From: Candidatus Omnitrophota bacterium | Lineage (GTDB): Bacteria > Omnitrophota > Gorgyraeia > Gygaellales > Profunditerraquicolaceae | Length of the DNA stretch: 64,000 nt | Assembly (NCBI GenBank): GCA_016783715.1 | Contig: JADHWA010000001.1 | Span: 118-64,117, forward strand | Direction: 5' to 3' | In this document: positions 1 through 64,000 of the stretch, piece after piece | How positions within the stretch are numbered: position 1 is the stretch's first letter | How the letters are laid out: the number at the start of each line of letters is the position of its first letter | Translations under genes and position numbers: made by a program | The notes under the pieces: generated by a model | Told to the model about the DNA's origin: nothing | What the model saw: the letters and a program-made list of their open reading frames with translations, nothing else | The model's database searches: none

Positions 1-40
1 CATCTTGACTTAGTAATAACACTCGTCTAAAAAGTTAAAG

Positions 41-496
41 CTATTCTTGGTCATCCTGACTATCTACAAGTTGAAAATCAACCACCTGCAAAGTATTAAG
101 TTCCCTATCGCAAATATGCGTCTCCACTATTTCGTTATCAAAAACATTTTTGGATATATGAGCGGCAAACAGGCCAGCGGCTCTTAAAAATTCCTCATCC
201 TCGCCCTGATCATCCCTTACTACCATGCGGAATTGATAAACATTACCTTCTTTTGCTAACTGCACGGTGGCGGGATTCTCTCCTTGGAAAAAACCAGTCT
301 CTAATAAGTATTCTCCAAGTTTCTGGGCTTTCTCTTTTGTAACATCAGGAGTATAAAAAAGCTCGCTATCGTTATACTCTAATTTCCCACCCTGTTTGGG
401 GGGAGATTTCTGCGTACATCCGCTAATAAACAGTGCAAAAAATATGAACACAAGAAGAACCACAGATCTAGTTCTATACCGCTTAAAATAACGCAT
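41..496 (-). CDS. hypothetical lipoprotein (signal peptide plus lipobox-like Cys, FISGC)
   Basis: N-terminal hydrophobic segment then Cys; no recognisable domain. Confidence 0.4.
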   Translation of the reverse strand: MRYFKRYRTRSVVLLVFIFFALFISGCTQKSPPKQGGKLEYNDSELFYTPDVTKEKAQKLGEYLLETGFFQGENPATVQLAKEGNVYQFRMVVRDDQGEDEEFLRAAGLFAAHISKNVFDNEIVETHICDRELNTLQVVDFQLVDSQDDQE

Positions 497-515
497 CGCT
501 ATCTCCTCTTATGAT

Positions 516-1139
516 TTAGAGAACAATCCTCTTAGTTACTCTAATAAAATTCTTCAGCTTCTGCGGGTCCTTCTTCCCCGGCCTGCTCTCCACTGAGCTT
601 GAGAGATCAACCCAGTCAGGCCTGACCTGTCTAATCGCTCTGGCAACATTCCTTTGATTCAGGCCGCCGGAGAGGATAATCTTTGCTTTTGCATCTTTTA
701 GTTCTGCGAGCAGGCTCCAGTTGAAACTTGTTCCTGTCCCGCCCGGCTTTGACCTCTTAAAGGTATCAAAGAGGTAAGCATAAGTCTTGAATTTGAGGAT
801 TTTGCGCAGGGGAATTTTATCTTTGATGCGAAAGGCCTTGATTACCCGGTAATTTTTGAATCTCCGGCAGAATTCAGGCGATTCACTGCCGTGAAGCTGC
901 AACATATCAAGAGAGCAGAATTCCGCTGTCTGGTAAATCAAATCCCAGCCGGCATTTACGAATACACCGACCTTAACTATCCTTTTGGGAAGCTTCTTGA
1001 TGATCTGTTTTGCTCTAAAAGGAAAGATGTGCCGGGGGCTATCTTGGTAAAAAACAAAACCCAAGGCATCCGCCCCTGCCCTGACTGCGGCTTGGGCGTC
1101 TTCCAGATTGGTTATCCCGCAAATTTTAACTTTTACCAT
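516..1139 (-). CDS. trpF: phosphoribosylanthranilate isomerase
   Basis: N-terminus MVKVKICGIT..AGADALGFVF, typical PRAI. Confidence 0.85.
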   Translation of the reverse strand: MVKVKICGITNLEDAQAAVRAGADALGFVFYQDSPRHIFPFRAKQIIKKLPKRIVKVGVFVNAGWDLIYQTAEFCSLDMLQLHGSESPEFCRRFKNYRVIKAFRIKDKIPLRKILKFKTYAYLFDTFKRSKPGGTGTSFNWSLLAELKDAKAKIILSGGLNQRNVARAIRQVRPDWVDLSSSVESRPGKKDPQKLKNFIRVTKRIVL

Positions 1140-1173
1140 TAAGTTAATAGGGCGTCACAAAAGTGCCGCCCTT

Positions 1174-1256
1174 GATTACGGTGATTAAAAATACAGATTG
1201 CAGAGATTATTTATCGACGAAACAATCTCTGTAATCTTATTAAAATCTCTGTAATC
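1174..1256. repeat. GATTACA-box element (trpC to trpF spacer): 2 direct + 2 inverted 14-mers
   Basis: GATTACGGTGATTA, GATTGCAGAGATTA, then AATCTCTGTAATC x2; flanked by the direct repeat ATTAAGTTAAT at 1138 and 1289. Confidence 0.6.
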
Positions 1257-1311
1257 ATAGGCTGGCACGAGTTTCGTGACAGCCTATTAAGTTAATCTAT
1301 AGAAGCTCTAA

Positions 1312-2103
1312 CTACCAACCCATCATATTTTCGACAGCTGCCTTTAGATCCGGCTCTTTCATAAAGGCTGTGCCGATCAGGCAGGCCTGGATACCCAGAA
1401 TCTTTAAGAACATTACATCCTGCTTGCTTTTTATGCCACTCTCTACAACTACGGTCTTATCCTTGGGTATCAAAAGATAAAGCCTTTCGGTGGTTTTGGA
1501 GTCAACCTCCAGTGTATGCAGGTTGCGGTTATTTATCCCAATCAGGTTAACTGCTTTTAACTTCAAGACTTTTTTCAGTTCCCTCTCATCATGCACCTCA
1601 ACCAATGCAGAGATCCCCAACTCCTGGGCAATCTGCGTGAAACTGGCAATCTGCTCCTGGGTCAGGAGATCGGCGATAAGAAGAAGGGCATCTGCGCCGT
1701 AGTAACGAGATTCATAGATCTGGTATTCATCAATGATAAAATCCTTGCGCAAGATCGGCACCTGGGTTAACTCCTTGACCTCTTTTAGATAATTGATATC
1801 CCCCTGGAAATAATCTTCTTCAGTCAAGACTGATATCGCCTGCACCTCTGTCTCCTGATAGGCTTTGGCGATCTCCAGATGGTTGAAATCCTGGCGGATC
1901 ACTCCTTGCGAAGGCGAGGCCTTCTTGATCTCTGCGATCAGCGAGATCTGGCGCGGCTTGTTTATTGCTTTTAAGAAGTCCCGCGTCGGCGCAAGCTCCG
2001 GAATTGCACTTTTAATCTGCTCCAGAGGCAGGGCTTCAATACACAGAGCGAGTCTTTCTTTCTTCTTAGCAATAATCTCTTTTAAGACATCTTTCTTGGC
2101 CAT
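1312..2103 (-). CDS. trpC: indole-3-glycerol phosphate synthase
   Basis: IAEIKKASPSQG and IGINNRNL motifs. Confidence 0.85.
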   Translation of the reverse strand: MAKKDVLKEIIAKKKERLALCIEALPLEQIKSAIPELAPTRDFLKAINKPRQISLIAEIKKASPSQGVIRQDFNHLEIAKAYQETEVQAISVLTEEDYFQGDINYLKEVKELTQVPILRKDFIIDEYQIYESRYYGADALLLIADLLTQEQIASFTQIAQELGISALVEVHDERELKKVLKLKAVNLIGINNRNLHTLEVDSKTTERLYLLIPKDKTVVVESGIKSKQDVMFLKILGIQACLIGTAFMKEPDLKAAVENMMGW

Positions 2104-2104
2104 T

Positions 2105-3112
2105 CTAAGTATTTGAATACTCCTTTAACAGGTTTAATTTATTTAATGCCTTTTTGGAATCGATTGAGTCCCTGGCGATGCCAATGCCTTCTTTGATCGA
2201 CCCTGCCTGATCAGCCGCATAGAGCCCAGCTGCGGCATTCAGCAACACTATATCTCTGACCGGCCCGCTTTTACCCTCTAATAGATCCAGAAGTATTTTA
2301 GCGTTCAATGATGCATCCCCTCCTGCTAAATCGCTGATTTTGGCTTTTTTGATACCGAAATCCTCCGGCGCGATCTCATAGTCAGTGATCTTTCCGTTAT
2401 TCTCTTCAGAGACCTCTGTTGAATCGGTGGTAGTTATCTCATCCAACCCATCCTTACCAGCCACCACTAAGGCATGCCTGGTCCCAAGTTTCGCCAATAC
2501 CTCGGCAAAACTTCTCGTCCATTCCTTACCGAAGACTCCAATCAGCTGGTGAGTGGCTCCGGCGGGATTGCTTAAAGGGCCGATCAGGTTGAATATCGTA
2601 CGCCTGGCTATCTGTTTTCTTGCCGGCATCGCGTATTTCATAGCCGGGTGCAGGCTCTGGGCAAAGAGAAATGCAATCCCTATTTTGTCCAGACACTCTT
2701 GTATCTTATCCGGAGTCATCTTGATATTTATACCTAAAGCCTCTAATATATCGGCGCTCCCGCATTTACTGGATACACTGCGGTTACCGTGCTTTGCCAC
2801 TGCTACCCCACTGCCACCAACTACAAAGGCCACTGCCGTAGAAATATTAAAGGTCCCCTTTTTGTCTCCGCCGGTCCCGCAGGTATCCAGGAGAACTTTT
2901 TGTTTTGTCTTGATCCTGGTGGCGTGCCTGCGCATTACCTTAACCGCGGCGAGCAGCTCATCCGGCGTCTCGCCTCTATTGCTCAACTGGGTTAAGAAAG
3001 AGACTACATCGGCAACTTCGGATTCTCCGCCCATTATCTCCTCCATCACCTGCTCGGTCTCTAGAGTAGATAAATCACGAGCCCTTAAGATCTTTACTGC
3101 TTCTTTAATCAT
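2105..3112 (-). CDS. trpD: anthranilate phosphoribosyltransferase
   Basis: GTGGDKKGTFNISTA and AKHGNRSVSSKCGSADILEALG motifs. Confidence 0.9.
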   Translation of the reverse strand: MIKEAVKILRARDLSTLETEQVMEEIMGGESEVADVVSFLTQLSNRGETPDELLAAVKVMRRHATRIKTKQKVLLDTCGTGGDKKGTFNISTAVAFVVGGSGVAVAKHGNRSVSSKCGSADILEALGINIKMTPDKIQECLDKIGIAFLFAQSLHPAMKYAMPARKQIARRTIFNLIGPLSNPAGATHQLIGVFGKEWTRSFAEVLAKLGTRHALVVAGKDGLDEITTTDSTEVSEENNGKITDYEIAPEDFGIKKAKISDLAGGDASLNAKILLDLLEGKSGPVRDIVLLNAAAGLYAADQAGSIKEGIGIARDSIDSKKALNKLNLLKEYSNT

Positions 3113-3672
3113 AACTTTAGGAAATTCCCCAACAATTTCTTCCCCTGCTGGGTAAGAATGGATTCGGGGTGAAACTGCACCCCCCAGAGAGGAAACCTCT
3201 TGTGCTTTATCCCCATAATCTCCTCACTCTTGGTCCAGGCAATAATATCGAAGCACTTCGGCAGGGCCGTCTTTGCAACAATCAGTGAATGGTAACGGGT
3301 AGCCTCAAAGGGACTGCTTATTCCTTTGAAGATATCCTTCTTGTTGTGATAGATAAGAGAGGTCTTCCCGTGCATCAATCTACGCGCTCCGACAATCTTA
3401 GCCCCAAAAACGTACCCCACTGCCTGGTGGCCAAGACATACTCCAAGGATCGGGACTTTCGAAGCAAACTCCTTTATCACCCTGCATGATATGCCTGAGC
3501 CTTCCGGGCGGCCCGGCCCGGGCGAGATCACTATTTTTTTTGGAGAGAGTTTCTTAATCTTTTCTATAGTTATCTTATCATTACGAAATACCTTTATCCT
3601 GACACCCAGCTCCCCTAAATATTGCACGAGATTGTAGGTAAAAGAGTCGTAATTATCAATCATTAAAATCAT
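3109..3672 (-). CDS. trpG: anthranilate synthase component II / glutamine amidotransferase
   Basis: MILMIDNYDSFTYNL, GVCLGHQ, HPES class-I GATase motifs; overlaps the trpD start. Confidence 0.8.
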   Translation of the reverse strand: MILMIDNYDSFTYNLVQYLGELGVRIKVFRNDKITIEKIKKLSPKKIVISPGPGRPEGSGISCRVIKEFASKVPILGVCLGHQAVGYVFGAKIVGARRLMHGKTSLIYHNKKDIFKGISSPFEATRYHSLIVAKTALPKCFDIIAWTKSEEIMGIKHKRFPLWGVQFHPESILTQQGKKLLGNFLKL

Positions 3673-3677
3673 AGGCC

Positions 3678-4940
3678 TTACTCTTTATCTTTTTTGATAC
3701 GAGCCCCTAATTCCTCTAACTTCTTCTCCATATTCTCGTACCCGCGCTCAAGATGGTAGATCCTGGTTACTGTGGTTTTCCCTTTAGCTATCAGTCCTGC
3801 TAAAACCAAAGATGCCGAGGCCCGCAGGTCAGATGCCATTACTACCGCTCCGGATAAATCTTTATTGCCAGAGATTATCGCATGCGGCCCTTCCCGCTGG
3901 ATATTTGCTCCCATGCGGTTTAACTCAGCGACATGCATAAATCTATCGGGGTAGATCTTTTCGGTTACAACGCTGATACCGGGAGTCACGCTCATCAGGC
4001 TCGTAAACTGCGCCTGCATGTCAGTGGGGAATCCCGGAAAAGGAAGTGTGGTAATGTTAACCGGTTTTATCTGACGACGGCAAGATACTCGAAGCGAAGA
4101 ATCCATTCTCCTAACTTGTACCCCTGCCTCCTGGACCTTATCAATCAAAGCCCCCAGATGCTGACTCAAGACATTCTTTATTGTAATATCCCCCCTGGTA
4201 ATTAAAGAGGCCAGGATAAATGTTCCGGCCTCGATCCTGTCCGGGATAATCCTGTGCTCGGCCCCATGCAAGTGCTTTACCCCCTCTATTTCGATAACCG
4301 GGGTACCGTGCCCTGAGATTTCAGCACCCATCTTAATCAGAAATTCCGCCAGATCCGCTACTTCAGGCTCACAGGCAGCGGATTCGATTGTGGTCTTCCC
4401 CCGGGCTAAAACCGCAGCCATCATTACATTGTCGGTCGCCAGCACCGAAGAGCCAAATACGCCGCCTAGATAAATCAGATTACCTTTAAGTGAATCTGCA
4501 GAGGCCGATATATATCCGGCATCAATATCTATATCAGCTCCCAGAGCCTTTAGGCCTTTGATGTGCAGGTCCACCGGCCTGATCCCAATTACGCATCCTC
4601 CGGGATATGAGACCTTTGCTTTCTTGAGTTTGGCCAAAAGCGGGCCCAATACGCAAAAAGAGGCCCGCATCTTAGATACCAATTCGTAATCTGCGATATG
4701 GCTTTTTCTCCTGCCGGATGTAACCGTAGCTATCCCCCTGTCAAACTCCACATTTTTACCAAGGGTCCGCAGGATCTTAAACATTGTCTCGGTATCGCGT
4801 AACTCCGGAATCCCTTTAATTATACAGGCATCATCAGTCATTAAGGTCGCCGCAAGTATCGGCAATGCCGAATTCTTCGCTCCCGATATCGAAACCTCTC
4901 CCTTAAGAGCTACCCCGCCTTCTATCACTAACTTATCCAT
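3678..4940 (-). CDS. murA: UDP-N-acetylglucosamine 1-carboxyvinyltransferase
   Basis: [20 protein letters not shown]-terminus. The ORF track starts 5 codons earlier (MRSLN) from an ATG created by the upstream repeat element; the likely start is the ATG at 4940. Confidence 0.9.
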
Positions 4941-4942
4941 AT

Positions 4943-5120
4943 TTAATGAGCGCATAACTTAGCGAAGCTAAGTTATAGCGTCCGTTATTTTACTTGTATA
5001 TAAGCGTGCGCGAATTAACCCAGCACTTATTTGGCATGTGCTTAGCATTCAACAAATAAGTGCTGGGCAAATTCCCCCGCACCCAAACAAGTAGTAGTAT
5101 ACACTTGACTGGGTGCGGGG
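4943..5120. repeat. type-A three-hairpin intergenic repeat element (fills the prmC stop to murA start spacer)
   Basis: hairpins ATAACTTAGC-GAA-GCTAAGTTAT, CCCAGCACTTATTTG..CAAATAAGTGCTGGG, CCCCGCACCCA..TGGGTGCGGGG; linker GCGAATTAA; termini AATGAG / TCATTT. Confidence 0.7.
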
Positions 5121-5948
5121 TCATTTGACCTTTTGCGCTATAATGATTCTCTCTATATTATTATAATCTCTAATTATCCTATAAACAGAAAAATCTTTCC
5201 TCTTTTTTAAAATACTCTCTACGGGCCTCCTCTGATTCAACCCGATCTCCAGGGCCAGAAACCCACCTGGCTGGAGATGTTTTAAGGAGCCAGCGATTAT
5301 CCTGCGATAAAAGTCTAATCCATCCCTGCCGCCATCTAAGCCAATACGCGGTTCATAACCAATCTCAGACGCCAAATTATCGATCTCTCCAGAGACAATA
5401 TAAGGCGGATTACTGACAATAATGTCGCATGTCGCATGTCGCATGTCGCATGTCGCAAACAAATCAGATTGGATAAACTCTATCCTTTTATCTACATAGT
5501 GCAAAGAGGCGTTATTTTTGGCTACTTCAAGCGCTTTCTCTGAAATATCAGTAGCGGTTATTGCTACCTGTGGTAATAATTTAGCCAGCGATACCGCAAT
5601 ACATCCCGAACCGGTACCTATCTCTAAGATCCTCCTACGATTAGCGATATGCGATAAGCGATTAGCTAACTTTATTATTGCTTCTACTAAAAGTTCTGTT
5701 TCCGGACGCGGGATAACCACTCCGGGATTTACCTTAAATTCAAAGCCCATAAATTCCTGTTTACCTAATATATACTGCAGGGGCTCACCTTTGGCTCTTC
5801 GTTTTAGAACAGAAGAGATCAAGCGCAATTGACTCTTATTAGGGGCCGGAGGTCTGCGGCTATAGAGGTCAATGCGATTGCACTTTAGAACATCGGTAAA
5901 TAATAATTCAGCTTCGTTCACCCAGCCTTTCCTCCTACTTGTACCCAA
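5121..5948 (-). CDS. prmC: release factor glutamine N5-methyltransferase
   Basis: IVSNPPYI motif, AdoMet-binding GTGSG; start uncertain (TTG as called; the N-terminus lies in a tandem repeat). Confidence 0.8.
   Translation of the reverse strand: MGTSRRKGWVNEAELLFTDVLKCNRIDLYSRRPPAPNKSQLRLISSVLKRRAKGEPLQYILGKQEFMGFEFKVNPGVVIPRPETELLVEAIIKLANRLSHIANRRRILEIGTGSGCIAVSLAKLLPQVAITATDISEKALEVAKNNASLHYVDKRIEFIQSDLFATCDMRHATCDIIVSNPPYIVSGEIDNLASEIGYEPRIGLDGGRDGLDFYRRIIAGSLKHLQPGGFLALEIGLNQRRPVESILKKRKDFSVYRIIRDYNNIERIIIAQKVK
5422..5456. repeat. heptamer microsatellite (ATGTCGC)x5 inside prmC coding sequence
   Basis: perfect 5 copies; encodes ATCDMRHATCD just before NPPY. Confidence 0.85.
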
Positions 5949-6043
5949 CCCTTTGGAAAGGCTGGGTCCTCCTACTTGTACCCAACCCTTTAGAAGGGCT
6001 GGGTCCTCCTATTTGTTTCCCAGTCCTTTATGAAGGGCTGGGT
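5931..6043. repeat. tandem repeat, 3 copies of 37-39 bp (CCTCCTACTTGTACCCAACCCTTTGGAAAGGCTGGGT) spanning the prfA stop and prmC start
   Basis: units at 5931-5967, 5968-6004, 6005-6043; the third unit encodes the prfA C-terminus. Confidence 0.8.
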
Positions 6044-7106
6044 CCTCTGCTGCCTTGATCAGAGCCAGAGAGACCTCATCAAGATCACCATCAAGCACTG
6101 CTTCTAATCGATGTATGGTAAAATTAATCCGATGGTCAGTAACCCGGCGGTCCGGAAAATTATAGGTACGGATCTTCTCGCTGCGATCCCCGGTACCGAT
6201 CTGTGAACGCCTCTCCTGGGAGACCTTCTTAGATTCCTCATGTTGTTTGGCATCCAGTAGGCGGGCGCGCAGTATACGCATTGCCCTAACTTTGTTTTTT
6301 CCCTGAGAACGCTCATCCTGACAGGCTACTACCGTACCGGTGGGGATATAGGTAATTCTCACTGCCGAATCAGTCTTTTGCATATGTTGGCCGCCGGGGC
6401 CGCTGGAGCGGTAAGTATCGATCCTCAGATCTTTGGCATCGATCTTTAAGTCTACTTCCTTAGGCTCAACCAGCACCGCTACCGTGGCCGTAGAGGTATG
6501 TATCCTCCCCTGCGCTTCGGTAACCGGAACACGCTGCACCCGGTGGACACCGCTTTCAAATTTAAGCCTCTTATAGGCATTCGGCCCTTTTACGCTAAAA
6601 GATACGTCTTTAAATCCCCCTGACTCATTGGTACTAGCTGACATCAACTCGACCTTCCACCCTTTATTGGCGGCATATTTTGTATACATCCGGTAAAGAT
6701 CAGCGGCAAATAGACCAGCCTCGTTTCCTCCGGTCCCCTGCCTGATCTCAACGATCAGATCCCTGCCCAAATCCTTGTCTTCTCCGGAAAGCATCTTCTT
6801 CAGGCGCTGCTGGAGGTCAACCCTCTTATTATTTAATTCCTCCGTCTCCTTTCGGGCCAGCTCCAGAAATTCTTCATCATGCTTCTCCTCTAAAACCTTT
6901 GCCAGATCGAGGATCTCGGCCGACACCCGCTGATACTCTAGAAACAACGCTACCGGCCCCCTAAGAGAAGCCATCTCCTTTGCGTATTTATTACACTCCT
7001 CCCTGTTTGAAATCACCTCAGGAGAAACTAAGAGCGCTTCCAGTTCCTGATATCTTTTTTTCATTGTTTCCAGCTGCTCGAACATAATAGTAAAACTCCC
7101 TGGCAC
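6009..7106 (-). CDS. prfA: peptide chain release factor 1
   Basis: GGQ motif ([10 protein letters not shown]), PVT tripeptide region, RF1 length. Confidence 0.9.
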
Positions 7107-7133
7107 CTACCTACTATCTACTAACTACTGATT

Positions 7134-7343
7134 TTAGTCTTTCTTTTTCTTCCCATATTTCTTCATATATTTATCTACCCGGCCTGCTGAATCAACGAAT
7201 TTCTGCTTACCGGTAAAGAAGGGGTGGCAGTTGGAGCAGACCTCCACTCTGATGTTCGGTTTTGTCGAGCGGGTATGTATGGTATTCCCGCAGGCACAGA
7301 CCACTACGCTATCCTGGTATTTTGGGTGAATCTTATCTTTCAT
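7134..7343 (-). CDS. rpmE: 50S ribosomal protein L31
   Basis: MKDKIHPKY..Cxx[14 protein letters not shown]. Confidence 0.85.
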
Positions 7344-7353
7344 TTTAACCTCC

Positions 7354-7476
7354 TAAATGAGTCCCGCAAATGTGGGACGAATTTTTGAGCACAACGCTCG
7401 TTTCTGTTTAGCGAAATCCCGCAAGCGCGGGGATCCCGCGTCCGCCGTTGCTCAGATATCTCGGACGGGGGATCTT
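7354..7476. repeat. type-B two-hairpin repeat element (rho stop to rpmE start)
   Basis: TAAATGAG + GTCCCGC..GTGGGAC + GAATTTTT .. CCCGCAAGCGCGGG .. GGGGGATCT. Confidence 0.55.
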
Positions 7477-7486
7477 TCTTCTTTTT

Positions 7487-8743
7487 TTACTGGTTCATAC
7501 TGTTTAAAAACTCTTCATTATTCTTTGTTTTACTCAGCTTGTCGATCAAAAGCTCCATTGCCTCGACATTATTTAATTCATTAAGCACCTTTCTTAAGAT
7601 CCAGGCCTTCTGCAGGATATCAGGCTTAAGCAGCAGCTCCTCATGACGGGTATTGGAGCGCTTGATATCGATTGCAGGATAGATCCTCCTCTGGAATAAA
7701 TTCCTATCCAGCTGCAATTCCATATTGCCGGTACCTTTGAATTCCTCAAAGATAACCTCATCCATACGGCTGCCGGTGTCCACCAGAGCTGTGGCGATGA
7801 TGGTCAGACTCCCCCCCTCCTCGACTGCGCGCGCAGCACCGAAGAAACGCTTAGGCTTCTGCAGGGCATTGGAATCTATACCTCCGGATAACACCTTACC
7901 GCTATGCGGGATAACCGAGTTGTATGCCCGGGCTAAGCGGGTAATACTATCCAGGAGGATTACTACATCCCGCTTATGCTCAACCAGTCTCTTGGCTTTC
8001 TCTAATACAACCTCGGCAACCTGAACATGCCTCTCCGGCGGCTCATCGAAAGTGGAAGATATGACTTCCCCCTTGACGCTTCGCTGCATATCGGTAACCT
8101 CCTCCGGACGTTCATCGATTAACAGGACTATCAGAATACAATCGGGATTATTATTCACTATAGCGTTGCCGAGCTTCTGCAATAAAACGGTCTTGCCGCT
8201 GTAGGGCTGTGCGACGATCAGTCCGCGCTGCCCCTTCCCGATAGGAGTCAAGAGATCCATGATCCGCATCGAGGTCTCTTTGGGGGTAGTCTCTAAGACA
8301 AAATTTTCCCTCGGGTAGATAGGCGTAAGGTTATCAAAGAGGATCTTATCTTTTGATTCTTCGGGATTCTCGAAATTCACCGCCTGGACCTTAAGCAGGG
8401 CAAAGTACTTCTCTCCCTCTTTCGGAGGACGTATCTCACCGCTTACGGTATCACCGGTCTTAAGGTCGAATTTCCTTATCTGCGAAGGTGATATGTATAT
8501 ATCGTCCGGGCAGGGCAGGTAATTGTAGTTAGGAGAGCGCAGGAAACCAAACCCCTCAGGAAGGATCTCTAAGATCCCCTCTCCGAACATCAGGCCTTCT
8601 TTTTCTGCCTGCCCCTGAAGGATCTTAAAGATCAGCTCCTGTTTTTTCAGTCCGCTTATTCCGTTTACACTGAGCTCTTTGGCGCGTTTATTGAGCTCGG
8701 TTATCTTCATATCTTTTAACTTTTGGATATCTAATTTTTCCAC
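7487..8743 (-). CDS. rho: transcription termination factor Rho
   Basis: N-terminal rho domain, Walker A GKT, RecA-like core; GTG start with AGGAGG 6 nt upstream. Confidence 0.9.
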
Positions 8744-9345
8744 AGTTTCCTCCTGATTTTACCTACTTGAAGTTTCGTCTTTTTTATCGATCCGTTATTA
8801 TCTATTACAAAATCCGCCATGCGGACCTTACAGGATAAAGGGATCTGTCTCTTGGCCCTCTTTAGAATTTGGTAGTGATTAAGCCCAGACCTGCTTTTGG
8901 CTCTCTTGAGCTGCTCGGCTTCCCCTATGTCTACAACAACCAGCCGGTCAACTTCATTATGCAACCCTGCCTCGATTAGAAGCGGGGCATCCAGAATAAT
9001 TTTTGGCTTTTTACAGGCGCGAATCTCTTCTTTAATGCTCTTGATCACCTCAGGATGCACTGCCCTATTAAGCTTATCTATGGTCTTCTTACTTATAAAG
9101 GCTTTCTCTGCAAGTTTGCGCCGGTCTATACTGCCGTCTTTCCTAAGAATGCCCTTACCAAAAGAAGAGATGATTCTCCTATAGCAGGCCTCCCCCGGTT
9201 TAGTCAGCCGGCGGGCGATCCTGTCTGCATCAATCACCAGGACATCCGGTGCCGCCAGCAGCTCTGTGACGGTGGTCTTCCCGCTAGAGAAACCCCCGGT
9301 TACCCCGACGATAGTCTTCTTCTTAGCCCTTTTACACCCTCTCAT
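8731..9345 (-). CDS. coaE: dephospho-CoA kinase
   Basis: [15 protein letters not shown]-loop; the track start at 9390 would overlap glgA by 59 nt; internal ATG at 9345 preferred. Confidence 0.75.
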
Positions 9346-10711
9346 ACAGCTCCAGGTATTGTCTCGCCGCTTCATCCCAGGAAAAATCATATTTCATGAC
9401 TTTTTTAACCAGTGTCTCCCATCCCGGTTTATCTGCGTAAGCACTAATCGCTCTCTGTATGGCCTCAACTAATCCCTCTTGATCATATCTATCAAAGACA
9501 AATCCGTTCTCCGGGCTAACGGTATCGGCCAGGCCTCCGGTTTTAAAGACCAAAGGAAGAGTGCCGTATCGAAAACTGATCAACTGGCTCAATCCGCAAG
9601 GTTCATACTTCGATGGCATCAGGAATAAGTCGCTGCCGGCATAGACTTTATGCGACAGGGGATTATCGAATCCCGGACGCAGGCAAAATTTTCCCGGATA
9701 TCTTTTGGCCAGCTTCTCTAAGACAGGATAATAATTTAGCTCCGGCATGCCTAGCACCACTAGCTGCAGATCCATCCCGCAGATCTGATCAATGGCCTTA
9801 ATCAACAGATCAATCCCTTTCTGCCCGGTGAGCCTGGATACCATACCGAACAACGGTAGATCAGCCCTAATATTAAGACCACAAGCCCTCTGCAGATCCT
9901 CTTTATCTTTACTCTTGCCTTCAAGATTATCCGATAGATAAGTGCTGGCGATATATTTATCGTTCTTTGGATCCCAGATAGAGTAATCTACGCCGTTTAA
10001 AATACCTATCAATGAACTCCTGTGTTTCTTCAAAACTTCCGCTAACCCAGCCCCATATTCTTCTGTCTGGATTTCCCGGCTATAGGTAGCGCTAACAGTA
10101 CTTATTGCATCGCAATACTCTATCCCACCTTTAAGCAGATTAAGCCTACCATCAAACTCTAAACCTCCCGGACCAAGCAGGCGTTCAGGAAGGCCTAACT
10201 TAGGGAACTCCTGCTTAGGAAACTGCCCCTGATATACAACATTGTGTATTGTTAATACGGTCTTTGCCTGCTTAAAAAACTCCTCCCGGGCATATAATTC
10301 CTTAAGAAAGATAGCAATCAGGCAGGTATGCCAATCGTGCAAATGGATAATCTCAGGCTGAAAATCTATCTCCTTCAATAAAGCAATAGTTCTCCTCGAA
10401 TAATACAAGAATCTATCAAGGTTATCCTTATAATCCTGATCTACGTCACCATAGATACCATCCCGATCAAAAAACTTTTTACTCTCAACAAAATAGACCT
10501 TTGTAGCCTTACCGATATTCGCCACTGATATATCCGGACTCAGACTCTCAATCTTTATCCCTGCGCTGCCTTCATCCTTATAACCGGGGACCACCACAAC
10601 TACCTGACACCCTTGCTTCTCTAATGCCACAGGCAGCGCCCCTAACACATCGGCAAGGCCGCCGACCTTAGAAAATGGCACCATCTCCGCAGCACACATT
10701 ACTACCTTCAT
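9332..10711 (-). CDS. glgA: glycogen (starch) synthase
   Basis: MKVVMCAAEMVPFSKVGGLADV GT5 N-terminus, GT1 C-terminal domain. Confidence 0.8.
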   Translation of the reverse strand: MKVVMCAAEMVPFSKVGGLADVLGALPVALEKQGCQVVVVVPGYKDEGSAGIKIESLSPDISVANIGKATKVYFVESKKFFDRDGIYGDVDQDYKDNLDRFLYYSRRTIALLKEIDFQPEIIHLHDWHTCLIAIFLKELYAREEFFKQAKTVLTIHNVVYQGQFPKQEFPKLGLPERLLGPGGLEFDGRLNLLKGGIEYCDAISTVSATYSREIQTEEYGAGLAEVLKKHRSSLIGILNGVDYSIWDPKNDKYIASTYLSDNLEGKSKDKEDLQRACGLNIRADLPLFGMVSRLTGQKGIDLLIKAIDQICGMDLQLVVLGMPELNYYPVLEKLAKRYPGKFCLRPGFDNPLSHKVYAGSDLFLMPSKYEPCGLSQLISFRYGTLPLVFKTGGLADTVSPENGFVFDRYDQEGLVEAIQRAISAYADKPGWETLVKKVMKYDFSWDEAARQYLELYERV

Positions 10712-13242
10712 TTAACAGACTCCATCTCCAGCCAATTCTTACCTTTCTTTACCGTGACCGTTATCGGGACCTTCAACTTCAAAGCAGATTCCATCCGCTC
10801 TCTGATTAATTCTATAGATTCCTTAAGCTCATCCTGCGGCACCTCAAATACCAGCTCATCATGAACCTGAAGCAACATCGCAGTCTTTAATTTCTTCTCC
10901 TGTATTTGATGGTATATATTAACCATCGCTAATTTTATCAAGTCGCTTGCCGAACCCTGTATCGGAGTATTTACCGCCTGGCGTTCGCTAAGCGCTCGGA
11001 TAGCCATATTAGAGCTGTTTATCTCAGGCAGATACCTGCGCCTTCCCAGTATTGTAGTAACAAACCCTTCTTCTCTGGCTCTTGTTATCTGCTCCTCTAT
11101 ATATTCTTTTACTTTCGGATACCTGAGGAAATAGGCGTCGATAAACTGCTGGGCATCTTCGAACGATATATTCAAGTCGCGCGAGAGCCCGTATGCACTC
11201 AAGCCATAGACTATACCGAAGTTAATCCGTTTTGCTACTTCTCGCATCTGATCATCCACATCTGTCTCCTTGATATCGTAAATCAAGGAAGCGGTGATCT
11301 TATGAATGTCTTTGCCGTCTCTGAAGGCTTCAATCAGCCTCTGATCTCCACAGAGATGGGCCAAAATCCTTAGCTCAACCTGAGAATAATCACAGGAGAC
11401 AAGATCCCACCCGGCAGCCGAAACTATAACCGCACGCCTGATCTGACTGCCTAAATCTGTCCTGATAGGAAGATTCTGCAGATTGGGATTGGCAGAACTT
11501 AAGCGGCCGGTTTCTGTGCCGGTCTGCTTAAAAGACGTATGAATCCGGGAAGTCAACTTATCGGCCAATTCCGGAAGCGCATCAATATATGTGCTCTTTA
11601 ATTTCATCAGTTGGCGATACTCCAGCAACATAGCCGGCAGCTTGTGCTTTTTGGCCAGCTTTCTTAAAACCTCCTCATTGGTAGAAGGCCCGGTTTTAGT
11701 CTTTTTGACCACCGGCAGTTTCAATTTTTCAAAGAGGATCTCTCTTAATTGCTTCGGAGAGTTTATATTAAAATCGGTACCGCTTGTACTATAGATCTCC
11801 TTGGTCAATTTTTTTAGTTTTTTCCCTAAATCCTCCGAAAGCCCCTTAAGAACTTTCCGGTCGATCTTTATCCCGTTTATCTCCATCTGGGCCAGCACCT
11901 CTACCAGAGGCATCTCAATATCATAAAAAAGCTTATCTAACGATTTATTATGGAGCTCCTTCTCCAGTTTTTGCTTCAATCTGACTATCGCTGTGATTGA
12001 GGTTGCCGCCTCAACAGGAGCAGCGAATCTGGCCTGGAGATACTCCCAGGATATATCCTCCAGGTCAAAGGCGCCTCCGGAGGGATTTAGTAAATAAGCG
12101 GCGATCATGGTATCAAAATACATGCCCCCTAAATCAACGCCGCAATCTTTCAATTTAATCCTGGTGGTTTTCAAATCGTGGCCGGATTTTTTTATCGAGG
12201 AGTCTGAGAGCACCTTCTTTGTCTGGGCGCCTGGAGAATTTAGCTTAAAAATTTTATCCCCCAGAGAAAAAAACATCTCTTGATTATCGGCCAAATAAAG
12301 GAAAATCTCTTTTTCCTTAATTGCCAGGTCAGCAAAATCTTTATCCTTCAGGGTATCTACCTTGATATCACACCTTTTCTCTTGTACAGGCAAGCTCCTA
12401 AGCAGCGACTTGAACTCAAACTGTTTAAATAATTTAAAGAGTTCATCTAAATCCGGTTCCTCGACCCTGGTCTCTGCAATCCCTATCTTGATCTCAGGCC
12501 TGCTGCCTAACACCGCTAATTCTTTACTTAGGCGCAAAATCTTGATTTCAGCCTTAATGCTTTCTTTTAATTTTCCCTGCTTTAGGGTATCCAGATTCTT
12601 AATCAGGTTCTCCACGCTCCCAAACTCTTTGATCAGCTTAACAGCGGTCTTCTCTCCGATGCCGGAGACCCCCGGAATATTATCGGCATTATCCCCCATC
12701 AGGGCGATAATATCCGGTATCGCCGATGGTTTTATCCCATAACGCTGGATGACCTTATCTTCATCATAAAGCGTACCCTCATCCTTATAGGGGCTGAAGA
12801 CTTCTACATTTTTATTAACTAACTGCAGCATATCTTTATCTGAACTGACGATGGTTGTAGAGATACCCTGATCCCCGGCTTTCTTGGCTAAGGTAGCGAT
12901 GACATCATCTGCCTCAAACCCTTCCTTCTCCAATATGGCGATCCCGTAAGCAGAGATTATCCTCTTAATCCAGGGGATCTGGCTACCCAGCTCATCTGGC
13001 ATCGGTGGCCGCTGAATCTTATACTCCGCGAACTTCTTCTGGCGAAAAGTATCCCGGGAAACATCAAAACAGGCCGCCAGATATTCAGGCTTCTCTTCCT
13101 TTAGCATCTTATCCAATATCTTTACAAAACCGTATATGGCATTGGTTGGCTGCCCGCTGGATGTGCTTAAGTTTTGCAGGCCATAAAACGCCCGATAGCA
13201 AAAGCCTGTAGCGTCTATCAGATACAAACGTTTATTCTTCAT
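10708..13242 (-). CDS. polA: DNA polymerase I
   Basis: 5'-3' exonuclease N-terminus, family A polymerase motifs (DYSQIELR, QVHDELV). Confidence 0.9.
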   Translation of the reverse strand: MKNKRLYLIDATGFCYRAFYGLQNLSTSSGQPTNAIYGFVKILDKMLKEEKPEYLAACFDVSRDTFRQKKFAEYKIQRPPMPDELGSQIPWIKRIISAYGIAILEKEGFEADDVIATLAKKAGDQGISTTIVSSDKDMLQLVNKNVEVFSPYKDEGTLYDEDKVIQRYGIKPSAIPDIIALMGDNADNIPGVSGIGEKTAVKLIKEFGSVENLIKNLDTLKQGKLKESIKAEIKILRLSKELAVLGSRPEIKIGIAETRVEEPDLDELFKLFKQFEFKSLLRSLPVQEKRCDIKVDTLKDKDFADLAIKEKEIFLYLADNQEMFFSLGDKIFKLNSPGAQTKKVLSDSSIKKSGHDLKTTRIKLKDCGVDLGGMYFDTMIAAYLLNPSGGAFDLEDISWEYLQARFAAPVEAATSITAIVRLKQKLEKELHNKSLDKLFYDIEMPLVEVLAQMEINGIKIDRKVLKGLSEDLGKKLKKLTKEIYSTSGTDFNINSPKQLREILFEKLKLPVVKKTKTGPSTNEEVLRKLAKKHKLPAMLLEYRQLMKLKSTYIDALPELADKLTSRIHTSFKQTGTETGRLSSANPNLQNLPIRTDLGSQIRRAVIVSAAGWDLVSCDYSQVELRILAHLCGDQRLIEAFRDGKDIHKITASLIYDIKETDVDDQMREVAKRINFGIVYGLSAYGLSRDLNISFEDAQQFIDAYFLRYPKVKEYIEEQITRAREEGFVTTILGRRRYLPEINSSNMAIRALSERQAVNTPIQGSASDLIKLAMVNIYHQIQEKKLKTAMLLQVHDELVFEVPQDELKESIELIRERMESALKLKVPITVTVKKGKNWLEMESVK

Positions 13243-13297
13243 TGATTAATTCAATGGATTTCATTTTCGCGGCAGGAAAAATTTGCTTTGCGGTCTT

Positions 13298-14107
13298 TTA
13301 TTTTGTCAATAGCCGTAATTGGATCTTCTCGACAAACTCTGAAATCTCCTCATTCCTGGGATCCAGCTGCATTGCGCTGATTCCGTCCCGAAAGGCCTCG
13401 GCCAGCTCGTCTCTCTGATAGTGCCCTCTGGCTCGCCCCAGATAGACCTTGGCAGCCTCTAAATCATCAGCTCTCATTAATTCCTTCTGAGCGGAGATAT
13501 CAAGTGCCAAATCCACTGCTTTGTTTTCTTGTACTACGTCGATATCCTTACCTAAAGCATAATACACGTCATTTAACCGCCCGCTTGCCCTCTCGGTCCA
13601 GGGATCATTGGGGTCCCCCAGGTCAATTCTCTTCTCCCAATAAGTAGCAGCTTCCTCAAACTTCCTCTGGCCCTGATACAGAGAAGCTAAATTAAAGTAT
13701 GCGCCCAGATATCCCGGATCAACCATGATTGCCATCTTATAGGCCTCTTCGGCTGCCACTATATTCCCCAAGGCCTCAGCGGTTATCCCCAGGTCGTTGT
13801 AGGCAGTCGCATATAGCGGATCCGCATAAACCGCCCTCTGGTAGAAGCTCATGGCCACCTGATAATTACCTCCGCCCTGGGCTTCTGCACCGAGGCTCCT
13901 GTATTCCCTGGCCATCCTGCGCAAAGGAAACAGGTCGTCATCCTCATCTAGAGTTGCGTCAGGTGATTTATCCCTGGAACCTGGTGGTTTTACGAAGTCA
14001 AATTCGAAGGTATCCGCGCTGGCAACACTAGAGACAAAAAAGCCGCTTAGTAGAATTGATAAAATTAAGCTGATTCTTAACGTAATTTTAAAGGCGGGAT
14101 GAGGCAT
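13298..14107 (-). CDS. secreted TPR-repeat protein
   Basis: signal peptide plus several TPR-like repeats (AYNDLG, AYFNLASLY). Confidence 0.6.
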   Translation of the reverse strand: MPHPAFKITLRISLILSILLSGFFVSSVASADTFEFDFVKPPGSRDKSPDATLDEDDDLFPLRRMAREYRSLGAEAQGGGNYQVAMSFYQRAVYADPLYATAYNDLGITAEALGNIVAAEEAYKMAIMVDPGYLGAYFNLASLYQGQRKFEEAATYWEKRIDLGDPNDPWTERASGRLNDVYYALGKDIDVVQENKAVDLALDISAQKELMRADDLEAAKVYLGRARGHYQRDELAEAFRDGISAMQLDPRNEEISEFVEKIQLRLLTK

Positions 14108-14119
14108 TTATTTGATTTT

Positions 14120-14147
14120 ATTATACATCCGAATACTGTATGGTCAA
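14120..14147 (-). promoter_or_regulatory. sigma70-like promoter candidate (TTGACC-16-TATAAT) for the TPR gene
   Basis: the -10 lies 12 nt upstream of the ATG; the -35 overlaps the first repeat of the upstream array. Confidence 0.5.
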
Positions 14148-14300
14148 GGAAAATTTACCTCTGGTAACAAGGAATTTTCCTTGATCTTGAGCAACGGAAG
14201 AGCGAAAGATCTCAAGGAAAATCTACACCTACATAGCCCCTCTCTCCTTGATCTCGAGGAGCAAAAGCGACGAGAGATCTCAAGGAAAATTTACCTCTGG
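14142..14300. promoter_or_regulatory. 68-bp periodic repeat array: TCAAGGAAAAT(T/C)TAC at 14144, 14212 and 14280, with inverted partners (CAAGGAATTTTCCTTGA, CCTTGATCTCGAGG)
   Basis: direct repeats exactly 68 bp apart, each with a dyad half-site; sits immediately upstream of and overlapping the -35. Confidence 0.55.
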
Positions 14301-14309
14301 AGACAGAGA

Positions 14310-16490
14310 TTACATCATCGGATCCATCTCTAAGGCCGGATGTTTTAGCTTCTGTAATGACTCCAATAGCTGCTCAGAAGTAGTTGTGGTTGTTTCATCT
14401 GCGATTTTTTCGATCAGATCCGGCTGGCCAAGCTCTTCGGCCCTCTTCTTTAATTTATCCCCCAGGAGTTCTTTGAGCTCCTTAGGCATCCAGAGCAGCC
14501 GTTTTAGCCCTCCTTCAGCAGAGATGAATTTCTTACTTACAAGGTATAATTTTCCTACACCTAAAAATCCGGGAGTCTGGACCCCGCCACCAACTGACCC
14601 GGCAAGAGTAGTAAAACTCATCCCGCAGGGGGTCATCCCGGAATAATCACGATGCACTACCATTACCCCGTTTGCTTCAGGAATAATTGCTACAATACAT
14701 TCAAAGCAGCCGCAGGAAGATTGCGGAGAGTCCATCAGCGAATACATACTCACTTTCTCTATGGTTTTATTTGATTTGCTGTAGAAGAATTCATTAATAT
14801 CTTTCCACTGTCCCAAATTCTGATCAACTACCGCTCCTTTAGCGACAGGTTGATTCGGTCCGGTAGGCGTAATCTCATAAGAAGCCTTCCCGTCCAGCCA
14901 GGAATAAGCCCCACATAGCCCCAGCCGCTCAGGAGTAATCATACAGACATGATTAGGAGCAAAGCTCTGACAGAGTGTACAGCTATAAAAGGTATCTACG
15001 CTCTCATCGGTCATTCCTCTTAAACGCTCGTCGCGCTCTTTAAAGGTATTACTGGCCTCTGCTAATAATTTTTCGAGATCCTCCTGCTTGGTATAGATTT
15101 TTATCTGCACCTTATCTACGATTGCGCTATACTCCTGATGCAACATCGCATGCAAGATCACGCCGATATGTTTAAGCCGGAATCCTTTACTGAAGGCCTC
15201 CTGAGAAACCCTGATCCAATTCATATCTCTCTGGCCCACATGCATCAGTCCCATAGCATAATTTACGAAACGATGGATCTGTCGCTCCAGAACAGGCTCA
15301 AAATCCTTCTGCATCTTACGTCCGGCGACTTCCACAATCAAGGCCAAAGGCATGGATTTTTTCCCCTTCTCAGGCTGATCTATATCAGGACCGATAATCT
15401 CGATCTTGCCGTCAACGACTTGATCCATATCTTTCATCGTCAGGTACTCAAATGCCTGTCCTGATTTACCCCCAAACTCAAGCTGAAGCTGCTCTTTACG
15501 CACACGCTCCCCCTCAAAAGCCGCTGCATAGGATACCGGCACTGCGATATTACTGACCTTGACCTTAACTCCCCTTACCTCGATACAGCGCGGGACTATT
15601 TTTTTATGATCCAGTTCCTTAACCAGGGCTTCATAGACGGTTATCCCGGAAGGCTTGATCTCGGGTATATCGGTATCAGCGATAATCGGAAAACCCATAT
15701 TGATCGCTCCGGCTCCGGTGGCATATTTAATATCATCCAATTCCCCCAAAACCAGCCCAAAGGCAAATACGCGTTCCTTTGTATAGAGAAGACACTTCTC
15801 GGCCTGGCCAGGCTTAATACCTCCGAAGGTCAGAGCCGAGCGAATTGCCCAATTCAAAGGATAGATACCGGAGATGGTATCCCGTCCGTATGGAACGATA
15901 TAATTATCCCACCCCATCTGGACATTCTCTTCTATTAACTGGTCAATTATTGAACGTCCGTTTACCGATGAACCGACAAATGCCAGGATATTTCTCTGCT
16001 GAAGCTCTCGCACAATCTTTACCGCTGTCTGATTATCCGGGGCGGCACCCAATATCGCAGCAAACCCGGGCATGCGCCCATCAACCAGCTGGATCCCCAG
16101 TGAACGCATAATAGTATCAGTAAAGAAGCCATTGCAATCTTTCTGCGGTTCCTGCTGATATAGATAACGGAGTGCTACGATTATCTCCTCAGAGAAGAGT
16201 GTGGCCATTCCGGCGTTTAGGGCATCCCCTAAATAAGGAAGCCATACTTTATCTGCCGGCACCTGAGGCAACAAACTCTCGGCATGTTTAAGGATAGCTA
16301 TGGCGTCCTTTAAGGTTTCAACCTTCACTCCCAAAAGCGCATTGGCCATAGGCATGTAAAATGCGGTCTCGGGAAATTCTATCCTTTGACTCTCTCCTTT
16401 TTCTTTAATCGCTTTATCCAGGAAATCAGATGCCTGCTTAAAGACCTCCCGGGATCCTCTAATAACTGCCTCAGCTACTATTTTAGACAT
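14310..16490 (-). CDS. acsB: CO-methylating acetyl-CoA synthase subunit (CODH/ACS alpha, AcsB)
   Basis: Near-collinear with Moorella AcsB: GKIEIIGPDIDQ, TFYSCTLCQSFAPNHVC, CGCFECIVAI, TPGFLGVGK, IADETT..HPALEMDPMM. Confidence 0.9.
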   Translation of the reverse strand: MSKIVAEAVIRGSREVFKQASDFLDKAIKEKGESQRIEFPETAFYMPMANALLGVKVETLKDAIAILKHAESLLPQVPADKVWLPYLGDALNAGMATLFSEEIIVALRYLYQQEPQKDCNGFFTDTIMRSLGIQLVDGRMPGFAAILGAAPDNQTAVKIVRELQQRNILAFVGSSVNGRSIIDQLIEENVQMGWDNYIVPYGRDTISGIYPLNWAIRSALTFGGIKPGQAEKCLLYTKERVFAFGLVLGELDDIKYATGAGAINMGFPIIADTDIPEIKPSGITVYEALVKELDHKKIVPRCIEVRGVKVKVSNIAVPVSYAAAFEGERVRKEQLQLEFGGKSGQAFEYLTMKDMDQVVDGKIEIIGPDIDQPEKGKKSMPLALIVEVAGRKMQKDFEPVLERQIHRFVNYAMGLMHVGQRDMNWIRVSQEAFSKGFRLKHIGVILHAMLHQEYSAIVDKVQIKIYTKQEDLEKLLAEASNTFKERDERLRGMTDESVDTFYSCTLCQSFAPNHVCMITPERLGLCGAYSWLDGKASYEITPTGPNQPVAKGAVVDQNLGQWKDINEFFYSKSNKTIEKVSMYSLMDSPQSSCGCFECIVAIIPEANGVMVVHRDYSGMTPCGMSFTTLAGSVGGGVQTPGFLGVGKLYLVSKKFISAEGGLKRLLWMPKELKELLGDKLKKRAEELGQPDLIEKIADETTTTTSEQLLESLQKLKHPALEMDPMM

Positions 16491-17748
16491 ACAGCTTCTC
16501 CTTATCTTTCACAAGATCCATGATATCAGGATATCCAAAGTTATCTTCCAACAATTTATCACGCAAAGTCGATACATCAATTCTCTCTCTGATCAATTTT
16601 AAAAATAAGCCGCTACTATTGATATTCCCCACCAGAACCGCCCCCACCAGTAAATTATTCTGCAAGACTACCTTTTTATATACATTAGCACCCCGGTCAT
16701 AGGTCTTGAGCTCAAGGTAGCCCTGAAGGTCTTTTAAGTTATAGATCCCCAAAGATACTGTGGGAAGCCCGAAGAACTCCAGCGAATTCATAGCTACCGA
16801 GCCGTCATATTGAATCTTCTCTCCGGCCATATTGCTGCCTGCGACCTTCCCCTGCTCTACGGCAACCGGCCATAATGCATTTACAGCTAATTTACCCAGC
16901 GTCAGATCAAAACTCTCGGCACAATCTCCGGCAGTATAAATATTTTCTATGTTTGTAGCCAGGGTATTGCCGGAAATTATCCCCATCCCTGTTTTAATAT
17001 CGGTATTTTTGACTAAGTCTATATTCGGCGATACACCCTTGCCGACGATCACCAAAGATGCCCCGATGGCCTTTCCAGAATCAAGTTTTACCGCCTTGAT
17101 CTCTTTTTCTTCCCCGATAATCTCTGAGACCCCTTCTCCTAAGACCACCTCGATACCGTTATCCTCCAGTTTCTTTTTTACTAAACCGGCTGCCTCGGGA
17201 TCCAATATCTGTGATAATACCTGGTTGCTTCTTACGATAACTTTTACATCTACGCCTCGCTTTTTTAAGGCGTAGGCAACCTTCAGGCCTACTAAACCGC
17301 CGCCTAAAACACAGGCAGATTTTGTAACCGCCAACAACCCGTCAATATCCATTGTATTCTTTAAGGTGCGAAAGCCAAATACGCCGGTCTTTTTGATCCC
17401 CTTGGTATCGGGGAATTTTGGCGAGGCTCCGGTTGCAATAAGCAGGGAGTCATAGTCAAATGCGCTCTTATCCTGACAGACGATACGGTTCTTTTTAGGG
17501 TCAACCCGGGTTACTTTTTTATTTAAAATAAGTTCTATATTATTATCTTTGTAGAAACTCTCCGGCCGGTATAAAATCTTCTCTTTCTTAACATCACCCG
17601 CCAGATAGTAAGAGATCAGGCAGCGGCAATAAGAAGGATGCTCTTCATCCGAGAGAACGATAATCTTGGAGTCTTTATCCCTGCTTCTTATCGCCTCAAC
17701 CGCCGAGAGGCCTGCGGCTGAATTCCCTATAATTACGAACTGCTTCAT
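16483..17748 (-). CDS. FAD/NAD(P)-dependent pyridine nucleotide-disulfide oxidoreductase (CooF-associated)
   Basis: VIIGNSAAG dinucleotide fold plus a second GGGLVG fold; sits after cooS-cooF as in clostridial and Carboxydothermus CODH loci. Confidence 0.7.
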   Translation of the reverse strand: MKQFVIIGNSAAGLSAVEAIRSRDKDSKIIVLSDEEHPSYCRCLISYYLAGDVKKEKILYRPESFYKDNNIELILNKKVTRVDPKKNRIVCQDKSAFDYDSLLIATGASPKFPDTKGIKKTGVFGFRTLKNTMDIDGLLAVTKSACVLGGGLVGLKVAYALKKRGVDVKVIVRSNQVLSQILDPEAAGLVKKKLEDNGIEVVLGEGVSEIIGEEKEIKAVKLDSGKAIGASLVIVGKGVSPNIDLVKNTDIKTGMGIISGNTLATNIENIYTAGDCAESFDLTLGKLAVNALWPVAVEQGKVAGSNMAGEKIQYDGSVAMNSLEFFGLPTVSLGIYNLKDLQGYLELKTYDRGANVYKKVVLQNNLLVGAVLVGNINSSGLFLKLIRERIDVSTLRDKLLEDNFGYPDIMDLVKDKEKLYV

Positions 17749-18194
17749 ACTTTAACCTCTGCTTCCTCACACCAGATGATCGCCCCTGTTGGACAGGCCT
17801 TCACGCATGCCGGTTCATCCTTATCCTGGCATTTATCGCAACGGATAGCCAGTTTTGTCAAAATATTTGGTCTTATCGCCCCGTATGGACAGGACATCAC
17901 GCACATCCAGCATCCTACACAGCGCTCCTGGTCATAGACAACCATATCTTTCTGGTCATCACGATATAATGCTGCGGCCATACAGGCATCAACGCATTTA
18001 GGCTCTTTACAATGCCTGCAGGAGACAGGATAATTATTACCCTTGCTGGAGTGGACTTTTTTTCTGGGTAAAGATTTCTTCTCTTCCTTAATCGCCTTAA
18101 ATATATCCTGGGTTAGCGAGTGTGCCAGGCTACAGGCGAGCTCGCAGGACTTGCATCCTAAACATTTTTTTACATCATAATAAAGCTTCTTCAT
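17745..18194 (-). CDS. cooF: CODH-associated 4Fe-4S ferredoxin
   Basis: four CxxCxxCxxxCP clusters; the track N-terminus MRSF arises from the repeat element, likely start MKKLYY at 18194. Confidence 0.75.
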   Translation of the reverse strand: MKKLYYDVKKCLGCKSCELACSLAHSLTQDIFKAIKEEKKSLPRKKVHSSKGNNYPVSCRHCKEPKCVDACMAAALYRDDQKDMVVYDQERCVGCWMCVMSCPYGAIRPNILTKLAIRCDKCQDKDEPACVKACPTGAIIWCEEAEVKV

Positions 18195-18296
18195 AAATGA
18201 ACGCATAACTTACGATCCGCCGCAGGCGGAGAGTAAGTTATATGCGTGAATTTATTCCCGGGCTCTGGTGGTGCGCAAAGGAAGCCCGGGAATCTC
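18194..18296. repeat. type-B two-hairpin repeat element (cooS stop to cooF start)
   Basis: TAAATGAACGCATAACTTAC..GTAAGTTATATGCGTGAATTTATTCCCGGGCT..AGCCCGGGAATCT. Confidence 0.7.
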
Positions 18297-18308
18297 CTAC
18301 TTATCAAT

Positions 18309-20222
18309 CTAACCGTTCTGATACATCATCGGCTTGAGCTTCAGGCCCTGGCGTTTTTTGTCGATATGCGCGATCATAAGATGAGCCGCCTTTATCGGAT
18401 CTACCTCAAAAGCGAATTTTCCTCCTACTATATTCTCTAAATCCTTAGTAATAAAATCAGTAACCTTCTGACTTCCTAAAACCGGCTGTGGCGTGCCAAA
18501 AACAGTAAATACCCCACTGGCTACAAAATAGAAACCGATAGAGATAGCTTTTTCACTCATCCATTCAGGGGCTGCCCCTGCTACTGGCAGGTCACTTAAA
18601 GATTCACCCAATCCGCCTTCTTCGACGATTTTAGAGCAGGCAATCAAAATTCTGGAATTATCTACGCAGCTGCCTACATGTAAAACCGGAGGAATGCCTA
18701 CGGCTTCGCAGATCTCCCGCAACCCATTACCGGCAAATTTAAGAGCTGCCTCAGGCTTAAGCAAACCCATCTTGGCATTAGCTATTGCGGAGCAGCCAGT
18801 CACGACTACTAAAACATCATTCTTAATCAACTCTTTGACCATTTCTGTATGGCCAAAATCATGGCGGACATTAGGATTATTGCAGCCCACTACTCCGGCC
18901 ACCCCCCTTAATCTACCGGAAATTATCCCTTCGTTTACAGGTTTCCAGGTTGATCGGTATTTACCTCCGATTATATAAGGAATATCCTCAGCGGTAAAAC
19001 CGGCCACTAAATCCATTGTTTCCTGAGGTATCACTACCCGTTCCTTCCTGCGATTCTTAAAATTCTCCACAGCTCTTTTAATAATCGTTTTTGATATCTC
19101 CATGGCTCTCTTCTCGTCAAATCCAATATGTGTTACCCCGGGAAATTTTGCTTTGGGGCTAGTAGTAATCAACTCAGTATGGAAACAATTAGCCAGCTCC
19201 GCTAAAGCAGGCATAATGCACTGCACATCAACCATCATTAACTCTACCGAACCTGTAAGAATCGCCAATTCCTGCTGCAGGAAGTTACCCGCTGAATGGA
19301 TACCGTGGCGCATAAGCATCTCATTAGCCGTACAGCACATCCCTACGATATTTATCCCCTCTGCGCCGTTCTTCTTTGCCAGCTTGATCAACTCAGCATC
19401 CTCTGCGGCCTGGACAACTACGTCGGACAGAGTAGGCTCATGTCCATGCACTACAACATTTACGTAATTCTCCTTTAATACTCCCAAGTTTACCTTTGAT
19501 TTGATGGGATTGGGGGCGCCGAATAAGATATCGCTCAACTCTGTAGCAATCATCGAACCGCCCCAACCGTCAGATAAAGCAGTGCGCAGCCCGTGCATAA
19601 TGATGTTCTTATAATCATTATCTACGCCCATGTGTGTACGATGCATACACTCAACAATCTCACGGTCAATTCCCCGAGGGGTAACCCCCAGCTTCCGCCA
19701 GAGATCCTGGGTTTTCTTTGGTGCGCGGGAAATAAACCGCAGTTCACCCTCTTGCTGCCCAAACTCAGACAAAGCCTTCAAAGCCACCTCGCCGGCGATC
19801 TCCAAATCCTTCTTACCATCAAGTTTGATTCCATACAGCGTGGCAATCTCCCTTAATCTTACCGGATTATTGACCCCGTAATCATGTGCTTTGCCTTCGG
19901 CTGCCAATAACAGGGCCTCGGCGATATCTCTTCCATGATCAGAATGAGCAGCCGCTCCTGTGGCGATCATCCTTAAAAGATTGCGCGCTACGATAGTGTC
20001 AGCGCTGGCCCCACAGACACCCTTCTGCGGCCCCTCGCCAAAAGGATCGATACGGCACGGCCCCATATTGCAAATACGGCAACAAATTCCCAGCTGACCA
20101 AAGCCACATTGTGGCTGCATAGTATCATAACGATCCCAGACAATTTTTATATTTTGAGCCTCGGCCTGCTCAATCATCTGCTGACTGGCAACATCTACAC
20201 TTTTTTGCTTTGCATCACTCAT
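18309..20222 (-). CDS. cooS: anaerobic carbon-monoxide dehydrogenase catalytic subunit
   Basis: CGFGQLGICCRICNMGPC N-terminal cluster motifs, about 630 aa, Ni-CODH family. Confidence 0.9.
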   Translation of the reverse strand: MSDAKQKSVDVASQQMIEQAEAQNIKIVWDRYDTMQPQCGFGQLGICCRICNMGPCRIDPFGEGPQKGVCGASADTIVARNLLRMIATGAAAHSDHGRDIAEALLLAAEGKAHDYGVNNPVRLREIATLYGIKLDGKKDLEIAGEVALKALSEFGQQEGELRFISRAPKKTQDLWRKLGVTPRGIDREIVECMHRTHMGVDNDYKNIIMHGLRTALSDGWGGSMIATELSDILFGAPNPIKSKVNLGVLKENYVNVVVHGHEPTLSDVVVQAAEDAELIKLAKKNGAEGINIVGMCCTANEMLMRHGIHSAGNFLQQELAILTGSVELMMVDVQCIMPALAELANCFHTELITTSPKAKFPGVTHIGFDEKRAMEISKTIIKRAVENFKNRRKERVVIPQETMDLVAGFTAEDIPYIIGGKYRSTWKPVNEGIISGRLRGVAGVVGCNNPNVRHDFGHTEMVKELIKNDVLVVVTGCSAIANAKMGLLKPEAALKFAGNGLREICEAVGIPPVLHVGSCVDNSRILIACSKIVEEGGLGESLSDLPVAGAAPEWMSEKAISIGFYFVASGVFTVFGTPQPVLGSQKVTDFITKDLENIVGGKFAFEVDPIKAAHLMIAHIDKKRQGLKLKPMMYQNG

Positions 20223-20239
20223 ATGATTAACCCCCTACT

Positions 20240-21109
20240 TTATAAACCTGCCGCATCTAATACTAGCGGCACTTTGGTATCCCAGCCGATTGGCATTATA
20301 TGCATACCCTGACAGATCGGCTTCATAGCCTTAATTAGCCCGGCGGCAATCTCAACTGAGACGGCCACTTTATCTTCTGCTTCCTGCATCTTCTTAATCA
20401 ACTCATCCGGTACGGTTACCCCGGCAACATTCTTATTCATATATTTAGCCATACCGGCTGACTTTAACAATACAATGCCCGCCATCACCGGAACTTTTAG
20501 ATGTTTTGTTTTATTTATGAAGTCTTCGAATATCTTTAAGTCATAGACTGCCTGGGTCTGGAAAAACTGGGCACCGGCCTCTATCTTTTGCTCCATCTTG
20601 ATAATCTGGGGTTCCAAAGGATCTGCCCCGGGGTTTACTACCGCTCCCATACAAAACTTTGGCGGGGCACCGGTAAGTTTATTATCCTTCATATCAACTC
20701 CTGTCTGTAGCTTACTTGCTACCTGTAGGAGCAAGACAGAATCCAGATCAAAGACCGGCTTTGCCTCGGGGTGGTCACCTAAGGTGGTGTGATCTCCGGT
20801 AAGAAGCAATAGATTCTCAATCCCCAAACTTGCGGCTGATAGTAGATCTGATTGCAGGGCCAGGCGATTTCTGTCACGGCAAGTCAGCTGAAAAATCGGC
20901 TCAAACCCTTTTTGCTTTAAGAGTGAACAAACCGCTAAAGACCCTAAGCGCATCACCGAACTCTGAAGGTCGGTAACGTTAATCGCATCCACACGGCTAC
21001 GGATCAGCTCGGCGTCCTCTAAGAGTTTAGCGGTCTCAATACCCTTGGGCGGACCGATCTCCGAGGTCAATAAAAACTTCCCTGATTGTAGTTTTTCCTT
21101 AAATGACAT
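20240..21109 (-). CDS. metF: methylenetetrahydrofolate reductase
   Basis: MTHFR fold, SEIGPPKG..LTGD..; sits in the Wood-Ljungdahl methyl-branch block. Confidence 0.8.
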   Translation of the reverse strand: MSFKEKLQSGKFLLTSEIGPPKGIETAKLLEDAELIRSRVDAINVTDLQSSVMRLGSLAVCSLLKQKGFEPIFQLTCRDRNRLALQSDLLSAASLGIENLLLLTGDHTTLGDHPEAKPVFDLDSVLLLQVASKLQTGVDMKDNKLTGAPPKFCMGAVVNPGADPLEPQIIKMEQKIEAGAQFFQTQAVYDLKIFEDFINKTKHLKVPVMAGIVLLKSAGMAKYMNKNVAGVTVPDELIKKMQEAEDKVAVSVEIAAGLIKAMKPICQGMHIMPIGWDTKVPLVLDAAGL

Positions 21110-21951
21110 TAAAGCTGTAATTTGGTGGCGGCGACAAGGTTGCGCATTAACATGGTAACGGTTAACGGGCCGACTCCGCCGGGAACTGGCGTAATATATG
21201 AGGCCTTTTTTTCGGCTGTCTGAAACTCTACATCTCCGACAATTTTACCTTCAATACGGTTTATCCCCACGTCAATTACTATCGCACCCTCTTTAATCCA
21301 ATCACCTTTAATAAGGTTAGCTTTACCTACTGCGACGATCAGAATCTCAGCGCGACCGACATGCTCCTCTAACTTTTTTGCCTCCGATGTCCCGATGTGA
21401 CATACTGTTACCGTAGCAAACTTCTCCAATAACAGAAGGGCCAGGGGTTTTCCGACAATCTCGCTATGGCCGACAACGACCACTTCCTTCCCGCGCAGAT
21501 TGATCTTTATACTTTCCAATAACTCCATCACCCCAGCCGGAGTACACGGCAGGATTCCCGCTTTACCGAATACAATCTTGCCGATATTCGCCGGATGCAT
21601 CCCCTCCACATCCTTCTCTGGAAGTATAAATTCACTAATCTTCTTGTAATCAATCTGCTCCGGAAGTGGCATCTGAATAATAATACCATTCACCGCTTTG
21701 TCGCGATTCAGTTTCTCGATAAATTCTATCAAAGAACTCTCTGCGGTAAGAACGTCCAGCTGATGAAGCTGGTAATTAATACCTAATCCTTCTGCGGTTT
21801 TGGTCTGTGATTTTACATAAGCCAGGGCTCCGGGATTATCCCCCACAATGATACTGGCTAAGACAGGCTTTATCTCCAACCCCGCGACTTCCTGTTTTAT
21901 CTCTTCCTTTATCTTTGCTGCGATTGGCTTACCCTCTAATAATTGCGCCAA
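21109..21951 (-). CDS. folD: bifunctional methylene-THF dehydrogenase / methenyl-THF cyclohydrolase
   Basis: LEGKPIA..VGDNPGA..GGVGPLTV motifs. Confidence 0.9.
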   Translation of the reverse strand: MAQLLEGKPIAAKIKEEIKQEVAGLEIKPVLASIIVGDNPGALAYVKSQTKTAEGLGINYQLHQLDVLTAESSLIEFIEKLNRDKAVNGIIIQMPLPEQIDYKKISEFILPEKDVEGMHPANIGKIVFGKAGILPCTPAGVMELLESIKINLRGKEVVVVGHSEIVGKPLALLLLEKFATVTVCHIGTSEAKKLEEHVGRAEILIVAVGKANLIKGDWIKEGAIVIDVGINRIEGKIVGDVEFQTAEKKASYITPVPGGVGPLTVTMLMRNLVAATKLQL

Positions 21952-22492
21952 CTTTCTCCTCCGTTTTAAGTCTGATCCTTTTTACTCTTCGATTCTTCTG
22001 TAATAACTCTTTTCTTACCTTGTGAGAGAAATCTTTGTCTTTGAGGTATTTTAAATTAATCTCTACATTGTAATATGCCGCACTAAAACCCGACTCAAGG
22101 AGTACCGCTGCCACCACCACATCACTGATTAAATTCCTGTTGGATTTTTCGATTAATGACGGGCACAACCTGATGGCTTCGTAGCATAACCTGCATACCA
22201 TAAAGGGTACATTTAAAGCGCTCCTGATATTCTTGCTCTTATAAGCGGCAACATCAAGATCCACTAAATTCAGGAATTCCTTCTTTAGGTTTTCTGCGCG
22301 CAGAAGTATCTCTTTTAGCTCTTTCTGGTGTTTTTCGTATTTAGGCTTGCCGAGGGTAAAATTCACCACCATACTGACCAGCGCCACCCCTAAAGCAGCC
22401 GTTAACGCAGCCGCAGAACCTCCGCCTGGGGCAGGAAGCTTGGCTGAAAGATGATCAAGATATTTCTGCAAAGATTCATGTTTATATTTCAT
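21929..22492 (-). CDS. fchA: methenyl-THF cyclohydrolase / cyclodeaminase-family protein
   Basis: PAPGGGSAAALTAALGVAL, characteristic of the FTCD C-terminal / FchA family. Confidence 0.7.
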   Translation of the reverse strand: MKYKHESLQKYLDHLSAKLPAPGGGSAAALTAALGVALVSMVVNFTLGKPKYEKHQKELKEILLRAENLKKEFLNLVDLDVAAYKSKNIRSALNVPFMVCRLCYEAIRLCPSLIEKSNRNLISDVVVAAVLLESGFSAAYYNVEINLKYLKDKDFSHKVRKELLQKNRRVKRIRLKTEEKVGAIIRG

Positions 22493-24183
22493 GATAATCC
22501 TGTAATATTGCCTCCAGAGTCAATATCTATTCTTTCGCCGGCCGGATGAGTCGGTAATCCCGGCATGGTCTGCATCGTGCCACAGAGAGGATAAAGGAAT
22601 CCGGCTCCCACAGAGGCACGAATATCCCTTATCGGCAGGACGAAATGTCTTGGTCTTCCTTTAAGCTCTGAATCATGCGATAGCGATAGATGAGTCTTGG
22701 CCATACAGATAGGTAATTTATTATAACCTCTTTTTGTAAAAAGAGTAATTTTTTCATCAGCTAGGGGCCCATATTCCACATCCTTGGCCCCGTAGATCTT
22801 TGTGGCGATTGTTTTAATTTTATCTTTAATTGAAGTATCCAAAGGATAAAGAAACTTGAATTTGCTCTTTAGCTTGCTTGCGCTTACAACTGCCCTGGCT
22901 AATTCGGTGCCGCCTCCAGAGCCTTTTGAAAAAACCTCACTTACCACACAATCATGGGCGCCGAATTCTCTGGCCATCTTCTTTACACATTCAATCTCAT
23001 TCTCTGTATCGTGAGCAAATTTATTTATCGCTACAACAACCGGAACGCCGAAGATTCTGACATTCTCAATCTGCTTCTCTAAATTACAGATCCCTTCCTT
23101 GATTGAAGGAATATCCTCCCTCTGTAGGCAGGCATCCAGCGGTCTACCTGCGACGATCTTGAATCTGCCGCTGTGGGACTTAAGCGCCCTAATAGAACAG
23201 ACTACCACTGCCGCATCGGGAACCAGGCCGCTGGCGCGGCATTTAATATCAAAGAACTTCTCAGCCCCGCAATCTGCTCCAAACCCCGCCTCGGTGACAA
23301 CATAATCCGAAAGTGCCAGGGCAATTCTATCCTGTATTATGGAGCTGTTTCCGTGGGCGATATTGGCGAATGGTCCGGCATGCACAAAACAAGGGGTGTG
23401 CTCTATGGTTTGAATCAGGTTAGGCATTATCGCATGTTTCAGGAGTGCGGTCATGCTCCCTGCCACCTTTAAATCTTCTGCGGTTACCGGCTTACCACTG
23501 GTTGTGTCTGCCAGCACGATTTTACCGATACGCCCCCTGAGATCCTTTAAGTTCTTGCTTAAGGCCAGGATCGCCATTATCTCACTGGCGACGGTGATAT
23601 CGAATCCTGTATCGCGCGGGATACCGTTATTCTGACCTCCCAGCCCTATCTTTACATGCCTTAGGAATCTGTCGCTGACATCGACAACCCGGCGCCAATG
23701 AATCCTCTCGGGATTAATCTTAAGATTATTTCCTTTAAAGTAAGAGTTATCAAGGAACGCCGCTGCTAAATTGTGTGCAAGTCCGACTGCATGGACATCA
23801 CCGGTAAAATGCAGGTTAAAATCTTCCATGGGAAGTACCTGCGAGTAGCCTCCGCCTGCAGCACCACCCTTGATCCCGAATACCGGCCCCAAAGACGGCT
23901 GCCTGATACAGGTTGAGGTCAACTTACCTATTCTACTCAAAGCCATTGAAAGCCCGATAGTAGTAACGGTCTTTCCTTCGCCCAATGGCGTGGGGGTAAT
24001 CGCGGTAACTAGAATATATTTACCCCTGGGACGGTTTTTGATTTTATTTAAAATCTCCAGATCTATCTTGGCGATGTATTTGCCCTGGGGGATAAGAAAC
24101 TTTTTGTCGATCTTAAGTTTCCTTGCGATCTTCTCGATGGGTTCTTTTTTTGCTTTTTGGGCGATTTGAATGTCTGAGTGCAT
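22489..24183 (-). CDS. fhs: formate--tetrahydrofolate ligase
   Basis: TPTPLGEGKTVTTIGL P-loop, FTHFS length. Confidence 0.9.
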   Translation of the reverse strand: MHSDIQIAQKAKKEPIEKIARKLKIDKKFLIPQGKYIAKIDLEILNKIKNRPRGKYILVTAITPTPLGEGKTVTTIGLSMALSRIGKLTSTCIRQPSLGPVFGIKGGAAGGGYSQVLPMEDFNLHFTGDVHAVGLAHNLAAAFLDNSYFKGNNLKINPERIHWRRVVDVSDRFLRHVKIGLGGQNNGIPRDTGFDITVASEIMAILALSKNLKDLRGRIGKIVLADTTSGKPVTAEDLKVAGSMTALLKHAIMPNLIQTIEHTPCFVHAGPFANIAHGNSSIIQDRIALALSDYVVTEAGFGADCGAEKFFDIKCRASGLVPDAAVVVCSIRALKSHSGRFKIVAGRPLDACLQREDIPSIKEGICNLEKQIENVRIFGVPVVVAINKFAHDTENEIECVKKMAREFGAHDCVVSEVFSKGSGGGTELARAVVSASKLKSKFKFLYPLDTSIKDKIKTIATKIYGAKDVEYGPLADEKITLFTKRGYNKLPICMAKTHLSLSHDSELKGRPRHFVLPIRDIRASVGAGFLYPLCGTMQTMPGLPTHPAGERIDIDSGGNITGLS

Positions 24184-24188
24184 GAGGT

Positions 24189-24527
24189 CTAGTAGGAGTA
24201 GTGGCCGCCTAAACTAAAGGCATCTCTAATCAGCCTGATCTGCGGCCTCTGGTCTAAATATGTTATAGATAAAACGTCAAACCTTAATTTCTGAGAATTT
24301 AATTTCTTATCTTTAAGATATGCAAGAGCTGTCTTGGTAATATGCCTCTTTTTTAAATCTGTTATTGCTTCCTCCGGAAGTCCGAATCTAGCGCTCCTGC
24401 GGGCCTTAACTTCAACGAAACAGATAGTTCTTCTTTCTGAGGCAATGATATCTATTTCTCCGAATCCACACCGGTAATTCCTGGCTATTATTCTGTAGCC
24501 GTTTTTTTGAAGGAACTCTGCTGCCAT
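24189..24527 (-). CDS. yraN: UPF0102 / YraN-family endonuclease
   Basis: AAEFLQKNGYRIIARNYRCGFGEIDII..FVEVKAR; start trimmed to the internal ATG at 24527 to avoid overlap with rnhB. Confidence 0.7.
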   Translation of the reverse strand: MAAEFLQKNGYRIIARNYRCGFGEIDIIASERRTICFVEVKARRSARFGLPEEAITDLKKRHITKTALAYLKDKKLNSQKLRFDVLSITYLDQRPQIRLIRDAFSLGGHYSY

Positions 24528-24561
24528 GCTCTCTGTGCAGGTAGCAAGCCTCAGTCGTTCT

Positions 24562-25164
24562 TTAGACACAGGAGAAACTCTCCCTGTGCAGAAAACAACG
24601 ACCATGCTTCTCTATGGCCTGCCTGTGCCTGGCGGTTGGATATCCCTTATTCTCTATGAAGCCGTAATCCGGGACTATCCGGTCGTATATACCCATGATC
24701 CTATCGCGGACGACCTTGGCGATAATCGAAGCAGAAGCAATAGCCAAGGAGCGCGAATCACCCTTGGTAATACTTAAAAAGGGGAGAGCCAGATCAAGCT
24801 TCATCTGGCCGTCAACCAGACAAAAGCAGGATTTCTTCTCTTTGCTCTCTAATTTCTGCATCACTGAGGAGACTGCCTCCTGCATAGCCAGCCGCGTAGC
24901 CTCCAGTATATTAATCCGGTCTATCAACTTCTCGTTGACTACGCCGATACCAAAGATCACCTTGCTGACTAATACGGAAAATGCCTCTTGCCTTTGCAAA
25001 GAGCTGAGTTTCTTGGAATCGTCTATACGGCAGCCAAAAGAGAAATCTTTTAATGCTGCAGCTGCCGCTACCACCGGGCCTGCCAGAGGGCCTCGGCCCA
25101 CTTCATCCACCCCGATGATATAATCAAATCCTTTTTTTTTAAATTTTCGCTCGTAATAGAGCAT
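24562..25164 (-). CDS. rnhB: ribonuclease HII
   Basis: IIGVDEVGRGPLAGPVV; start taken as the ATG at 25164, 1 nt after the rplS stop. Confidence 0.85.
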   Translation of the reverse strand: MLYYERKFKKKGFDYIIGVDEVGRGPLAGPVVAAAAALKDFSFGCRIDDSKKLSSLQRQEAFSVLVSKVIFGIGVVNEKLIDRINILEATRLAMQEAVSSVMQKLESKEKKSCFCLVDGQMKLDLALPFLSITKGDSRSLAIASASIIAKVVRDRIMGIYDRIVPDYGFIENKGYPTARHRQAIEKHGRCFLHRESFSCV

Positions 25165-25165
25165 C

Positions 25166-25534
25166 CTAAGAGGGCGGATTCTCTTTCTTAGTTTTTGATG
25201 CAATCTTGGTTGCGCGCTTGCCAACTTTGCCGCGTAGATAATAGAGCTTTGCCTTCTTTACCTTGCCGGAACGGCTAATCTCGATACGCTCGATGCTCGG
25301 CGAATGAAGCGGATAGACGCGCTCTATACCCTCTCCGTAAGAAACCTTCCTTACTGTAAAGCTCTCTTTTACTCCTTTGCCTTTTTTGGCGATCACTACC
25401 CCCTCAAAGGGGTGCAATCTTACCTTATCGGGTCCTTCGGGGATCTTGACTAAAACTTTGACCGTATCCCCTACATTGAACTTAGGCATATCTTTCTTTA
25501 AATATTCGGATTCAATAAGTTTAATTTTATCCAT
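25166..25534 (-). CDS. rplS: 50S ribosomal protein L19
   Basis: [20 protein letters not shown]. Confidence 0.9.
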
Positions 25535-25541
25535 TGCTTGT

Positions 25542-26249
25542 TTACTGCTCCTTTCGCTTTCTTCTAAGATTAAGGAGGTCAGGCCTTCTCTTCCTCGTCT
25601 TCTTTAATGCCTCTTTCCTCCTCCAATCTTCTATTTTCTTGTGATTACCTGCTAGAAGTATTTCCGGAACACACATCCTGCGAAAATTTGCGGGCCTGGT
25701 GTACTGCGGATACTCTAATAGATTACCAACGAATGACTCAAAATTCAAGGAATTTTTATCCCCTAATACCCCAGGGATAAGCCGGATAATCGAATCTACC
25801 AGGACCATTGCCGGCAGCTCACCTCCGGTCAGAACATAATCTCCAATTGAAATCTTCCTATCCACAAGATATTTTCTGACACGCTCATCTACGCCCTCAT
25901 AACGACCACAGATTAAGATCAGATGTTTCTTTTGGCTTAAGGTTTTGGATAACTTCTGGCTTAAAACCTCTCCCTGAGGACACAAGAGGATAACCTCGGG
26001 CTTATTTTTGGATTTTACCGACTTAATTATTGACTCAACTGCCCGGAAGATAGGCTCTGCATTCATTACCATCCCCGATCCGCCGCCAAACGGGCGATCA
26101 TCGACCTTGCGGTGCCGGTCTAAGGTATAGTCGCGCAGATTGTGTACGTGAATCTTAACTTTTTTACTAGCTTGAGCCCGCTTGATGATCGACTCATTCA
26201 ACACCGGCTCAAACATCTTTGGGAATATAGTAATAATATCTATGCGCAT
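25542..26249 (-). CDS. trmD: tRNA (guanine37-N1)-methyltransferase
   Basis: [15 protein letters not shown] knot motifs. Confidence 0.9.
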
Positions 26250-26327
26250 AATTTTTTAGTAGATAGTATGTAGTAGTTAGGGTTTAGGGTGACTTTTTCC
26301 TTCCTACCCCTACATTCTACCTACTAT

Positions 26328-27437
<1,110 letters not shown>

Positions 27438-28541
27438 CTAAATTATCAGCATTGCATCGCCGTAACTGTAAAAACGGTATCTGCTCTCAATTGCTTCTCT
27501 GTATGCCTTCTTGGCTAACTCGATTCCCGCTCCGCCATAAAGATTGGCGGATGCGCCTGCGGCGCAAAAAGCACAAACCAGCATAAACAGCGTGGTCCGC
27601 GGCAGATGAAAGTTCGTCAACAGGCAATCTACGGCTTTAAATTTATATCCAGGATAAATAAATATATCGGTGGCACCTTGCTGCTTCTTCTCTATTACGT
27701 TGGCTTCTAATGCCCGGCAACTGGTTGTCCCCACGGCAACAATCCGTTTACCCGAGCTATGGGTTTGGTGAATTAGTTTTAAGGAATCTTTCGATATCTG
27801 GTAAAATTCCTCCTCCATCTTATGTCCACGGATATCCTCTGACTTCACCGGCTTAAATGTACCAACACCTACATGCAGAGTAAGCTCAGCGATATTTACG
27901 CCGGAGGATTTAATCTCCTCCAGCAGAGCAGGTGTAAAATGCAAGCCGGCGGTGGGCGCGGCTACCGCCCCAGCTTTCTTTGCATATACGGTCTGATAAT
28001 AAGAATCATCCAGTTTTTCTACATCTCTTTTTATATAAGGAGGCAGGGGCATCCTCCCTAAGGAATATATCTTTTCTGTGTCAGCGGTGTTAAAGCCTAT
28101 CTCTCTTTTGCCCTTTATTACTCCAAGGGTCTTACCTCCATTAAAGATTATCTGCTCCTGGAGTTTTACCCGGGTAGGTTTAATCAAAGCCTCAAATGAA
28201 GCCCCTTCCAAATTCCTTCCTGAGGCGGAATCCCGACCCCCGACGATTCTGCCGGGGCGTCGGGAGAGCAACCCGCTTTTCTTCTTGTTAAGCAGAAATA
28301 CTTCTACCCTTCCCCCAGTCCTCCTCCTGCCGATCAGACGACACCGCAGGACCTTTGTATTATTTAATACTAATAAATCTCCGGGCTCAAGGTAGCTCTC
28401 CAGCTCACCGAAGTTGCAATGTTTGATTGATCCAGCCTTCCGGTCTAAAACCAGGAGGCGCGCATCATCCCGCTTCTTTAGCGGATATTGCGCTATCAGC
28501 TCCTTAGGAAGATGATAGTCAAAGTCTGAAAGCTTAAGCAT
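27438..28541 (-). CDS. queA: S-adenosylmethionine:tRNA ribosyltransferase-isomerase
   Basis: MLKLSDFDYHLPKELIAQYP N-terminus. Confidence 0.9.
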   Translation of the reverse strand: MLKLSDFDYHLPKELIAQYPLKKRDDARLLVLDRKAGSIKHCNFGELESYLEPGDLLVLNNTKVLRCRLIGRRRTGGRVEVFLLNKKKSGLLSRRPGRIVGGRDSASGRNLEGASFEALIKPTRVKLQEQIIFNGGKTLGVIKGKREIGFNTADTEKIYSLGRMPLPPYIKRDVEKLDDSYYQTVYAKKAGAVAAPTAGLHFTPALLEEIKSSGVNIAELTLHVGVGTFKPVKSEDIRGHKMEEEFYQISKDSLKLIHQTHSSGKRIVAVGTTSCRALEANVIEKKQQGATDIFIYPGYKFKAVDCLLTNFHLPRTTLFMLVCAFCAAGASANLYGGAGIELAKKAYREAIESRYRFYSYGDAMLII

Positions 28542-28568
28542 AAGTATCTAATAGATCTTTTTCGGGTA

Positions 28569-29753
28569 TTAGTTTTTCTTAAGAAATGCTATTGTCTTTG
28601 GGGTAATATTATCATATGAGTAAAGGACAATTGCCTCAGGAGCCAAATCCTTAACTGATTCGTACTGCCTGTAGAATTTATCTAAGTTATCTGGCATTAG
28701 AAAAAATCCCAGGCCTATATATACCTTGCCTTTGGCGTTATAGGCATTGGCTGCTCTGGTAATCTCTTTGACCAGATGGTCATCTTTGGAGTAATTCATC
28801 AGCACCACATGATCCACGATCCCCTCCTCCAGCCATAGAGGCCAATCCTGGAACATACTGCTGTATGCGCGTTCAGCAGCGGTGATAGCTGCAGCGGATA
28901 ATTTAAAACCTTTGTGCTTCTTCCCAACCTCACGGTTTATCCTCTCCACCAATGAAGTAATCTGATCCCGCCTCCACTGATCCCAGAGCGCAAAGTCCTT
29001 ATCCTCATTCAATCCTTCGAGAACATCAATACCCCTAGTCTGGCGGAAACGCTCGATATTCTTCTGCCCATATCCGTAGCTTATCCCGAATTTAGTGAAT
29101 TTTGAGCTGGGAATAAAAGGGACTGTCATCGGATACCTTACGTAGTCCAGGTGTATCCCGGAAAACCCCGGGTATCTATTCATAATCTCTTGAGCAACCG
29201 CAAGTAAAAAATCCGATACCCGCGGGTCTCCGGGCTCTAAGAATAACTGATCTTCCCTCAGGTAATATTCATCAGATTCATTTGGATTCTTACGGCCTGA
29301 AGCCCGCAAGTACTGGTCGCGGGTCAGAATACTGCGACCATGCTTGGCTATGATCAGGGCATCTTCATTCAAACCCAGGCTCAACAGATTCACCCAGGCA
29401 TGCACCCTGATATTATTGACCGAGGCCTCCGCTATTATAAAATCCAGTGCATCTTTATCTTTCTCCCTGAATAATTTAGAATATTTGCTCTTATCGTGAG
29501 TCGGGGAATCATAATAAGCCTTGCCTGACTGGTAGATCTGCAGATATATATCGCTGATCCCGGCCTGCTTACAGGTATCGATAAGCTCAGAGGCCGCCTT
29601 CCTCGAATACAAAACCTCTTTATCGGTGAAGACGCTTACCCAAACCCCCTTCTCCGGATTCGCTGTCTCTGCATGCGCATGCAAGGATAATAGAGATAAA
29701 ACAAAACAAACTACAACCAAAAATTTTTTATAATTTTTCATCTCTTCCCCCAA
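28569..29753 (-). CDS. secreted GHL10 / UPF0748 (YngK-like) putative glycoside hydrolase
   Basis: signal peptide; TIM-barrel-like family resemblance only. Confidence 0.45.
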   Translation of the reverse strand: MGEEMKNYKKFLVVVCFVLSLLSLHAHAETANPEKGVWVSVFTDKEVLYSRKAASELIDTCKQAGISDIYLQIYQSGKAYYDSPTHDKSKYSKLFREKDKDALDFIIAEASVNNIRVHAWVNLLSLGLNEDALIIAKHGRSILTRDQYLRASGRKNPNESDEYYLREDQLFLEPGDPRVSDFLLAVAQEIMNRYPGFSGIHLDYVRYPMTVPFIPSSKFTKFGISYGYGQKNIERFRQTRGIDVLEGLNEDKDFALWDQWRRDQITSLVERINREVGKKHKGFKLSAAAITAAERAYSSMFQDWPLWLEEGIVDHVVLMNYSKDDHLVKEITRAANAYNAKGKVYIGLGFFLMPDNLDKFYRQYESVKDLAPEAIVLYSYDNITPKTIAFLKKN

Positions 29754-29959
29754 AAATAAAAGATTACAGAAATTATCAGGCTCAACAACAAACAGGTAGC
29801 CAGGGGAAAATAAACCGTAAAATTCTTCCTCTGGATTAAAATATCCCCCGGTAGCTTACCGGCAAAAGGAATCTTGTTAAAAAGAACAAGAATAACTCCT
29901 AAGATGACTAACGCTCCCCCTAAAAAAATTAGTGCTCTGCCCAACAGCCCTAGATTCAT
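29738..29959 (-). CDS. DUF2905-family small membrane protein
   Basis: two TM helices, KLPGDI motif. Confidence 0.5.
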   Translation of the reverse strand: MNLGLLGRALIFLGGALVILGVILVLFNKIPFAGKLPGDILIQRKNFTVYFPLATCLLLSLIISVIFYFWGKR

Positions 29960-30510
29960 CTTTTTACCTTATGCTTTCTATCATTTTTCTCAGTGAGCGA
30001 AAATTCACAGCCACAATACTTTTGACAATAGATCCCTTCAGCCTTTGCCTGTTGGTGTGCCAGCCTGTATCCGGAACGGAAATCCTCCCAGTAAAAGGGC
30101 ACCCCTGTTTCAGCCGAGATATCCTGGCCTATCTTCTTTAAACTATCCTGGTCCTGATGAGGGCTGACTAAAAGCGTAGTCGTAAAATGGCTAAAGCCGC
30201 GCTCTAAGGCATTGAGTGCAGTCCTCTGTAACCGCAGTGACCAACAGATCAAACAACGTTCCTTCCCTTCTTTCTGATTGCCGATCGCCTGATAATACTC
30301 ATTAGGATCATATCCGGGATAGATCATCTCGGCACCGTTTATCTGGCTTAGTTTCTCCACCGCATCTCTTCTGCGCTGATACTCCTCTTGAGGATGAATA
30401 TTCGGATTGTAAAAGAACCCGGCTACCTGAAAACCCTTCTCCTTCAGGAGGTTCTGCGGCCAGATCAGACACGGTGCACAACATGTATGAATGAGTATTT
30501 TAGAGGACAT
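29956..30510 (-). CDS. queH: epoxyqueuosine reductase QueH (DUF208)
   Basis: LIHTCCAPC N-terminal motif and conserved Cys pattern of QueH; lies 2 genes from queA-tgt. Confidence 0.7.
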   Translation of the reverse strand: MSSKILIHTCCAPCLIWPQNLLKEKGFQVAGFFYNPNIHPQEEYQRRRDAVEKLSQINGAEMIYPGYDPNEYYQAIGNQKEGKERCLICWSLRLQRTALNALERGFSHFTTTLLVSPHQDQDSLKKIGQDISAETGVPFYWEDFRSGYRLAHQQAKAEGIYCQKYCGCEFSLTEKNDRKHKVKR

Positions 30511-30545
30511 AGAACTAGAGTGCTGACAGGGGTATTAAAAAAGAT

Positions 30546-31646
30546 TTACTTATCAAATAATTCCGACTGCTTCTGTTTATCTTTTAAACCGAAGTGTTCA
30601 AGGGCAAGCTTAGTCACGATTCTGCCGCGCGAGGAGCGCTTCAGGTATCCGGCCTGTAAGAGATAGGGCTCGATAGTATCAACTATAGTATCGACTTCTT
30701 CATTCAATGAGGCAGCTAATGATTCTACTCCCACCGGTCCGCCGTCATAAACCTCGATAATCGTCTTTAGAACTCTGCGGTCGCAATCATCAAAGCCGGC
30801 TTTATCAATCCCCAGCTCATCCAGGGTCCCGGAAGCAGTCTCTAAATCAACCTGGGAGAGTCTCTTTACCTGAACGTAATCTCTTACCCGCCTCAGCAGG
30901 CGATTAGCGATCCGGGGGGTGCCGCGGGAGCGATTAGCGATCTCAATTGCAGCCTGATCCCCGACCTTAAGCTCTAGTGTCTTGGCGGAATGTTTGATGA
31001 TCTGCCCCAAGTCTTCCTGCTTATAAAAATTCAAATGATAGAAGATGCCAAACCTGGCCCGCATCGGTGCGGCCAGCAACCCGCTTCTGGTAGTGGCTCC
31101 GATAAGGGTAAAGGGCTTGAGGTTAAACTTGATCGTCCTGGCAAACTGCCCTTTATCAATCACAAAATCGATCTGGAAATTCTCCATCGCCGGATACAGG
31201 AATTCCTCGACTACCTTTGAAAGCCGATGGATCTCGTCAATAAAGAGGATATCGCCTTTCTCTAGATTAGTAAGGATACCGATTAAATCCCCTGCCCGCT
31301 CGATTGCCGGGCCAGAAGTTGCGGTAATCTTGGTTCCCATCTCTTTTGCCACAATATGGGCAAGTGAAGTCTTTCCTAGCCCGGGAGGCCCTGAGAAGAG
31401 CACATGCTCCAGAGGTTCTTTTCTCTGTTTTGCCGCAGTTAGGCATACCTTAAGGTTACTAGAGACTTCCTTCTGGCCGACAAATTCAGAGAGTTTCTTC
31501 GGCCGCAGCGAAATATTCAGAACTACATCCTCTTCGGACTCCTTTTCGATATCGAGGATATCGGGCCTGTGCAGGTCGTCTTTTACCGGGGGTGCTTTCT
31601 TTACCGAGGATGCGTCAATTAGTTTGTGTCTGGTCTGGTCGCTCAT
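30546..31646 (-). CDS. ruvB: Holliday junction ATP-dependent DNA helicase
   Basis: LRPKKLSEFVGQ..GPPGLGKTSLA. Confidence 0.9.
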   Translation of the reverse strand: MSDQTRHKLIDASSVKKAPPVKDDLHRPDILDIEKESEEDVVLNISLRPKKLSEFVGQKEVSSNLKVCLTAAKQRKEPLEHVLFSGPPGLGKTSLAHIVAKEMGTKITATSGPAIERAGDLIGILTNLEKGDILFIDEIHRLSKVVEEFLYPAMENFQIDFVIDKGQFARTIKFNLKPFTLIGATTRSGLLAAPMRARFGIFYHLNFYKQEDLGQIIKHSAKTLELKVGDQAAIEIANRSRGTPRIANRLLRRVRDYVQVKRLSQVDLETASGTLDELGIDKAGFDDCDRRVLKTIIEVYDGGPVGVESLAASLNEEVDTIVDTIEPYLLQAGYLKRSSRGRIVTKLALEHFGLKDKQKQSELFDK

Positions 31647-32373
31647 ATGGTATTATATTATTAATGTTGCGGGTAATCTCTATCTCTTGGAATAAATCTT
31701 TCTGTACCGCAACGATCTCCTTCATCCTGATCAACTCCAATATTGCCAGGAAAGTTACGATAATCTCCAGCTTATTCTTGGCCTGCGAGAATAATTCCGA
31801 TATTCCGATCCGTTTCCTCTCAAGCAGAAGATGCAGAACAGAATGCACTTTTTCTTCTATGGTAAATTCATCTTTAAAGACTTCGTAGAATACCTCGCGG
31901 GGAACTTCCTCTAAAGCCTTAGAGAATGCGCTGATCAGATCAAAGATACTCGCCTCAAAATAAACCTCGTCGTCTGCGCGGATCTCTTTCTTATCAACTG
32001 TCTTCGGGCGTTTGAAGACTTCCTTCTGGCCACTCTCCCGCTGGCGTAATTCTTCGGCAATCTCCTTGAATTTCTCGTACTCCAGCAGCCGCTTCACCAG
32101 TTCTGCCCGGGGATCTTCCTGCGCCTGGTCTGGCTCCTCGGTTTCGGCCGGAAGCAGCATCTTCGATTTAATCTGCATCAGAGTAGCGGCCATAACCAGG
32201 AATTCGCCGGCGATGTTTAGGTCAAGCATTTTCATCAACTCAATATACCCCATGTATTGATCGGTAATCAGGGAAATCGGGATATCATAGATATTCAGAT
32301 GATCCTTCTTTACCAGGTATAGCAATAAATCAAGCGGCCCCTCAAAAATATCCAGTTTTATCTTATAAGTCAT
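31615..32373 (-). CDS. scpA: segregation and condensation protein A
   Basis: FEGPLDLLLYLV N-terminus. Confidence 0.8.
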   Translation of the reverse strand: MTYKIKLDIFEGPLDLLLYLVKKDHLNIYDIPISLITDQYMGYIELMKMLDLNIAGEFLVMAATLMQIKSKMLLPAETEEPDQAQEDPRAELVKRLLEYEKFKEIAEELRQRESGQKEVFKRPKTVDKKEIRADDEVYFEASIFDLISAFSKALEEVPREVFYEVFKDEFTIEEKVHSVLHLLLERKRIGISELFSQAKNKLEIIVTFLAILELIRMKEIVAVQKDLFQEIEITRNINNIIPYERPDQTQTN

Positions 32374-32375
32374 CT

Positions 32376-33356
32376 TTATATATTGATAAGTTTCTTAACC
32401 TCCGACATGGTTTTTTCTGCGATAACTGATGCCTTTTTTGCGCCTTGGTCTAAAATATCGTCTAACTTTAGCTTATCCTTGAGGAGTTCTTTTCTCTTCT
32501 TCTGGATCGGCTCTAAGAATCTAATTAACTCCTGCGCCAGTTCTTTCTTGCAATCCGTACATCCAAGCGATGCCTCCCTGCACCCCTGGGCGATTTCTTT
32601 TGATCTTCCGGGAGCAAAGACAGTATAGTAGCTGTGCAGGTTACACTTTTCGGGGTGGCCGGGATCGTTGCGTCTGACCCTGGCAGGATCGGTAAACATC
32701 TTCTGAATCTTGACACGGATATCCTCGGGAGATTCTGAGATTGCTATTGTGTTATTATAACTCTTGCTCATCTTGCGGCCGTCGGTCCCCAGTAACTTTG
32801 AAGACTTAGTCAGCACCGCCTCCGGATCAGGAAATACCTTCTCTTTATAGAGATTGTTGAATTTTCTGGCGATCTCCCTGGTCAGTTCCAGATGAGGAAG
32901 CTGGTCACCGCCGACGGGAACCGCCTGCGCCTTATAGACCAGGATATCGGCAGCCTGCAATACCGGATACCCCAGAAAACCGTAAGTACTAAGATCGCGC
33001 CCCTTGACCTCCCGTAACTGCTCCTTATAAGTAGGGCAGCGTTCAAGCCAGCCTAAAGGTGTGATTATCGATAGAACCGCATAAAGCTCGAGGTGCTCTT
33101 TGACCCTGGATTGAATAAAAATGGTGGATTTTTGGGGGGAGATGCCGCAGGCCAGCCAATCAATGACGTTATCACGCACATTTTCCCCGAGATCCTTGGG
33201 GGACTCATACTCTGACATAAGTGCATGCCAATCCGCAACCATAAAAAGGCAATCATACTTATCCTGCAACTCGACCCAGTTCCCCAATGCTCCCACCAGA
33301 TGACCCAGGTGTAGTTTACCTGTGGGACGCATTCCGCTTAATATACGCTTTTTCAT
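32376..33356 (-). CDS. trpS: tryptophan--tRNA ligase
   Basis: SGMRPTGKLHLGH HIGH motif, KMSKS. Confidence 0.9.
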   Translation of the reverse strand: MKKRILSGMRPTGKLHLGHLVGALGNWVELQDKYDCLFMVADWHALMSEYESPKDLGENVRDNVIDWLACGISPQKSTIFIQSRVKEHLELYAVLSIITPLGWLERCPTYKEQLREVKGRDLSTYGFLGYPVLQAADILVYKAQAVPVGGDQLPHLELTREIARKFNNLYKEKVFPDPEAVLTKSSKLLGTDGRKMSKSYNNTIAISESPEDIRVKIQKMFTDPARVRRNDPGHPEKCNLHSYYTVFAPGRSKEIAQGCREASLGCTDCKKELAQELIRFLEPIQKKRKELLKDKLKLDDILDQGAKKASVIAEKTMSEVKKLINI

Positions 33357-33357
33357 T

Positions 33358-35478
33358 TTATAACTTTCTGGCTATCTTTTCGATCTCGAAAGCCTCGATT
33401 ATATCCGACTGCTGAAGGCTCTCAAATCCTTTTAAGGTAATCCCGCACTCGAACCCCTCAGCTACCTCCCTTACATCATCCTTAAAGCGTTTGAGGTTTA
33501 GGATATTGCCTTCGTAGAGGACTTCGCCGTTTCTCACCAAGTTTACCGTCGCACTTCGGGCAATCTTACCCTTAGTAACAAAACAGCCGGCCACTGCTCC
33601 GGAGCGTGATAAATTAAAGACTTTTCTGATCTCGGCTCTCCCTAAGAAATTTTTCTTTATGGTTGGTTCCAGCATCCCCTCCAGCGCTGCCTTAATCTCT
33701 CTAGAGAGCTCATAGATAACATTGTATATGCGCACCTCTACACCTTCTTTTACTGAAAGCTCCTTGGCCAATTCATCCTGTTTAATATTAAAGCCTAGGA
33801 CAAGAGCATCTGAAGCAGCCGCCAGGATCACGTCCGAAGAATTAATATTTCCTACACCTTCATGGATAATGGTGAGTTTTATCTCGGAATCCTTAACCTT
33901 GGTGAAGGTATCTTTGATTGCCTCCAGGGACCCCTGGACATCGGCCTTAATGATCAACTTTAACTCCTTGATCTTCCCTTCTTTAATACTACTATATAAG
34001 CCCTCCAGGCCAATATGCTTGATCTCTTTGACCTGAAGCTGCTTTTCTTTCTCCTGGCGTATTAGAGAGATATCTTTTGCCTGCCTGTCATCGTCAAATA
34101 CAAAAAACTGCTCCCCGGCAGCAGGAATTCCCGAAAGGCCTGCTATCTCTACCGGATATGAAGGCGGGGCAACTTCTACGGCGGCTCCATGGTCATTAAA
34201 CATCCCGCGAATCTTGCCGTAAAATTTACCGATTAAGATATTATCGTTGAGCCGCAGGGTCCCATTCTGGACTAATAATGTAGCAACCGGACCGCGGCCC
34301 TTAGACATCCTAGCTTCGATCACGATCCCCTTGGCCAATCGATCAGGATTGGCTTTGAGCTCAAGCATCTGGGCCTCTAAGAGAATCATCTCCAGGAGAG
34401 TATCGATACCCTCGCCGGTCTTTGCCGAAACCCCGACGATGATAGTCTTTCCTCCCCAGTCCTCTGCCAGGAGATCCATTGAGGATAACTGTTTCTTTAC
34501 CCGGTCCAGGTCTGCCTGGGGTTTATCAATCTTATTTATGGCAATAATAATTGAAACACCTGCGGCGCGGGCATGATCAATCGCCTCTTTAGTCTGAGGC
34601 ATAATACCGTCATCAGCTGCCACAACCAATACCACCATGTCGGTAACGCTGGCTCCCCGGGCACGCATAGCAGTGAATGCCTCATGACCCGGAGTATCCA
34701 AAAATGTGATCTCACCGCCGGACAGATTCACTCGATATGCACCGATATGCTGAGTTATCCCGCCGTGCTCTTCATCAACTACCTTTGATTTACGGATAAC
34801 ATCTAAAAGCGAGGTCTTCCCATGATCAACATGCCCCATAAAGGTCACTATCGGCGGCCGGGATATCAGCTGCTTAGGGGTATCCTCCTGCTGATGCAGT
34901 TTTAATGCCTGCTCTTCCTGATCAGGGGCTTTTTTAATCTCAAAACCCAGTTTTTCCCCCAGCATAAGCAAGACAGATTCTTCTAATCTCTGGTTTATGG
35001 CAGCCATCACCTTCATCCCCATAAGCATTTTGATCAGATTTGAAGGCTTCTCCTGCAATTTGACTGCCAGGTCTTTTACCGTAACCGGAAAATTTATCTC
35101 TAACTCTTTTAAATCCTTTTTCTTTTCCGCAGGGGCTCCAACAGTTACCTTTGGCTGCTCCTGGACGACTGGTTCCGGCTTCTGCTTCTTAAGGGCAACG
35201 GAGGCGGCCGGTTTAATGATCTTCTCTTCTACTGTGCCCTGCGGCGCAACTGGTACAACAGGGGCCTTTTGTTTCTTGGGAGCCGGTTTTGTTATCTTGG
35301 CCCTGGTTTTCTTAGGAGCCCCGGTCTTAGCTGTCGGCTTTGCGTGAACCTGGGTACTAGTTTTAGCCGCCGAAGAAGCCTTAGAAACCGGCTTAGCGCG
35401 CTTAAGTTTAACAGCGCTTGCCTTTGCCTTAGGCTTCTTTACTGATGCCTTTTTTTCCTTCTTAGGTTTTGTAACCAT
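33358..35478 (-). CDS. infB: translation initiation factor IF-2
   Basis: GHVDHGKTSLLD G-domain, Lys/Ala-rich N-terminus. Confidence 0.9.
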   Translation of the reverse strand: MVTKPKKEKKASVKKPKAKASAVKLKRAKPVSKASSAAKTSTQVHAKPTAKTGAPKKTRAKITKPAPKKQKAPVVPVAPQGTVEEKIIKPAASVALKKQKPEPVVQEQPKVTVGAPAEKKKDLKELEINFPVTVKDLAVKLQEKPSNLIKMLMGMKVMAAINQRLEESVLLMLGEKLGFEIKKAPDQEEQALKLHQQEDTPKQLISRPPIVTFMGHVDHGKTSLLDVIRKSKVVDEEHGGITQHIGAYRVNLSGGEITFLDTPGHEAFTAMRARGASVTDMVVLVVAADDGIMPQTKEAIDHARAAGVSIIIAINKIDKPQADLDRVKKQLSSMDLLAEDWGGKTIIVGVSAKTGEGIDTLLEMILLEAQMLELKANPDRLAKGIVIEARMSKGRGPVATLLVQNGTLRLNDNILIGKFYGKIRGMFNDHGAAVEVAPPSYPVEIAGLSGIPAAGEQFFVFDDDRQAKDISLIRQEKEKQLQVKEIKHIGLEGLYSSIKEGKIKELKLIIKADVQGSLEAIKDTFTKVKDSEIKLTIIHEGVGNINSSDVILAAASDALVLGFNIKQDELAKELSVKEGVEVRIYNVIYELSREIKAALEGMLEPTIKKNFLGRAEIRKVFNLSRSGAVAGCFVTKGKIARSATVNLVRNGEVLYEGNILNLKRFKDDVREVAEGFECGITLKGFESLQQSDIIEAFEIEKIARKL

Positions 35479-35502
35479 AAACTCCCTCTGGTTGCAATTT
35501 GT

Positions 35503-36756
35503 CTATTTTTTAAAATCCTGGATTAATTTCTCCGCCTTCTTCTTACCGATTCCCTTGACCTTAACTAAACCCTCGACTCCGGCATCGAGGATATCCTTCA
35601 CACTATTAAAACCTGCCTCTTTCAGATTTTCAAGGGTTTTTTCGCCGACCCCGGAGAGACCCTCCAGAGAGTCAGCTTTGCTTGCGGGTTTCTTCGGTTT
35701 GGCCTGAGCCCCTTCTGCTGTCTTTTTCTTTTTAGTCTTCTGGGCCTTCTTCTCCTTGGGGCCTTCTGCCTCTGTCGCCACTTCTTCTTCTGCCTCTTTG
35801 GCAGGAGGCGTTTTTGTACGAATATCCAATTCCCAGCCGATTAGCCTTGAGGCCAGGCGGACATTCTGGCCGTGCTTTCCTATCGCCAATGAAAGCTGAT
35901 CATCATCAACGATTACCTCCGCCTTCTGCTTCTCCTTTTCCATTTTTATCTCGGAGATCTTTGCCGGCGAAAGCGCTGCCTTGATATATTCACGGATATC
36001 TTCATTGTAGCGCACGATATCAATCTTCTCTCCCTGGATCTCATTAACGATATTCCTGACACGGTTACCGCGCATGCCGACACATGCCCCTACCGAATCG
36101 ACCTTATCGTTCTTGGAAGAGACAGCGATCTTTGTCCTTTCTCCTGCTTGCCGTGCGACCGCTCTTATCTCGACAATGCCTTCGTAAATTTCAGGAACCT
36201 CCAGCTCAAATAACTTCTTTATCAGGTTGGGATGGGTTCGCGAGAGGATAATCTGTGCGCCCTTTGATTCTTTCTTAACCTCTAAAACGAATGCCCGGAT
36301 ACGCTGACCCTGCTTGTAATCCTCCTTAGGAGATTGTTCTCTGCGCAGAAGCAACCCTTCTGCTTTGCCTAAGAGGTCTATAACGATATTCCCCTTCTCA
36401 AAACGATAGACCACGCCCGAGACAATCTCCCCGACCTTTCCCTGAAAGTCGTTAAAAATGATCTCCTTCTCGGCTTCACGGATCTTCTGAATAATCACCT
36501 GCCTGGCGGTAGAGGCTGCGATCCTGCCGAAATCAATCGAGTCAACTTCTCGCCTATTCTCACCATTTTCTACATAGGCATGGATCTTTCCGCTATTACG
36601 ATCCAGGCTGACACTCAGATCCTCACCCGGTTTGACGTCTATGACTTTACGTGCCGCGCTTAAAACCGCGGCCTCTACGGTCTCAACCAAGACCTCTTTC
36701 TTTATCCCTTTTTCCCTCTCCATCTGCTCAAGTATTGCTAATAATTCCTGGCTCAT
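35503..36756 (-). CDS. nusA: transcription termination/antitermination protein NusA
   Basis: S1 and KH domains, C-terminal HhH. Confidence 0.9.
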   Translation of the reverse strand: MSQELLAILEQMEREKGIKKEVLVETVEAAVLSAARKVIDVKPGEDLSVSLDRNSGKIHAYVENGENRREVDSIDFGRIAASTARQVIIQKIREAEKEIIFNDFQGKVGEIVSGVVYRFEKGNIVIDLLGKAEGLLLRREQSPKEDYKQGQRIRAFVLEVKKESKGAQIILSRTHPNLIKKLFELEVPEIYEGIVEIRAVARQAGERTKIAVSSKNDKVDSVGACVGMRGNRVRNIVNEIQGEKIDIVRYNEDIREYIKAALSPAKISEIKMEKEKQKAEVIVDDDQLSLAIGKHGQNVRLASRLIGWELDIRTKTPPAKEAEEEVATEAEGPKEKKAQKTKKKKTAEGAQAKPKKPASKADSLEGLSGVGEKTLENLKEAGFNSVKDILDAGVEGLVKVKGIGKKKAEKLIQDFKK

Positions 36757-36789
36757 TTGATCACCACTCTCTTTCTTGGATACAATTTC

Positions 36790-37248
36790 TTAAATTTCCC
36801 GTTTTGCCTTGTTAATCTTCGATAAAGGTACCTCTAACTTAATCTCCCCCGCATCAACAAGAACTCTCTGGTCTTCTACTCCTTGAATCTGGCCTGCCCA
36901 CTCTAATTTGCCCTCTAAGGGCTCACTTAGAAAGAACCTCACCCGCTTATTAATACAGCGCGCGAAATCCTCTTTTCTTTTTAAGGGGCGATCGATACCG
37001 GGTGAGGAAACCTCTAAAAGATAACTTCTATCTAAACAATCGCTAAGATCTAGAATCTTGCCGATCTCCTGATTCAGTAAAGCACACTCCCCCAGATTTA
37101 TGCCTCCCCCGGGCCTATCTACAAGAATCCTTAAGACCAGATTATTGCCTTCCTGATGATGGGTCAACTCTATTAACTCCAGGGCCTGCCCAGAAAGATA
37201 CTCTCCGATAATATTCTCTAGTTTTGCGGAAATTTCATATCTATCCAT
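36790..37248 (-). CDS. rimP: ribosome maturation factor RimP
   Basis: DUF150 pattern; start placed at ATG 37248 (GAAGGAG 5 nt upstream). The track GTG start at 37269 lies inside the repeat hairpin. Confidence 0.8.
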   Translation of the reverse strand: MDRYEISAKLENIIGEYLSGQALELIELTHHQEGNNLVLRILVDRPGGGINLGECALLNQEIGKILDLSDCLDRSYLLEVSSPGIDRPLKRKEDFARCINKRVRFFLSEPLEGKLEWAGQIQGVEDQRVLVDAGEIKLEVPLSKINKAKREI

Positions 37249-37260
37249 TAGAACTCCTTC

Positions 37261-37345
37261 AATGAACACATAACTTAGCGAGTAATAGCGAAGCTAAGTT
37301 ATAAGTGTGAATTGAATCCGCCAGGCTTTGTGGCGGATAAATGTT
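37261..37345. repeat. type-B repeat element (proS 3' end to rimP start)
   Basis: AATGAACACATAACTTAGCG..CGAAGCTAAGTTATAAGTGTGAATTGAATCCGCC..GGCGGATAAATG; the second hairpin is inside proS coding sequence. Confidence 0.65.
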
Positions 37346-38567
37346 TTAATAAATTTTCTTTCTTATCGATAAGTTTTTTGCCTGTGCGGCGCGCCTTTAA
37401 TTCCAGCTTGCCTGTTTCTAAAAAATCTTTCCCGATAATTACCTGATATGTAATACCTGAAAGGTCGGCATCCTTGAATTTGACTCCGGCGCGCTCATCA
37501 CGGTCATCCAGAAGAACACTTACTCCATCCCTCCGGAGCACTCCGTAGGACTCCTCTGCCTGCTTAATAATTAAGCTATTTGTTACATCCAGAGGCAGAA
37601 TTAGCACCTGGTAGGGGCTGACTTCCGGCGGCCAAATGATCCCGTTTTGGTCATGATTCTGCTCGATCGCCGCCGATATTATCCTTGATACCCCGATCCC
37701 GTAACAACCCATTATAATCGGTTTCTTACTTCCTTTGGCGTCTAAGAATTCGGCATTTAGAACACTGCTGTACTTAGTCCCTAATTTAAATATGTGACCG
37801 ACCTCCAGCGTATTAGTCTTTTTTAATTCCCCTTTGCACTTGGTGCATTTATTGGCTTGTTTCTGGTCGCAGGGAAAAGCTGAATTACACCCCGGACAAT
37901 ACATTAGGGCATCCTCTCCGAAACCGGCCGGGACCATGAATTCGTGAGAGACGCTACCCCCCATTACCCCGGGATCTGCTTCTACGCAGAGACAATCCAG
38001 GCCGCATCGGCTGAATATCCTCTTATAAGCCTCTAACATCAAATTGTAGTTTTTATCTAGCCCCTTCTGATCCTGATCAAAGCTATATGCATCCTTCATA
38101 ATAAACTCGCAGCTTCTGACTAAACCAAATCTCGGCCTGATCTCATCGCGGAACTTGGTCTGTATCTGATACAACAGCAGAGGCAGCTGTTTATAGGAAG
38201 AGATATGGCTCTTTACCAACTCGGTAATAACTTCCTCATGGGTAGGCCCCAGGCAAATTTTGCGGCCCTTGCGGTCGGTAAAACGAATCATCACCTCTCC
38301 CATGTCCTTATCGCGCCCACTCTTCTGCCATAACTCCTGAGGCTGCAGCGCAGGAAGCAGAACCTGCGCGGCACCGCTATTATCCATCTCCTCACGGATA
38401 ATCCTAGTGATATTCTCCAGGACCCGCCAGCCCAAAGGTAGGTATGAATAAACTCCTGCCATGAGCATACGGATTAGACCGGAGCGCAGCAAGAGCTTTT
38501 GACTAACCGACTCTGCCTCTTGCGGTGTCTCTCTAAGTGTAGGAATAAATGTCTTTGACCAGTACAT
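37299..38567 (-). CDS. proS: proline--tRNA ligase (short form lacking the INS editing domain; internal C4 zinc-ribbon-like insert)
   Basis: class II aaRS motifs, anticodon-binding C-terminus; CPGC..CTKC insert; the last ~14 codons overlap the repeat element. Confidence 0.85.
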   Translation of the reverse strand: MYWSKTFIPTLRETPQEAESVSQKLLLRSGLIRMLMAGVYSYLPLGWRVLENITRIIREEMDNSGAAQVLLPALQPQELWQKSGRDKDMGEVMIRFTDRKGRKICLGPTHEEVITELVKSHISSYKQLPLLLYQIQTKFRDEIRPRFGLVRSCEFIMKDAYSFDQDQKGLDKNYNLMLEAYKRIFSRCGLDCLCVEADPGVMGGSVSHEFMVPAGFGEDALMYCPGCNSAFPCDQKQANKCTKCKGELKKTNTLEVGHIFKLGTKYSSVLNAEFLDAKGSKKPIIMGCYGIGVSRIISAAIEQNHDQNGIIWPPEVSPYQVLILPLDVTNSLIIKQAEESYGVLRRDGVSVLLDDRDERAGVKFKDADLSGITYQVIIGKDFLETGKLELKARRTGKKLIDKKENLLKHLSATKPGGFNSHL

Positions 38568-38614
38568 ATTTTAATTGAAGCTCTCAAAAAATTCTTAAAC
38601 CTACAGAGCTTTCT

Positions 38615-38676
38615 GATTACACAGATTAGAGTTAGATTACACAGATTAAACCTTTGATGAATTAATCTGTGTAATC
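38615..38676. repeat. GATTACA-box element (between the CpaF-like ATPase and proS)
   Basis: GATTACACAGATTA x2 direct, TAATCTGTGTAATC inverted (14-bp TIR-like). Confidence 0.7.
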
Positions 38677-38711
38677 GGTTTCTCTTAATCTTTTAATCAT
38701 ATGATTTTTTA

Positions 38712-39974
38712 TTAATCCTTATTAAAAATCTCTTTCGGCAGGGCCACGCCGGCTTTTTTTAGCATTGGGTAAAAACAAGGTACTATTCCCGTAGCCTTCC
38801 AGCGCCCGCGCACTTTTCCGCTCTGCTCAACATCTTCAATATCATAGTAAAAAATATCCTCTAATACCGCCCGACCGTTGGCCAGCCCGTTTACCTGGGC
38901 GATATGGGTAATTTTTCTTGTACCATCCACTAATTGATCCTGCTGAATCAGGATATTTACCGCCGCAGCAACCTGGCGGTGTATCGCATCCAGCCCTATG
39001 GGGACACCGGATGTCAGAATCATAGTCTCTATACGATAAATCACATCCTCCGGGGTATTGGCGTGAATAACCGCCAGGGAACCGGTGTGCCCGGAACAGA
39101 TCGCCTGAAGCATATCCAGGGCCTCGCCACCTCTGATTTCACCCAGGATGATTCGCTGCGGCCGCATACGCAAAGAATTCCTAAAGAGATCGCGGGTCGT
39201 GACCTCTCCTTTGCCTTCGATATTCGGCTGGCGAGTCTCCAGCCTTACGACGTGCTCCTGGAATAAGTGCAACTCCGCAGTATCCTCAATGGTAATAATA
39301 CGCTCCTGGTTATGGATATAGGTAGAAAGCACCCCCAAAGTTGTCGTCTTTCCGGAACCGGTGGCACCGCCTATAACAATATTCATCTTTGCCTTCATGC
39401 AGGCGATCAGAAAATCTGCCATACGCTTATCCAGGGTGCCGACCTTAAGCAGATCCTCCACCTTCTTGATAGTTTCTAAGAATTTCCTGATTGTCACTGT
39501 CACCCCGTCTAAGGCCAGGGGTGGAATTATTATATTTACGCGTGAGCCGTCTTTCAGGGAGACATCGGTAAAAGGAAAAAACTCATCGACGTGGCGGCGG
39601 GTAGGCATAAGGATCTTATCAACCAGGTGCCTAAGCTGATCCTCGCTCTCAAAGGTGGCTTTGCTTAGCTGCTTATGGCCGTCTTTTTCAATAAAAATCT
39701 TCTTTGCGCCATTGATCATGATTTCGGTAATCGTTGGGTCATTTAAGAGATCCTCGATCGGCCCAAACCCGATAAATTCGACTAAGAACTCATTCATCAA
39801 CGCCTGCCTGTCATTCAACGGGACAAGGATATTCTCATCCTGGGCAAGATCGTCGAATATCTCACTAAAGGCTCTTCTTAATTCACCCTCATCGAACTTT
39901 CCCTGCTGAGAAAATAATCCGCGGTAATCGGTTATTAACTTTTTCTTGATCTTCTCTTTGAGCTTTTTATCCAT
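38712..39974 (-). CDS. CpaF/TadA-family (VirB11-like) secretion ATPase, orphan
   Basis: GGATGSGKTTTL Walker A, ITIEDTAEL, His box; no pilus or secretion partners in the window. Confidence 0.75.
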   Translation of the reverse strand: MDKKLKEKIKKKLITDYRGLFSQQGKFDEGELRRAFSEIFDDLAQDENILVPLNDRQALMNEFLVEFIGFGPIEDLLNDPTITEIMINGAKKIFIEKDGHKQLSKATFESEDQLRHLVDKILMPTRRHVDEFFPFTDVSLKDGSRVNIIIPPLALDGVTVTIRKFLETIKKVEDLLKVGTLDKRMADFLIACMKAKMNIVIGGATGSGKTTTLGVLSTYIHNQERIITIEDTAELHLFQEHVVRLETRQPNIEGKGEVTTRDLFRNSLRMRPQRIILGEIRGGEALDMLQAICSGHTGSLAVIHANTPEDVIYRIETMILTSGVPIGLDAIHRQVAAAVNILIQQDQLVDGTRKITHIAQVNGLANGRAVLEDIFYYDIEDVEQSGKVRGRWKATGIVPCFYPMLKKAGVALPKEIFNKD

Positions 39975-39975
39975 C

Positions 39976-41034
39976 TTATCCCCCCATTTCTTTTAATAAC
40001 ACGGGTATACATTTACTAAAAGAAACCTTCTTGACCGCTTTACCTCTCTTAAAATAAAGGCCACTCTTTTTACCGAAGGCAACCCCCATGTCGGCTGCGG
40101 CTGCCTCGCCGGGACCGTTAACCACGCACCCCATAAGAGCGATCTTTAAATTCGGGTTTAGCCGCCTTCCGGATGCATTTAACTTCCTCTGGAAATCATT
40201 GACTAATCTGACTAAATCTACCTCGCAGCGTCCGCAGGTCGGACAGCTAATCACTTCCGGGCCAAAGGCCCCTAACCCTAATGCTGCCAATATGTTCTTT
40301 GCGGTCTCAACTTCGGTATGCGGAGGTTCGGTCAAAGATGTCCTTATTGTATCACCAATCCCCTCTAATAGCAAACATCCAATGCCGATACTGGATTTGA
40401 CGATCCCCGAAAAGAAGGAGCCGCTTGCGGTAATGCCCAGATGCAGCGGATAATCACAACGGCGGCTGATCAGCCGATAAGCCTCAATAGTATCAAAAAT
40501 ATTCGAGGCTTTTAATGAAATCACTATATCGTAAAAGTTACAACTCTCTATGATCTTTAAATAATCCAGGGCGCTTTTGACCATCGACTCTGCCGGGCGC
40601 CTACCTTTTAGGCTGCCTCCGGGGAGAGACCCGGAATTCAAGCCAACCCGAATTGCGATTTTTCTTCTCTTTGCCGCCTGAGCTATCTCGACGACATCTT
40701 GTTTCCTGTAAATATTCCCGGGGTTAAGCCTGATCTTATCTGCGCCGCAGGCAATCGCCTCTAGCGCCAGCCGCCGGTCAAAATGGATGTCGGCTACCAG
40801 TGGGATTTTTATCTTTGCCTTTATCTTTGCGATTGCCCGGGCATCCCGGAGATCTTTTACTGCCACTCGCACAATCGCACAGCCCAGAAGCTCCAGCTCC
40901 CTGATCTGCTTTACTACTCCTCTAATATCGGAAGTGGCGCACTTGACCATCGATTGTATGGCTATTGGGTTACCCCCTCCAATAGCAACTTTGCCGATCT
41001 TAACAACTTTTGACTTGCGCCTTTTTATTCTCAT
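39976..41034 (-). CDS. ispG: 4-hydroxy-3-methylbut-2-en-1-yl diphosphate synthase
   Basis: GcpE family, C-terminal CPxCGRC. Confidence 0.9.
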   Translation of the reverse strand: MRIKRRKSKVVKIGKVAIGGGNPIAIQSMVKCATSDIRGVVKQIRELELLGCAIVRVAVKDLRDARAIAKIKAKIKIPLVADIHFDRRLALEAIACGADKIRLNPGNIYRKQDVVEIAQAAKRRKIAIRVGLNSGSLPGGSLKGRRPAESMVKSALDYLKIIESCNFYDIVISLKASNIFDTIEAYRLISRRCDYPLHLGITASGSFFSGIVKSSIGIGCLLLEGIGDTIRTSLTEPPHTEVETAKNILAALGLGAFGPEVISCPTCGRCEVDLVRLVNDFQRKLNASGRRLNPNLKIALMGCVVNGPGEAAAADMGVAFGKKSGLYFKRGKAVKKVSFSKCIPVLLKEMGG

Positions 41035-42113
41035 TTGAAAAACGATCCGATCTTATCGCCAAAGAACCTCAAGATATCATTATAGGCCACCAGAACCGCA
41101 AGAGTCACGATCAGAACAAATCCGGTCTGCGTAATCCTGTGCTCAATTTTCGGGCTTATCTGTCTACCTTTGATCTTCTCAATAAAAAGCAAAGCCAGAT
41201 GCCCTCCGTCTAAGATCGGCAGAGGCAGGAGATTAAAGATAGCCAGACTTATGCTTAATACTCCCATAAGATTCAAGACCGCAATTATACCTGTCTCGGC
41301 GGCTTTGGCGGTGATATAAAAAATGCCGATCGGTCCGGTCACTGATTCACGTAAAGATAGCGCGCCGGTAAGCATCCTCCAGAGCGCCTTATATGTGATC
41401 TGGGTCAGGACCTTGGTCTTCTCCATCCCCATCAATGCGGATTTAAAAAATCCGTATTTTACCTTAATGGTCTCAGAAACCTCCGGAGTTATCCCCAAAA
41501 GAGGTACGCTGCGCTTACCCCCCATCTGATCATCCAGCTGACTCTCCTGCAGTTGGATACTTTTAAGGAATTCCTTATTATTACGCATAACCCCAAGGTT
41601 GACTACCGCAGACGGTTCTTGAGTATAGATAAACGACTGAAGCTCCTCCCAAGAATTTATATCCCTGCCGTCTACAGAAACAATCCTGTCGCCTTTGCGC
41701 AGACCCGCCCTCTCTGCGCCGTAACCCTCCATTACCCCTCCGATCTCTGCCGGAATAGTGGGATAACCGACAAAAAATATCCACCAAAAACATAAGAAAC
41801 CGAAAAGATAATTCAAAAGAGGGCCACAGAAGATTATCTTTGCGCGCGCAAGAGGGGTTTTGCTTAAATATTCATCAGGTTTACCTTTGCGCTCTCCGAG
41901 ATTGTCTCCGGCCATCTTCACATACCCGCCGAAGGGGATGGCATTGATCTTATACAAAGTTTTATTCTTTAAAATTTTGTAGAGGCACGGCCCGAATCCT
42001 ACAGAGAAGCACTCCACCTTAACCCCTTGCCGCTTGGCAACGATAAAATGGCCGAACTCGTGCACAATAATTAAAACTCCAAAAACTATTACAAAAGTTA
42101 AAAATGTTATCAT
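41031..42113 (-). CDS. rseP: RIP zinc metalloprotease RseP
   Basis: HEFGH site-2 protease motif, PDZ, LDG motif. Confidence 0.85.
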   Translation of the reverse strand: MITFLTFVIVFGVLIIVHEFGHFIVAKRQGVKVECFSVGFGPCLYKILKNKTLYKINAIPFGGYVKMAGDNLGERKGKPDEYLSKTPLARAKIIFCGPLLNYLFGFLCFWWIFFVGYPTIPAEIGGVMEGYGAERAGLRKGDRIVSVDGRDINSWEELQSFIYTQEPSAVVNLGVMRNNKEFLKSIQLQESQLDDQMGGKRSVPLLGITPEVSETIKVKYGFFKSALMGMEKTKVLTQITYKALWRMLTGALSLRESVTGPIGIFYITAKAAETGIIAVLNLMGVLSISLAIFNLLPLPILDGGHLALLFIEKIKGRQISPKIEHRITQTGFVLIVTLAVLVAYNDILRFFGDKIGSFFK

Positions 42114-43273
42114 CTTTTTTGGCTCCTTAGTTGTACAAACCGCCAGGCCCTTGAGCGCGCCCAGCGATCGGCATCGAGAATCTGCTCTAGCCCGGGGGAC
42201 TTTATGATCTTATGCTCGTTTGTAACCTTCTCGATAATATAGGCGATAGAGGTAAAATCAATTAGTTCACTCAAGAATCCCTGCACACTGATCTCGTTTG
42301 CCGCATTCAATACCGCCGGTAATGTACCTCCCTTTTTTGCTGCCAGAAGCGATAATTTTAAACAGGGGAATAATTTAAAATTAGGCTCTGCGAAGTTTAA
42401 ATTCTTTATTTTATAAAAATCCAGCTCCGGCAGAGAGCTGGGAAGCCTCTGTGGATAAGTCAGGGCATACTGGATCGGTATGCGCATATCAGTAGCCGAT
42501 AACTGAGCCAAGATTATTCCGTCAACGAACTCAACCATTGAATGCACTATCGCCTCCGGATGTATCAAGATTCGAATCTTATCATGCCCCACCCCGAATA
42601 AATACATTGCCTCCAATAATTCCAGCCCCTTATTCATCAGGGTGGCAGAATCTACGGTAATCTTCTTGCCCATCTTCCAGCGGGGATGCTTTAACACCTG
42701 GGCTACGGTAACTTTCTTAATCCTCTGCCTGCTGCTGCCCCTTAAAGGGCCACCGGAGGCGGTAAGATAAATCTTTTTGAGTCGATTCATATCTTCACCC
42801 CGTAGGCACTGCCAGATCGCCGACTGTTCGCTGTCTACCGGAATTATCTTTACTCCCCTAAGGCGCGCTCTCTTCATAATCAGGGGTCCGGCCATTACTA
42901 ATGCTTCCTTATTTGCCAAGGCGATATCCAGCCCATAGTCAATCGCCCTCAGTAGCGGCTTAAGAGCCGCCGACCCGCTGACTGCCAGAATTACCTTATC
43001 CAGCCGCCTGTCCGATAGGATCTTATCCAGGCCACAATCTTCAGAGAAAACACTAACCTTGCCGTTAGTGATCGATTTCAAAGATGCCGCAGTAGCTCTA
43101 TCGGCTACCCAGGCAGACTTGCAAGCTGTCTCTTTAATCTGCTCTGAGAGAACCTTGATATTAGAGTTTGCACTCAAGGCCAAGATCCGAAAATCCTTCC
43201 TTAGTTCCTTGATTATTTTTATGCTGTTTTTTCCGATTGAGCCTGTTGAGCCCAAGATAGCTATATTTTTCAT
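42110..43273 (-). CDS. dxr: 1-deoxy-D-xylulose 5-phosphate reductoisomerase
   Basis: ILGSTGSIG NADPH motif. Confidence 0.9.
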   Translation of the reverse strand: MKNIAILGSTGSIGKNSIKIIKELRKDFRILALSANSNIKVLSEQIKETACKSAWVADRATAASLKSITNGKVSVFSEDCGLDKILSDRRLDKVILAVSGSAALKPLLRAIDYGLDIALANKEALVMAGPLIMKRARLRGVKIIPVDSEQSAIWQCLRGEDMNRLKKIYLTASGGPLRGSSRQRIKKVTVAQVLKHPRWKMGKKITVDSATLMNKGLELLEAMYLFGVGHDKIRILIHPEAIVHSMVEFVDGIILAQLSATDMRIPIQYALTYPQRLPSSLPELDFYKIKNLNFAEPNFKLFPCLKLSLLAAKKGGTLPAVLNAANEISVQGFLSELIDFTSIAYIIEKVTNEHKIIKSPGLEQILDADRWARSRAWRFVQLRSQKR

Positions 43274-44067
43274 CTGCCAACAATATTGATGTAAAAATAA
43301 AATACCGGTGCCGTAAAGAGCAGGCTGTCCATTACGTCTAAAACTCCCCCCATCCCGGGAATGATCCCGCCGGAATCCTTAATGCGGCAATCCCGCTTGA
43401 TTAAAGACTCTGCCAAGTCCCCCAGTTGGCCCAGGAATCCTAGAATCAACCCGAAAATCACAAGATGCAGATACCCCAGGTTTAATAATGTTCGACAGCT
43501 CAGTGCTCCCAATACACTAAAAAACAAACCTCCTAATGCCCCCTCTAAAGACTTCTTGGGACTGATTCGCGGCACTAGAGGAGTCCTGCCAAAACGCGAG
43601 CCGATTAAATAGGCGCCAACATCCCCTAATTTTGTAACCACCAGCAGCGTGGCAAAAAGGGCAATACCGTCTTGGAAATTCCTGATCTTGATCAGAAAAC
43701 TAAAGAACCATGAAATATAAAGTATGCCGAATACCGTAGTTGATATATCCACTACCACACCGCTGTGATCGCGTCGCTTAAAAAGCATGATAATCAAGAA
43801 TAATAAGGTCAGAATTATAAAAAATAATTCCCACTTCTTGGTTAATTCAAAATTGAAAATAATCGAAAGCGGGATTATTGTGCCCATTACAATGCCAAAA
43901 TATTTATAGGCGTGAATACTTTTCTTCTCCAACATCGTAAAGAACTCGTATAAGCCGGTGATGATAAAGAAGATCACCATGATGTTAAAGAACCAATCTA
44001 GAAAAATAGTCGCCCAGACCACAGCAATCAGAAGCAAAGCGCTGAGTATCCTTTTTATCAACATCAT
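43270..44067 (-). CDS. cdsA: phosphatidate cytidylyltransferase
   Basis: CTP_transf_1 signature region; start set to the ATG at 44067, which forms an ATGA overlap with the uppS stop. The track start at 44145 would overlap uppS by 82 nt. Confidence 0.8.
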   Translation of the reverse strand: MMLIKRILSALLLIAVVWATIFLDWFFNIMVIFFIITGLYEFFTMLEKKSIHAYKYFGIVMGTIIPLSIIFNFELTKKWELFFIILTLLFLIIMLFKRRDHSGVVVDISTTVFGILYISWFFSFLIKIRNFQDGIALFATLLVVTKLGDVGAYLIGSRFGRTPLVPRISPKKSLEGALGGLFFSVLGALSCRTLLNLGYLHLVIFGLILGFLGQLGDLAESLIKRDCRIKDSGGIIPGMGGVLDVMDSLLFTAPVFYFYINIVGR

Positions 44068-44777
44068 GCCCCTCCGAATCTTCGCTCTCTTTTCTGGTAA
44101 ACTTTTATCGCTTTCTCTAAATCCTCCCGCCGGAATTCCGGCCAATATTTCTTAGGGAAGTATAATTCCGCATAAGAAAGCTGCCAGAGTAAAAAATTGC
44201 TTAGTCGTTTTTGAGCACTGGTGCGAATCAGCAGGTCTGGTTCCGGCAGGCCGCGGGTATACAGATAATCAGAGAAGTTCTCAACGTTAAGATCCTGGAT
44301 ATCTACCTGGCCCTTTAGGAGCCTCTCTGAGAACTCCTTTACCGCGTCAACGATCTCCTGCCTGGATCCATAATTCATGGCTAAGACTACCGTCATCCCG
44401 GTATTGTCTCTTGTCTTATCTTCTGCCTGACGAAGCCTATTCAATAGACTCTTAGGGACAGGCTCTTCTCTTCCTATGACTTTAAAACGGATATTATTCT
44501 TGTGTAACTCTTTAATTTCCCGGTTGAGAAAGCTACTCAGGTAACGTAAGAGAATACTGACTTCCTGTTTTGGCCTGCTCCAATTTTCCGTGGAGAAAGC
44601 AAAGAAAGTAATCGCACTAACCCCGATCTCTGCAGCTGCCTTGACAATCTCCCTGACCCTCTCTACTCCCTGGTGGTGTCCGGCTGAACGGGGCAGACCC
44701 CTCTCTTTCGCCCACCTGCCGTTACCATCCATGATAATGGCAATATGTTTAGGTATATTATCCTTGCTTAACATCAT
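44064..44777 (-). CDS. uppS: undecaprenyl diphosphate synthase
   Basis: HIAIIMDGNGRWA. Confidence 0.9.
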   Translation of the reverse strand: MMLSKDNIPKHIAIIMDGNGRWAKERGLPRSAGHHQGVERVREIVKAAAEIGVSAITFFAFSTENWSRPKQEVSILLRYLSSFLNREIKELHKNNIRFKVIGREEPVPKSLLNRLRQAEDKTRDNTGMTVVLAMNYGSRQEIVDAVKEFSERLLKGQVDIQDLNVENFSDYLYTRGLPEPDLLIRTSAQKRLSNFLLWQLSYAELYFPKKYWPEFRREDLEKAIKVYQKRERRFGGA

Positions 44778-44801
44778 AATAAGTCTAGAGTCGGTTTTAA
44801 C

Positions 44802-44830
44802 AAAAAAGGGGATATTCTATCCCCTTTTTT
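44802..44830 (-). terminator. rho-independent terminator (bidirectional dyad AAAAAAGGGGATATTCTATCCCCTTTTTT)
   Basis: perfect 7-bp GC stem flanked by A6 and T6; sits after the coiled-coil gene and before uppS. Confidence 0.65.
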
Positions 44831-44871
44831 AAAAAATTAGAGGCAGCTTTTGTAATATCTGGCGGCCTAGG

Positions 44872-45246
44872 TCATCTCTTCTCGCTTGTCTTCTTTTTCA
44901 GGCCCGCCTCTTGGGCGTCTTTAAGGGCAGATATCTTCTCCAACTCTTCCTGCAGCTCTTCCAGGCTCTGGTGCTCTAAGGCTAACTCATCCTCTAGCGC
45001 ATGATACTTTGTTTCCTGGGCCTGGAGATCCGCCTTGGCCGTATTAAGCTGCTCTTCCAAGTCAGCTTTCTCTTCATTAAAGCTGCTGAATTTTTCTTCT
45101 AGTTCAAATCTCTTCCCCCTCTCATTCTCACGAGAGAGACTCTGACGGCGGGCATTGCTGCAAGAGCCTACAGTCACCAAAAATAGGATAGCGCAGATTA
45201 TTGTCAGAATTATAATAACCCTATTCTTTAAACCGGATTCTACCAT
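44872..45246 (-). CDS. membrane-anchored coiled-coil protein
   Basis: N-terminal TM then heptad-rich EEL/QEL segment; no recognisable domain. Confidence 0.4.
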   Translation of the reverse strand: MVESGLKNRVIIILTIICAILFLVTVGSCSNARRQSLSRENERGKRFELEEKFSSFNEEKADLEEQLNTAKADLQAQETKYHALEDELALEHQSLEELQEELEKISALKDAQEAGLKKKTSEKR

Positions 45247-45273
45247 CAGATACCCTTCTTGTTTTTAACTATA

Positions 45274-45900
45274 TTATTTAATTCTGAAACTACTATCTAG
45301 ATCCTTTGACTTGGCAATCTCCGGGAGTATGACTATCTCTACCCGGCGGTTCAATTGGCGGCCTTCTTTTGTATCATTATCTGAGACCGGGCTAAACTCT
45401 CCGTATCCGATCGCCGATAACCGCTGCGGAGCCACCCTTTCTTCTTTCTGGAGATAATGCAGGACACTTAAGGCCCGCGCCGAAGAAAGCTCCCAGTTTG
45501 ACTTCCATCCAGAATACTGTATCGGAATATTATCGGTATGCCCCTCAATACCTACATTATAATCAGATACATCCTCTCTCAGGACCCGACCTACCTGATC
45601 AAGCACATTATTGGCCTCCGCCCTGATATCTGCTTTTCCGGAATCAAAGAGAAGGTCCCCTACAACGGTAATAACCAGGCCCTTATCTCTCATCTGCAGG
45701 CTAACCTGCTGATCCTGAATCTCTTGACCTAATCTGTTTTCAAGAGTCCTTTTGGCGCGCTCCAACTCATTAAGCTGCTCTGAAAGCTCTTTGATCTTAT
45801 CTGTATCCGAACGTCTTCCGGCTTGGAAGATAAATGTGCAGCCGGATACCGCCAGAGACAAAAAAACTACCATCCCGATTTTAAATAATCTGGTTTTCAT
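45274..45900 (-). CDS. OmpA/MotB-domain lipoprotein
   Basis: lipobox, coiled coil, C-terminal OmpA-like GHTDN..SSARA..NRRVEI. Confidence 0.65.
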   Translation of the reverse strand: MKTRLFKIGMVVFLSLAVSGCTFIFQAGRRSDTDKIKELSEQLNELERAKRTLENRLGQEIQDQQVSLQMRDKGLVITVVGDLLFDSGKADIRAEANNVLDQVGRVLREDVSDYNVGIEGHTDNIPIQYSGWKSNWELSSARALSVLHYLQKEERVAPQRLSAIGYGEFSPVSDNDTKEGRQLNRRVEIVILPEIAKSKDLDSSFRIK

Positions 45901-45952
45901 CTACTAACCTCCTGTGTTCTATAATGTTATTAAAAATTTCGGTTGGAGCTTA

Positions 45953-45981
45953 ACTATAACATAATCAATAGGTTTAGTCAA
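45953..45981 (-). promoter_or_regulatory. sigma70-like promoter candidate (TTGACT-17-TATAGT) for the OmpA-like / coiled-coil operon
   Basis: read on the minus strand; AGGAGG RBS follows. Confidence 0.45.
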
Positions 45982-46002
45982 GAGCTAAATTTTTACCTGA
46001 AG

Positions 46003-47286
<1,284 letters not shown>

Positions 47287-48522
47287 TTAAGGATTAACGC
47301 TGAATATCTTGCGCGCAATATCAGGATGCCTGGCGATAAACTTCAACTCCTCGTCGACCAGTGGTTTCTGATTATGGACATTGGCGTAACGTACAAGCTC
47401 TAGGACCTCTGTAGCCTCCTGGTCATTGTGAAATGCCACCTCTAATTTTTCATAGACATTACGGAACCCCTTGATCCCTGAATACTCTCCGGCTGTGATT
47501 TTGCGGCCGGTCTCAACGACTTCCGGCTCTCCGCGGCCCAGCTCTTCATAATCATACAGCTCATAGTTTCTTCTGTCTTTGAGTGCACCGTCGGCATGTA
47601 TTCCGGATTCATGTGCAAAAGCGTTGGCACCGATCCCCGGCTGATTAATCGGTATTGGCACCCCGAATGCATAAGAGGCATATTTACAACTCTTCCATGC
47701 CTTTTTGAGATTTATTCCTTCATCCAGTTTATAACTGGCCATACCGCTGCCGTGCTTAACTGCTAAAATTACCGAAACTAAATCCGCGTTTCCTGCGCGC
47801 TCCCCCATACCGTTGACACAGGTGTTGATATAGGCATCGCATCCGCAATCAACAGCCGCCCTTGCTCCGGCGATCGAATTTGCCACCACCAGTCCTAAAT
47901 CATTATGGCAGTGAATTTCAATCGGCAGTGAAATTGCCTTAGCCAGGGCCTTGATCCGCTGGTATATCGAAAAAGGCGTATCACATCCTAAGGTATCGCA
48001 ATAGCGGACTCTCTTGGCTCCTGCTTTTTTGGCAGCCCGGGCAAACTTTATAAGATATTTTAAGTCTGTCCTTGATGCATCTTCTGCATTGACGCCTATA
48101 CTCTCTACGCCCAACTCTATCGCCTCACTTACCGCCTGAACCATCGTCTTAATTACCAGAGAGTGGTCCAGCTTACCTTTAAACTTATGGAGGATCATCT
48201 GGTCAGAGGTAGAAATAGACAGATTTACATTCTTCAAGGACGGCACCAGCGATAAGCCACCCCTGACATCATCGACAGTAGCCCGCATCCATCCTCCAAG
48301 CCTGATTGGGCTCAATACGCCTTTCTCTGCTAATTCCAGATTTGCGTTCAGGTAATTTGTCTCATGGTGCGTCAGGGGAAAACCAAACTCGGACTGAAAG
48401 ACCCCCATCTGATTAAGGTGTATATTCAGCATGGTCTTCTGCAGCTTAGATAGGCAGATACGCGAAGTCTGTACTCCGTCACGATTAGTAACATCGATTA
48501 AATAAATTTTAGCTTTCTTCAT
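47287..48522 (-). CDS. HMGL-like aldolase of the isopropylmalate / homocitrate / citramalate synthase family (short form, no regulatory domain)
   Basis: IDVTNRDGVQ, HCHNDLG, TCVNGMGERAGN motifs. Confidence 0.65.
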   Translation of the reverse strand: MKKAKIYLIDVTNRDGVQTSRICLSKLQKTMLNIHLNQMGVFQSEFGFPLTHHETNYLNANLELAEKGVLSPIRLGGWMRATVDDVRGGLSLVPSLKNVNLSISTSDQMILHKFKGKLDHSLVIKTMVQAVSEAIELGVESIGVNAEDASRTDLKYLIKFARAAKKAGAKRVRYCDTLGCDTPFSIYQRIKALAKAISLPIEIHCHNDLGLVVANSIAGARAAVDCGCDAYINTCVNGMGERAGNADLVSVILAVKHGSGMASYKLDEGINLKKAWKSCKYASYAFGVPIPINQPGIGANAFAHESGIHADGALKDRRNYELYDYEELGRGEPEVVETGRKITAGEYSGIKGFRNVYEKLEVAFHNDQEATEVLELVRYANVHNQKPLVDEELKFIARHPDIARKIFSVNP

Positions 48523-48535
48523 AACAATCCTCCTT

Positions 48536-48720
48536 CAATGAGCAGATCCTTGACATCGGAGATGTCAAGGATAGCGTCAATCGTTTATCAGTCTATCAGC
48601 GTCTGCGAATTGAACCCAGCACTAATTTTGCTTCGGATCGTAAACTACAGAAAATTAGTGCTGGGTAAAATTCAGCCACCGAACTTACCTCGCTTACTCT
48701 CCGTAAGTTCGGGCTTCATT
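48536..48720. repeat. type-A three-hairpin repeat element (stop of the nucleotidase-like gene to leuA-like start)
   Basis: collinear with 4943-5120: linker AGCGTC..GCGTCTGCGAATTGAACCCAGCAC conserved, hairpin sequences swapped (CCTTGACATC../..GATGTCAAGG; CCGAACTTAC..GTAAGTTCGG). Confidence 0.7.
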
Positions 48721-50505
48721 TTACCTCCTGAATATTTTCTTGAATTCCTCTTGGCTGCCTGGGCCGCTGGTGCTGAAAATCTGCTGATTATCGATTAAGA
48801 ATGTAGGCCCGAACATAACCTGTAATTCACTATTAAGCCTGATGTTCTCGCTGAGCAAATCTCTTCCCTCCTGACTCCTGGCACAGTCTCTGACCCGGGA
48901 GACGTCGCATTCACCCGATAGACACTCCTCCCACCAGGAGCTGTTGATATTTTTTGCCCGGCAGATTATATAATCCCAGAAATCCTGCGGACACCAAGTT
49001 TTGACACAGAGGCTGCGCAGATACTCCTCGATCTCACCGGTGCCACCGGCAGAATCGAATTTACCCTCTAGCTCGGTGGCCAGGAAGTGAATCCGGGGAT
49101 CAAAACTCCTGGTTGCTTCTAATATAGACGATGAATACTTATTGTAGAGGCTTATGAATAGGTCAAGGCCCCCGGATATTTTCTTCCTGTTGATATAATA
49201 GGATACGCCCGAGAATTCCGGTTTAAGTATTAGAAACTCATCCCCCTCGACGAACTTCTCTCTTAAGGCCCCAAAATTAGGCTCTTCGACGATCTCTTTC
49301 TCAAAGATAAAGGCCGGCAGAGTCTGGATATCCAGCTCGGCGACTATTTTCCTGGCTTGCCTTTGGGGATAGACAAGCTTAGAAGTAGTTACCCCTGGAA
49401 ATGTCTCTTCAAGATAAGTAATACTCCCGGCTGCATTAAACAACTCCCTTCTCTTGGGTTCAATTACCCAGAGCTTAACCTCCCCGGCAGGAGTAAATTC
49501 ACACTTAGCATCTGAAGTGCCCGGATTACCACAGGAGGCAATACTTCCTTTCTTCTTGCAATCGTTATCCCTGAAACACTGCGGCAGGACAGATTTAATC
49601 TCAGGATCGTCCCTAAACTTCTTGGTCAGTTCTATATCTTCGCTCTTTACATCTGTTATCCGGCCTGCCTCTATCTCCAGGGTAACCTTGCCTAAACTTC
49701 TGGCCTGCCAGGAAGGCTGTAAGATTATGGTGGAACTCTCTTCTGCCGTAAGGTCCTTCTCCATCCTGTTGTATCTGGTTATAAGTAGATCTACCCCCGG
49801 CACCTTCTTGACTAACTCCAGATCTTCACCCGGATCCAGCCGGCTCAAAAGTATGATTACTCCGACCTGATTATCTTTTAGCTGCTTAATCGTATCCCGG
49901 AGCGCTTCTTGGGGGGCGCTGACGCTGACACCGGATACTCTTCTGGCTATCCTGGGAGCTGATATGCCGATAATCCCCACCTTGACACTGCCGACTTGCT
50001 TGATAATAAAAGGATGAATCTTATCAAGCTTAACATTGCATGATACAAGCGGGAATTTATTCTCGTCGGAGAATTTTGTAAAGAACTCTTTCCCGAAGCC
50101 AAACTCATCCTCTCCGATACAGGCAGCGGTATACCCCATCAATTGCATCGCCCTGATATTGGCCAGTGTTCTCTCTTTATCAAGCCGGGAATTCTGCGCG
50201 TATTCATCTTGTGGTCCCCCGGCAAAAAAAGATCCCGAATCAAGTAATAAGGCATCAGGAGCCTGCTTTCTGATCTGCTTTACCAGCGTAGACCTACGGG
50301 CTAAACCCCCGTTTCGCTCGTGCGGGCAGTCACAAGGGTATAGCATCGCGTGAGTGTCGCCGGTATATAAAATTGTAATTTCCTCCGCGAAAGAGAGCGA
50401 AAAGTTCAAAACGCAAAGTGCAAAACTAAAACTTAAAGCTAAAAGCTTTACACTTTTAACTTCACCTTTGCGCTCTGCGCTTTGCGCTTTGCGCTTATTT
50501 ATCAT
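48721..50505 (-). CDS. secreted calcineurin-like metallophosphoesterase / 5'-nucleotidase-family protein with Cys-rich and DsbA-like C-terminal extension
   Basis: signal peptide; GDTHA metallophosphatase motifs; C-terminal GPTFLIDNQ resembles a thioredoxin-fold cis-Pro loop; many Cys. Confidence 0.55.
   Translation of the reverse strand: MINKRKAQSAERKGEVKSVKLLALSFSFALCVLNFSLSFAEEITILYTGDTHAMLYPCDCPHERNGGLARRSTLVKQIRKQAPDALLLDSGSFFAGGPQDEYAQNSRLDKERTLANIRAMQLMGYTAACIGEDEFGFGKEFFTKFSDENKFPLVSCNVKLDKIHPFIIKQVGSVKVGIIGISAPRIARRVSGVSVSAPQEALRDTIKQLKDNQVGVIILLSRLDPGEDLELVKKVPGVDLLITRYNRMEKDLTAEESSTIILQPSWQARSLGKVTLEIEAGRITDVKSEDIELTKKFRDDPEIKSVLPQCFRDNDCKKKGSIASCGNPGTSDAKCEFTPAGEVKLWVIEPKRRELFNAAGSITYLEETFPGVTTSKLVYPQRQARKIVAELDIQTLPAFIFEKEIVEEPNFGALREKFVEGDEFLILKPEFSGVSYYINRKKISGGLDLFISLYNKYSSSILEATRSFDPRIHFLATELEGKFDSAGGTGEIEEYLRSLCVKTWCPQDFWDYIICRAKNINSSWWEECLSGECDVSRVRDCARSQEGRDLLSENIRLNSELQVMFGPTFLIDNQQIFSTSGPGSQEEFKKIFRR
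50467..50494. repeat. heptamer microsatellite (TTTGCGC / TCTGCGC)x4 at codons 5-13 of the nucleotidase-like gene
   Basis: 4 copies, 1 variant; encodes KRKAQSAERK. Confidence 0.7.
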
Positions 50506-52088
50506 ATTTTTATCGCCCTAACCTCTAGAATATTCTTGATCTTTTTGAGCTGTTTTAGGATATCCGCGGAAACCGGGGTATCGATATTCAAAACTGATAT
50601 TGACTTACCGCCGGGTTTATCCCGTCCGAAGGTCATTGCCGCAATATTAATATTGTGTTTAGCCAGCATACTCCCGAGATTTCCGATAATGCCGGGCAAA
50701 TCCCGGTTATGAATAACCAGCATAACCCCGCCAGGGGAAACCTCTACATAATAATTGTTGATCTTTACGATGCGCGGCTTCTTGTTTGCCGAAAGTGTCC
50801 CGGAGACCTTAAGTGTCTCCTTATCGGTCTTGATCTCCAATTCAACCAGAGTCACAAACTCCTGCTCTTTTGACAGCCTGGATTCCTTAATCGTAATACC
50901 CCTGCCGCTGGCAAGGCTGGTGGCATTGATAAAATTAACCGTCTCCTGTAATATAGGAAAGAGGACCCCTCTGACCGCAGCCATAGTCAAGGGGCTAAGC
51001 TCATATGTAGCTATCTCTCCGCCATAGCTTATATTTACCGTTTCTATCCTCCCGACTGCCAACTGCCCGCAGAAGTTACCTAATTTCTCCGCCAGGCTGA
51101 TATAGGGCTCTAGAACCTTGTATACCTCTGCCTCAAGACAGGGATAATTTGCCGCATTTCTGATTCCTTTTCCCAAGAGGGCATCGCGGACGATCTCTGC
51201 TACTTCGACTGCGACATTGACCTGTGCCTCCTCTGTAGAAGCGCCCAGGTGCGGGGTAACTACGATATTCTCCTGCTGTAAGAGCTGGCTATCTGCGGAT
51301 AACGGCTCCTTCTCGAAGACATCAATCGCCGCACCAGCTACTTTTTTGCTCTTGACTGCCTCAACCAGTGCTTTCTCATCGATAATTCCGCCCCGGGCGC
51401 AATTAACCAGCCGGACCCCGTCTTTCATTAAAGCAAATTCCTTGGTAGAGATCATATGTTTAGTCTCTTCGGTTAAAGGGGTATGCACGCTAATATAGTC
51501 GGAGCGCTTAAATAAATCCTTGAGCTCTACGATCTCAACGCCTAAGCTTTCAGCGACCTGCTTGGATAAAAAGGGATCATAGGCCAAGATCTTCATCCCG
51601 AATGATAAGGCCCTTTTAGCCACCTCTGAACCTATGCGTCCGAAACCGACTACTCCCAAGACCTTATTGTAAACCTCCACCCCCATGAATTTAGAGCGGT
51701 TCCATTCTCCTTTTTGCATAGAGGCATTTGCTTGAGGGATATTACGGGAGAGTGAAAGGATCATACTCATGGTATGCTCGGCGGTAGACATGGTATTCCC
51801 CGCCGGGGTATTCATCACGATAATCCCCTTTTGGGTTGCCGCTGCCAAATCTACATTATCTAATCCTACTCCGGCGCGGCCGATAACTTTCAGATTCCCT
51901 GCTGCCTCAATAACCTCTCTGGTTACCTTTGTGGCAGAGCGCACGATCAAGGCATCATAATCCTTTATCACCTTTACAAGCTGCTCGGGTGTCAACCCGG
52001 TATTGACATCAACCTTAAAGTCCTTCACCTCTTTTAAGACTTTAAGGCCGTTTTCAGACAGTTTATCGCTGACCAATATATTCATCAT
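50502..52088 (-). CDS. serA: D-3-phosphoglycerate dehydrogenase (with ACT domain)
   Basis: 2-hydroxyacid dehydrogenase GxGxxG, long C-terminal ASB/ACT. Confidence 0.85.
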   Translation of the reverse strand: MMNILVSDKLSENGLKVLKEVKDFKVDVNTGLTPEQLVKVIKDYDALIVRSATKVTREVIEAAGNLKVIGRAGVGLDNVDLAAATQKGIIVMNTPAGNTMSTAEHTMSMILSLSRNIPQANASMQKGEWNRSKFMGVEVYNKVLGVVGFGRIGSEVAKRALSFGMKILAYDPFLSKQVAESLGVEIVELKDLFKRSDYISVHTPLTEETKHMISTKEFALMKDGVRLVNCARGGIIDEKALVEAVKSKKVAGAAIDVFEKEPLSADSQLLQQENIVVTPHLGASTEEAQVNVAVEVAEIVRDALLGKGIRNAANYPCLEAEVYKVLEPYISLAEKLGNFCGQLAVGRIETVNISYGGEIATYELSPLTMAAVRGVLFPILQETVNFINATSLASGRGITIKESRLSKEQEFVTLVELEIKTDKETLKVSGTLSANKKPRIVKINNYYVEVSPGGVMLVIHNRDLPGIIGNLGSMLAKHNINIAAMTFGRDKPGGKSISVLNIDTPVSADILKQLKKIKNILEVRAIKI

Positions 52089-52117
52089 CCTACACTCCTT
52101 TAATGTTCCTGCAAAAA

Positions 52118-52232
52118 ACTCTAAACCCTAAATCCTAAACCCTAAATAAAATCCTAAATCCAAAACTCAAATTATTAAAAATAAAACTTTGGGTTTGTTT
52201 AGAGTTTAGTGTTTCGAACTTAGGATTTAAAA
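52118..52232. repeat. CCCTAAA-type heptamer repeats plus long imperfect inverted repeat between the serC-like gene and serA
   Basis: AACTCTAAACCCTAAATCCTAAACCCTAAAT.. pairs with ..GTTTAGAGTTTAG..TTAGGATTTAAA. Confidence 0.6.
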
Positions 52233-52235
52233 TCA

Positions 52236-53381
52236 TTATTCACCTTGCAAAAAGACTTCTTCGGCGGCTCGGACACCCGCGCCTAACTCGAATTTGTACC
52301 CCATCTGAGTAAGAACCTTCTCTAAGCAGCAGATACCGGCAATAATATCGAGCTCCTCAATAAAACCCATGTGGGCGATACGGAATATCTTTCCTTTAAG
52401 CTGGGCCTGTCCGCCGGCGATAGTTACCCCGTATTGATCGCGCATGGTCTTAACTAACTTTTCACCGTCTATCCCTTCGGGAACCCTTACGGCGGTTACC
52501 GCATCCGAGGCAGCATCGACACTGAGTAATTCCAGCCCTAAGGCCTTCATCGCCGTACGGGTGGCAACTGCCAGCCTCTTATGACGTGTAAAGATATTCT
52601 CTAATCCGTCTTTGCGCATAATCTTCAGGGCTTCCTTTAATGCAATCACCAGAGTAATCGCCGGAGTAAAGGCGGTATCAAACTTATCCAGCGCCTTCTT
52701 GGCGGCCTTTAAATTAAAATAGTATGCAGCAGCCTTATTGCCGTCTATTATCCCCCATGCTTTTTTTGAGACGCTCATAAAGGCAAGCCCTGGAGGAAGC
52801 ATTAATCCTTTTTGTGACCCTGAAACACAGATATCTACACCCCAGGCATCGGTCTTCATATCAATCGCTCCTAATCCGCTGATCGCATCTACGACTAACG
52901 CTGCCTGAGCCCCCTTGGCGATCTTGCCTATAGCCTGGATATCCGTTGTGACACCTGTAGAGGTCTCACAGAGTGTAGTGAACACCGCCTTAATCTTGGG
53001 ATTAGCCTTTAATTTTTTTTCTATCTCTTTGGGATCGACCGCCTGGCCCCACTCTACATCAATAACCTCCGCATTTATTCCGTAGGCCTTGGCAATCTCT
53101 GCCCATCTCTCGCCGAATTTTCCGCCCTGAACTGTTAAAACCGTATCCCCTTTGGAGGCCAGGTTCACAACCGCTGCCTCCATAGCTCCGGTGCCCGAAG
53201 ATGTCAATACAAAACAGTCATTTGCGGTCTGGAAGATAACTTTTAGCCCCTCACAGACCTCTTTGAATATCTCCTGGAAGTCAGGTGTGCGGTGATGGAT
53301 TATCGGCTGTGCCTGCGAGAGAAGCACCTCAGGAGGCAATGGCGTTGGCCCAGGCGTCAATAAATATTTCTTTTTCATCAT
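52236..53381 (-). CDS. class-V aminotransferase (phosphoserine or serine-glyoxylate type), probable SerC function
   Basis: PGPTPLPPEVL N-terminus, PLP-lysine region; adjacent to serA. Confidence 0.65.
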   Translation of the reverse strand: MMKKKYLLTPGPTPLPPEVLLSQAQPIIHHRTPDFQEIFKEVCEGLKVIFQTANDCFVLTSSGTGAMEAAVVNLASKGDTVLTVQGGKFGERWAEIAKAYGINAEVIDVEWGQAVDPKEIEKKLKANPKIKAVFTTLCETSTGVTTDIQAIGKIAKGAQAALVVDAISGLGAIDMKTDAWGVDICVSGSQKGLMLPPGLAFMSVSKKAWGIIDGNKAAAYYFNLKAAKKALDKFDTAFTPAITLVIALKEALKIMRKDGLENIFTRHKRLAVATRTAMKALGLELLSVDAASDAVTAVRVPEGIDGEKLVKTMRDQYGVTIAGGQAQLKGKIFRIAHMGFIEELDIIAGICCLEKVLTQMGYKFELGAGVRAAEEVFLQGE

Positions 53382-53394
53382 TACTATTCTCCTT

Positions 53395-53526
53395 CAATAA
53401 GCTGACCCAGCCCTTGCATGCAAGGGCGGGGTAGCATCTATTGTTTACCAATCTATTAAGCGTCTGCGCATTGAACCCAGCACCCAGTCTAGTATTTATA
53501 TTACTTGTTTGGGTGCGGGGTCATTT
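53395..53526. repeat. type-A repeat element (upstream of the serC-like gene)
   Basis: GTTTACCAATCTATTAAGCGTCTGCGCATTGAACCCAGCAC block about 85% identical to 48582-48625; ends GGGTGCGGGGTCATTT as at 5103-5120. Confidence 0.7.
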
Positions 53527-53555
53527 ACTTCTTCTTTTTCATATGAGCTATTACT

Positions 53556-53655
53556 TAAATGAGCACATCACTTAGCGAGCACTAGCGAAGCTAAGTGATA
53601 AGTGCGAATTAATCCCGGGACTCCATATCTTAATATGCGGAGGCCAGGGATCTTC
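53556..53655. repeat. type-B two-hairpin repeat element flanked by the 31-bp duplicated clpP 3' end
   Basis: TAAATGAGCACATCACTTAGCG..CGAAGCTAAGTGATAAGTGCGAATTAATCCCGGGACTCC..GGAGGCCAGGGATCT; the stem carries the compensatory pair AACT>CACT / AGTT>AGTG. Confidence 0.7.
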
Positions 53656-53662
53656 TCGTATT

Positions 53663-54277
53663 CTACTTCTTTTTCTTCATATGAGCTATTACTTCGTCTA
53701 CCAGCCCATAGGTCTTGGCTTCTTCTGCAGACATAAAATAATCCCTGTCAGTGTCCTTCTGAATCTTCTCCAGAGATTGTCCGGTATGCTGTGCGAGGAT
53801 CTGGTTAATCTTATCTTTCATTTTTAGTATTTCTTTGGCCTGTATCGATATGTCCGATGCCGCCCCCTGTACTCCGCCCCATGGTTGATGAATCATAACC
53901 CGCGAATTCGGCAGGGTATGGCGTTTCCCCTTGGTCCCGGCAGATAAAAGTAATGCCCCCATACTGGCAGCCTGGCCTACGCAGTAGGTAGCTACGTCAC
54001 ATTTTACAAACTGCATAGTATCGTATACCGCAAGACCTGCAGTCACCGAACCGCCGGGGGAATTTATATATATATTGATATCTTTATTTACATCTTCCAT
54101 CTGCAGAAAAAGCATCTGCGCGATAATCAGATTAGCTACGGTATCGTCAATCGGGGTACCGATAAAAACAATCCTGTCTTTTAGCAGGCGTGAATAGATA
54201 TCGTATGCCCGCTCATATCCCCGTGCAGTCTGCTCAATCACCATCGGAACTAAGACCTGCGCTTTTTCGCTACTCAT
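53663..54277 (-). CDS. clpP: ATP-dependent Clp protease proteolytic subunit
   Basis: Ser-His-Asp triad context [11 protein letters not shown]; the track N-terminal extension is rejected and the start is the ATG at 54277 (AGGAGG upstream). Confidence 0.9.
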
Positions 54278-54288
54278 CCTACACCTCC

Positions 54289-54405
54289 TAAATGAGCCCC
54301 GCCCTTTTTTACCAATAAACAAATTATATTTTTTTAAGGTACAAAAGAGCGGGGCGAATTTATCCCGGGCAGCCATTTTTCCTTTCGTCAGCTGCGTGGG
54401 ATCTC
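54289..54405. repeat. type-B two-hairpin repeat element (tig stop to clpP start)
   Basis: TAAATGAGCCCCGCCCTTTT..AAAAGAGCGGGGCGAATTTATCCCGGGCAGCC..GCTGCGTGGGATCTC. Confidence 0.6.
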
Positions 54406-54448
54406 AAATAATATCAATAATAATATTCCTGGCGCCTCGTTAATCTGA

Positions 54449-55327
54449 CTATCCCTGCTGCCAATCAGCTTCCCTAAGCAGGAATTCGATCACCTTCTGC
54501 GGCATCTGGTCATTTACCTCTATATTCTCTTTTTTAGCTATATGTGCTAACACCAAATAATCCCTGACCTGCCTCTTTGCCTCCGGCTCCAGCTGCTGAC
54601 GCAGCTGCTTTTCCTGCTTATCTATCTCCTGGCGCTCCACACCCTTTAAGGCTAGATTTACTTTGGCCTGCCGTAACATCTCATCCTGATGCCTGCTTAC
54701 CATAACCTGAGGGATTTTAAGGTCCAGGTCTTTGGTGAGCCCTTCGATTAGATCCTTCTCTATTCTTTGCCTCTGCTGATTCTCCTTACGGATAAAGATC
54801 TGTCTCTCTAAAGCAGCCTTTAACTCCGCAAGATCAGGATAACCGATGCTTCTGGCGAAGCGGTCATCAATACTGTCGAGTTTCCTGGACTCCTTTAAGG
54901 CATCAAGGTCGCGCTTAAGCTCATCGGCTGCTACCTCAATCTTCTTATAATTGACTCTGATCCCCTTATATTTCTTTAACTGGATCTCCGGCATCACTTC
55001 AACCGTTGCGGTAAACTTTAGCTCATCTCGCTTAATATGTACGTCTGTTACCTGCGGCATCTCGATCACATCAAGCGCTTCAGCTTTTACCACTTCGTCA
55101 TAAACCTCAGGGATCAGATTCTTAAGCACAAGCTCTTGCGCGTGACCAGAGAAGTTTTTCTCTAAAATATCGCGAGGGGCATGCCCGGGCCTAAAACCCG
55201 GGATTTTGGCGCTCTTTGATATCTCGCCAAAGGCCTCTTCGAATTTATTCTTTATACGTTCACCGCTTACTTCGATATCGATCTGGCGTTTTGTACTATC
55301 AAGTTTCTTTACTTCTGACTTTGTCAT
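54449..55327 (-). CDS. tig: trigger factor, natural PPIase-less short form (N and C domains only)
   Basis: ribosome-binding GFRPGHAP signature; C-domain aligns to E. coli TF with the FKBP domain absent. Confidence 0.8.
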   Translation of the reverse strand: MTKSEVKKLDSTKRQIDIEVSGERIKNKFEEAFGEISKSAKIPGFRPGHAPRDILEKNFSGHAQELVLKNLIPEVYDEVVKAEALDVIEMPQVTDVHIKRDELKFTATVEVMPEIQLKKYKGIRVNYKKIEVAADELKRDLDALKESRKLDSIDDRFARSIGYPDLAELKAALERQIFIRKENQQRQRIEKDLIEGLTKDLDLKIPQVMVSRHQDEMLRQAKVNLALKGVERQEIDKQEKQLRQQLEPEAKRQVRDYLVLAHIAKKENIEVNDQMPQKVIEFLLREADWQQG

Positions 55328-55374
55328 TCCTTGTCTCCAGGTTTAATTGTTAGATATAATCAAAGGCTACAGTT

Positions 55375-55448
55375 GATTACACAGATTATAAAATAGATTA
55401 CTCAGATTAAAACTCTTATCTGCGTAATCTGAATTAATCTGTGTAATC
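55375..55448. repeat. GATTACA-box element (lptB to tig spacer)
   Basis: GATTACACAGATTA, GATTACTCAGATTA direct; TATCTGCGTAATC and TAATCTGTGTAATC inverted. Confidence 0.7.
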
Positions 55449-55457
55449 ATATTTAAC

Positions 55458-56180
55458 CTACATTTTAAATCTTTCACCTAGGTAGATTTCTCTGGCCTTG
55501 GGATTGTTGATCAGGTCGTCGGCGCTTCCTGCAATCAGGATCTTTCCCTCGGCGATCAGATAGGCCCGGTCAGTAATCGTCAGGGTCTCTCTGACATTAT
55601 GATCGGTAAGCAGTATCCCCAACCCCCTCTCTTTGAGCTCTTTGATGATCTCCTGAGCCTCATTGACCACGATCGGATCTATTCCTGAGAAAGGTTCATC
55701 GAGGAGGATAAACGACGGATTGGTTACCAGTGCCCGGGTTATCTCTAAACGCCTTCTTTCTCCTCCCGAGAGGGTAAATGCCTTATTCTTCCTTAAATAG
55801 GCGATGTTTAACTCATCTAAAAGGCTCTCCAGCCTGTTCTCTCTCTCCTTCTTGCTGATCGGAAGGGTCTCCAGGATCGCCATGATATTCTCTTCAACGG
55901 TGAGCTTACGAAAGATAGAAGCCTCCTGCGAAAGATATCCGATCCCGTAACGGGCACGCTCATGAATAGAGAGGTTGGTAATATCGCTATTATCGAAAGT
56001 AATCTTCCCGCTTTTAGGCGGTATAACTCCCACGATCATATAGAATGTGGTAGTCTTACCTGCTCCGTTAGGGCCAAGTAGACCTACGATCTCTCCGCGC
56101 TTTACTACTAAATCTACGCCTCTGACTACTTCCCTTCCGCCGTATGCCTTAGAGAGCCCTTTTACTTCGAGTAGATGCAT
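55458..56180 (-). CDS. lptB: LPS export ABC transporter ATP-binding protein
   Basis: GPNGAGKTT Walker A, LSGGERRRLEI signature. Confidence 0.85.
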   Translation of the reverse strand: MHLLEVKGLSKAYGGREVVRGVDLVVKRGEIVGLLGPNGAGKTTTFYMIVGVIPPKSGKITFDNSDITNLSIHERARYGIGYLSQEASIFRKLTVEENIMAILETLPISKKERENRLESLLDELNIAYLRKNKAFTLSGGERRRLEITRALVTNPSFILLDEPFSGIDPIVVNEAQEIIKELKERGLGILLTDHNVRETLTITDRAYLIAEGKILIAGSADDLINNPKAREIYLGERFKM

Positions 56181-56198
56181 ATTGCTCCTTCTATCTGG

Positions 56199-57128
56199 TT
56201 ATTGGCCCATAGCCTGGAAATCATCGGTTGAATAAATCAGCAGCTTCGGCCTTCCTGAAAGGATAACTTTGTTCTCCCCTACCGAATATACCGCCTCTTC
56301 GCTATAAGTTATATTATCGCCGCGCACTGTCTTGACATTATGCCTGGCGATTATCTTATCTATCTGGTTACCCATTATCATCGGGTCGCCGGTTGCATCC
56401 TCAGGCGCCTCCTTGGTGTCTTTAGAACTAAAATACAATTCCATGATTTCGCTATAGATCTGCGAATCCTCTCTGTCTACCTTTACATTATTATTAAAGA
56501 TAGCAACGTTCTTTTGATAGTCGATCTCCAGCGGACCATCGCAGGTAATCACGATCTTCTTAGCTTCGGATGAATCTCCTGCCGCTGCTCCCTCTATCTC
56601 CGGCGTGAACTCAACTAAGACCTCTTCCTCTAAGTTCATCTTGTTAAGGGCCATTTCTCCTCTTGCCCCGCGGCCCCGTGTAAACAAGTTCTGCCTTGTA
56701 ATGTTTACTACATCATCAGTTGAGACCACCGAGTTGCTTCTATCCCAATCCAGGGAATCAGTAGTAAGCTTGGCTCCGCTGGAGGTGGTAATCACCACAT
56801 CCTTCTCGACATGGATTCTACCGTTAGATCGGTCAAAATCACCTTCTTTAGCAGTAAGCTTGACATCCTCCTCTTTGCCGTAAAGGTTACCGGTAAGATC
56901 TTTTAGCTTAACCGTATTCTCGAATATATCGGCGGTTTTGCCGGAGAGATCCCAAGTCTTCTTCCCGCGCTCCCCGTAACCGGCGAGAGAAAAATCTCCG
57001 ATCTGCTGATCTGAATCATCGGCACTTTCTGCCTGCGCAAAAGTTGATCTTACCTCGAATCTGCCGCTAAGACACATTGATAATATCAGAGCAATAAAAA
57101 CAACTAAATTCTTCTTCGGGCTACTCAT
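56199..57128 (-). CDS. LptC/LptA-family (OstA-like) periplasmic LPS transport protein
   Basis: N-terminal anchor then beta-jellyroll-like repeats; sits between kdsC and lptB. Confidence 0.55.
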   Translation of the reverse strand: MSSPKKNLVVFIALILSMCLSGRFEVRSTFAQAESADDSDQQIGDFSLAGYGERGKKTWDLSGKTADIFENTVKLKDLTGNLYGKEEDVKLTAKEGDFDRSNGRIHVEKDVVITTSSGAKLTTDSLDWDRSNSVVSTDDVVNITRQNLFTRGRGARGEMALNKMNLEEEVLVEFTPEIEGAAAGDSSEAKKIVITCDGPLEIDYQKNVAIFNNNVKVDREDSQIYSEIMELYFSSKDTKEAPEDATGDPMIMGNQIDKIIARHNVKTVRGDNITYSEEAVYSVGENKVILSGRPKLLIYSTDDFQAMGQ

Positions 57129-57657
57129 AAGAGCTGATAACTTCCTGCCACTTGCCTTGCGCTTTCAGAATAAGCTCTGCCACTTCACGCACCGCTCCTC
57201 TGCCGCCGTGGCGGATGGTAATATAGGAGGCAGCGCGCTTTATCTCAGGACAGGCATTAAACACTGCTATAGGGAAACCCACTCTTTTCATTATACACAA
57301 ATCCACTAAGTCATCACCGACAAAGCAGATATCTTTAGCGCTAAGATGATACTTTTTTAAGATCTTCTCCAGTGCCAGAGTCTTTGGATGGAGACCAGCA
57401 AAGACCTCTTCAACCCTCATATCCCGGGCTCGCGGCTTAATAGTCCGGGAGCTTTTAGCTGTAACCAATATGGTTTTGACTCCGATCTTGCTTAAAAGAT
57501 ACACCCCTAAACCGTCATGGACGTCAAAGAACTTCAGGTCCCGTCCATGAGAATCATAGATTATCCGGCCGTCGGTGATTACCCCGTCGACATCCAGAAG
57601 CAATAGTTTAATATTCTTTGCCAGAGCTAATACGGATTGTTCGATCGCCAGAGCCAT
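57121..57657 (-). CDS. kdsC: 3-deoxy-D-manno-octulosonate 8-phosphate phosphatase
   Basis: HAD motif LLLLDVDGVITDG. Confidence 0.8.
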   Translation of the reverse strand: MALAIEQSVLALAKNIKLLLLDVDGVITDGRIIYDSHGRDLKFFDVHDGLGVYLLSKIGVKTILVTAKSSRTIKPRARDMRVEEVFAGLHPKTLALEKILKKYHLSAKDICFVGDDLVDLCIMKRVGFPIAVFNACPEIKRAASYITIRHGGRGAVREVAELILKAQGKWQEVISSYE

Positions 57658-57659
57658 TC

Positions 57660-58622
57660 TTAAATTATCCCCGCCTTTAATAGATCTTGAATGTCGAGAA
57701 GCCCCACCGGCTTACCGGATCGGTCCACTACCGGCAGTTCATCGATCTTCTTCTTTCTTAATATCCTCAAGGCGCCGGCAGCCAGCATTCCGGGGTTTAT
57801 GGTCGTGGGGGTCCTGGTCATCACTTCAGAGACCGGCCTTCTGACCAGATTTGGGTCTGTTTTTAGATGACGGCGCAGATCGCCATCAGTAAAGATCCCA
57901 ACCAGCTTCCCTTTATTATCTACGACAGAAGCACTCCCTGAGTGCCCATGAGTAATCTTTACCAACACCTCAGATACTAATTTATTCTTTTTTACTATCG
58001 GATTGTTATGACCTTTACGCATAATATCTTCAACCTTAAGAAGCAGCTTTCTCCCGAGTTGCCCGCCGGGATGATAAAACGCAAAGTCGCGCGCTTTGAA
58101 ACCTTTGGTCTCCAGCAAACAGACTGCCAGGGCATCGGTCATGGCAAGTGTCGCCGTAGTTGAGGCAGTGGGTGCTAGCCCCAGAGGACAGGCTTCCTTC
58201 TTTACCGAAACATCTAAAACTATATCGCTATAATTGGCCAGGTCTGAGTCAGGCGACCCGGTCAGCGCGATAATCTTAGAGCCGATCTGCTTCAAGAGAG
58301 GCAGAAGCTGCTTGATCTCTGAGCCGCTACCGCTGTTTGAGATAACAATAATCACATCATCGGCAGTTACCCTGCCTAAATCACCGTGGATAGCCTCGAC
58401 AGTATGCAAAAATAGACTGGGGGTACCCGTAGAGGCCAGGGTCGCCGAGAACTTCTGGGCGATGATGCCAGTCTTGCCCATCCCGCTAACCACCACCCTG
58501 CCTTTACTCTTTAAAATCAAAGAAAGTGCACCTTCAAAATTCTTCTTTATCCGCGGTTTCAAATCTCTGATCGCCGCCGCTTCAATATCTAAAACCTGTT
58601 TTGCGCGCTTGATAATATTCAT
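57660..58622 (-). CDS. kdsD: arabinose 5-phosphate isomerase (SIS plus tandem CBS)
   Basis: VVSGMGKTG SIS motif, CBS pair at the C-terminus. Confidence 0.85.
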   Translation of the reverse strand: MNIIKRAKQVLDIEAAAIRDLKPRIKKNFEGALSLILKSKGRVVVSGMGKTGIIAQKFSATLASTGTPSLFLHTVEAIHGDLGRVTADDVIIVISNSGSGSEIKQLLPLLKQIGSKIIALTGSPDSDLANYSDIVLDVSVKKEACPLGLAPTASTTATLAMTDALAVCLLETKGFKARDFAFYHPGGQLGRKLLLKVEDIMRKGHNNPIVKKNKLVSEVLVKITHGHSGSASVVDNKGKLVGIFTDGDLRRHLKTDPNLVRRPVSEVMTRTPTTINPGMLAAGALRILRKKKIDELPVVDRSGKPVGLLDIQDLLKAGII

Positions 58623-59431
58623 ATGGCTTGGCTGATTTTTTTGACCTGCTTTAAGAGCTTCTCTAAACTTTTAAGGTTAATCATATTCTGCCCGTCACAG
58701 AGTGCTTTATCCGGATTAGGATGAACCTCTAAAAAAAGCCCCTGACAGCCAAAAGCCGTCGCTGCTCTTGCGAGCCCGGATACAAATTCCCGCTGGCCTC
58801 CGGAAGAGCTCCCCCTGCCACCCGGCAACTGCACGCTATGGGTAGCATCATAGATAACCGGATAGCCGAAATCCTCGATAATCTTTAAGCTGCGCAGGTC
58901 TGAAACCAGATTATTATAACCGAAACAAACCCCCCGCTCGGTGATCATGATCTTCCTGTTTCCAGCTGATTCTATCTTGCGGATGATCGGCAGGATGTCA
59001 CAGGGAGAGAGGAATTGCCCCTTCTTAAGATTAATCACCTTGCCGGTTTTAGCGGCACTTACTACGATATCGGTCTGGCGACAGAGAAATGCCGGTATCT
59101 GAATGATATCCAACACACAAGCTGCATCTTTAATCTCCTTCTGACAGTGGATATCGCTGAGCACAGGCACACCTAATTCCTTCTTGACCTTATAAAGGAC
59201 ATCCAAACCTTTCTTTATCCCCGGCCCGCGGAAGGAATCCCCGGATAAGCGGTTGGCTTTATCAAAACTGGACTTAAATATAAAGGGAACTTTAAGGCGT
59301 CTGGTAATATCATATATCTTCTTTGCGGTCGAGAGAGTCATCGCCTCTGACTCGATTACGCAGGGGCCTGCAATCAGCACCAGAGGAGCATTCTTGCCGA
59401 TCTTTATCTTTCCGACTTTTATCTGGGTCAT
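58619..59431 (-). CDS. kdsA: 2-dehydro-3-deoxyphosphooctonate aldolase
   Basis: LIAGPCVIES, DAK family. Confidence 0.9.
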   Translation of the reverse strand: MTQIKVGKIKIGKNAPLVLIAGPCVIESEAMTLSTAKKIYDITRRLKVPFIFKSSFDKANRLSGDSFRGPGIKKGLDVLYKVKKELGVPVLSDIHCQKEIKDAACVLDIIQIPAFLCRQTDIVVSAAKTGKVINLKKGQFLSPCDILPIIRKIESAGNRKIMITERGVCFGYNNLVSDLRSLKIIEDFGYPVIYDATHSVQLPGGRGSSSGGQREFVSGLARAATAFGCQGLFLEVHPNPDKALCDGQNMINLKSLEKLLKQVKKISQAI

Positions 59432-59432
59432 C

Positions 59433-60173
59433 TTATAATCCTTCCCTGGTCAGAGACTCTCTTACTCTATCCAGGTCTCCGGGGGTATCTACTCCGATGG
59501 TATCGTATTTAGTCTCTACTACTTTGATCCTGAAACCTTCCTCTAATACCCGCAGCTGCTCAAGAGACTCTGTGCCCTCCAAGTTTGAAGGCGGAAGATT
59601 CTTGTAAATAAAAAGAAAATCTTTGGTGTAGGCGTAAATGCCGATATGCTTATAGTAAACAGGCGTTGTAATCTCCGGACCCTCAGCATGATAAGGGATC
59701 TTAGCCCGGGAGAAATATAAGGCAAAGTTATTTTTATCTACTACTACTTTGACCGTATGCGGGTCATCTAAAGCAAAGGAATTGTCTATTCTTTTCATAA
59801 TCGTCGACATCGAAACCTCTTTATCCTCAAGCAAGGCCCGCGCTGCCATATCAATCATCGTCGGATGTACCAGGGGTTCATCGCCCTGGATATTGACTAC
59901 AATCTTAACATCCAGAGGATTAACAACTTCGATTATCCTGTCAGTGCCGCAGGTATGCCCTTTTGCGGTCAGCACGGCTTTGGCGCCGAAACCCCAGGCA
60001 GCCTCTGCTACACGTTCATCATCACAGGCGATAATTACATCATCTAAGATCTGCGACTGCTTGGTGCGCTCCCAGACATGCTGAATCATCGGTTTACCGA
60101 GAATCTCGGCCAAGACTTTGCCTTCAAAGCGACTGGAAGAGTATCTTGCCGGTATTACACCAATAACATCCAT
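59433..60173 (-). CDS. kdsB: 3-deoxy-manno-octulosonate cytidylyltransferase
   Basis: IGVIPARYSSSRFEGK. Confidence 0.9.
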   Translation of the reverse strand: MDVIGVIPARYSSSRFEGKVLAEILGKPMIQHVWERTKQSQILDDVIIACDDERVAEAAWGFGAKAVLTAKGHTCGTDRIIEVVNPLDVKIVVNIQGDEPLVHPTMIDMAARALLEDKEVSMSTIMKRIDNSFALDDPHTVKVVVDKNNFALYFSRAKIPYHAEGPEITTPVYYKHIGIYAYTKDFLFIYKNLPPSNLEGTESLEQLRVLEEGFRIKVVETKYDTIGVDTPGDLDRVRESLTREGL

Positions 60174-60175
60174 AA

Positions 60176-61198
60176 TTATTTAGCTTTAATCGCCGTTAGT
60201 AATTCGCTGCGGCTGGCTGTTGCGGTACCCAGCTTTCCTACTACGATGCCTGCCGCAAGGTTGGCCAGATAAGCTGCCTCCTGCTTCCCTGCGCCGCAGG
60301 CAAGAGCCAGAGAGAAAACTGAGACCACCGTATCCCCCGCACCGGAAACATCATAGACCTCCTGTGCCATGGTGGGAATATGAATAGATTTATTGCTCTT
60401 CTTCTCTAACAGAAGCATACCTTCCTCGCCTAGAGTAACCAGAAGCGATTCTAATCCCAGATAATTAATTATCTCTTTTGCTGCCCGATTAATATCCCTG
60501 GCTGTAGAGAGCCGGTCATTATCCGCCCGGAAAGAATTACTCCTGTCTTTGATCTTCAAATTCCTTACCGCGTTCTCCAGCTCCTTGCGGTTAGGAGTAA
60601 TCGCGGTGACCCCGCGATAAAATTGGAAGTGATCCTCTTTGGGGTCTACGATGATAATCTTCTTGGCGCCTGTGGCCAGGGCAGTTATCTCTTTAAGCAG
60701 CTGGGCATTGACTACACCCTTACCGTAATCTTCGATTATCAGAGAATCGAAATTTTTTATGCTCTTTTTTACAAAATCGATGATCTTTCGGTTTAGTGCA
60801 GCAGAAAGAGATCTTGTATGCTCCCAGTCTACCCTTACCACCTGCTGATGCCCGGCAATAATCCGAGTCTTTAGCGTTGTTGGTCGTCCGGCTTCACTAA
60901 AGATACCGTTTGTTCTAATCTTATTCTTACGCAGCTGAGCAACTAAAGATGCAGCCTTTTCGTCTCTGCCGATAACCCCTGCGAGAGAAACGTTCCCTCC
61001 GAGCGACCGGATATTATAAGCGACGTTTGCCGCACCTCCGGGGACGAAGGTGCTTTTGTTAGCCCAGACTATCGGTACCGGCGCTTCCGGAGAGATCCTT
61101 TCTACATTACCGATAATATACTCATCAAGGATCAAATCTCCGATTACCAGAACCTTTGCTTTATTAAATTTACGAACAATTCTTTCTAGATTCTTCAT
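60176..61198 (-). CDS. hldE: D-glycero-beta-D-manno-heptose 7-phosphate kinase (HldE/RfaE domain I only)
   Basis: ribokinase-like, VLVIGDLILDEY..PGGAANVA; no adenylyltransferase domain fused. Confidence 0.8.
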   Translation of the reverse strand: MKNLERIVRKFNKAKVLVIGDLILDEYIIGNVERISPEAPVPIVWANKSTFVPGGAANVAYNIRSLGGNVSLAGVIGRDEKAASLVAQLRKNKIRTNGIFSEAGRPTTLKTRIIAGHQQVVRVDWEHTRSLSAALNRKIIDFVKKSIKNFDSLIIEDYGKGVVNAQLLKEITALATGAKKIIIVDPKEDHFQFYRGVTAITPNRKELENAVRNLKIKDRSNSFRADNDRLSTARDINRAAKEIINYLGLESLLVTLGEEGMLLLEKKSNKSIHIPTMAQEVYDVSGAGDTVVSVFSLALACGAGKQEAAYLANLAAGIVVGKLGTATASRSELLTAIKAK

Positions 61199-62124
61199 AT
61201 CCTCTCGATGATTGCCTGCGCCAATAAGGGCAACATAATCTCATGGTGGCCGACGATATAATAACCCCTGCCCAAGGGAGCCACCGGCCGCCGCACGATA
61301 TTCTCTGCCGGACGATAATGATAGATCATATCGAAATTTGCCGCGGTGAAATCCTTTACCGGAAACCCCAGATTGCGCGCCAGATTCAATGCCTTTAAAA
61401 ATACCTCCGGCAGGATTACCGCTGAGCCGAAATTTAATACCACGCCGCCCTTGTTAAGTTTGATTACATTTTCGGTCAAGATCTTAAAATCTCTAAGACT
61501 CCCCTCGCCGGTCAAGCTGGCATCAAAAGACGGATGCTGATGAATAATATCAGTGCCGATTCCCACATGGACAGTGACCGGTACCTTAAATTTAGCGGCA
61601 TTATAAAGGAGGCTCAGGCTCTTATGGGGGAGTTTTGCCGTGGAGATCCTTGAGGCAACCGCATATCCCAGGCCTAAACCATCTTCGACCCCATCTCTGG
61701 CTGCAGTATTGATAAAGACAGCGGTTTCCTTACCCATCCCGAACTTACCATGTTTCAGGTTCCCAGCCACATCTTCGGATGTCTTACCCGCAAAGGCAAG
61801 CTCGAAATCATGGATAATCCCAGCACCATTTAAGGCGATGCAGGTGATTACTTTCTTCTTAATCAGCTCTATGAGTAGCGGATTTAAACCGCATTTGATC
61901 ACATGCGCCCCGCACATAAAGATCACTGATTTCTTCTTCCTGCGGGCAGCGACTATCGCATCTACAATCGCGCGTATCTCCTTTGTTTTTAGGATGTTTG
62001 GTAAAGAATTATAGAATTTCGCAAAACTACTCCTTCTAACAGGTAGTTTAGCAAAATCACTCACTTTTACCTTGCTGTAGCGGGACTTTACCGAATATGT
62101 CTTGACTCTGTTAATATTGATCAT
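61195..62124 (-). CDS. deoxyhypusine-synthase-like (DHS-fold) protein of unknown function heading the LPS-core operon
   Basis: IFMCGAHVIKCGL..NGAGIIHDFE pattern resembles the DHS family; weak; start set to the ATG at 62124. Confidence 0.4.
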   Translation of the reverse strand: MININRVKTYSVKSRYSKVKVSDFAKLPVRRSSFAKFYNSLPNILKTKEIRAIVDAIVAARRKKKSVIFMCGAHVIKCGLNPLLIELIKKKVITCIALNGAGIIHDFELAFAGKTSEDVAGNLKHGKFGMGKETAVFINTAARDGVEDGLGLGYAVASRISTAKLPHKSLSLLYNAAKFKVPVTVHVGIGTDIIHQHPSFDASLTGEGSLRDFKILTENVIKLNKGGVVLNFGSAVILPEVFLKALNLARNLGFPVKDFTAANFDMIYHYRPAENIVRRPVAPLGRGYYIVGHHEIMLPLLAQAIIERI

Positions 62125-62135
62125 CAGAATCACCA

Positions 62136-62236
62136 ATTATAACACAACTCTGTTTAAAAACAAATGGATATTTACGCAAGAAGCCTGCTTAAAAAAACCA
62201 CACCCATAGTATCTTTTATAACCGCTTTTCTGTCAA
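62136..62236 (-). promoter_or_regulatory. candidate promoters for the LPS-core operon: extended -10 TGTTATAAT just upstream of the ATG, and TTGACA-17-GATACT about 75 nt upstream
   Basis: hexamers read on the minus strand. Confidence 0.3.
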
Positions 62237-62347
62237 GAGGTATTGATATATTCGCGGCGTCGGAACCGATCCCTTCAGGGTGAGATAACGCCACTGTGTA
62301 TCAACCCTTGAAAAACCGAGAAAACCCGTTGGCTTGTTTATACTTAC

Positions 62348-64000
62348 CTACAAAATGCCCTCTGCTATCTTAAGGAGATCATCAACTGTAACCGCCTTTA
62401 AACACTCAAAGCCCTTCAAGCAATTGTGCGCCAGACAATGGCTGCAACCTACATCTTTATGCAAGAAATACCCCCTGCTGCCGACCGGGCCCCAGCGCTG
62501 CGGGCTTAAACCCCTCTGGGCACGCCCAAAGATAGAGATCACCGGCACCCCGACTGCCGAGGCGATATGCACAGGACCTGAATCATTGGAGATAAATAGA
62601 CTTGCCCTTTTTAAGACGCTGGCTAACTGGCTTACTGATGTCATACCGGCTAGATCAATTGCCCGTACATGCATACGCCTGGTAACCCGCGCGGCCACAG
62701 CGGTATCTTTGGCCCCGGCGACAATTATAACCTTCAGGCCGTATCTCTTGCTCAAGTTATCTGCCACCTCGGAGAATCGCCCTGCCGACCAGACCTTTGA
62801 AGGACAGCTTGCACCGGGATGGATCACCAATATTTTATCTTTGGCGGTAACCTTCTCTCTGCTCAATAACTCCCTTAACCACGCTTGGGAGGTCTCTTTG
62901 ATCGGCATATACAACTGCCTATCTTTGGCCTCTATACCAAGGCGCCTCAATAAATCCAGGTTATAATCTAACTCGTGTTTCTGGCCAAATTGCTTAAGAT
63001 GCCTGACTCTCTCTGTAAGCAGCCATCCCAGCTTGCGATTCCAACCTACCCTCCTCTTGATCCCGGCGAAGAATGTCACCAGGTGCATGCGGTTAGTCGG
63101 ATGGAGAATAACCGCAGCATCGAACCTCTTCTTCTTAAGGGCCCGGGCGAACTTCATTGAATTATACCAGCTTTTATGTAAGGCAAACTTATCATAAATT
63201 ATAACTTCATCCAGATAGGGATTCCCGTCGACTATATCCCTGGCGCCGGGGGCGACAATCATCGCAATATAGGCATGAGGATACTCATCCCTTAGGCTCT
63301 TAATCACCGGAGTGGATAATACCACGTCTCCGAGCCTGTCTGTCCTGACGATCAAGATTCTTTCTAGGCGCATCTTTTTCCCAGCAGGCACTCCTGGGGA
63401 CTCTTCTAAAAAATTACCTGAGGCCCCCAACATCCTCTTTGCGACTACAATCACATCCCGGGTCTTGACTGCAGCAATACAATTCAGGGTACCGAGGCGG
63501 CATTGGGCTTTTTCACACGGCCGGCAGAAAACCTCCTTCTTGACCAGAGAGGAGTAATCCGACCAGGGGCCGTATTTTTTTTCGTTAGTAGCGCCAAAGA
63601 CTGCCAACACCGGCAGATTCATATAGCTGCCCATGTGGAGTGCGGCACTATCATTGGTAATCAGAAGATTGGCCCGCTGCAACAGATATGCCAACTCGGC
63701 CAGATTAGTCCTGCCGCAGAGGTCGATCACCGGATAGCCGCAGTGCCGCCTGATGTACTCTGCGATTGACGAGTCATTTTTGTCGCCGACTAAGGCTACA
63801 CTTACCGCCAACTCTTTTATCAATAAAAAGATAAGCTCGGCAAACTTATCCTTTGACCATCTCTTAATATGACTCCTTGCCCCCACTGAGACCACAACTA
63901 ACCTGCCGGAAGGCTTGATTCGGCTATCGGCAAGAAGATTATTAACGCGTAACTTATCCTCAGGCCCGATAAAAAGGCTGGTCTCCCTGATATCACCCCG
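62348..64000 (-). CDS. tandem GT9 heptosyltransferase (ADP-heptose:LPS heptosyltransferase domains fused; 5'-partial, continues past the window end)
   Basis: complete GT9 from the internal MRLERILIVRTDRLGDVV (ATG 63373), preceded in frame with no stop by the C-terminal half of another GT9 that reads open to 64000. Confidence 0.7.
   Translation of the reverse strand, partial: RGDIRETSLFIGPEDKLRVNNLLADSRIKPSGRLVVVSVGARSHIKRWSKDKFAELIFLLIKELAVSVALVGDKNDSSIAEYIRRHCGYPVIDLCGRTNLAELAYLLQRANLLITNDSAALHMGSYMNLPVLAVFGATNEKKYGPWSDYSSLVKKEVFCRPCEKAQCRLGTLNCIAAVKTRDVIVVAKRMLGASGNFLEESPGVPAGKKMRLERILIVRTDRLGDVVLSTPVIKSLRDEYPHAYIAMIVAPGARDIVDGNPYLDEVIIYDKFALHKSWYNSMKFARALKKKRFDAAVILHPTNRMHLVTFFAGIKRRVGWNRKLGWLLTERVRHLKQFGQKHELDYNLDLLRRLGIEAKDRQLYMPIKETSQAWLRELLSREKVTAKDKILVIHPGASCPSKVWSAGRFSEVADNLSKRYGLKVIIVAGAKDTAVAARVTRRMHVRAIDLAGMTSVSQLASVLKRASLFISNDSGPVHIASAVGVPVISIFGRAQRGLSPQRWGPVGSRGYFLHKDVGCSHCLAHNCLKGFECLKAVTVDDLLKIAEGIL

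Follow-up and report, generated by a model that had tools for sequence, protein, structure and literature searches.

The DNA analysed here, referred to as the window, is a 64-kb stretch from a Candidatus Omnitrophota bacterium. Three of its intergenic regions, the trpC-trpF spacer (locus 1), the spacer between an ATPase gene and proS (locus 2), and the spacer between lptB and the trigger factor gene (locus 3), contain clusters of the 14-mer motif T-GATTAC-RSN-GATTA. An earlier note on this DNA reported the clusters; they are real and have the positions it gave (Table 1). Each array consists of two direct sites followed by two inverted sites (termed 2+2, or ++--), with a start-to-start distance of 20–22 bp, which is also that of 55 related arrays. 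At locus 2 the earlier description had missed a degenerate fourth site.

The 14-mer is not palindromic and contains an internal direct repeat, GATTA-N4-GATTA. A scan of the window at up to three mismatches gives 18 matches, where 6.1 ± 2.6 are expected and none of 100 shuffles reaches 18. Strong sites (those matching at least 10 of the 11 fixed positions) that occur in clusters are confined to intergenic sequence, which totals 3.2 kb or 5% of the window. A solitary intergenic site may be a remnant. Rfam 15 yields no match at gathering score across the whole window, and promoter-like signals at the window arrays do not rise above chance.

Table 1. Sites, arms and duplications in the window
Feature	Coordinates	Strand	Basis or comparison
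Locus 1 target-site duplication, left copy ATTAAGTTAAT	1138-1148		once in empty sites L218-L222, twice in window
Locus 1 outer arm A, hairpin AGGGCGTCAC AAAA GTGCCGCCCT	1149-1173	+	sequence, folding
Locus 1 site 1 GATTACGGTGATTA	1174-1187	+	motif scan
Locus 1 site 2 GATTGCAGAGATTA	1196-1209	+	motif scan
Locus 1 loop TTTATCGACGAAA	1210-1222		position of the GxxExxY ORF in gene-bearing cassettes
Locus 1 site 3 GATTACAGAGATTG	1223-1236	-	motif scan
Locus 1 site 4 GATTACAGAGATTT	1243-1256	-	motif scan
Locus 1 outer arm B, hairpin ATAGGCTGGCACGAGTTTCGTGACAGCCTAT	1257-1287	+	sequence, folding
Locus 1 target-site duplication, right copy ATTAAGTTAAT	1286-1296		sequence comparison with empty sites
Solitary intergenic site GATTACAGAAATTA	29762-29775	+	motif scan
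Locus 2, entire ATPase-proS spacer	38568-38711		144 nt vs 3 nt in relatives
Locus 2 outer hairpin (AAGCTCT ... AGAGCTT)	38578-38611	+	sequence, folding
Locus 2 site 1 GATTACACAGATTA	38615-38628	+	motif scan
Locus 2 site 2 GATTACACAGATTA	38635-38648	+	motif scan
Locus 2 site 3	38663-38676	-	motif scan
Locus 2 site 4, degenerate, 13 nt (GATTA-AAA-GATTA, one base short)	38686-38698	-	sequence
Locus 3, extended inverted repeat with four sites, between lptB and trigger factor gene	55364-55459		
Locus 3 site 1	55375-55388	+	motif scan
Locus 3 site 2	55396-55409	+	motif scan
Locus 3 site 3	55416-55429	-	motif scan
Locus 3 site 4	55435-55448	-	motif scan

Insertion and extent of the element

The trpC-trpF junction is empty in four related genomes. 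In relatives with 88, 78 and 78% TrpF identity, the trpC-trpF spacer is 23–24 bp in length and contains a single ATTAACTTAAT (with one substitution in L222); a lineage at 73% (L224) has a 40 bp spacer that is divergent in sequence. In the window, ATTAACTTAAT is found on each side of a 139-bp insert, positions 1149–1287, which is bracketed by duplicated ATTAACTTA(AT). The duplication proper is 9 nt (up to 11), with a boundary that is ambiguous by ±2 nt. A target-site duplication had been suspected here from an 11-bp direct repeat placed at 1138 and 1289; comparison with the empty sites bears this out, although the second copy starts at 1286.

At locus 2, about 141 of the 144 nt of the spacer represent an insertion, as relatives with 91 and 85% ProS identity have a spacer of 3 bp. 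The insert itself measures about 132–141 bp. Its duplication is degenerate, the target being CTTTTAATC and the flanking copies matching at 7 of 9 positions. The ATPase, which is T2SSE/CpaF-like, had been regarded as an orphan inserted between ispG and proS; it is instead part of a conserved gene order, ispG-ATPase-proS-rimP-nusA, that is kept in relatives.

At both loci the insertion is immediately 5′ of a start codon and between co-directional neighbours, and neither insert has an ORF of note. The comparison of synteny at trpC-trpF and ispG-proS, which the earlier note had proposed, finds empty sites in relatives at 73–91% protein identity, and the reading of these two loci as miniature inverted-repeat transposable elements (MITEs) is correct. 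Because it has no outer hairpins and no detectable target duplication, locus 3 is likely to be a copy that is older or has been trimmed; it has no empty counterpart among the available relatives.

The mobile unit is about 130–140 bp in length and consists of an arm, two sites, a loop, two inverted sites and a second arm; it inserts as one block into AT-rich 9-mers, which it duplicates. The outer arms are 25–31 bp and are usually hairpins. Because the inserted unit extends to these arms, the 14-mers are subterminal, and the true ends are 24–32 bp farther outward. Neither the label of 14-bp terminal inverted repeats nor an element length of 62–83 bp, both given earlier, is accurate.

Arm A of locus 1 ends 1 nt before site 1 and carries the element terminus (T)AGGGCG. 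The end of arm B is an imperfect inverted repeat of the end of arm A (TAGGSYGTCAC), and the ends of the A/B subfamily, TAGGGCGTCAC and GTGACAGCCTA, form an imperfect terminal inverted repeat. Arm A is nearly invariant across seven copies in other genomes, and the locus-1 element as a whole has counterparts of 82–86% identity in two further Omnitrophota MAGs. Every outer hairpin type adjoins the sites (86 of 86 cases for type C). The arms vary between subfamilies, element ends are not conserved from one subfamily to another, and the copy at L126 has no terminal inverted repeat at its extreme termini. Such variation, together with the L126 copy, would be unusual for a transposase that recognizes ends.

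The window has three copies in 64 kb, and the 2+2 array is found at no fewer than 119 loci in Omnitrophota, Elusimicrobia, Planctomycetia, Bacteroidota and others, the phylum labels being those of the MAG records. By our own estimate roughly 1–8 loci are expected. Exact ++-- arrays number 55 and relaxed ones 67. There are several copies per MAG, and L048 has five arrays within 8 kb. Copies at L062 (TTTAATGA), L096 (TTTTATTCA), L102 (TAAATTTTT), L104 (CCTAAAAA) and L126 (TTAAATTAG) are flanked by direct repeats of 8–10 bp that sit 24–32 bp outside the arrays. Overall, a flanking repeat is present in 25 of 95 arrays, vs 13.6 ± 3.3 in shuffled pairings. The neighbouring genes are functionally unrelated (trpF, proS and tig in the window; lptB, pfk, rpsG, obg and others elsewhere). 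Split arrays enclose no transposase or other recombinase in any examined locus; among the examined loci there is no recurrent neighbour gene other than GxxExxY, no RAYT and no linked regulator. The search for an associated transposase or regulator, also proposed earlier, finds neither in these loci.

Across phyla it is the sequence of the sites that is maintained, and compensatory pairing is absent. Identity of the variable triplet is 0.58 (s1-s4) and 0.65 (s2-s3) for hairpin partners, and 0.68 (s1-s2) and 0.70 (s3-s4) for non-partners. The four sites look like putative protein-binding sites, because it is sequence and not base pairs that is conserved. Predicted folding of the arrays is strong (z = −9.1, −5.9 and −5.5). 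Because the element is co-transcribed with host genes, it is predicted to fold on the mRNA into three stems. Perhaps this fold helps explain why the insertions are tolerated, but this is speculation.

Relation to the GxxExxY nuclease cassette

The arrays are also linked to a gene family. In one clade of GxxExxY genes (PF13366/TIGR04256, PD-(D/E)XK), sites are present on both sides of the gene in 69 of 76 loci and the full 2+2 set in 57 of 76, relative to a background of 0.54 sites per kb. The register is fixed across many Omnitrophota cassettes: two sites lie at −28 and −7 relative to the start of the gene, the other two at −3 and +16/17 relative to its end, such that the start codon is within site 2 and the stop codon within site 3. 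The gene occupies the position of the loop in gene-less copies. The 69 fixed-register loci cover 59–79% identity to the query GxxExxY protein.

The gene shares the orientation of the preceding gene in 56 of 61 cases and that of the following gene in 60 of 62, and within the cassettes AGGAGG and the next start codon come after hairpin C. Distant GxxExxY genes are likewise situated between co-oriented housekeeping genes, and those of Bacteroides, Bernardetia and Treponema have flanking inverted short repeats with the core ACA(C/G)(A/G)GA. Among the loci selected by pattern, at least 119, the GxxExxY gene is present in four to five. There is none anywhere in the 64-kb window by tblastn or HMM search.

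The window arrays share with the cassette the motif, spacing and orientation of the 14-bp sites, and hairpins at 1 nt from the arrays at locus 1 (both arms) and on one side of locus 2; they differ in having no ORF between sites 2 and 3. Because GxxExxY loci share the bracketing sites in a fixed register, the window copies appear to be gene-less relatives of the cassette, much as MITEs are to parent elements. That all three window loci are copies of one non-autonomous MITE-like element related in this way is given a probability of roughly 0.78. Deletion from the cassette may be one route to gene-less copies: the array at L091 retains ORF remnants, and some arrays retain the ribosome-binding site and ATG of the cassette. 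Weighing against this reading, gene-bearing cassettes are stably inherited at orthologous positions, and flanking direct repeats are not enriched around them (11 vs 8.2 ± 2.7). The earlier note missed both the cassette link and the cross-phylum distribution, and we found no prior description of an association between the arrays and GxxExxY.

Similarities to known repeat elements

The element resembles bacterial MITEs such as Correia/NEMIS of Neisseria, RUP of Streptococcus pneumoniae, ERIC/IRU and Nezha of cyanobacteria in its size of about 140 bp, its lack of coding capacity and its multiple intergenic copies, and in its inverted-repeat architecture, target-site duplication, insertion polymorphism and co-transcription with neighbours. 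It differs in that what is conserved from phylum to phylum is the subterminal 2+2 array of 14-bp sites, whereas the termini vary by subfamily, and in having just one kind of gene-bearing relative, whose product is a 123-aa PD-(D/E)XK nuclease. We know of no parent insertion sequence with a transposase for this family.

Two direct sites per end, inverted between ends and spaced by about two helical turns, are also found at the ends of Tn7, Mu, Tn552, IS21 and Sleeping Beauty (IR/DR), where they bind the transposase. Those elements have DDE transposases, conserved terminal nucleotides and duplications of 2–7 bp; here, 24–32 bp separate the sites from the ends, and a DDE transposase is not among the linked genes. 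Integron attC sites (R''-L'' ... L'-R') likewise combine two pairs of short sites in an imperfect palindrome with a variable centre, and are tied to small promoterless cassettes co-oriented with the host transcript. However, attC sites conserve structure over sequence, are recombined by IntI without duplication and form tandem arrays beside an integrase, whereas the present arrays are conserved in sequence without covariation and occur as single copies dispersed among housekeeping genes, with a 9-bp duplication and no integrase. The intervening sequences of 23S rRNA in Leptospira and others have a long inverted repeat whose loop holds a small ORF (‘four helix bundle / S23p’). They are similar in that a small selfish ORF lies within inverted repeats and is co-transcribed, with a stem that could be cut by RNase III, but here the hosts are strings of protein-coding genes, the ORF is GxxExxY and the motif arrays are conserved in sequence.

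Mobilization and alternative readings

How the element moves allows several readings. The first is that it is an ordinary MITE moved by an unlinked DDE-type transposase of an insertion sequence that shares the subterminal sites, with GxxExxY a passenger fixed in one derivative. A 9-bp duplication is typical of the DDE families IS1, IS4, IS903 and IS256, several transposons have two binding sites per end, and the imperfect terminal repeats of the A/B subfamily and the lack of a duplication of their own in gene-bearing cassettes also fit. Against this, none of the pattern-selected loci bears a transposase while four to five bear GxxExxY, and the ends vary from subfamily to subfamily. The fixed register at 69 of 76 loci over 59–79% identity, and the analogous repeats around distant GxxExxY genes, suggest a co-adapted unit and not a passenger. 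This reading is a serious contender, but we would put it at well short of even odds.

An unlikely alternative treats the arrays as dispersed landing pads and GxxExxY as a parasite similar to a homing endonuclease, which cuts the loop and copies itself in via the arms of about 35 bp. PD-(D/E)XK homing endonucleases exist, e.g. I-Ssp6803I. The ORF fills the loop position exactly, a duplication of their own is lacking in the gene-bearing copies, and gene-less and gene-bearing versions have outer hairpin types C and D in common (L083 vs L032). However, there was no orthologous pair of empty and filled arrays in a sample that was chosen for gene presence and is therefore a weak test. In addition, homing leaves unexplained the spread of arrays with 9-bp duplications, and L091 shows that gene decay inside an array, and thus deletion, occurs too.

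Somewhat more doubtful is the possibility that the arrays are host-domesticated structures similar to REP/BIME, i.e. processing sites for RNase III or other enzymes, mRNA stabilizers or cistron insulators. The position between co-oriented genes, the strong folding, the outer hairpins 1 nt from the arrays, and hairpin C preceding AGGAGG and a start codon in the cassettes are in keeping with it. The arrays and REP/BIME alike are mosaic intergenic palindromic units, with hairpin modules around a central motif that binds, or here would bind, a protein (IHF in BIME-1). In REPs the conserved parts are the palindromes themselves, which carry a GTAG-type tetranucleotide at the 5′ end and are not expected to duplicate their target; in the present arrays it is the hairpins that vary and the non-palindromic 14-mers that are conserved, there is a 9-bp duplication and no RAYT (TnpA-REP) is seen. 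Nor do the stems have covariation support or an Rfam match, cross-phylum conservation is that of sequence and not of pairing, and loci 1 and 2, as recent insertions absent in close relatives, are not conserved host features. It should be added that such a role is compatible with a mobile origin rather than an alternative to it.

Highly improbable is the operator array of a dimeric regulator controlling downstream genes, which the earlier note had also considered: sequence-conserved sites upstream of start codons, at a spacing of 20–22 bp or about two helical turns, agree with it, but it is contradicted because the mapped copies are recent insertions absent from relatives, the sites having come within a 139–141 bp insertion with target duplication into conserved strings of unrelated genes whose orthologous junctions are empty, and in addition the array recurs at 119 or more loci in many phyla, adjacent genes are unrelated in the window and elsewhere, promoter-like matches are at chance level, no regulator is linked, and the density at L048 is unlike that of a regulon.

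For the MITE-like element related to the cassette, a mechanism can be proposed. The four sites would bind a mobilizing or servicing protein, two sites per end, and the ends would be joined in a synapse; cuts would be made 24–32 bp outside the arrays, and the target would receive a 9-nt staggered cut. The leading candidate for the binding protein, tentatively and at somewhat under even odds, is the nuclease of the cassette acting in trans, followed by an unlinked transposase, which might also be the binder. A specific proposal, improbable as it stands, is that GxxExxY (PF13366) is a sequence-specific nuclease that binds flanking repeats of 9-bp period and mobilizes both cassettes and gene-less copies, cutting 24–32 bp outside and inserting into a 9-nt stagger. 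If true, this would represent a new class of prokaryotic mobile element driven by a PD-(D/E)XK enzyme, and would explain a family that comprises about 17,000 clusters of proteins (at 50% identity) and to which no function has been assigned.

Insertions beside start codons

Reading and scanning of the window place the 14-mer GATTAC-NNN-GATTA in clusters within three spacers, loci 1, 2 and 3 (see table), which bears out the motif clusters of the earlier note. Locus 2 has two direct copies and one inverted within the range given there, and a degenerate fourth copy lies outside it. With up to three mismatches, the scan yields 18 motif matches against 6.1 ± 2.6 expected, and 18 was reached in none of 100 shuffles. 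The clustered strong sites all lie in the intergenic 5% of the window; its long open reading frames (ORFs) are all on the minus strand. A TrpF match of 100% bears the NCBI name Candidatus Omnitrophica and assigns the window to a MAG of that group. Promoter and terminator scans at the three loci gave no signal exceeding chance, Rfam produced no match over the whole window at gathering scores, and no tRNA or tmRNA was found there.

Repeat features of the window and variant arrays of comparison loci (L-numbers, from other genomes or metagenomes)
Feature	Coordinates	Description
Locus 1 array	1174-1256	trpC/trpF spacer; two direct, two inverted copies
Locus 1 direct repeat	1138-1148, 1286-1296	11 bp, 9-nt core; boundary ambiguous by ±2 nt; 0-2 nt upstream of trpF ATG
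Locus 2 array	38615-38676	ATPase/proS spacer; two direct, one inverted copy
Locus 2, degenerate fourth copy	38686-38698
T2SSE/CpaF-TadA-like ATPase	38712-39974
Locus 3 array	55375-55448	lptB/trigger factor spacer; two direct, two inverted copies
Solitary site	29762-29775	intergenic, GATTACAGAAATTA, no partners
Separate small repeat family	4942-4977, 37257-37320, 53554-53617	core hairpin AACTTAGC..GCTAAGTT
Intergenic hairpin family	5012-5074, 48607-48673	GAATTRAACCCAGCAC...
Intergenic hairpin family	5065-5130, 53499-53526	GGGCAAATTCCCCCGCACCC...
Tandem repeat	5930-6047	37-39 bp units (TCCTCCTACTTGTACCCAACCCTTTRGAARGGCTGGG), where two ORFs meet
Repeated motifs	26256-26346, 7098-7136, 52118-52144	intergenic; CTACCTACTATCTAC and short TTTAGGG/CCCTAAA-like runs
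L050 array variant	2609-2776	six direct, two inverted sites
L212 array variant	2367-2540	4+4 sites
L068 array	2585-2826	nested, unrelated hairpin repeat in loop (GTCATTCCCGA...TCGGGAATG)
L014 half array	173-1909	two direct sites and, 15 bp downstream of them, the gene of a large serine recombinase with a frameshift; no matching right-hand pair

The contigs of the closest TrpF homologues were inspected for an empty site at locus 1. The trpC-trpF spacer is 23-24 bp in genomes with 88, 78 and 78% TrpF identity, and 40 bp in one with 73%. Aligned to the minus strand of the window, the empty site reads ...TATAG ATTAACTTAAT GG..., and the window ...TATAG ATTAACTTAAT (139 bp) ATTAACTTAAT GG.... Because ATTAACTTAAT is single in the empty sites and stands on both sides of the insert, the direct repeat suspected of being a target-site duplication is a genuine one. 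Its first copy starts at 1138 as proposed, and its second at 1286, not 1289.

In ProS relatives (91 and 85% identity), ispG is followed by the same ATPase and, past a 3-bp spacer (GGATTAA AAG ATG), by proS. The spacer is 144 bp in the window, so that a 141-bp insertion abuts the start codon. The duplication here is degenerate, with target CTTTTAATC and flanking copies that match at seven of nine positions. Empty sites in relatives, looked for at both junctions, were thus found for loci 1 and 2. The ATPase had been read as an orphan inserted between ispG and proS; its position is kept in relatives with 85-91% ProS identity, i.e. it represents conserved synteny, and no other pilus or secretion genes lie beside it. 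At locus 3 the outer hairpins are absent and a duplication is not detectable; a look-up by exact protein led back to the same genome alone. Loci 1 and 2 are shown to be block insertions with a 9-bp duplication, in AT-rich targets beside start codons.

The unit at locus 1 begins with a hairpin, arm A (AGGGCGTCAC AAAA GTGCCGCCCT), followed by one T, site 1, an 8-nt spacer and site 2. After a 13-nt loop come site 3, a spacer, site 4, one A, and a second hairpin, arm B (TAGGCTGGCACGAGTTTCGTGACAGCCTA). The full 143-bp element shares 82-86% identity with copies from two further Omnitrophota MAGs. Seven copies can be aligned end to end and have inverted termini, TAGGSYGTCAC. Flanking direct repeats of their own, 8-10 bp long, are found in five of these seven and in L126 (TTAAATTAG, unrelated arms), and as they lie 24-32 bp outside the arrays, the 14-mers are subterminal and not the terminal inverted repeats they had been taken for. 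Of 95 arrays, 25 have flanking repeats of 8 bp or more, against 13.6 ± 3.3 (maximum 21) in shuffled left/right pairings.

Outer-arm hairpins are of types A, B, C (GGTATAAT..ATTATACC), D (AGACATCC..GGATGTCT) and E (GGTTCTT..AAGAACC). They always adjoin sites (e.g. all 86 occurrences of type C, in a sample selected for arrays), and the outer arms are shown to be part of the unit.

The solitary site in the window may be a remnant of a decayed array. Small palindromic intergenic elements are abundant in this genome. A member of the separate AACTTAGC..GCTAAGTT family forms an insertion of ~73 bp at the proS/rimP junction relative to L227 and L229, where proS and rimP abut, and it extends the ProS C-terminus (422 aa vs 413-416 aa).

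Arrays in other phyla

A scan of 185,579 species-representative genomes with the pattern GATTACNNNGATTA-N5-9-GATTNCNNNGATTA reveals at least 119 loci; by our own estimate, chance would yield ~1.4 at equal base frequencies and ~8 at 35% GC. The MAG records of the loci listed are labelled Omnitrophota (the majority), Elusimicrobia/Endomicrobiales, Planctomycetia, 'Deltaproteobacteria'/Thermodesulfobacteriota, Firestonebacteria, Desantisbacteria, Bacteroidota (Mucilaginibacter, Chitinophagaceae), Dehalococcoidia, Nitrospinota and others. Several MAGs account for many loci each, and one 8-kb stretch has five arrays. Viral contigs contain 15 pattern matches and one distant locus of the GxxExxY nuclease family, none of them informative. 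The literature found, of incomplete coverage, includes no paper with the 14-mers and none that links Omnitrophota to MITEs.

Among the matches listed, 88 clusters have three or more sites, and 55 of these show the exact order of two direct and two inverted sites (2+2); relaxed detection gives 67 unique ones. Site spacers are 6-8 nt and A-rich, loops are for the most part 5-30 nt, and the sites conform to T-GATTAC-[A/g][C/G][A/c/t]-GATT[A/t] as consensus. Were the arrays kept as RNA or single-stranded DNA stems, hairpin partners would be expected to be more alike at the variable triplet than non-partners. Identity is 0.58 (s1-s4) and 0.65 (s2-s3) for partners, 0.68 (s1-s2), 0.70 (s3-s4) and 0.70 (s2-s4) for non-partners, and 0.50 for random pairs; with no excess among pairing partners, maintenance as stems is not supported. 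Predicted folding of the elements is strong (z = -9.1, -5.9 and -5.5) because inverted repeats give such folds automatically. The fixed positions of the motif, conserved across phyla, point to recognition by a protein.

The GxxExxY cassette

In four loci selected by the pattern, the direct and inverted pairs are 364 bp apart with exactly one ORF between them, and a fifth (L091) has remnants of it. The ORF encodes a 123-aa protein of the PD-(D/E)XK nuclease family GxxExxY (PF13366 PDDEXK_3, E = 2e-36; TIGR04256 'GxxExxY protein', E = 5e-38). It starts inside the sites, with GTG in GATTACAGTGATTA or ATG overlapping site 1, and it stops at TAA, the triplet with which site 3 begins (TAATC...). No GxxExxY ORF is present anywhere in the 64-kb window.

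Relatives at 59-79% identity were gathered by gene from 80 metagenomic loci, of which 76 have enough flanking sequence; many contigs are short (0.5-1.3 kb). Sites flank both sides in 69 of the 76, with the complete 2+2 set in 57, against a background of 0.54 sites per kb. Counted from the start of the gene they lie at -28 and -7, and counted from its end at -3 and +16/17. On one side, hairpin D comes straight after the stop codon of the upstream gene; on the other, hairpin C is followed by AGGAG and the ATG of the next gene. The cassette is oriented as its neighbours are (upstream 56/61, downstream 60/62), and the catalytic signature E...D...ExK is invariant. Cassettes occur in many contexts, yet they are stably inherited at orthologous positions where flanks are 85-90% identical. 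The sample contains no orthologous position filled in one genome and unfilled in another, and target duplications are not enriched among gene-bearing cassettes.

Gene-less copies preserve parts of this frame. L083, between rpsL and rpsG, has hairpins C and D, and some arrays of 'Deltaproteobacteria' MAGs retain a ribosome-binding site and an ATG overlapping site 1. In five of these (L016, L038, L059, L076, L118), AGGAG and ATG (AT|GATTAC) stand in front, a 12-codon mini-ORF runs from that ATG to the TAA of site 2, and a conserved AATTTCTTTCATAGGAGG and the ATG of the next gene follow. Some GxxExxY ORFs begin at the same site-1 ATG (MITEIKKQIPEIK...).

Clustering of 293 array-adjacent ORFs gave housekeeping genes and GxxExxY alone, with no recurrent regulator, transposase or RAYT. 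Split pairs 0.7-4 kb apart were considered as autonomous elements and rejected, as their contents are ordinary genes or, with no matching right end, a serine recombinase with a frameshift. A remA-like ORF at L100 was rejected as alternative cargo; a half array lies on one side of it and a distinct, decayed array on the other. A PDB sequence search gave no match, a fold search generic nuclease-fold matches alone (tRNA-splicing endonuclease, Cas4, Hjc), and PADLOC nothing beyond a marginal Cas4a2 match.

The family comprises 16,986 clusters at 50% identity (E <= 1e-3). Distant homologues (31-44% identity) on plasmids and chromids of cultured bacteria likewise occupy tight positions among housekeeping genes of the same orientation. 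Bacteroides finegoldii (L236, radA-GxxExxY) has Bacteroides repeats, 3+3 inverted, CACAGAGGA; Bernardetia (L235) 2+3 inverted, ACACAGAGA; and Treponema (L234) 1+1 inverted, ACACGGATTCG. In Fusobacteria and Prevotella direct repeat modules flank both sides, and on a Sphingomonas parapaucimobilis plasmid (L238, fabD-GxxExxY-fabG) a short repeat run is found upstream only. The flanking short repeats of several distant genes have a ~9-bp period, and the core ACA(C/G)(A/G)GA is common to the inverted sets, the Fusobacteria sites and the centre of the window 14-mer. Many family representatives (P0363, P0367, P0371 and others) are tandem fusions of ~260-275 aa with two matched stretches, which hints that the GxxExxY unit works as a dimer. 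A survey of PD-(D/E)XK proteins gives the function of GxxExxY as unknown and remarks on 'multiple transfers' (PMC3424549). In the papers found, with coverage incomplete, mentions of GxxExxY/PF13366 are incidental and the association with repeats is not described.

Class and mobilization

By the defining features tested, the element is a MITE, as one of the two original readings had it: small, non-coding and multicopy, with inverted repeats and with a duplication that the empty sites confirm. It differs from described bacterial MITEs in that the part conserved across phyla is subterminal, the termini differ among subfamilies, and the sole coding relative carries a PD-(D/E)XK nuclease where a transposase would be expected. 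Its mosaic build recalls BIMEs, its two sites per end IR/DR or Tn7-type ends, its logic the 23S rRNA intervening sequences that bear an ORF, and its geometry attC, but it lacks defining features of each.

The 2+2 arrangement of sequence-conserved sites in the window arrays is that which frames GxxExxY. The window copies are thus probably non-autonomous relatives of the nuclease cassette, their four sites being putative binding sites, two per end, for a protein that acts on the element. We put at about 0.4 the probability that this protein is the cassette's own GxxExxY nuclease, supplied in trans. Judged from sequence, it is the most plausible candidate because GxxExxY is the only gene found inside arrays, it stands in fixed register, and distant members have analogous repeats.

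The main rival, tentative but to be taken seriously, is an unlinked DDE-type transposase. The 9-bp duplication favours it, and to our knowledge there is no precedent for a PD-(D/E)XK transposase as small as GxxExxY. Homing, whereby the GxxExxY gene copies itself into pre-existing arrays, would account for gene-bearing copies without a duplication of their own; we consider it unlikely. A role in the transcript is possible, in which the array stem of a predicted three-stem structure would be the place of processing and flanking messages would be shielded by the outer hairpins, and this is compatible with the mobile readings. The other original reading, an operator array, is contradicted by the empty sites in relatives and by the unrelated neighbouring genes.

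With the GxxExxY nuclease as the mobility enzyme, transposition chemistry of a new kind would be at hand; that the elements form a new nuclease-driven class has the odds clearly against it. The embedding of GxxExxY genes among co-oriented host genes suggests that they are selfish cassettes. In annotation, the elements lead to falsely extended ORFs, and they also fragment metagenome assemblies. An anonymous repeat has become a demonstrable mobile element, with clean filled/empty-site pairs, in the uncultivated phylum Omnitrophota, and it inserts immediately 5' of start codons in essential genes, which survive the insertion. The large, cross-phylum GxxExxY family gains a concrete and testable candidate substrate in the GATTAC-type repeats that flank it.

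Follow-up and report, generated by a model that had tools for sequence, protein, structure and literature searches.

Eight gene junctions of the window carry a modular hairpin element

The window, i.e. the whole stretch of 64,000 nucleotides (64 kb) of Omnitrophota DNA analysed here, contains 9-10 units of a repeat family at eight loci, corresponding to about 13% of its gene junctions, and all genes at these loci are located on the minus strand. The motifs behind the original prediction of a shared modular element were recovered at their coordinates in all eight, and a scan of the 64 kb with a covariance model built from 61 units gave matches at these eight loci only. As had been proposed, the copies fill the spacers between a stop codon and the next start.

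The full form of the element (140-380 nt, typically 155-190) consists of two inverted units of ~58 nt flanking a CCC…GGG hairpin. Such a three-hairpin element, detected by motif checks, structural scan and covariance model, is present on the minus strand between prmC and murA (4942..5128), with a 5' unit at 5067-5128 (inner stem CCCCGCACCC), a central hairpin at 5020-5066 (CCAGCAC..GTGCTGG) and a 3' unit at 4942-5019 exhibiting the ATAACTTAGC stem and an extra insert. The prmC stop TGA (5121-5123) lies inside the element and the murA ATG at 4940-4938. Structural scan, covariance model and orthologue comparison also placed a full element (48534..48723, minus strand) between a 594-aa gene and an HMGL-leuA-like gene. 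Its 5' unit (48666-48723) holds the stop of the upstream gene within the terminal GGTAAAATGA, its central hairpin (CCCAGCACTAATTTT..) covers 48615-48665, and its 3' unit (48534-48614) shows the variant frame TTCAAT-TC-GCAGACGC...CTGC-TC-ATTGAA, its inner hairpin being swapped; the relative L066 carries an orthologous copy. Upstream of a class-V aminotransferase gene, motif checks and orthologue comparison revealed a degenerate full element (53393..53527, minus strand), composed of a variant 3' unit (53393-53475), a fused single hairpin (53476-53520) and a TCATTTAC end (53521-53527). The fused hairpin arose when a deletion brought 5' unit and central hairpin together, and the orthologues are intact in L065-L067.

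The short form comprises an AGATCC…GGGAT hairpin and a single unit. Between rho and rpmE (7353..7476, minus strand; structural scan, and covariance model with 19.4 bits), a minimal unit at 7353-7386 (AAATGA-GTCCCGC..GTGGGAC-GAATTT) precedes additional hairpins that extend to the AGATCC end (7476), and the SD and ATG of rpmE come directly after CTCATTTAG. The element between a CODH gene and a cooF-like gene (18193..18296, minus strand; structural scan and covariance model) has its unit at 18193-18255 and a CCCGGG hairpin at 18256-18296; the cooF-like ATG at 18194, without SD, overlaps the outer stem (CATTTATG). At proS/rimP (37258..37345, minus strand; 78 bits with the covariance model) the unit covers 37258-37316 and the hairpin 37317-37345. 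Here the proS reading frame enters the element by 47 nt (37299-37345), so that the element encodes the last ~15 codons and the stop (37299-37301), and the rimP SD and ATG (37248) come after TTCATTGAAGGAG. The two remaining copies, both on the minus strand and identified by the covariance model and by comparison of relatives, surround clpP: one lies just after its stop (53555..53654; unit 53555-53613, CCCGGG hairpin 53614-53654) and the other between tig and clpP (54288..54405; unit 54288-54363 with a GCCCCGC stem and a long AT loop, hairpin 54364-54405), the clpP SD and ATG (54277) coming after CTCATTTAGGAGG. The listing of longest ORFs had made murA, cooF and clpP too long, starting them at ATGs within hairpins or past them.

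The unit is an imperfect palindrome with covarying stems

The building block can be written NN-AAT-GA-[4 bp]-[10 bp]-loop-[10 bp]-AA-[4 bp]-GA-ATT-NN, an imperfect palindrome of ~58 nt whose foot, (A)ATGA, bears a symmetric GA/GA internal loop. The element ends read TAAATGA… and …TCATTTA and whole units are mutually inverted copies, i.e. terminal inverted repeats are present; AAATGA and TCATTT, first taken for separate terminal motifs, instead belong to a single unit, whose inverted copies have them as outer stems. Pairs of units are convergent in 29 cases, tandem in two and divergent in none, and the central hairpins fall into recurrent types common to several genomes. On the mRNA strand the modules are ordered stop, [unit], [CCC..GGG hairpin], [unit], CTCATT, (SD), ATG. 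These data show that the replicating entity is the composite, two inverted hairpin units around the CCC…GGG hairpin, and that half-size derivatives exist.

A structural scan (AATGA … GAATT with complementary flanks) found 9 units in the window compared to 0.1-0.3 expected from Markov shuffles. The 20 modelled pairs were 95.4% paired with both-side changes in 14 of them, the observed covariation score was reached by none of 500 shuffles, and slid controls were only 20-33% paired. The inner 10-bp helix, which the scan does not impose, was 97.5% paired, and the outer pairs covaried too in an alignment chosen solely by the right-arm 21-mer. The three stem replacements cited at the outset (ATAACTTAGC, ATCACTTAGC and CATAACTTAC) are real, and compensation is general over the modelled pairs. 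Folding z-scores were -5.3 as RNA and -7.8 as DNA.

Among about 1,800 cells, 95% were strict Watson-Crick pairs, and the exceptions included 26 G·U and 27 A·C. Because G·U equals A·C, the constraint on pairing seems to reflect a palindrome acting in DNA, or templated correction, more than wobble-tolerant selection on RNA, and does not appear specific to RNA. The role in RNA processing, stability or coupling that the original prediction offered is thus only putative.

Element ends fit stop and start codons

Stop codons are found at -3 (TAA) or -7 (TGA) relative to the element end, inside TAAATGA, and start codons 0-2 nt past the other end, or else an SD followed by ATG 10-16 nt past it, so that start codons or SD sequences stand directly after …CTCATTNNN. 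Between co-directional genes, 19/20 elements share one orientation; 12/12 ends of the AATGAAG type are at stops and 18/21 of the AATGAGC type at starts. Reverse-oriented copies of the short form do occur, e.g. after groEL in L049. All three frames are closed inside 74/95 units versus 47/95 shuffles.

The leader thought to be identical in three genes was found in two of them (TCATTGAAGGAG), the third having TTATTGAAGGAG. The absence of an SD at murA and cooF was confirmed, with true starts at 4940 and 18194 right after the hairpin. We rejected it as a special trait of element-adjacent genes since SD-less starts are common in this lineage (11/18 genes in L001, for example). Translational coupling through a relay mini-ORF running from the ATG of TAAATGAAG to the far-end TAAATG was also discarded: the lengths vary from 1 to 44 codons, no end point is shared, the ATG is missing from several variants, and no such ORF exists.

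GC-rich hairpins after stop codons could be ordinary gene-specific terminators or attenuators that are merely alike. However, the element hairpins have no T-run and are followed by TTAATTC or CATTAAA, promoter and terminator scans stayed at chance level with no terminator at elements, and units of about 58 nt, loops and linkers included, are common to 29 genomes. Copies moreover stand directly before start codons, inside ribosomal-protein operons (rplF; rpsM-rpsK-rpsD) and beside rho, rpmE, clpP and murA. The elements are not terminators; this very improbable reading is already refuted by the shared sequence and the absence of T-tracts.

The family is widespread in Omnitrophota and apparently undescribed

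Beyond the window, an exact 21-mer of the unit was found in 51 contigs from 29 species-level MAGs, labelled mostly Omnitrophota, and the covariance model gave 95 matches in 318 kb around these contigs. Judged by record labels, the family, present in at least 29 species, does not extend beyond Omnitrophota and neighbouring PVC-group lineages. The 21-mer was not found among the viral contigs of IMG/VR. Rfam gave 0 matches at gathering score over the window and none at E<=1 on the elements in 48.4-54.5 kb (four loci), and no description of the repeat family was found in the literature; it is apparently undescribed, and the original prediction had not recognised it as a known family either.

The window is a MAG contig and an element in the related contig L063 is interrupted by an N-gap, which might point to a metagenome-assembly artefact, or the resemblance might be due to chance. 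The same elements were nevertheless recovered from independent assemblies and samples, the 51 contigs are independent and represent 29 genomes, and the shuffles predict less than one unit (see above). This reading, to which we give almost no weight, is already refuted, and the multi-copy, modular, hairpin-forming repeat of REP/MITE kind is genuine.

Copies are gained, remodelled and conserved in place

The window, L063, L064 and L067 carry an element at the tig-clpP site. In L065, whose ClpP is 95% identical, the spacer is 22 nt long and element-free, and L066 (ClpP 94%) and five more distant relatives also have short spacers without element; in the tig relatives L057-L062, no units were present in 44 kb. 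Between the window and strain L063, the tig-clpP hairpin is wholly different and the rest of the ~1.2-kb alignment identical. The prmC-murA and proS-rimP copies are identical in other assemblies, and a look-up for strain polymorphism of the cooF copy found nothing. A 31-nt stretch of the clpP 3' end is directly repeated on either side (53526-53556 and 53664-53694) of the post-clpP element, which is missing in L065-L067. We rejected this one-off repeat as a target-site duplication; its first copy retains an ACGAGA remnant of a 5' unit, and a tandem duplication of gene end and element with later remodelling fits better. No consistent target-site duplication was detected at 11 full elements, where flank triplets and longer repeats were inspected, nor by comparing filled and empty tig-clpP sites.

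In orthologous copies, inner hairpins were replaced, one fusion-deletion occurred, and stems changed by perfect compensation, as in GAGAC/GTCTC to GAGGC/GCCTC or in the variants TAACTTATG, CAATTTACG and TATTTTACG, each with its matching partner. The 5' unit of the 594-aa/HMGL element, a locus-specific variant, is identical at 56/58 positions (97%) between the window and L066, and unit frameworks in place showed 97% and 88% identity compared to 55% at 4-fold sites of flanking genes.

This conservation, the perfect compensation of orthologous stems, the polarity of the elements, the exact abutment of the hairpin foot on SD or ATG and the presence of copies in highly expressed operons would suit a host-functional intercistronic signal, i.e. 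three hairpins selected in mRNA (for segmental stability, RNase processing or presentation of the downstream start) or a protein or gyrase site on DNA, any mobility being incidental or ancient. Against it, G·U is not in excess over A·C, the same junction is element-free in close relatives and 44 kb of another lineage have no unit, some copies of the short form point the other way, strains with unchanged flanks have entire hairpins exchanged, and the flanking genes are functionally unrelated. We consider a host signal of this kind a serious but rather unlikely explanation.

Integron attC sites (e.g. Vibrio VCRs) occupy the space between consecutive ORFs with polarity, as imperfect palindromes (60-140 nt) in which the ends are conserved and the centre varies; our elements, also imperfect palindromes, likewise have conserved ends and variable centres and fill stop-to-start spacers in a fixed polarity. 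However, their flanks are core housekeeping genes (tig-clpP, rho-rpmE, proS-rimP-nusA-infB, trp genes) that are syntenic and keep the same order in element-free relatives, and the ends are AATGA/TCATT instead of the RYYYAAC/GTTRRRY of attC. Pfam scans and precomputed annotations of syntenic loci, covering most window genes, gave no integrase in the window. Recombination sites between gene cassettes, a reading with very little probability, are already contradicted.

Discussion

Among known repeats, the Neisseria Correia elements, the pneumococcal BOX and RUP and other MITEs are interspersed sequences of 100-200 nt with inverted ends, gene-adjacent and co-transcribed, and BOX has a modular boxA-boxB-boxC structure. 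The present family resembles them in all these traits including BOX-like modularity, but its ends are complete hairpins, it is conserved across many species, no TA or other target duplication was detected, and no parent autonomous IS with the same ends was seen within 2-20 kb around matches. E. coli BIMEs have a mosaic, modular make-up, as do our elements. With BIMEs and with REPINs, which are hairpin-forming REP doublets, they share two palindromic units inverted around a spacer, many extragenic copies and compensatory stem changes. They differ by a spacer that is itself a CCC..GGG hairpin with conserved bases drawn from a shared repertoire, and by their strong polarity relative to genes. A REPIN genome has a cognate single-copy RAYT (HUH-Y1) gene with the repeats on its flanks; no RAYT was found here in ~0.5 Mb of fetched loci. 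Like the REPIN-RAYT systems, for which persistence and conservation across related species are noted in passages of PMC3116915 and in abstracts, the family persists and is conserved across related species. REP/BIME are described in a passage of PMC3733652 as imperfect palindromes of 20-40 nt, one end of which is tagged by the tetranucleotide GTAG or CGTC, whereas our unit has ~58 nt, neither consensus strand contains GTAG or CGTC, and the foot is AATGA / GAATT. The repeated hairpins associated with class 3 TnpA(Y1) in Planctomycetes and Acidobacteria (PMC6006769) offer no more than a lead, through the ATGA foot and a principal host phylum, Planctomycetes, in the PVC group; the fetched DNA contained no class 3 gene.

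On these grounds we think it reasonably probable that the elements are a family of interspersed DNA palindromes, non-autonomous and of the REPIN/BIME/MITE kind, which are co-transcribed and in part kept under constraint at their sites. Copies are gained at gene boundaries, as the empty and filled orthologous sites show, and their hairpin modules are afterwards exchanged or deleted on the spot, as seen between strains and between species. Propagation probably occurs through hairpins extruded in single-stranded DNA, with a putative trans-acting enzyme reading the conserved frame AAT-GA…GA-ATT. An HUH/Y1 (RAYT-like) protein would be the obvious candidate; a motif search of ~0.5 Mb of fetched loci gave no ORF with HUH…Y motifs, and Pfam scans of element-bracketed ORFs and about 30 window genes returned housekeeping families only. 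Copies are tolerated in essential operons because the inward-reading end closes frames fast (TAA and TGA in TAAATGA, while in 78% of units the third frame meets a stop within about 34 nt), the outward end leaves SD or ATG intact at the hairpin foot, and there is no T-run terminator; the elements are therefore co-transcribed as three-hairpin intercistronic spacers. The strength of conservation at individual sites, together with the fixed polarity, suggests that a secondary host-level role was acquired by many copies, for example blocking 3' exonucleases, marking a processing site or binding a protein on DNA.

Pure mobility fits less well: a selfish decaying insertion would not show copy conservation far above neutral sites, a randomly inserting MITE would not show 19/20 polarity, and an exact 21-mer common to 29 species is unusual for MITEs. 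The lack of a transposase or HUH/Y1 gene in about 0.5 Mb and of a consistent target-site duplication also counts against the mobile reading. A domesticated 'operon punctuation', in which the AAT-GA…GA-ATT scaffold is under purifying selection at individual gene junctions and a dedicated single-strand-DNA enzyme inserts and exchanges hairpin cassettes in it, is a speculative and improbable option.

Omnitrophota are a large, uncultured and poorly understood phylum. The family described here shapes operon structure and gene ends, several stop codons and the C-terminus of proS being supplied by elements, and it probably influences assembly breaks and strain variation too; annotation calls for caution, as ORF callers extend genes into elements. 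Combining insertion polymorphism, conservation far above neutral and fixed polarity, it is a good system for studying how selfish palindromes become host signals, and it is a lead towards an enzyme reading the AAT-GA…GA-ATT frame. 'Hypervariable windows' over ribosomal-protein operons have been reported for 150/223 Omnitrophota chromosomes (bioRxiv 10.64898/2026.06.07.730766). If the punctuation reading were true, it would mean strain-level hypervariability inside essential operons with stop and start signals kept, and the elements could be the unrecognised cause of these windows.

Sequence and pairing of the repeat unit

The motifs that the original prediction had claimed for eight stop-to-start spacers were present as described. 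The building block of the family is an imperfect palindrome of about 58 nt, which reads in one orientation NN-AAT-GA-[4 bp]-[10 bp]-loop-[10 bp]-AA-[4 bp]-GA-ATT-NN (for example with GCAC as the 4 bp, ATCACTTAGC as the 10 bp and GCGAAC..AGTGAAGC as the loop) and as its reverse complement AATTC…TCATT. A structural scan, which required pairing in the 4-bp helix and in some of the outer one but left the inner 10-bp helix free, showed 9 units in the window versus 0.3 in shuffles. Matches of R1, a covariance model of the unit built from 61 units, were confined in the 64 kb to the eight reported loci.

Over the 61 units, the 20 modelled pairs were paired in 95.4% of cases and 14 of them changed on both sides, with a covariation score reached by none of 500 shuffles; when the partner was slid as a control, pairing fell to 20-33%. 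The inner 10-bp helix was 97.5% paired, with changes on both sides at 7 pairs. The outer pairs 2-77 and 3-76 were found to covary too (for example TCT/AGA, TTC/GAA, TAA/TTA) in an alignment picked by the right-arm 21-mer only. The 95 R1 matches contained 1,708 Watson-Crick, 27 A·C and 26 G·U cells; A·C being as frequent as G·U, there is therefore no strand-specific tolerance of wobble. The pairing pattern is easier to reconcile with a palindrome at the DNA level that is selected, or repaired by intrastrand templating, than with an RNA structure of the classical kind.

Composite architecture and setting in the window

Units were coupled in a convergent arrangement in 29 cases (23-261 nt apart) and in tandem in two, with no divergent couple. 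The hairpin between paired units always starts with CCC and ends with GGG, and belongs to a small repertoire that recurs across genomes, including CCCAGCACTAATTTT.., CCCCTCACCCAGC.., CCCTTGACATC.., CCCCGCCC.. and CCCCCCC... Full elements are 140-380 nt long, typically 155-190 nt, and the short form consists of AGATCC-hairpin-GGGAT and one unit. In the window, three copies are full or degenerate full (4942-5128, 48534-48723 and 53393-53527) and five are short; the copy at 48.5 kb gave a folding z of -5.3 as sense RNA and -7.8 as DNA.

All long ORFs of the window are on the minus strand, with housekeeping genes (the trp genes, murA, prmC, prfA, rpmE, rho, polA, Wood-Ljungdahl genes, proS-rimP-nusA-infB, tig-clpP and others). 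On the mRNA strand every copy shows the same order: upstream stop, hairpins, TTAATTC-type linker, last hairpin, (G/A)YGCTCATT, and a Shine-Dalgarno sequence (SD) or ATG.

Fit to gene boundaries

Stop-to-start spacers between co-directional genes hold 20 of the 29 full elements, and 19 of these 20 have the AATGAAG-type unit toward the stop and the AATGAGC-type unit toward the start. The stop codon of the inward-facing gene lies inside the terminal TAAATGA (TAA at -3 or TGA at -7), and at the other end the start codon follows …CTCATTNNN by 0-2 nt, or an SD follows at once with the ATG at +10 to +16. Reading inward, all three frames are closed in 74 of the 95 units (median 34 nt) versus 47 of 95 shuffles, and a gene entering from the hairpin side gets longer, as proS does by about 15 codons. 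For murA, cooF and clpP (regions 4953-4955, 18204-18206 and 54277-54376), the longest-ORF listing places the start at an ATG that lies within a hairpin or past it; the true start positions are 4940, 18194 and 54277, respectively. Longest-ORF gene callers would over-extend genes into the elements.

Starts devoid of SD beside elements, pointed out in the original prediction, do occur, but they are not special, because such starts are common in the lineage, where SD-less initiation appears widespread. In L001, L065 and L066, three of the loci compared from other genomes, just ~40-70% of the called genes have an identifiable SD no more than 18 nt from the start.

Distribution and classification

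The 21-mer AATGARCRCATMACTTAGCGA was found in 29 species-representative genomes, on 51 contigs in all. Almost all of them carry an Omnitrophota/Omnitrophica, Planctomycetia or PVC label; of the two outliers, one has only a half-unit. The 21-mer was not found in IMG/VR. R1 detected 95 units within 318 kb around the 21-mer contigs and none in 44 kb of six relatives with 59-66% identical Tig. Rfam gave no match to the element, literature searches on Omnitrophota repeats turned up no such family, and the words intergenic, palindrome and hairpin are absent from the text of the 2026 Omnitrophota complete-genome preprint.

The family is best filed with palindromic mobile DNA of the REPIN/BIME/MITE type. 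It differs from REPs as defined by the absence of a GTAG or CGTC tag and by its size. No target duplication was seen, and no mobilising enzyme was found in the fetched DNA or among the element-flanked ORFs. A possible lead to such an enzyme, by analogy, is class 3 TnpA(Y1), a group principally from Planctomycetes, Acidobacteria and Proteobacteria whose repeated hairpins carry a CnGA foot (PMC6006769).

Gain, loss and module turnover

The tig-clpP spacer is filled by an element in the window, in its strain-level relative L063, in L064 and in L067 (ClpP 97% identical); it is 22 nt in L065 (95%) and also short, with no element, in L066 (94%) and five more distant relatives. The element directly abuts the pre-existing SD, and comparison of filled and empty sites showed no target duplication. 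Between the window and L063 the hairpin module is wholly different, the remainder of the ~1.2-kb alignment being identical, and the L063 module resembles the L067 version. The short element 3' of clpP and its 31-nt flanking repeat are missing from L065-L067; an ACGAGA remnant in the first copy of the repeat in the window suggests that the gene end and element were duplicated in tandem and then remodelled. The 53393-53527 element is a fusion-deletion derivative of a copy that is intact, with three hairpins, in L065-L067. The copy lying 5' of the aminotransferase gene in L063 is interrupted at about 3800-3950 by a scaffold gap (a run of N) with duplicated flanks, which suggests that the element repeats break or confuse short-read assemblies.

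Other repeats were also observed. The aminotransferase-PGDH spacer, merely 2-36 nt in L065-L067, carries at 52089-52235 a long hairpin of TTTAGGG/CCCTAAA-like short repeats, a second class of inserted intergenic hairpin unrelated to the element family; a comparable hairpin of AACGAACTA repeats is found in the L062 tig-clpP spacer. Three spacers (1140-1311, 38568-38711 and 55328-55457) hold clusters of GATTACACAGATTAA repeats, both direct and inverted, which form another repeat family of the genome. An intergenic set of inverted/direct AAATTTTCCTTGAGATC repeats lies at 14108-14309, TAGTAGGTAG-type repeats are common to two spacers (7107-7136 and 26250-26346), and a 37-39-nt repeat (CCCTTTGGAAAGGCTGGGTCCTC…) spans the prfA/prmC junction in three tandem copies (5930-6047).

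Constraint in place and possible function

At the junction between the 594-aa gene and the HMGL/leuA-like gene (element 48534-48723), the locus-specific 5' unit is identical in the window and L066 at 56 of 58 positions and the 3' unit framework at 38 of 43, compared to 55% identity at four-fold degenerate sites in the genes on either side. The stems of orthologous copies differ through perfect double substitutions. Promoter and terminator scans stayed at chance level, and a relay-ORF model of translational coupling was tested and rejected. The polarity and the in-place conservation speak against many copies being mere junk; the constraint may act on DNA or on RNA.

Ribosomal-protein operons of other genomes also contain elements, which bracket rplF (L025, 395-1322) and the rpsM-rpsK-rpsD block (L044, 6088-7989). 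Unexplained hypervariable windows over ribosomal-protein operons have been reported in 150 of 223 Omnitrophota chromosomes (2026 preprint, bioRxiv 10.64898/2026.06.07.730766), and strain-level cassette swapping of the elements could contribute to this signal.

Follow-up and report, generated by a model that had tools for sequence, protein, structure and literature searches.

The minus strand of the 64 kb window, by which is meant the whole stretch of Omnitrophota DNA analysed, carries prfA, encoding release factor RF1, followed by prmC, encoding the RF glutamine-N5 methyltransferase, with a tandem array at their junction. The features of this region are listed below, where E, a label coined in this analysis, denotes a palindrome family described in the next section.

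6009–7085, minus strand: prfA (RF1), 358 aa, ATG at 7085, TAG stop at 6011–6009, from the ORF list
6047–6009, minus strand: unit A, 39 nt, covering the final 12 codons of prfA and its TAG; made up of GAGG, an E-like hairpin (6018–6043) and AACAAATAG, within which the prfA TAG lies
6008–5972, minus strand: unit B, 37 nt, untranslated; GAGG, an E-like hairpin (5980–6004) and ACAAGTAG
5971–5935, minus strand: unit C, 37 nt, two differences from unit B
5967–5955, minus strand: 5′ arm of unit C, ACCCAGCCTTTCC, the perfect partner of half element D at the prmC start
following unit C, minus strand: partial unit, GAGGAAAGGCTGGGTG, with GTG 5921–5919 as its 3′ end, supplying the prmC start
5919–5936, minus strand: half element D, with SD AGGAGG at 5936–5931, distal arm GGAAAGGCTGGGT at 5932–5920 and GTG at 5921–5919
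5121–5921, minus strand: prmC (RF glutamine-N5 methyltransferase), 266 aa from GTG, intact, with an NPPY motif

Tandem Repeats Finder places the array at 5930–6047 (period 37, 3.1 copies, 90% matches, score 176) and reports no other array of long period anywhere in the 64 kb. On the minus strand, three head-to-tail units of 39, 37, and 37 nt fill 5935–6047. The repeat unit gave no matches in 100 shuffles. The three-unit junction is also present in contigs of seven other samples (L081–L085, L098, and L099), being identical over an exact 160-nt string in six of them and differing by one SNP, in unit C, in L098; an assembly artefact is therefore ruled out. No copy-number variation of the array was seen among these contigs. 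The 37-base, three-copy repeat described in an earlier note on this DNA is thus borne out, as is its assignment of the present prfA 3′ end to one of the units (unit A here), while the units it numbered 1 and 2, said to differ at three positions, differ at two. The unit boundaries create two exposed AGGAGG motifs, one at 6010–6005, formed by the TAG ending unit A and the first bases of unit B, and one at 5973–5968, formed likewise by the TAG ending unit B and the first bases of unit C. The whole unit pattern has no matches in JGI metagenomes or IMG/VR, and Rfam gives no match at E ≤ 1 across 5500–6500.

The exact 358-aa PrfA product is on record in five contigs, with the Pfam PCRF and RF-1 domains; its start is the ATG at 7085, a longer reading from GTG 7106 being unsupported. 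Alignment with relatives identifies the last 11 residues as insert-derived, coded by unit A. The mechanically called prmC ORF begins at TTG 5948, with the N-terminus MGTSRRKGWVNE. PrmC proteins of relatives are 266 aa long and begin MNEAELLFTD or MTEAELLFTD, and public gene calls on identical contigs put the start at the GTG. The true prmC start is GTG 5921 and the TTG call is wrong, in line with the earlier suspicion that neither the called start nor the N-terminus it gives is native and that the true start lies further downstream, here by 27 nt. From the prfA stop to this GTG is 87 nt, and from the prfA stop to the perfectly pairing arm of unit C is 42 nt. The sole ORF internal to the array, from a TTG in unit B, is not preceded by an SD, and its stop falls 13 nt short of the GTG. 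The two genes share a frame, the only one open through the array, with no further stop for 29 codons after the prfA UAG. A peptide spanning the junction on readthrough would read EDPALLKGWVQVGG....

Palindrome family E and the source of the repeat unit

Close relatives, at about 88–93% nucleotide identity, lack the repeat and have a 14-nt prfA/prmC overlap. The same overlap, with a prfA of 354 aa and no repeat, is found in L087–L091 (PrmC identity 70–77%); L090, at about 90% nucleotide identity, aligns as a repeat-free junction, the 5′ end of its prmC being a scaffold gap. In L001–L004, the genes overlap or are closely adjacent, again without the repeat. The ancestral prfA stop is UGA, and the ancestral junction sequence, GAAGAGAAGAGAAATGA..., has no similarity to the repeat unit. 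The junction has thus been lengthened and structured, as the earlier note held, from a 14-nt overlap to an 87-nt structured spacer, and the related genomes compared have no conserved three-copy structure. A contig without the array and otherwise 100% identical to the window (L086) was considered as a strain polymorphism and rejected: its differences all fall within 5796–6168, where it equals L090, an approximately 90%-identical species. It is a recombinant or chimeric assembly and is not clean evidence. A survey of prfA–prmC distances at 80 GTDB loci was left out because PrmC proteins of other phyla have longer N-termini, which confound it.

The hairpins of all three units match family E with at most two substitutions per arm, where no such matches are expected. 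The E consensus, ACCCAGCCCTT-loop-AAGGGCTGGGT, has arms of 11–14 nt and forms a perfect palindrome of 26–28 bp. The window holds a second site.

53405–53432, no strand assigned: ACCCAGCCCTTGCATGCAAGGGCgGGGT, E with one mismatch, intergenic

This site lies upstream of a minus-strand gene (52236–53381), 23 nt from its ATG, and no such match arose in 50 shuffles. Perfect E is present in at least 120 JGI metagenome contigs with unrelated flanks, and the perfect hairpin is absent from IMG/VR. Copies are mostly intergenic (13 of 77 inside ORFs vs. 72% of random positions) and are concentrated in short spacers between co-directional genes. An exact 2-nt flanking duplication is found at 29 of 76 independent E contexts, against 4.75 expected (p = 5e-16), and a 3-nt duplication at one context only; the array copies have no target-site duplication. 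Filled and empty sites can be compared within single contigs, in which a disrupted tRNA-Trp copy stands beside an intact one, and further E insertions are located at −35 boxes. Judged by these resemblances, the array units are very probably three decayed copies of an E-type mobile hairpin, identity and origin being claimed together.

With its terminal inverted repeats, 2-bp duplication, lack of coding capacity, and many copies (at least 120 contigs), E resembles MITEs. It shares with REP/BIME, Correia, and RUP elements a short palindromic hairpin that is strongly intergenic, often between co-transcribed genes, sometimes in tandem clusters, and with possible effects on the expression of neighboring genes. 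The array itself, a cluster of three hairpins of 25–28 nt, is REP/BIME-like. However, the target duplication of E is a non-specific 2 bp, whereas REPs have none and Correia and RUP elements duplicate TA, and, unlike REP/BIME, E has unrelated flanks and no conserved GTAG/CTAC end. Literature searches by sequence and keywords found no description of E, and Rfam searches of 20 E-bearing loci returned tRNAs alone.

In some loci E adjoins small GIY-YIG nuclease genes (80 aa), which are the sole linked genes. At tRNA-Trp loci the GIY-YIG ORF lies about 20–400 nt from E, and in four of these it follows E directly. In the Omnitrophota contig L226, a GIY-YIG ORF is nested exactly between E-like arms, and the larger palindrome around it recurs in L185, where it encloses a solo E. 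The tRNA-Trp anticodon-loop targets of E lie beside a cassette with the GIY-YIG ORF and an intact tRNA-Trp copy. Cuts by enzymes of the GIY-YIG family leave 2-nt overhangs. A search of 735 kb of loci turned up neither an IS-like L...R pair nor a RAYT or IS with E-matching ends; for RAYT, the part of this genome covered was the 64 kb window.

The earlier note derived the unit from the native prfA stop/prmC start junction, by purely local tandem duplication with no foreign element. The head-to-tail order of the units, the GAGGA microhomology at their flanks, and the correspondence of unit A to the present prfA 3′ end agree with such a process, which is the best account of the amplification step itself. 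As a complete explanation it is very improbable and is contradicted by the data: the ancestral junction is unlike the unit, the PrfA tail is coded by inserted DNA, relatives of the hairpin core are found in at least 120 unrelated contigs and, elsewhere in the window, at 53405, and other lineages have single-copy cassettes at the same junction. What stands of local duplication is the last step, a putative three-fold amplification between GAGGA microhomologies of a cassette that was already inserted.

Other lineages with a cassette between prfA and prmC

Two other Omnitrophota lineages, L185 and L220–L223, carry one cassette each at the prfA–prmC junction, in the same reading frame (PrfA ...DPALPKG) and with the same GGGT+G start. 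Their nearest PrfA neighbors (88–92% identity) lack the cassette, the three carriers have mutual PrfA identities of only 73–75%, and the cassette is present in just 3 of 120 PrfA lineages. On the evidence of these alignments, the cassette was gained independently at prfA–prmC in each of the three. There is no 2-bp duplication at the cassette junctions and 14–38 nt of ancestral sequence have been replaced; therefore, insertion here was unlike the simple solo-E mode.

In the history proposed here, the cassette comprises an E hairpin, an A-rich linker with a stop and SD, and a second copy of the 3′ arm, the last T of which completes the prmC GTG; in half element D, the last base of the element arm is the T of that codon. 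Its arrival displaced the ancestral 14-nt overlap, leaving RF1 with an 11-residue tail and a UAG stop, and prmC with a new SD and GTG start. In the window lineage, slippage between GAGGA microhomologies would then have tripled the hairpin-plus-linker part.

Rickettsia palindromic elements (RPEs) are mobile palindromes that insert in frame and add residues without destroying the protein. The E-type insert likewise adds residues in frame to a protein gene, that of PrfA, but RPEs are about 100–150 bp long and Rickettsia-specific, and the addition here is just an 11-residue C-terminal tail. MIRUs are short tandem units located inside operons at gene starts, and the genes flanking them stay expressed (review, PMC12548453). 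The array is MIRU-like in setting 37–39 nt units (3.1 copies) in an operon with the distal arm abutting the GTG, and the cassette in supplying an in-frame tail, stop, SD, and start. In contrast, a MIRU has within it a small ORF that overlaps the flanking stop and start codons, with coupling at −4 nt, and the array has no ATGA/GTGA (NTGA) overlap, its unit, in an Omnitrophota host, is a palindromic hairpin that shares no sequence with MIRUs, prfA terminates inside unit A, and solo E copies are 26–28 bp long with a 2-bp duplication. The proposal that solo E generally makes a mini-ORF with a GTGA overlap at gene starts was unsupported, the L103 candidate being out of frame with the real gene.

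Predicted RNA structure at the prmC start

The segment ACCCAGCCTTTCC (5920–5932, plus strand) is complementary at 13 of 13 positions to unit C (unit 1 of the earlier note) and at 11 of 12 to each of the others, which agrees with the earlier remark that the units pair with the preceding sequence. The helix formed by half element D and 5955–5967, 13/13 complementary, is present in both MFE and centroid structures. It is predicted at −27.2 kcal/mol vs. −14.5 kcal/mol for unit C's own hairpin, the hairpins of units A and B reaching −12.3 and −17.2 kcal/mol, respectively, and the junction fold has a z-score of −3.8. In silico, the prmC SD and start are sequestered by this perfect 13-bp helix. The spacer of the initiation region is 0.001 unpaired, the ensemble leaves the two AGGAGG motifs further upstream about 0.9 unpaired, and the prmC SD AGGAGG, strong and at 9-nt spacing, is two-thirds exposed. 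Opening the stretch from SD to GTG is calculated to cost 10.1–10.3 kcal/mol in the window, 12.6 in L220, 7.3 in L185, and 2.2–6.7 in cassette-free relatives; over the wider interval of −20 to +13, the 11.7 kcal/mol calculated here falls inside the relatives' range of 5–15.3. Across the three lineages, 38 of 39 cells of the distal helix are paired, the window having one double change, from C:G to U:A, and paired cells amount to 97% in the distal helix vs. 91% in the proximal helix. Covariation is not significant (174 of 500 shuffles), with one compensatory pair in three sequences. In L185, the MFE favors the proximal hairpin.

The layouts differ in where the masking arm lies. In L185 and L220, it sits within prfA (last codons, D-P-A-L) and so inside the translated upstream ORF, an arrangement like those of E. 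coli rpmI–rplT, MS2 coat–lysis, and f1 VII–IX, in which the downstream RBS pairs with the upstream ORF and is unmasked when that ORF is translated. In the window, unlike these systems, the partner (5967–5955) is outside the translated ORF, 42 nt beyond the stop. The single-copy layout suggests coupling by RNA unfolding, in which a ribosome ending prfA would melt the helix and prmC would then initiate. For phage f1 genes VII and IX, coupling is kept at a spacing of +62 nt, with the stop within the hairpin, and lost at +89 nt, with the stop upstream of the hairpin (PMC12548453). By analogy with the +89 nt arrangement, the window layout should abolish coupling. In the tripled state, the masking arm lies beyond the prfA stop and is no longer translated; coupling would be largely lost, and a stable constitutive hairpin is predicted to damp PrmC initiation. 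A role in translational coupling, as put forward in the earlier note, is plausible; the in silico modeling suggests that amplification breaks coupling rather than tunes it.

An ermC-like relay, whereby a ribosome at the prfA UAG frees prmC via alternative hairpins, was considered and is unsupported: with a ribosome footprint forced at the prfA TAG, the helix between the unit C 5′ arm and half element D persists, and the opening cost goes from 10.3 to 12.9 kcal/mol. As a counterpoint to damping, standby binding at the strong, two-thirds exposed SD could give adequate independent initiation of prmC. With a prmC that is still intact and conserved, and an allele fixed in seven further samples, the cost, if there is one, must be small. 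A translational consequence of the cassette or its amplification, as modeled, is possible rather than probable.

Rival readings and wider meaning

The cassette and its amplification might instead be selfish or slippage DNA, tolerated by virtue of a chance stop, SD, and start, with hairpins that are intrinsic to the element and without regulatory effect. Most E copies are solo and intergenic with no obvious function, only 3 of 120 PrfA lineages have the cassette, and in the window prmC is intact, its SD is strong and partly exposed, and the −20 to +13 opening energy is unexceptional, all of which suit a neutral passenger. That reading is nevertheless somewhat unlikely, given an architecture that arose independently three times, in which one arm is read in frame as part of prfA and the distal arm directly adjoins the start, a distal helix kept better than the proximal one and with a compensatory change, and a core SD-to-start opening cost roughly double that of relatives.

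A different role would be at the level of the RNA. The stacked hairpins may block 3′–5′ exonucleases and so set the RF1:PrmC ratio, stabilizing the prfA segment relative to prmC as intercistronic REP/BIME clusters do. Three consecutive stable hairpins directly 3′ of the prfA stop, and the concentration of E in short spacers between co-directional genes, are as such a device would have them. However, promoter and terminator scans of the coding strand at the junction gave nothing relevant, with no terminator-like U tract, and the overlap of the distal arm with the start codon in three lineages is left unexplained; we regard this modeled role as improbable.

PrmC methylates RF1 and so activates it, and UAG is read by RF1 only. 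It is tempting to speculate that the junction senses RF1 activity, low RF1 permitting UAG readthrough, which would either unwind the masking helix or yield an RF1–PrmC fusion, in both cases raising PrmC. The single open frame joining the two genes, the change from an ancestral UGA stop, and the position of the masking helix in the readthrough path are in keeping with the idea, under which alone the stop of a release-factor gene could report activity as in the +1 frameshift autoregulation of prfB (RF2). Yet this combination, noticed post hoc, has a chance expectation of a few percent, and the other two cassette lineages stop with UGA and UAA, one alone being in frame with prmC. The only apparent natural RF1–PrmC fusion, L028, tried as a precedent, is an artefact of a stretch of N. 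No context promoting readthrough was identified and, unlike prfB, the junction has no frameshift site, conservation, or recoding evidence. A sensor of this kind is extremely improbable.

The whole account favored here, of an inserted E cassette that was tripled and affects prmC translation, is on balance probably correct. A broader reading of E is speculative and, taken jointly, unlikely to hold. It would make E an undescribed class of ultra-small mobile DNA, common to Patescibacteria and Omnitrophota, that is moved in trans by 80-aa stand-alone GIY-YIG nucleases and targets tRNA-Trp anticodon loops, −35 promoter boxes, and operon junctions. A 52-nt derivative would have been captured three times at prfA–prmC as a stop/SD/start module re-creating coupling, and the triplication in the window would be a natural experiment breaking it.

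At this locus, a selfish palindrome is tolerated in a highly conserved, overlapping pair of translation genes, three separate times; a frame extension, stop, SD, and start come with it. States with one and three copies form a natural series for RNA-unfolding coupling and for the balance of RF1 and its methyltransferase. E has no Rfam model and no paper was found on it in the library searched; its features are the palindrome, the 2-bp duplication, the links to GIY-YIG nucleases, and the tRNA-Trp and −35 insertions. Should GIY-YIG nucleases prove to mobilize E, uncultivated bacteria would have a new strategy of transposition.

The tandem array at the prfA-prmC junction

The genes on the minus strand run in the order rho (7487-8743), rpmE (7134-7343), prfA, prmC and murA (3678-4955). 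Tandem Repeats Finder places an array with a period of 37 nt (3.1 copies, 90% matches) at 5930-6047, the sole long-period array in the whole window. Short tandem repeats elsewhere lie at 50466-50496 (7 nt, 4.4 copies) and 52123-52166 (14 nt, 3.3 copies). The array is resolved as follows.

6047-6009, minus strand: unit A, GAGGACCCAGCCCTTCATAAAGGACTGGGAAACAAATAG; C-terminal codons and stop of prfA
6008-5972, minus strand: unit B
5971-5935, minus strand: unit C, differing from unit B at two positions
ending at GTG 5921-5919, minus strand: partial (half) unit, GAGGAAAGGCTGGGTG; the GTG is in the prmC frame

Every unit is closed by TAGGAGG, a stop codon merged with a strong Shine-Dalgarno sequence (SD). 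The three-unit junction recurs in contigs of seven other samples, six of them identical and one (L098) with a single SNP at a loop-side position of unit C; this excludes an assembly artefact and establishes the array as real, and its copy number is fixed at three in every sampling of this population. The 37-nt repeat described in the earlier note is thus substantiated, with two rather than the claimed three differences between the neighboring units B and C. The proposed pairing of the units with a start-side segment is also borne out: plus-strand 5920-5932 is complementary to unit C at 13/13 positions, and to units B and A at 11/12 each.

The same note doubted the called prmC start, TTG 5948, rightly on present evidence. 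PrmC homologues, several of them 58-77% identical, have 266 residues and open with MNEAELLFTD or MTEAELLFTD; GTDB relatives have this N-terminus directly at the prfA stop, and public gene calls on identical contigs start prmC from the GTG. TTG 5948 is just the first start codon past the prfA stop, in a frame open by accident. For prfA, the start is ATG 7085, giving a 358-aa product that matches the record exactly, rather than GTG 7106. Within prmC, 5422-5457 is a perfect heptanucleotide repeat (ATGTCGC, 5.1 copies) encoding ATCDMRHATCD, absent from relatives at 77% identity; in P0004 another 7-aa duplication occupies that loop. Since adding or losing a single 7-nt unit would shift the prmC reading frame, the repeat is a potential slippage or phase-variation site.

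The source organism is placed in Omnitrophota, and its closest sampled relatives by nucleotide identity are L090 and L089 (~88-93%), L087 (~80-95%) and L091 (~73-87%). Where both genes are called (L087-L089, L091-L095), PrfA has 354 residues and its ORF overlaps prmC by 14 nt, with an ancestral-type junction ...GCAGCCGAAGAGAAGAGAAATGACAGAAGCTGA; L090 shares this junction in the alignment. Set against them, the window carries ~100 additional bases, flanked by AAGGCAG and (A/G)TGAACGAAGC, in place of ~14 nt, and the ancestral junction bears no similarity to the repeat unit. The array is thus an insertion and not a rearranged ancestral junction, and the PrfA tail of this genome also derives from the inserted DNA.

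The contig L086 lacks the array and, outside a ~370-nt patch around the junction, matches the window at 100% over kilobases. All differences around the junction fall within 5796-6168, where L086 equals L090, a ~90%-identical species; we therefore discount it as a clean array-less strain polymorphism and regard the patch as the product of either recombination or chimeric assembly. A second SNP cluster separates L086 from the window in rho (8588-8636). Some genuine recombination in the population is likely, because L098 combines the array with two L090-type SNPs upstream.

A dispersed palindrome family

The exact unit has no match in JGI metagenomes or IMG/VR. A weak second match at 53404 prompted a query with the idealised hairpin ACCCAGCCCTT-N(2-8)-AAGGGCTGGGT, which defines a family, here called E, of 5' arm, loop and 3' arm. 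E occurs in at least 120 JGI metagenome contigs (L100-L219) with unrelated flanks, against ~1 expected by chance. The three array hairpins and one further site match E with at most two substitutions per arm, where shuffles predict none; 560 kb of other organisms' loci gave one marginal match (L011).

53405-53432, intergenic: second E site in the window, ACCCAGCCCTTGCATGCAAGGGCgGGGT; 23 nt upstream of the ATG of a minus-strand gene (52236-53381)

Among the matches listed, E copies are mostly perfect palindromes of 26-28 bp, with centres CGCG, GCGCGC, CTAG, GCATGC and similar, and are strongly intergenic (13/77 fall within ORFs of 100 aa or more, compared with 72% of random positions), many occupying short spacers that separate co-directional genes. 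Clustering of related flanks left 76 independent contexts among these matches; an exact 2-nt direct duplication surrounds E in 29 (4.75 expected, p=5e-16) and a 3-nt duplication in only one, the hallmark of a 2-bp staggered insertion. Filled and empty sites can be compared in several contigs in which a disrupted tRNA-Trp adjoins an intact one, and other copies split -35-like TTGACA boxes to give TTG[E]TGACA.

Seven tRNA-Trp contexts carry an 81-83-aa GIY-YIG ORF (PF01541, E-value 1e-14) close to E and adjoining the intact tRNA-Trp; E disrupts the anticodon loop, and CC is duplicated.

L128/L137, L179/L117, L133/L203, L170/L138: E, GIY-YIG ORF and intact tRNA-Trp in direct succession
L218, L219: the same parts in a different order
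L177: truncated contig

Two E copies bracket the entire insert in L128, and in L170 the D loop of the broken tRNA-Trp holds a further E-like insert. The arrangement resembles a mobile cassette by which the resident tRNA-Trp gene is broken and replaced. Homologues of the nuclease are annotated in Doudnabacteria, Collierbacteria, Levybacteria, Paceibacterota and Omnitrophota. In the Omnitrophota contig L226 (2928-3308), the ORF is framed exactly by E-like arms (ATCCCGCCCTCT / AGAGGGCGGGAT) in the middle of a palindrome whose 47-nt arms are imperfect; the same outer palindrome, with a solo perfect E at its centre, occupies the rho-rpmE spacer of contig L185 (1650-1800), which suggests ORF-containing and ORF-less forms of one element. 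GIY-YIG homing nucleases cut leaving 2-nt 3' overhangs, which would fit the 2-bp duplication at E, and a link between these nucleases and E insertion is suggestive. The window itself has no GIY-YIG gene.

No Rfam family covers E, no viral contig in IMG/VR carries it, and no paper describing it was found, so that the family is undescribed as far as the literature was searched. In type, the array at the junction is akin to the already known intergenic palindromic mobile repeats (REP, MIRU, MITE). Stabilisation of mRNA by the array in the manner of REP/BIME elements seems improbable. An array carried as a neutral passenger, with no regulatory role, would suit most solo E copies and is a possibility of some weight, if not the one we favor.

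Capture of the cassette in other lineages

The E-bearing contig L185 is a related Omnitrophota locus (coaE-rho-rpmE-prfA-prmC; Rho and PrfA 89% and 72% identical to those of the window). Its prfA-prmC junction contains one cassette, ...GAAG / ACCCAGCCCTTCCTAAGGGCTGAGT / TTTAAAGATATGAAAGG / AAGAGCTGGGT / GACAGAAGCC; PrfA ends ...AAEEDPALPKG before the stop, and the prmC GTG is formed by GGGT+G. Screening the best 120 PrfA homologues for E-encoded tails yielded one further lineage, P0139 (contigs L220-223; PrfA end ...AADPALPKGCG), in which the junction is arranged as in L185 and the distal arm is perfect. In order, the cassette comprises a 5' arm in the prfA frame (encoding D-P-A-L), a short loop and a decayed proximal 3' arm; a 12-17 nt A/T-rich linker with the prfA stop and a purine-rich SD; and a distal 3' arm followed by the G that completes the GTG start. 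Because the cassette is absent from each carrier's nearest PrfA neighbors (88-92% identity) and the three carriers share only 73-75% PrfA identity among themselves, the cassette was acquired independently three times, the alternative being dozens of losses. Two sisters of L185 without the cassette (L224, L225) have PrfA tails ending ...(S/N)LGNK; the underlying DNA, CTTAGGAAATAAGTAA, resembles CTGGGAAACAAATAG of the window, by coincidence or as a remnant of an older event.

The sole difference between the window and the single-copy carriers is that arm, loop, arm and linker are present three times. GAGGA borders the triplication on both sides, the pattern expected of slipped-strand amplification. 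The earlier view of a repeat built from the junction therefore holds for the last evolutionary step, the triplication, and fails for the origin, given the lack of ancestral resemblance; as a complete account, purely local duplication of the native junction is contradicted and highly improbable. In short, the array is a palindromic insertion cassette, of a kind captured recurrently, that was triplicated specifically in this lineage and rewrote the prfA-prmC junction.

Predicted effect on prmC translation

In all three lineages the 5' arm pairs with the distal arm in a helix of 13 bp (38/39 cells paired across the three; the window contributes one double change, C:G to U:A), and the proximal hairpin is less well preserved (30/33); with three sequences, the covariation of the helix is statistically non-significant. 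For the window, pairing of unit C with the half unit is put at -27.2 kcal/mol, compared with -14.5 for the hairpin within unit C; the MFE and centroid structures both include the former helix (z = -3.8), and the SD-start spacer is 0.001 unpaired in the predicted fold.

Cost of opening SD..GTG; the contrast is weaker over a wider span (-20..+13)
Window: about 10 kcal/mol
L220: 12.6 kcal/mol
L185: 7.3 kcal/mol
Relatives without the cassette: 2.2-6.7 kcal/mol

In the single-copy lineages, a terminating ribosome would open the helix, because the masking arm sits in the last prfA codons; this layout is that of RNA-unfolding coupling (review PMC12548453). In the window, the perfect pairing arm lies 42 nt past the TAG and the stable unit B hairpin starts 4 nt beyond the prfA stop; with a ribosome footprint constrained at that stop, the prmC site stays closed in the fold prediction. 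For phage f1 genes VII/IX, coupling is kept at +62 nt spacing and lost at +89 nt, where the stop is upstream of the hairpin, and structure right after the upstream stop has a negative effect (review PMC12548453). From this geometry, the fold prediction and the f1 precedent, we predict, by inference only, that amplification would uncouple prmC from prfA and reduce PrmC initiation.

A sensor of RF1 activity at the prfA stop could draw on the same structure: the stop is UAG, the in-frame path into prmC is open, and the masking helix lies within the readthrough path. It finds no comparative support, however, as the other cassette lineages end prfA with UGA and UAA, and the lone apparent precedent, a PrfA-PrmC fusion in a Planctomycetia MAG (L028, 3001-4813), is an artefact of an N-run at the junction; we consider it very improbable. 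For the predicted uncoupling, we argue that any effect is tolerable, the SD being strong and partly exposed and the allele fixed. A regulatory consequence of the array is plausible.

Follow-up and report, generated by a model that had tools for sequence, protein, structure and literature searches.

Microsatellites with non-triplet units are normally either eliminated from the genes of bacteria or a sign of phase-variable surface genes; experimentally verified phase-variable loci usually have many more units than five. Heptameric SSRs are generally in excess in prokaryotes, and PMC4692102 cites both a 2007 survey and a report on Calothrix in this field. The cyanobacterial STRR of Calothrix, Nostoc, and Anabaena are tandem 7-nt units in few to about ten copies with a lineage-restricted abundance, features that they share with the arrays which we describe here in the prmC gene of Omnitrophota; no generating mechanism has been described for either. 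STRR comprise few fixed units genome-wide and are mainly intergenic, whereas the unit of the prmC arrays varies from array to array. Unlike STRR, two of the prmC arrays occupy orthologous positions inside a conserved enzyme gene.

Two further heptamer families and the SSR-based phase-variable loci come close to the arrays of this study. Direct repeats of TAACTGA are known from Beggiatoaceae, Cyanobacteria, and Bacteroidetes (MacGregor 2015, PMC4679880). They resemble the Omnitrophota arrays in being heptamers of 2–6 copies that are mostly confined to intraoperonic spacers, a short distance ahead of start codons, with occasional copies at the periphery of coding sequences (PMC4679880). However, the TAACTGA family has one conserved unit with stops in all three frames, while the units of the prmC arrays are lineage-specific and free of stops; moreover, the TAACTGA cases within ORFs are found at the termini of unrelated hypothetical proteins, whereas the prmC arrays are internal to one orthologous gene. 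The GGGAATC and GGGGA(C/T)T repeats of Xanthomonas and Nostoc (Rehm et al. 2015, PMC4692102) are likewise heptamer SSRs; they occur preferentially in about four copies and are enriched between co-directional ORFs (PMC4692102). Like STRR and TAACTGA, they are a family with a fixed unit and a mainly intergenic location. In contrast to these, the prmC arrays are not G-tract repeats and are, in our sample, densest in the loops of prmC. SSR phase variation is represented by the 7-bp repeats in the hmw1A/hmw2A promoters of Haemophilus influenzae (PMC8262952). The mod methyltransferase genes of phasevarions parallel prmC in two respects, a non-triplet repeat in which a change by one unit alters expression and a product that is a methyltransferase with an NPPY motif. 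Our literature searches for a link of prmC with repeats or phase variation, and for a link of Omnitrophota with tandem repeats, yielded no reports.

The window analyzed here is a 64-kb stretch of DNA from a Candidatus Omnitrophota metagenome-assembled genome. At positions 5422–5456 (plus strand) it contains five copies of ATGTCGC with zero mismatches, and TRF reported the tract as 5422–5457 with a period of 7, 5.1 copies, 100% matches, and a score of 72. The 14-mer ATGTCGCATGTCGC, which corresponds to two tract units, had the tract as its sole location in the 64-kb window; it has 4 overlapping matches there, whereas 100 shuffles that preserved dinucleotides averaged 0.02 and in no case (0/100) reached 4. 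This confirmed the (ATGTCGC)x5 tract as perfect and non-random; an earlier sequence-only reading of this stretch had pointed out five perfect 7-bp units. The same reading had assigned the surrounding gene to prmC and had placed the tract directly before the NPPY motif, and both assignments were borne out. The ORF at 5121–5921 on the minus strand (266 aa, GTG start) matched the PrmC equivalog profile TIGR03534 with 268 bits (cut-off 199.1), covering profile positions 1–252 of 253. An exact look-up returned NCBI MBL7069842.1 as identical to its product; this entry belongs to a Candidatus Omnitrophota metagenome-assembled genome and has PF17827 (PrmC_N) on record. With both IIVSNPPY and IGTGSG present, the ORF encodes, as judged from profile and motif matches, the PrmC/HemK release-factor N5-glutamine methyltransferase. 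The gene for its substrate release factor 1, prfA (6009–7106, minus strand), is located directly upstream of prmC in the same operon, in which the genes are arranged in the order rho, rpmE, prfA, prmC, murA, trpG. The position of prfA directly upstream of prmC on the same strand was kept in all related loci.

When read on the coding strand, the tract is a perfect (GCGACAT)x5.1 array (5422–5457, minus strand; TRF and codon view), which we refer to as site B. Its codons, GCG ACA TGC GAC ATG CGA CAT GCG ACA TGC GAC AT, encode ATCDMRHATCD, or ATCDMRHATCD(I) over the full 5.1 copies, so that the tract is read through all three codon phases; ATCDMRHATCD is directly followed by IIVSNPPY. The codons of the catalytic NPPY motif, AAT CCG CCT TAT, are at 5400–5411, and those of motif I, GTGSG, which functions in S-adenosylmethionine binding, are at 5604–5618 (both minus strand; the latter from the codon view). 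Within the protein, site B comprises the loop between beta3 and beta4 of PrmC together with the first residues of beta4. Accordingly, an AlphaFold model with a mean pLDDT of 74 has the tract in the loop between strands 147–151 and 165–170.

The sequence-only reading had regarded two units as the canonical form of this loop and the three extra units as a 21-bp insertion encoding MRHATCD. The arithmetic of such a recent insertion fits, as 5 − 2 units give 21 bp and the frame is kept, but the comparison with orthologues which that reading had proposed gave a different result: the loop length was the same and extra residues were absent. All 23 orthologues aligned across the site B loop had a loop equal in length to that of the window PrmC, and Thermotoga maritima HemK (1NV8/1SG9) aligned gap-free from SDLF to SNPPY. 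Of about 119 Omnitrophota PrmCs, 95 share the 15-residue spacing between D-L-F and NPPY of the window PrmC, and 7 form a second mode at 22 residues (+7). The spacing of 8 residues that would be expected from two units occurred in none of the about 119 Omnitrophota PrmCs, apparent spacings near 8 being regex artefacts. In addition, three orthologues with 55–57% identity (L003, P0019, and P0026) carry a near-identical array equal in length to the window tract. Alignments and spacing counts thus rule out the 21-bp insertion, and we assign practically no probability to a recent addition of three units to a two-unit sequence.

A second array in the window prmC, site A, is located at 5638–5666 (minus strand) and consists of the degenerate heptamers GCTAATC GCTTATC GCATATC GCTAATC. 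It encodes ANRLSHIANR, which forms a helix end and the loop before motif I (ILEIGTGSG). TRF assigned it a period of 7 with 4.1 copies and 81% matches, and 17 of 21 positions were identical at lag 7. The spacing between PETE and GTGSG had a mode of 25 residues in Omnitrophota PrmCs with smaller groups at 18 and 32. We defined strict arrays by at least 17/21 identities at lag p and scanned the 64-kb window for periods of 4–12. Four strict arrays were obtained, all of period 7, compared to 0 in Markov-shuffled sequence; two of them belong to prmC, another spans the serA stop, and the fourth is in a spacer. TRF returned 8 period-7 rows for the window; in 40 shuffles, the number of such rows averaged 1.23 and did not exceed 4. 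The array at serA, (CGCAAAG)n at 50464–50499 (minus strand), covers the stop codon and the 5' end of the next ORF, and the AAACCCT/AAATCCT array at 52115–52148 (no strand assigned; TRF and strict scan) is in the spacer upstream of serA. A further heptamer array, TAGTAGN at 7107–7129 (minus strand), is situated between the rpmE stop and the ribosome-binding site of prfA. The unit sequences of the window arrays all differ from one another. Nor does the site B tract recur as would a dispersed family with one unit at many loci, its 14-mer being unique in the window. In other genomes, some units are common to several spacers, such as AATTACG in locus L029. The window also contains a tandem repeat of another kind, a 37-nt unit in 3.1 copies (5930–6047, minus strand) at the prfA stop and the prmC start. 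This unit comprises a hairpin and AGGAGGA (fold z-score −4.6), and the repeat is an insertion relative to close relatives. Copies of the tract or of the 37-nt unit elsewhere in the 64-kb window were not found.

To compare these arrays across lineages, prmC loci were drawn from metagenome and genome contigs. The genome-contig matches listed were mostly from other phyla, with few named Omnitrophota genomes among them, and were used as a negative control. Relatives with more than 60% identity were not found among the metagenome-contig matches; close relatives came via exact protein look-ups. In the 44 Omnitrophota prmC loci, strict arrays occurred at site A in 14 and at site B in 12, with 20 loci having an array at either and 6 at both. 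Strict arrays in prmC outside sites A and B numbered 0 among these 44 loci. Site A is positioned about 48 nt before the GTGSG codons and site B from 47 to 10 nt before NPPY; two of the site A arrays have a period of 8. In other phyla, a strict array in prmC was present in 1 of 60 loci, L124, which is labelled Elusimicrobia. The density of TRF period-7 repeats in Omnitrophota was 8.87 per 10 kb in prmC and 1.34 per 10 kb in the regions flanking the gene at these loci, while in other phyla it was about 0.6 per 10 kb both in and outside prmC.

The pattern was also apparent at the protein level, where we took at least 3 identities at a given lag as a signature. Among 213 Omnitrophota PrmCs, lag-7 identity was found at site B in 67 and at site A in 62, and 18 cases had a lag of 8; lags 4, 5, 6, and 9 gave 0–3 cases. 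A signature at either site was present in 115 of the 213 proteins. Taken together, roughly half of the Omnitrophota prmC genes carry period-7, sometimes period-8, arrays at sites A and B in the same register, and these arrays are almost always in frame (>99% of orthologues).

When about 394 kb of Omnitrophota DNA were considered, prmC contained 28 strict arrays and the remaining sequence 12. Of the latter, 11 are in operon spacers (rho-rpmE, murA-trpG, trpC-trpF) and the other one is at the very 5' terminus of an ORF; strict arrays inside genes other than prmC were not found in these about 394 kb. With 28 of 40 strict arrays in prmC, the arrays are not mainly intergenic. In three further 20-kb loci, arrays were distributed likewise. 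The genes sampled represent about 25 gene families, mostly conserved neighbors of prmC, plus one 64-kb window, and prmC may not be the sole gene with such arrays, others being possible. The prmC arrays were also more perfect than those in spacers, with a median match of 89.5% versus 80%, and perfect arrays made up 10 of 32 in prmC versus 0 of 36 elsewhere (p = 2e-4).

The occurrence of spacer heptamer arrays in the same operon in many lineages (rho-rpmE, rpmE-prfA, prmC-murA, trpC-trpF) would be in line with arrays that act in cis, be it in RNA or in DNA, for instance by binding a protein or by forming a structure, their coding being incidental. The published heptamer families TAACTGA and GGGAATC are thought to be regulatory (PMC4679880, PMC4692102). 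However, the units vary from lineage to lineage and also among the arrays of a single genome, and there is therefore no common binding motif. Folding of the arrays was no better than that of shuffles (z-scores of −0.96, −1.33, and +1.03), and a search against Rfam gave no credible match. A role of the spacer arrays in providing stops in all three frames was also considered and rejected: 23 of 36 units contain a stop, compared to 22.2 expected from shuffled units, and on the opposite strand 19 do. We therefore regard a cis-acting element as improbable.

The codon view demonstrated that the site B arrays are in one register, in which 15 codons separate the F of D-L-F from the N of NPPY, and that the 3'-most unit always encodes the conserved [Y/F/C][D/E/N] with which beta4 starts. 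Units are uniform within each array and different between lineages. The unit at site B is GCGACAT in the window, GCGACCT in L003, TACGAAT in L013, TACGAGT in L176, AACTATG in both L016 and L032, CCTACAA in both L018 and L031, and CTCACTA in L124. The lengths of fixed coding arrays differ by 3 units only, equivalent to 21 nt or 7 aa. For example, L019 and L020 have 11.3 and 8.3 copies, respectively, a difference of 3 units, and the array of L002 is 21 nt (3 units) longer than that of the window. Array sizes are capped by the length of the loop, at about 4.3–5.1 units, or 8 in the variants with 7 additional residues. While coding arrays step by 3 units, a single-unit difference was observed in the rpmE-prfA spacer array, which is one 7-nt unit longer in the window than in L165. 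The nearest relatives, L163, L165, and L166 (70–77% amino acid identity), have non-repetitive loops of the same length as that of the window, indicating that arrays are also lost, decay, or regenerate. Common descent of all Omnitrophota prmC arrays is not proven.

Lag-7 periodicity of amino acids is widespread in these proteins, as would result if a 7-residue peptide repeat were favored in the loop and the periodicity of the DNA were a by-product. Three observations argue against such selection at the protein level, which we consider very improbable. The period of the DNA is 7 nt and not 21 nt, often with 100% perfection, and successive units are therefore read in different frames; some lineages have period-8 arrays at the same site; and, in the orthologue alignment, the residues of the site B loop are otherwise unconserved.

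The explanation that we consider probable is a coding heptanucleotide microsatellite in a surface loop that is maintained by slippage and held in place because selection acts on the reading frame and on the length of the loop. The units would be continually re-homogenized by slippage during replication, or by a transient misalignment, in the 7-nt register, and the constrained last unit of site B may serve as an anchor or master copy. Selection on frame and loop length would remove other length changes and in this way clamp the array. A coding array would be trapped in place under this regime, whereas spacer arrays would be free to drift and decay. Slippage by 21 nt equalizes only those units that are in the same codon phase, and events in the 7-nt register are therefore needed for substitutions that the units of an array all have in common. 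One such substitution, A versus C, distinguishes the window from L003. Such 7-nt-register events might be frameshifted intermediates that later revert or a length-neutral transient misalignment, neither of which was directly observed. The higher perfection of the prmC arrays compared to the spacer arrays is not obviously predicted by a neutral model of trapped arrays, and it could be due to selection for perfect repeats.

Such selection would be expected if the arrays were a contingency locus, that is, selected as reversible switches by which subpopulations would lose and regain PrmC. In favor of this, both arrays are inside the ORF and have non-triplet units, and arrays have been retained across the phylum at two sites of a single gene. 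The greater perfection in prmC points in the same direction, and homogenization in the 7-nt register implies events that are out of frame. A slip by one or two units would result in a truncated protein without NPPY: simulated alleles with 3, 4, 6, or 7 units gave products of 165–199 aa, all without the motif. The sequence-only reading had stated that a change by one or two units shifts the frame, and this was substantiated both by the truncation of the simulated alleles and by a natural deletion of two units in locus L176.

We identified this allele by a protein search with the N-terminal half of PrmC, which returned P0126, a PrmC of 173 aa from GCA_020062405.1 (locus L176). At site B, the locus reads TTT ACGAGTT ACGAGTT ACGATAT A.. 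and thus has three units; the sequence from YDIIISNPPY on is intact in the +1 frame to the contig end. P0179, a protein of the same species, is 100% identical over residues 1–159 and carries FTSYELRVTSYDIIISNPPY, which implies five units as deduced from the protein sequence. Accordingly, L176 differs from P0179 by a 14-nt, two-unit deletion at the orthologous array that truncates PrmC. This natural out-of-frame allele with an otherwise intact downstream ORF in an Omnitrophota relative is a feature shared with phase-variable loci and favors a switch. However, it is the one clear frameshift allele among about 230 Omnitrophota PrmC proteins, and it may be an assembly error because the site is about 160 nt from the contig end. 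Slippage frameshifts therefore seem to occur, but are rare among publicly available assemblies. A second protein search with the N-terminal half yielded no further frameshift alleles, and none were present among the Omnitrophota loci retrieved first, which were all in frame; five of these loci have a GTGCG variant of motif I. Two other candidates, P0143 (locus L177) and P0145, were rejected as frameshift alleles. In both, unrelated sequence sets in precisely at site B. Their contigs are 1–1.8 kb in size, on which a chimeric assembly and a real insertion, either of which may apply, are indistinguishable.

Variation in copy number, as proposed for the window tract in the sequence-only reading, was not observed within the species. 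All six retrieved assemblies of the window species have 5 units at site B. Five of the six were retrieved via an exact match to the 5-unit protein, which biases this count toward 5 units, and L001 is therefore the only independent test of copy number. L001 originates from another sample and has 99.4–99.7% nucleotide identity to the window; it carries five units, and both arrays are free of indels. The exact protein of the window is likewise encoded in assemblies from ERZ24794676, SRR12042682, ERR13325269, and ERR13325277. The predicted products of the 3-, 4-, 6-, and 7-unit alleles in both strain backgrounds were absent from 15 billion proteins (0 matches), a search of low power given the few contigs of the species. 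The only copy-number difference of the contingency type was the pair with 3 versus 5 units described above. Orthologues with the same tract had been named in that reading as evidence against a variable array, and the 5 units in 6 of 6 same-species assemblies go toward such a refutation.

Known contingency loci, in contrast, are characterized by frequent copy-number polymorphism among near-identical strains, with many alleles off, while the window species is invariant. Their tracts are usually much longer and belong to genes with surface or restriction-modification functions, whereas prmC is a housekeeping gene. Five units are short relative to tracts shown to be hypermutable, and a housekeeping enzyme of translation would be an unusual target. 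We therefore consider it unlikely that the arrays have been selected as a contingency locus, and equally so that, as part of such a switch, methylation of RF1/RF2, termination efficiency, and read-through would be altered. The broader proposal that the two arrays have evolved throughout the phylum as a mutational switch of a gene central to translation, with selection for switchability keeping them perfect and in place, is doubtful to the same degree. An adaptive on/off function of the arrays was not demonstrated. Hence, the frameshift potential of the tract is real, whereas switching in this organism is unproven, and the initial proposal for this tract is partly supported.

The conserved two-site pattern of non-triplet microsatellites in the prmC genes of Omnitrophota is more notable than the window tract itself. 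It is unusual that a housekeeping enzyme has retained two microsatellites of this type at orthologous sites throughout an uncultivated phylum. For work on metagenome-assembled Omnitrophota genomes, the arrays are likely sites of assembly breaks and of spurious frameshift calls. The release-factor-modifying activity, and hence translation termination, is possibly mutationally switchable in these bacteria; if the switch is true, subpopulations would have unmethylated RF1/RF2 with altered termination at stop codons and altered read-through. The prmC arrays represent a natural system for the interplay of slippage with selection on reading frame and loop length over deep time.

The gene order around prmC, which encodes the release-factor methyltransferase, is kept in the window and in four other Omnitrophota loci (L166, L173, L174, and L175) despite PrmC identities of only 55–70%. 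The conserved order begins with CODH/ACS, followed by a TPR protein, polA, glgA, coaE, rho, rpmE, prfA, and prmC, and continues after prmC with murA, trpG, trpD, trpC, trpF, trpB, trpA, and an M16 peptidase.

At the prfA/prmC junction, the window carries a 37-nt tandem repeat of 3.1 copies (5930–6047) that covers both the stop codon of prfA and the start of prmC. Every copy of the unit consists of a hairpin (CCCAGCCCTTC..GGGTTGGG) plus AGGAGGA, and the region yielded a fold z-score of −4.6. The repeat is absent from the same-species locus L001 (99.5% identical) and from L165, one of the nearest relatives, where the ATG of prmC overlaps the stop codon of prfA. Its presence in the window rewrites the C-terminal sequence of RF1 and relocates the start codon of prmC, which is a GTG here. 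The gap of 88 nt between prfA and prmC occurs with identical length in loci L169–L172; judged from this gap length, these loci probably carry the same 37-nt allele.

Within prmC, the heptamer array preceding the NPPY codons (site B) is the exact position at which two genes, P0143 (L177, about 1585–1780) and P0145, are interrupted by unrelated sequence. Both interrupted genes are located on short contigs, and the interrupting sequence in L177 appears G+C-rich by eye. These interruptions could represent either chimeric assembly at the repeat or genuine insertions.

Downstream of prmC, the window has a pair of long, imperfect hairpins (5012–5130), one with 22-nt and one with 28-nt arms, that fill the spacer from the prmC stop codon to the start of murA. 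The same spacer sequence with both hairpins is found in L001, while a hairpin is also present in the L002 spacer but differs from those of the window. In L174, two heptamer arrays (10786–10826 and 10888–10920) lie on either side of the prmC stop codon and the spacer leading to murA. They contain one unit in opposite orientations, GTGTAAT and ATTACAC, and could pair into one long stem.

Two further arrays were identified around serA. The spacer upstream of serA harbors a heptamer array with the unit AAACCCT (CCCTAAA; 52115–52148). This unit equals the plant-type telomere repeat, a match that is probably coincidental. On the minus strand, a (CGCAAAG)x4.4 array (50464–50499) covers the stop codon of serA together with the opening codons (KRKAQSAERK) of the next ORF. 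The signal peptide of this ORF is located downstream of the array, and the real start codon of the ORF may lie downstream of the array.

Some units recur between arrays. The TTACGAA/AATTACG unit occurs in two different operon spacers of the L029 genome (1627–1710 and 5134–5170) and again in another lineage, in the site B array of the L013 prmC. Units of the GACTATA type were repeatedly found in spacers of L011, L019, L020, and L166. The window also carries a TAGTAGN heptamer array (7107–7129) in the spacer that separates the rpmE stop codon from the ribosome-binding site of prfA. This array exceeds its counterpart in L165 (93% identity) by exactly one 7-nt unit, a difference that shows slippage by a single unit in a spacer.
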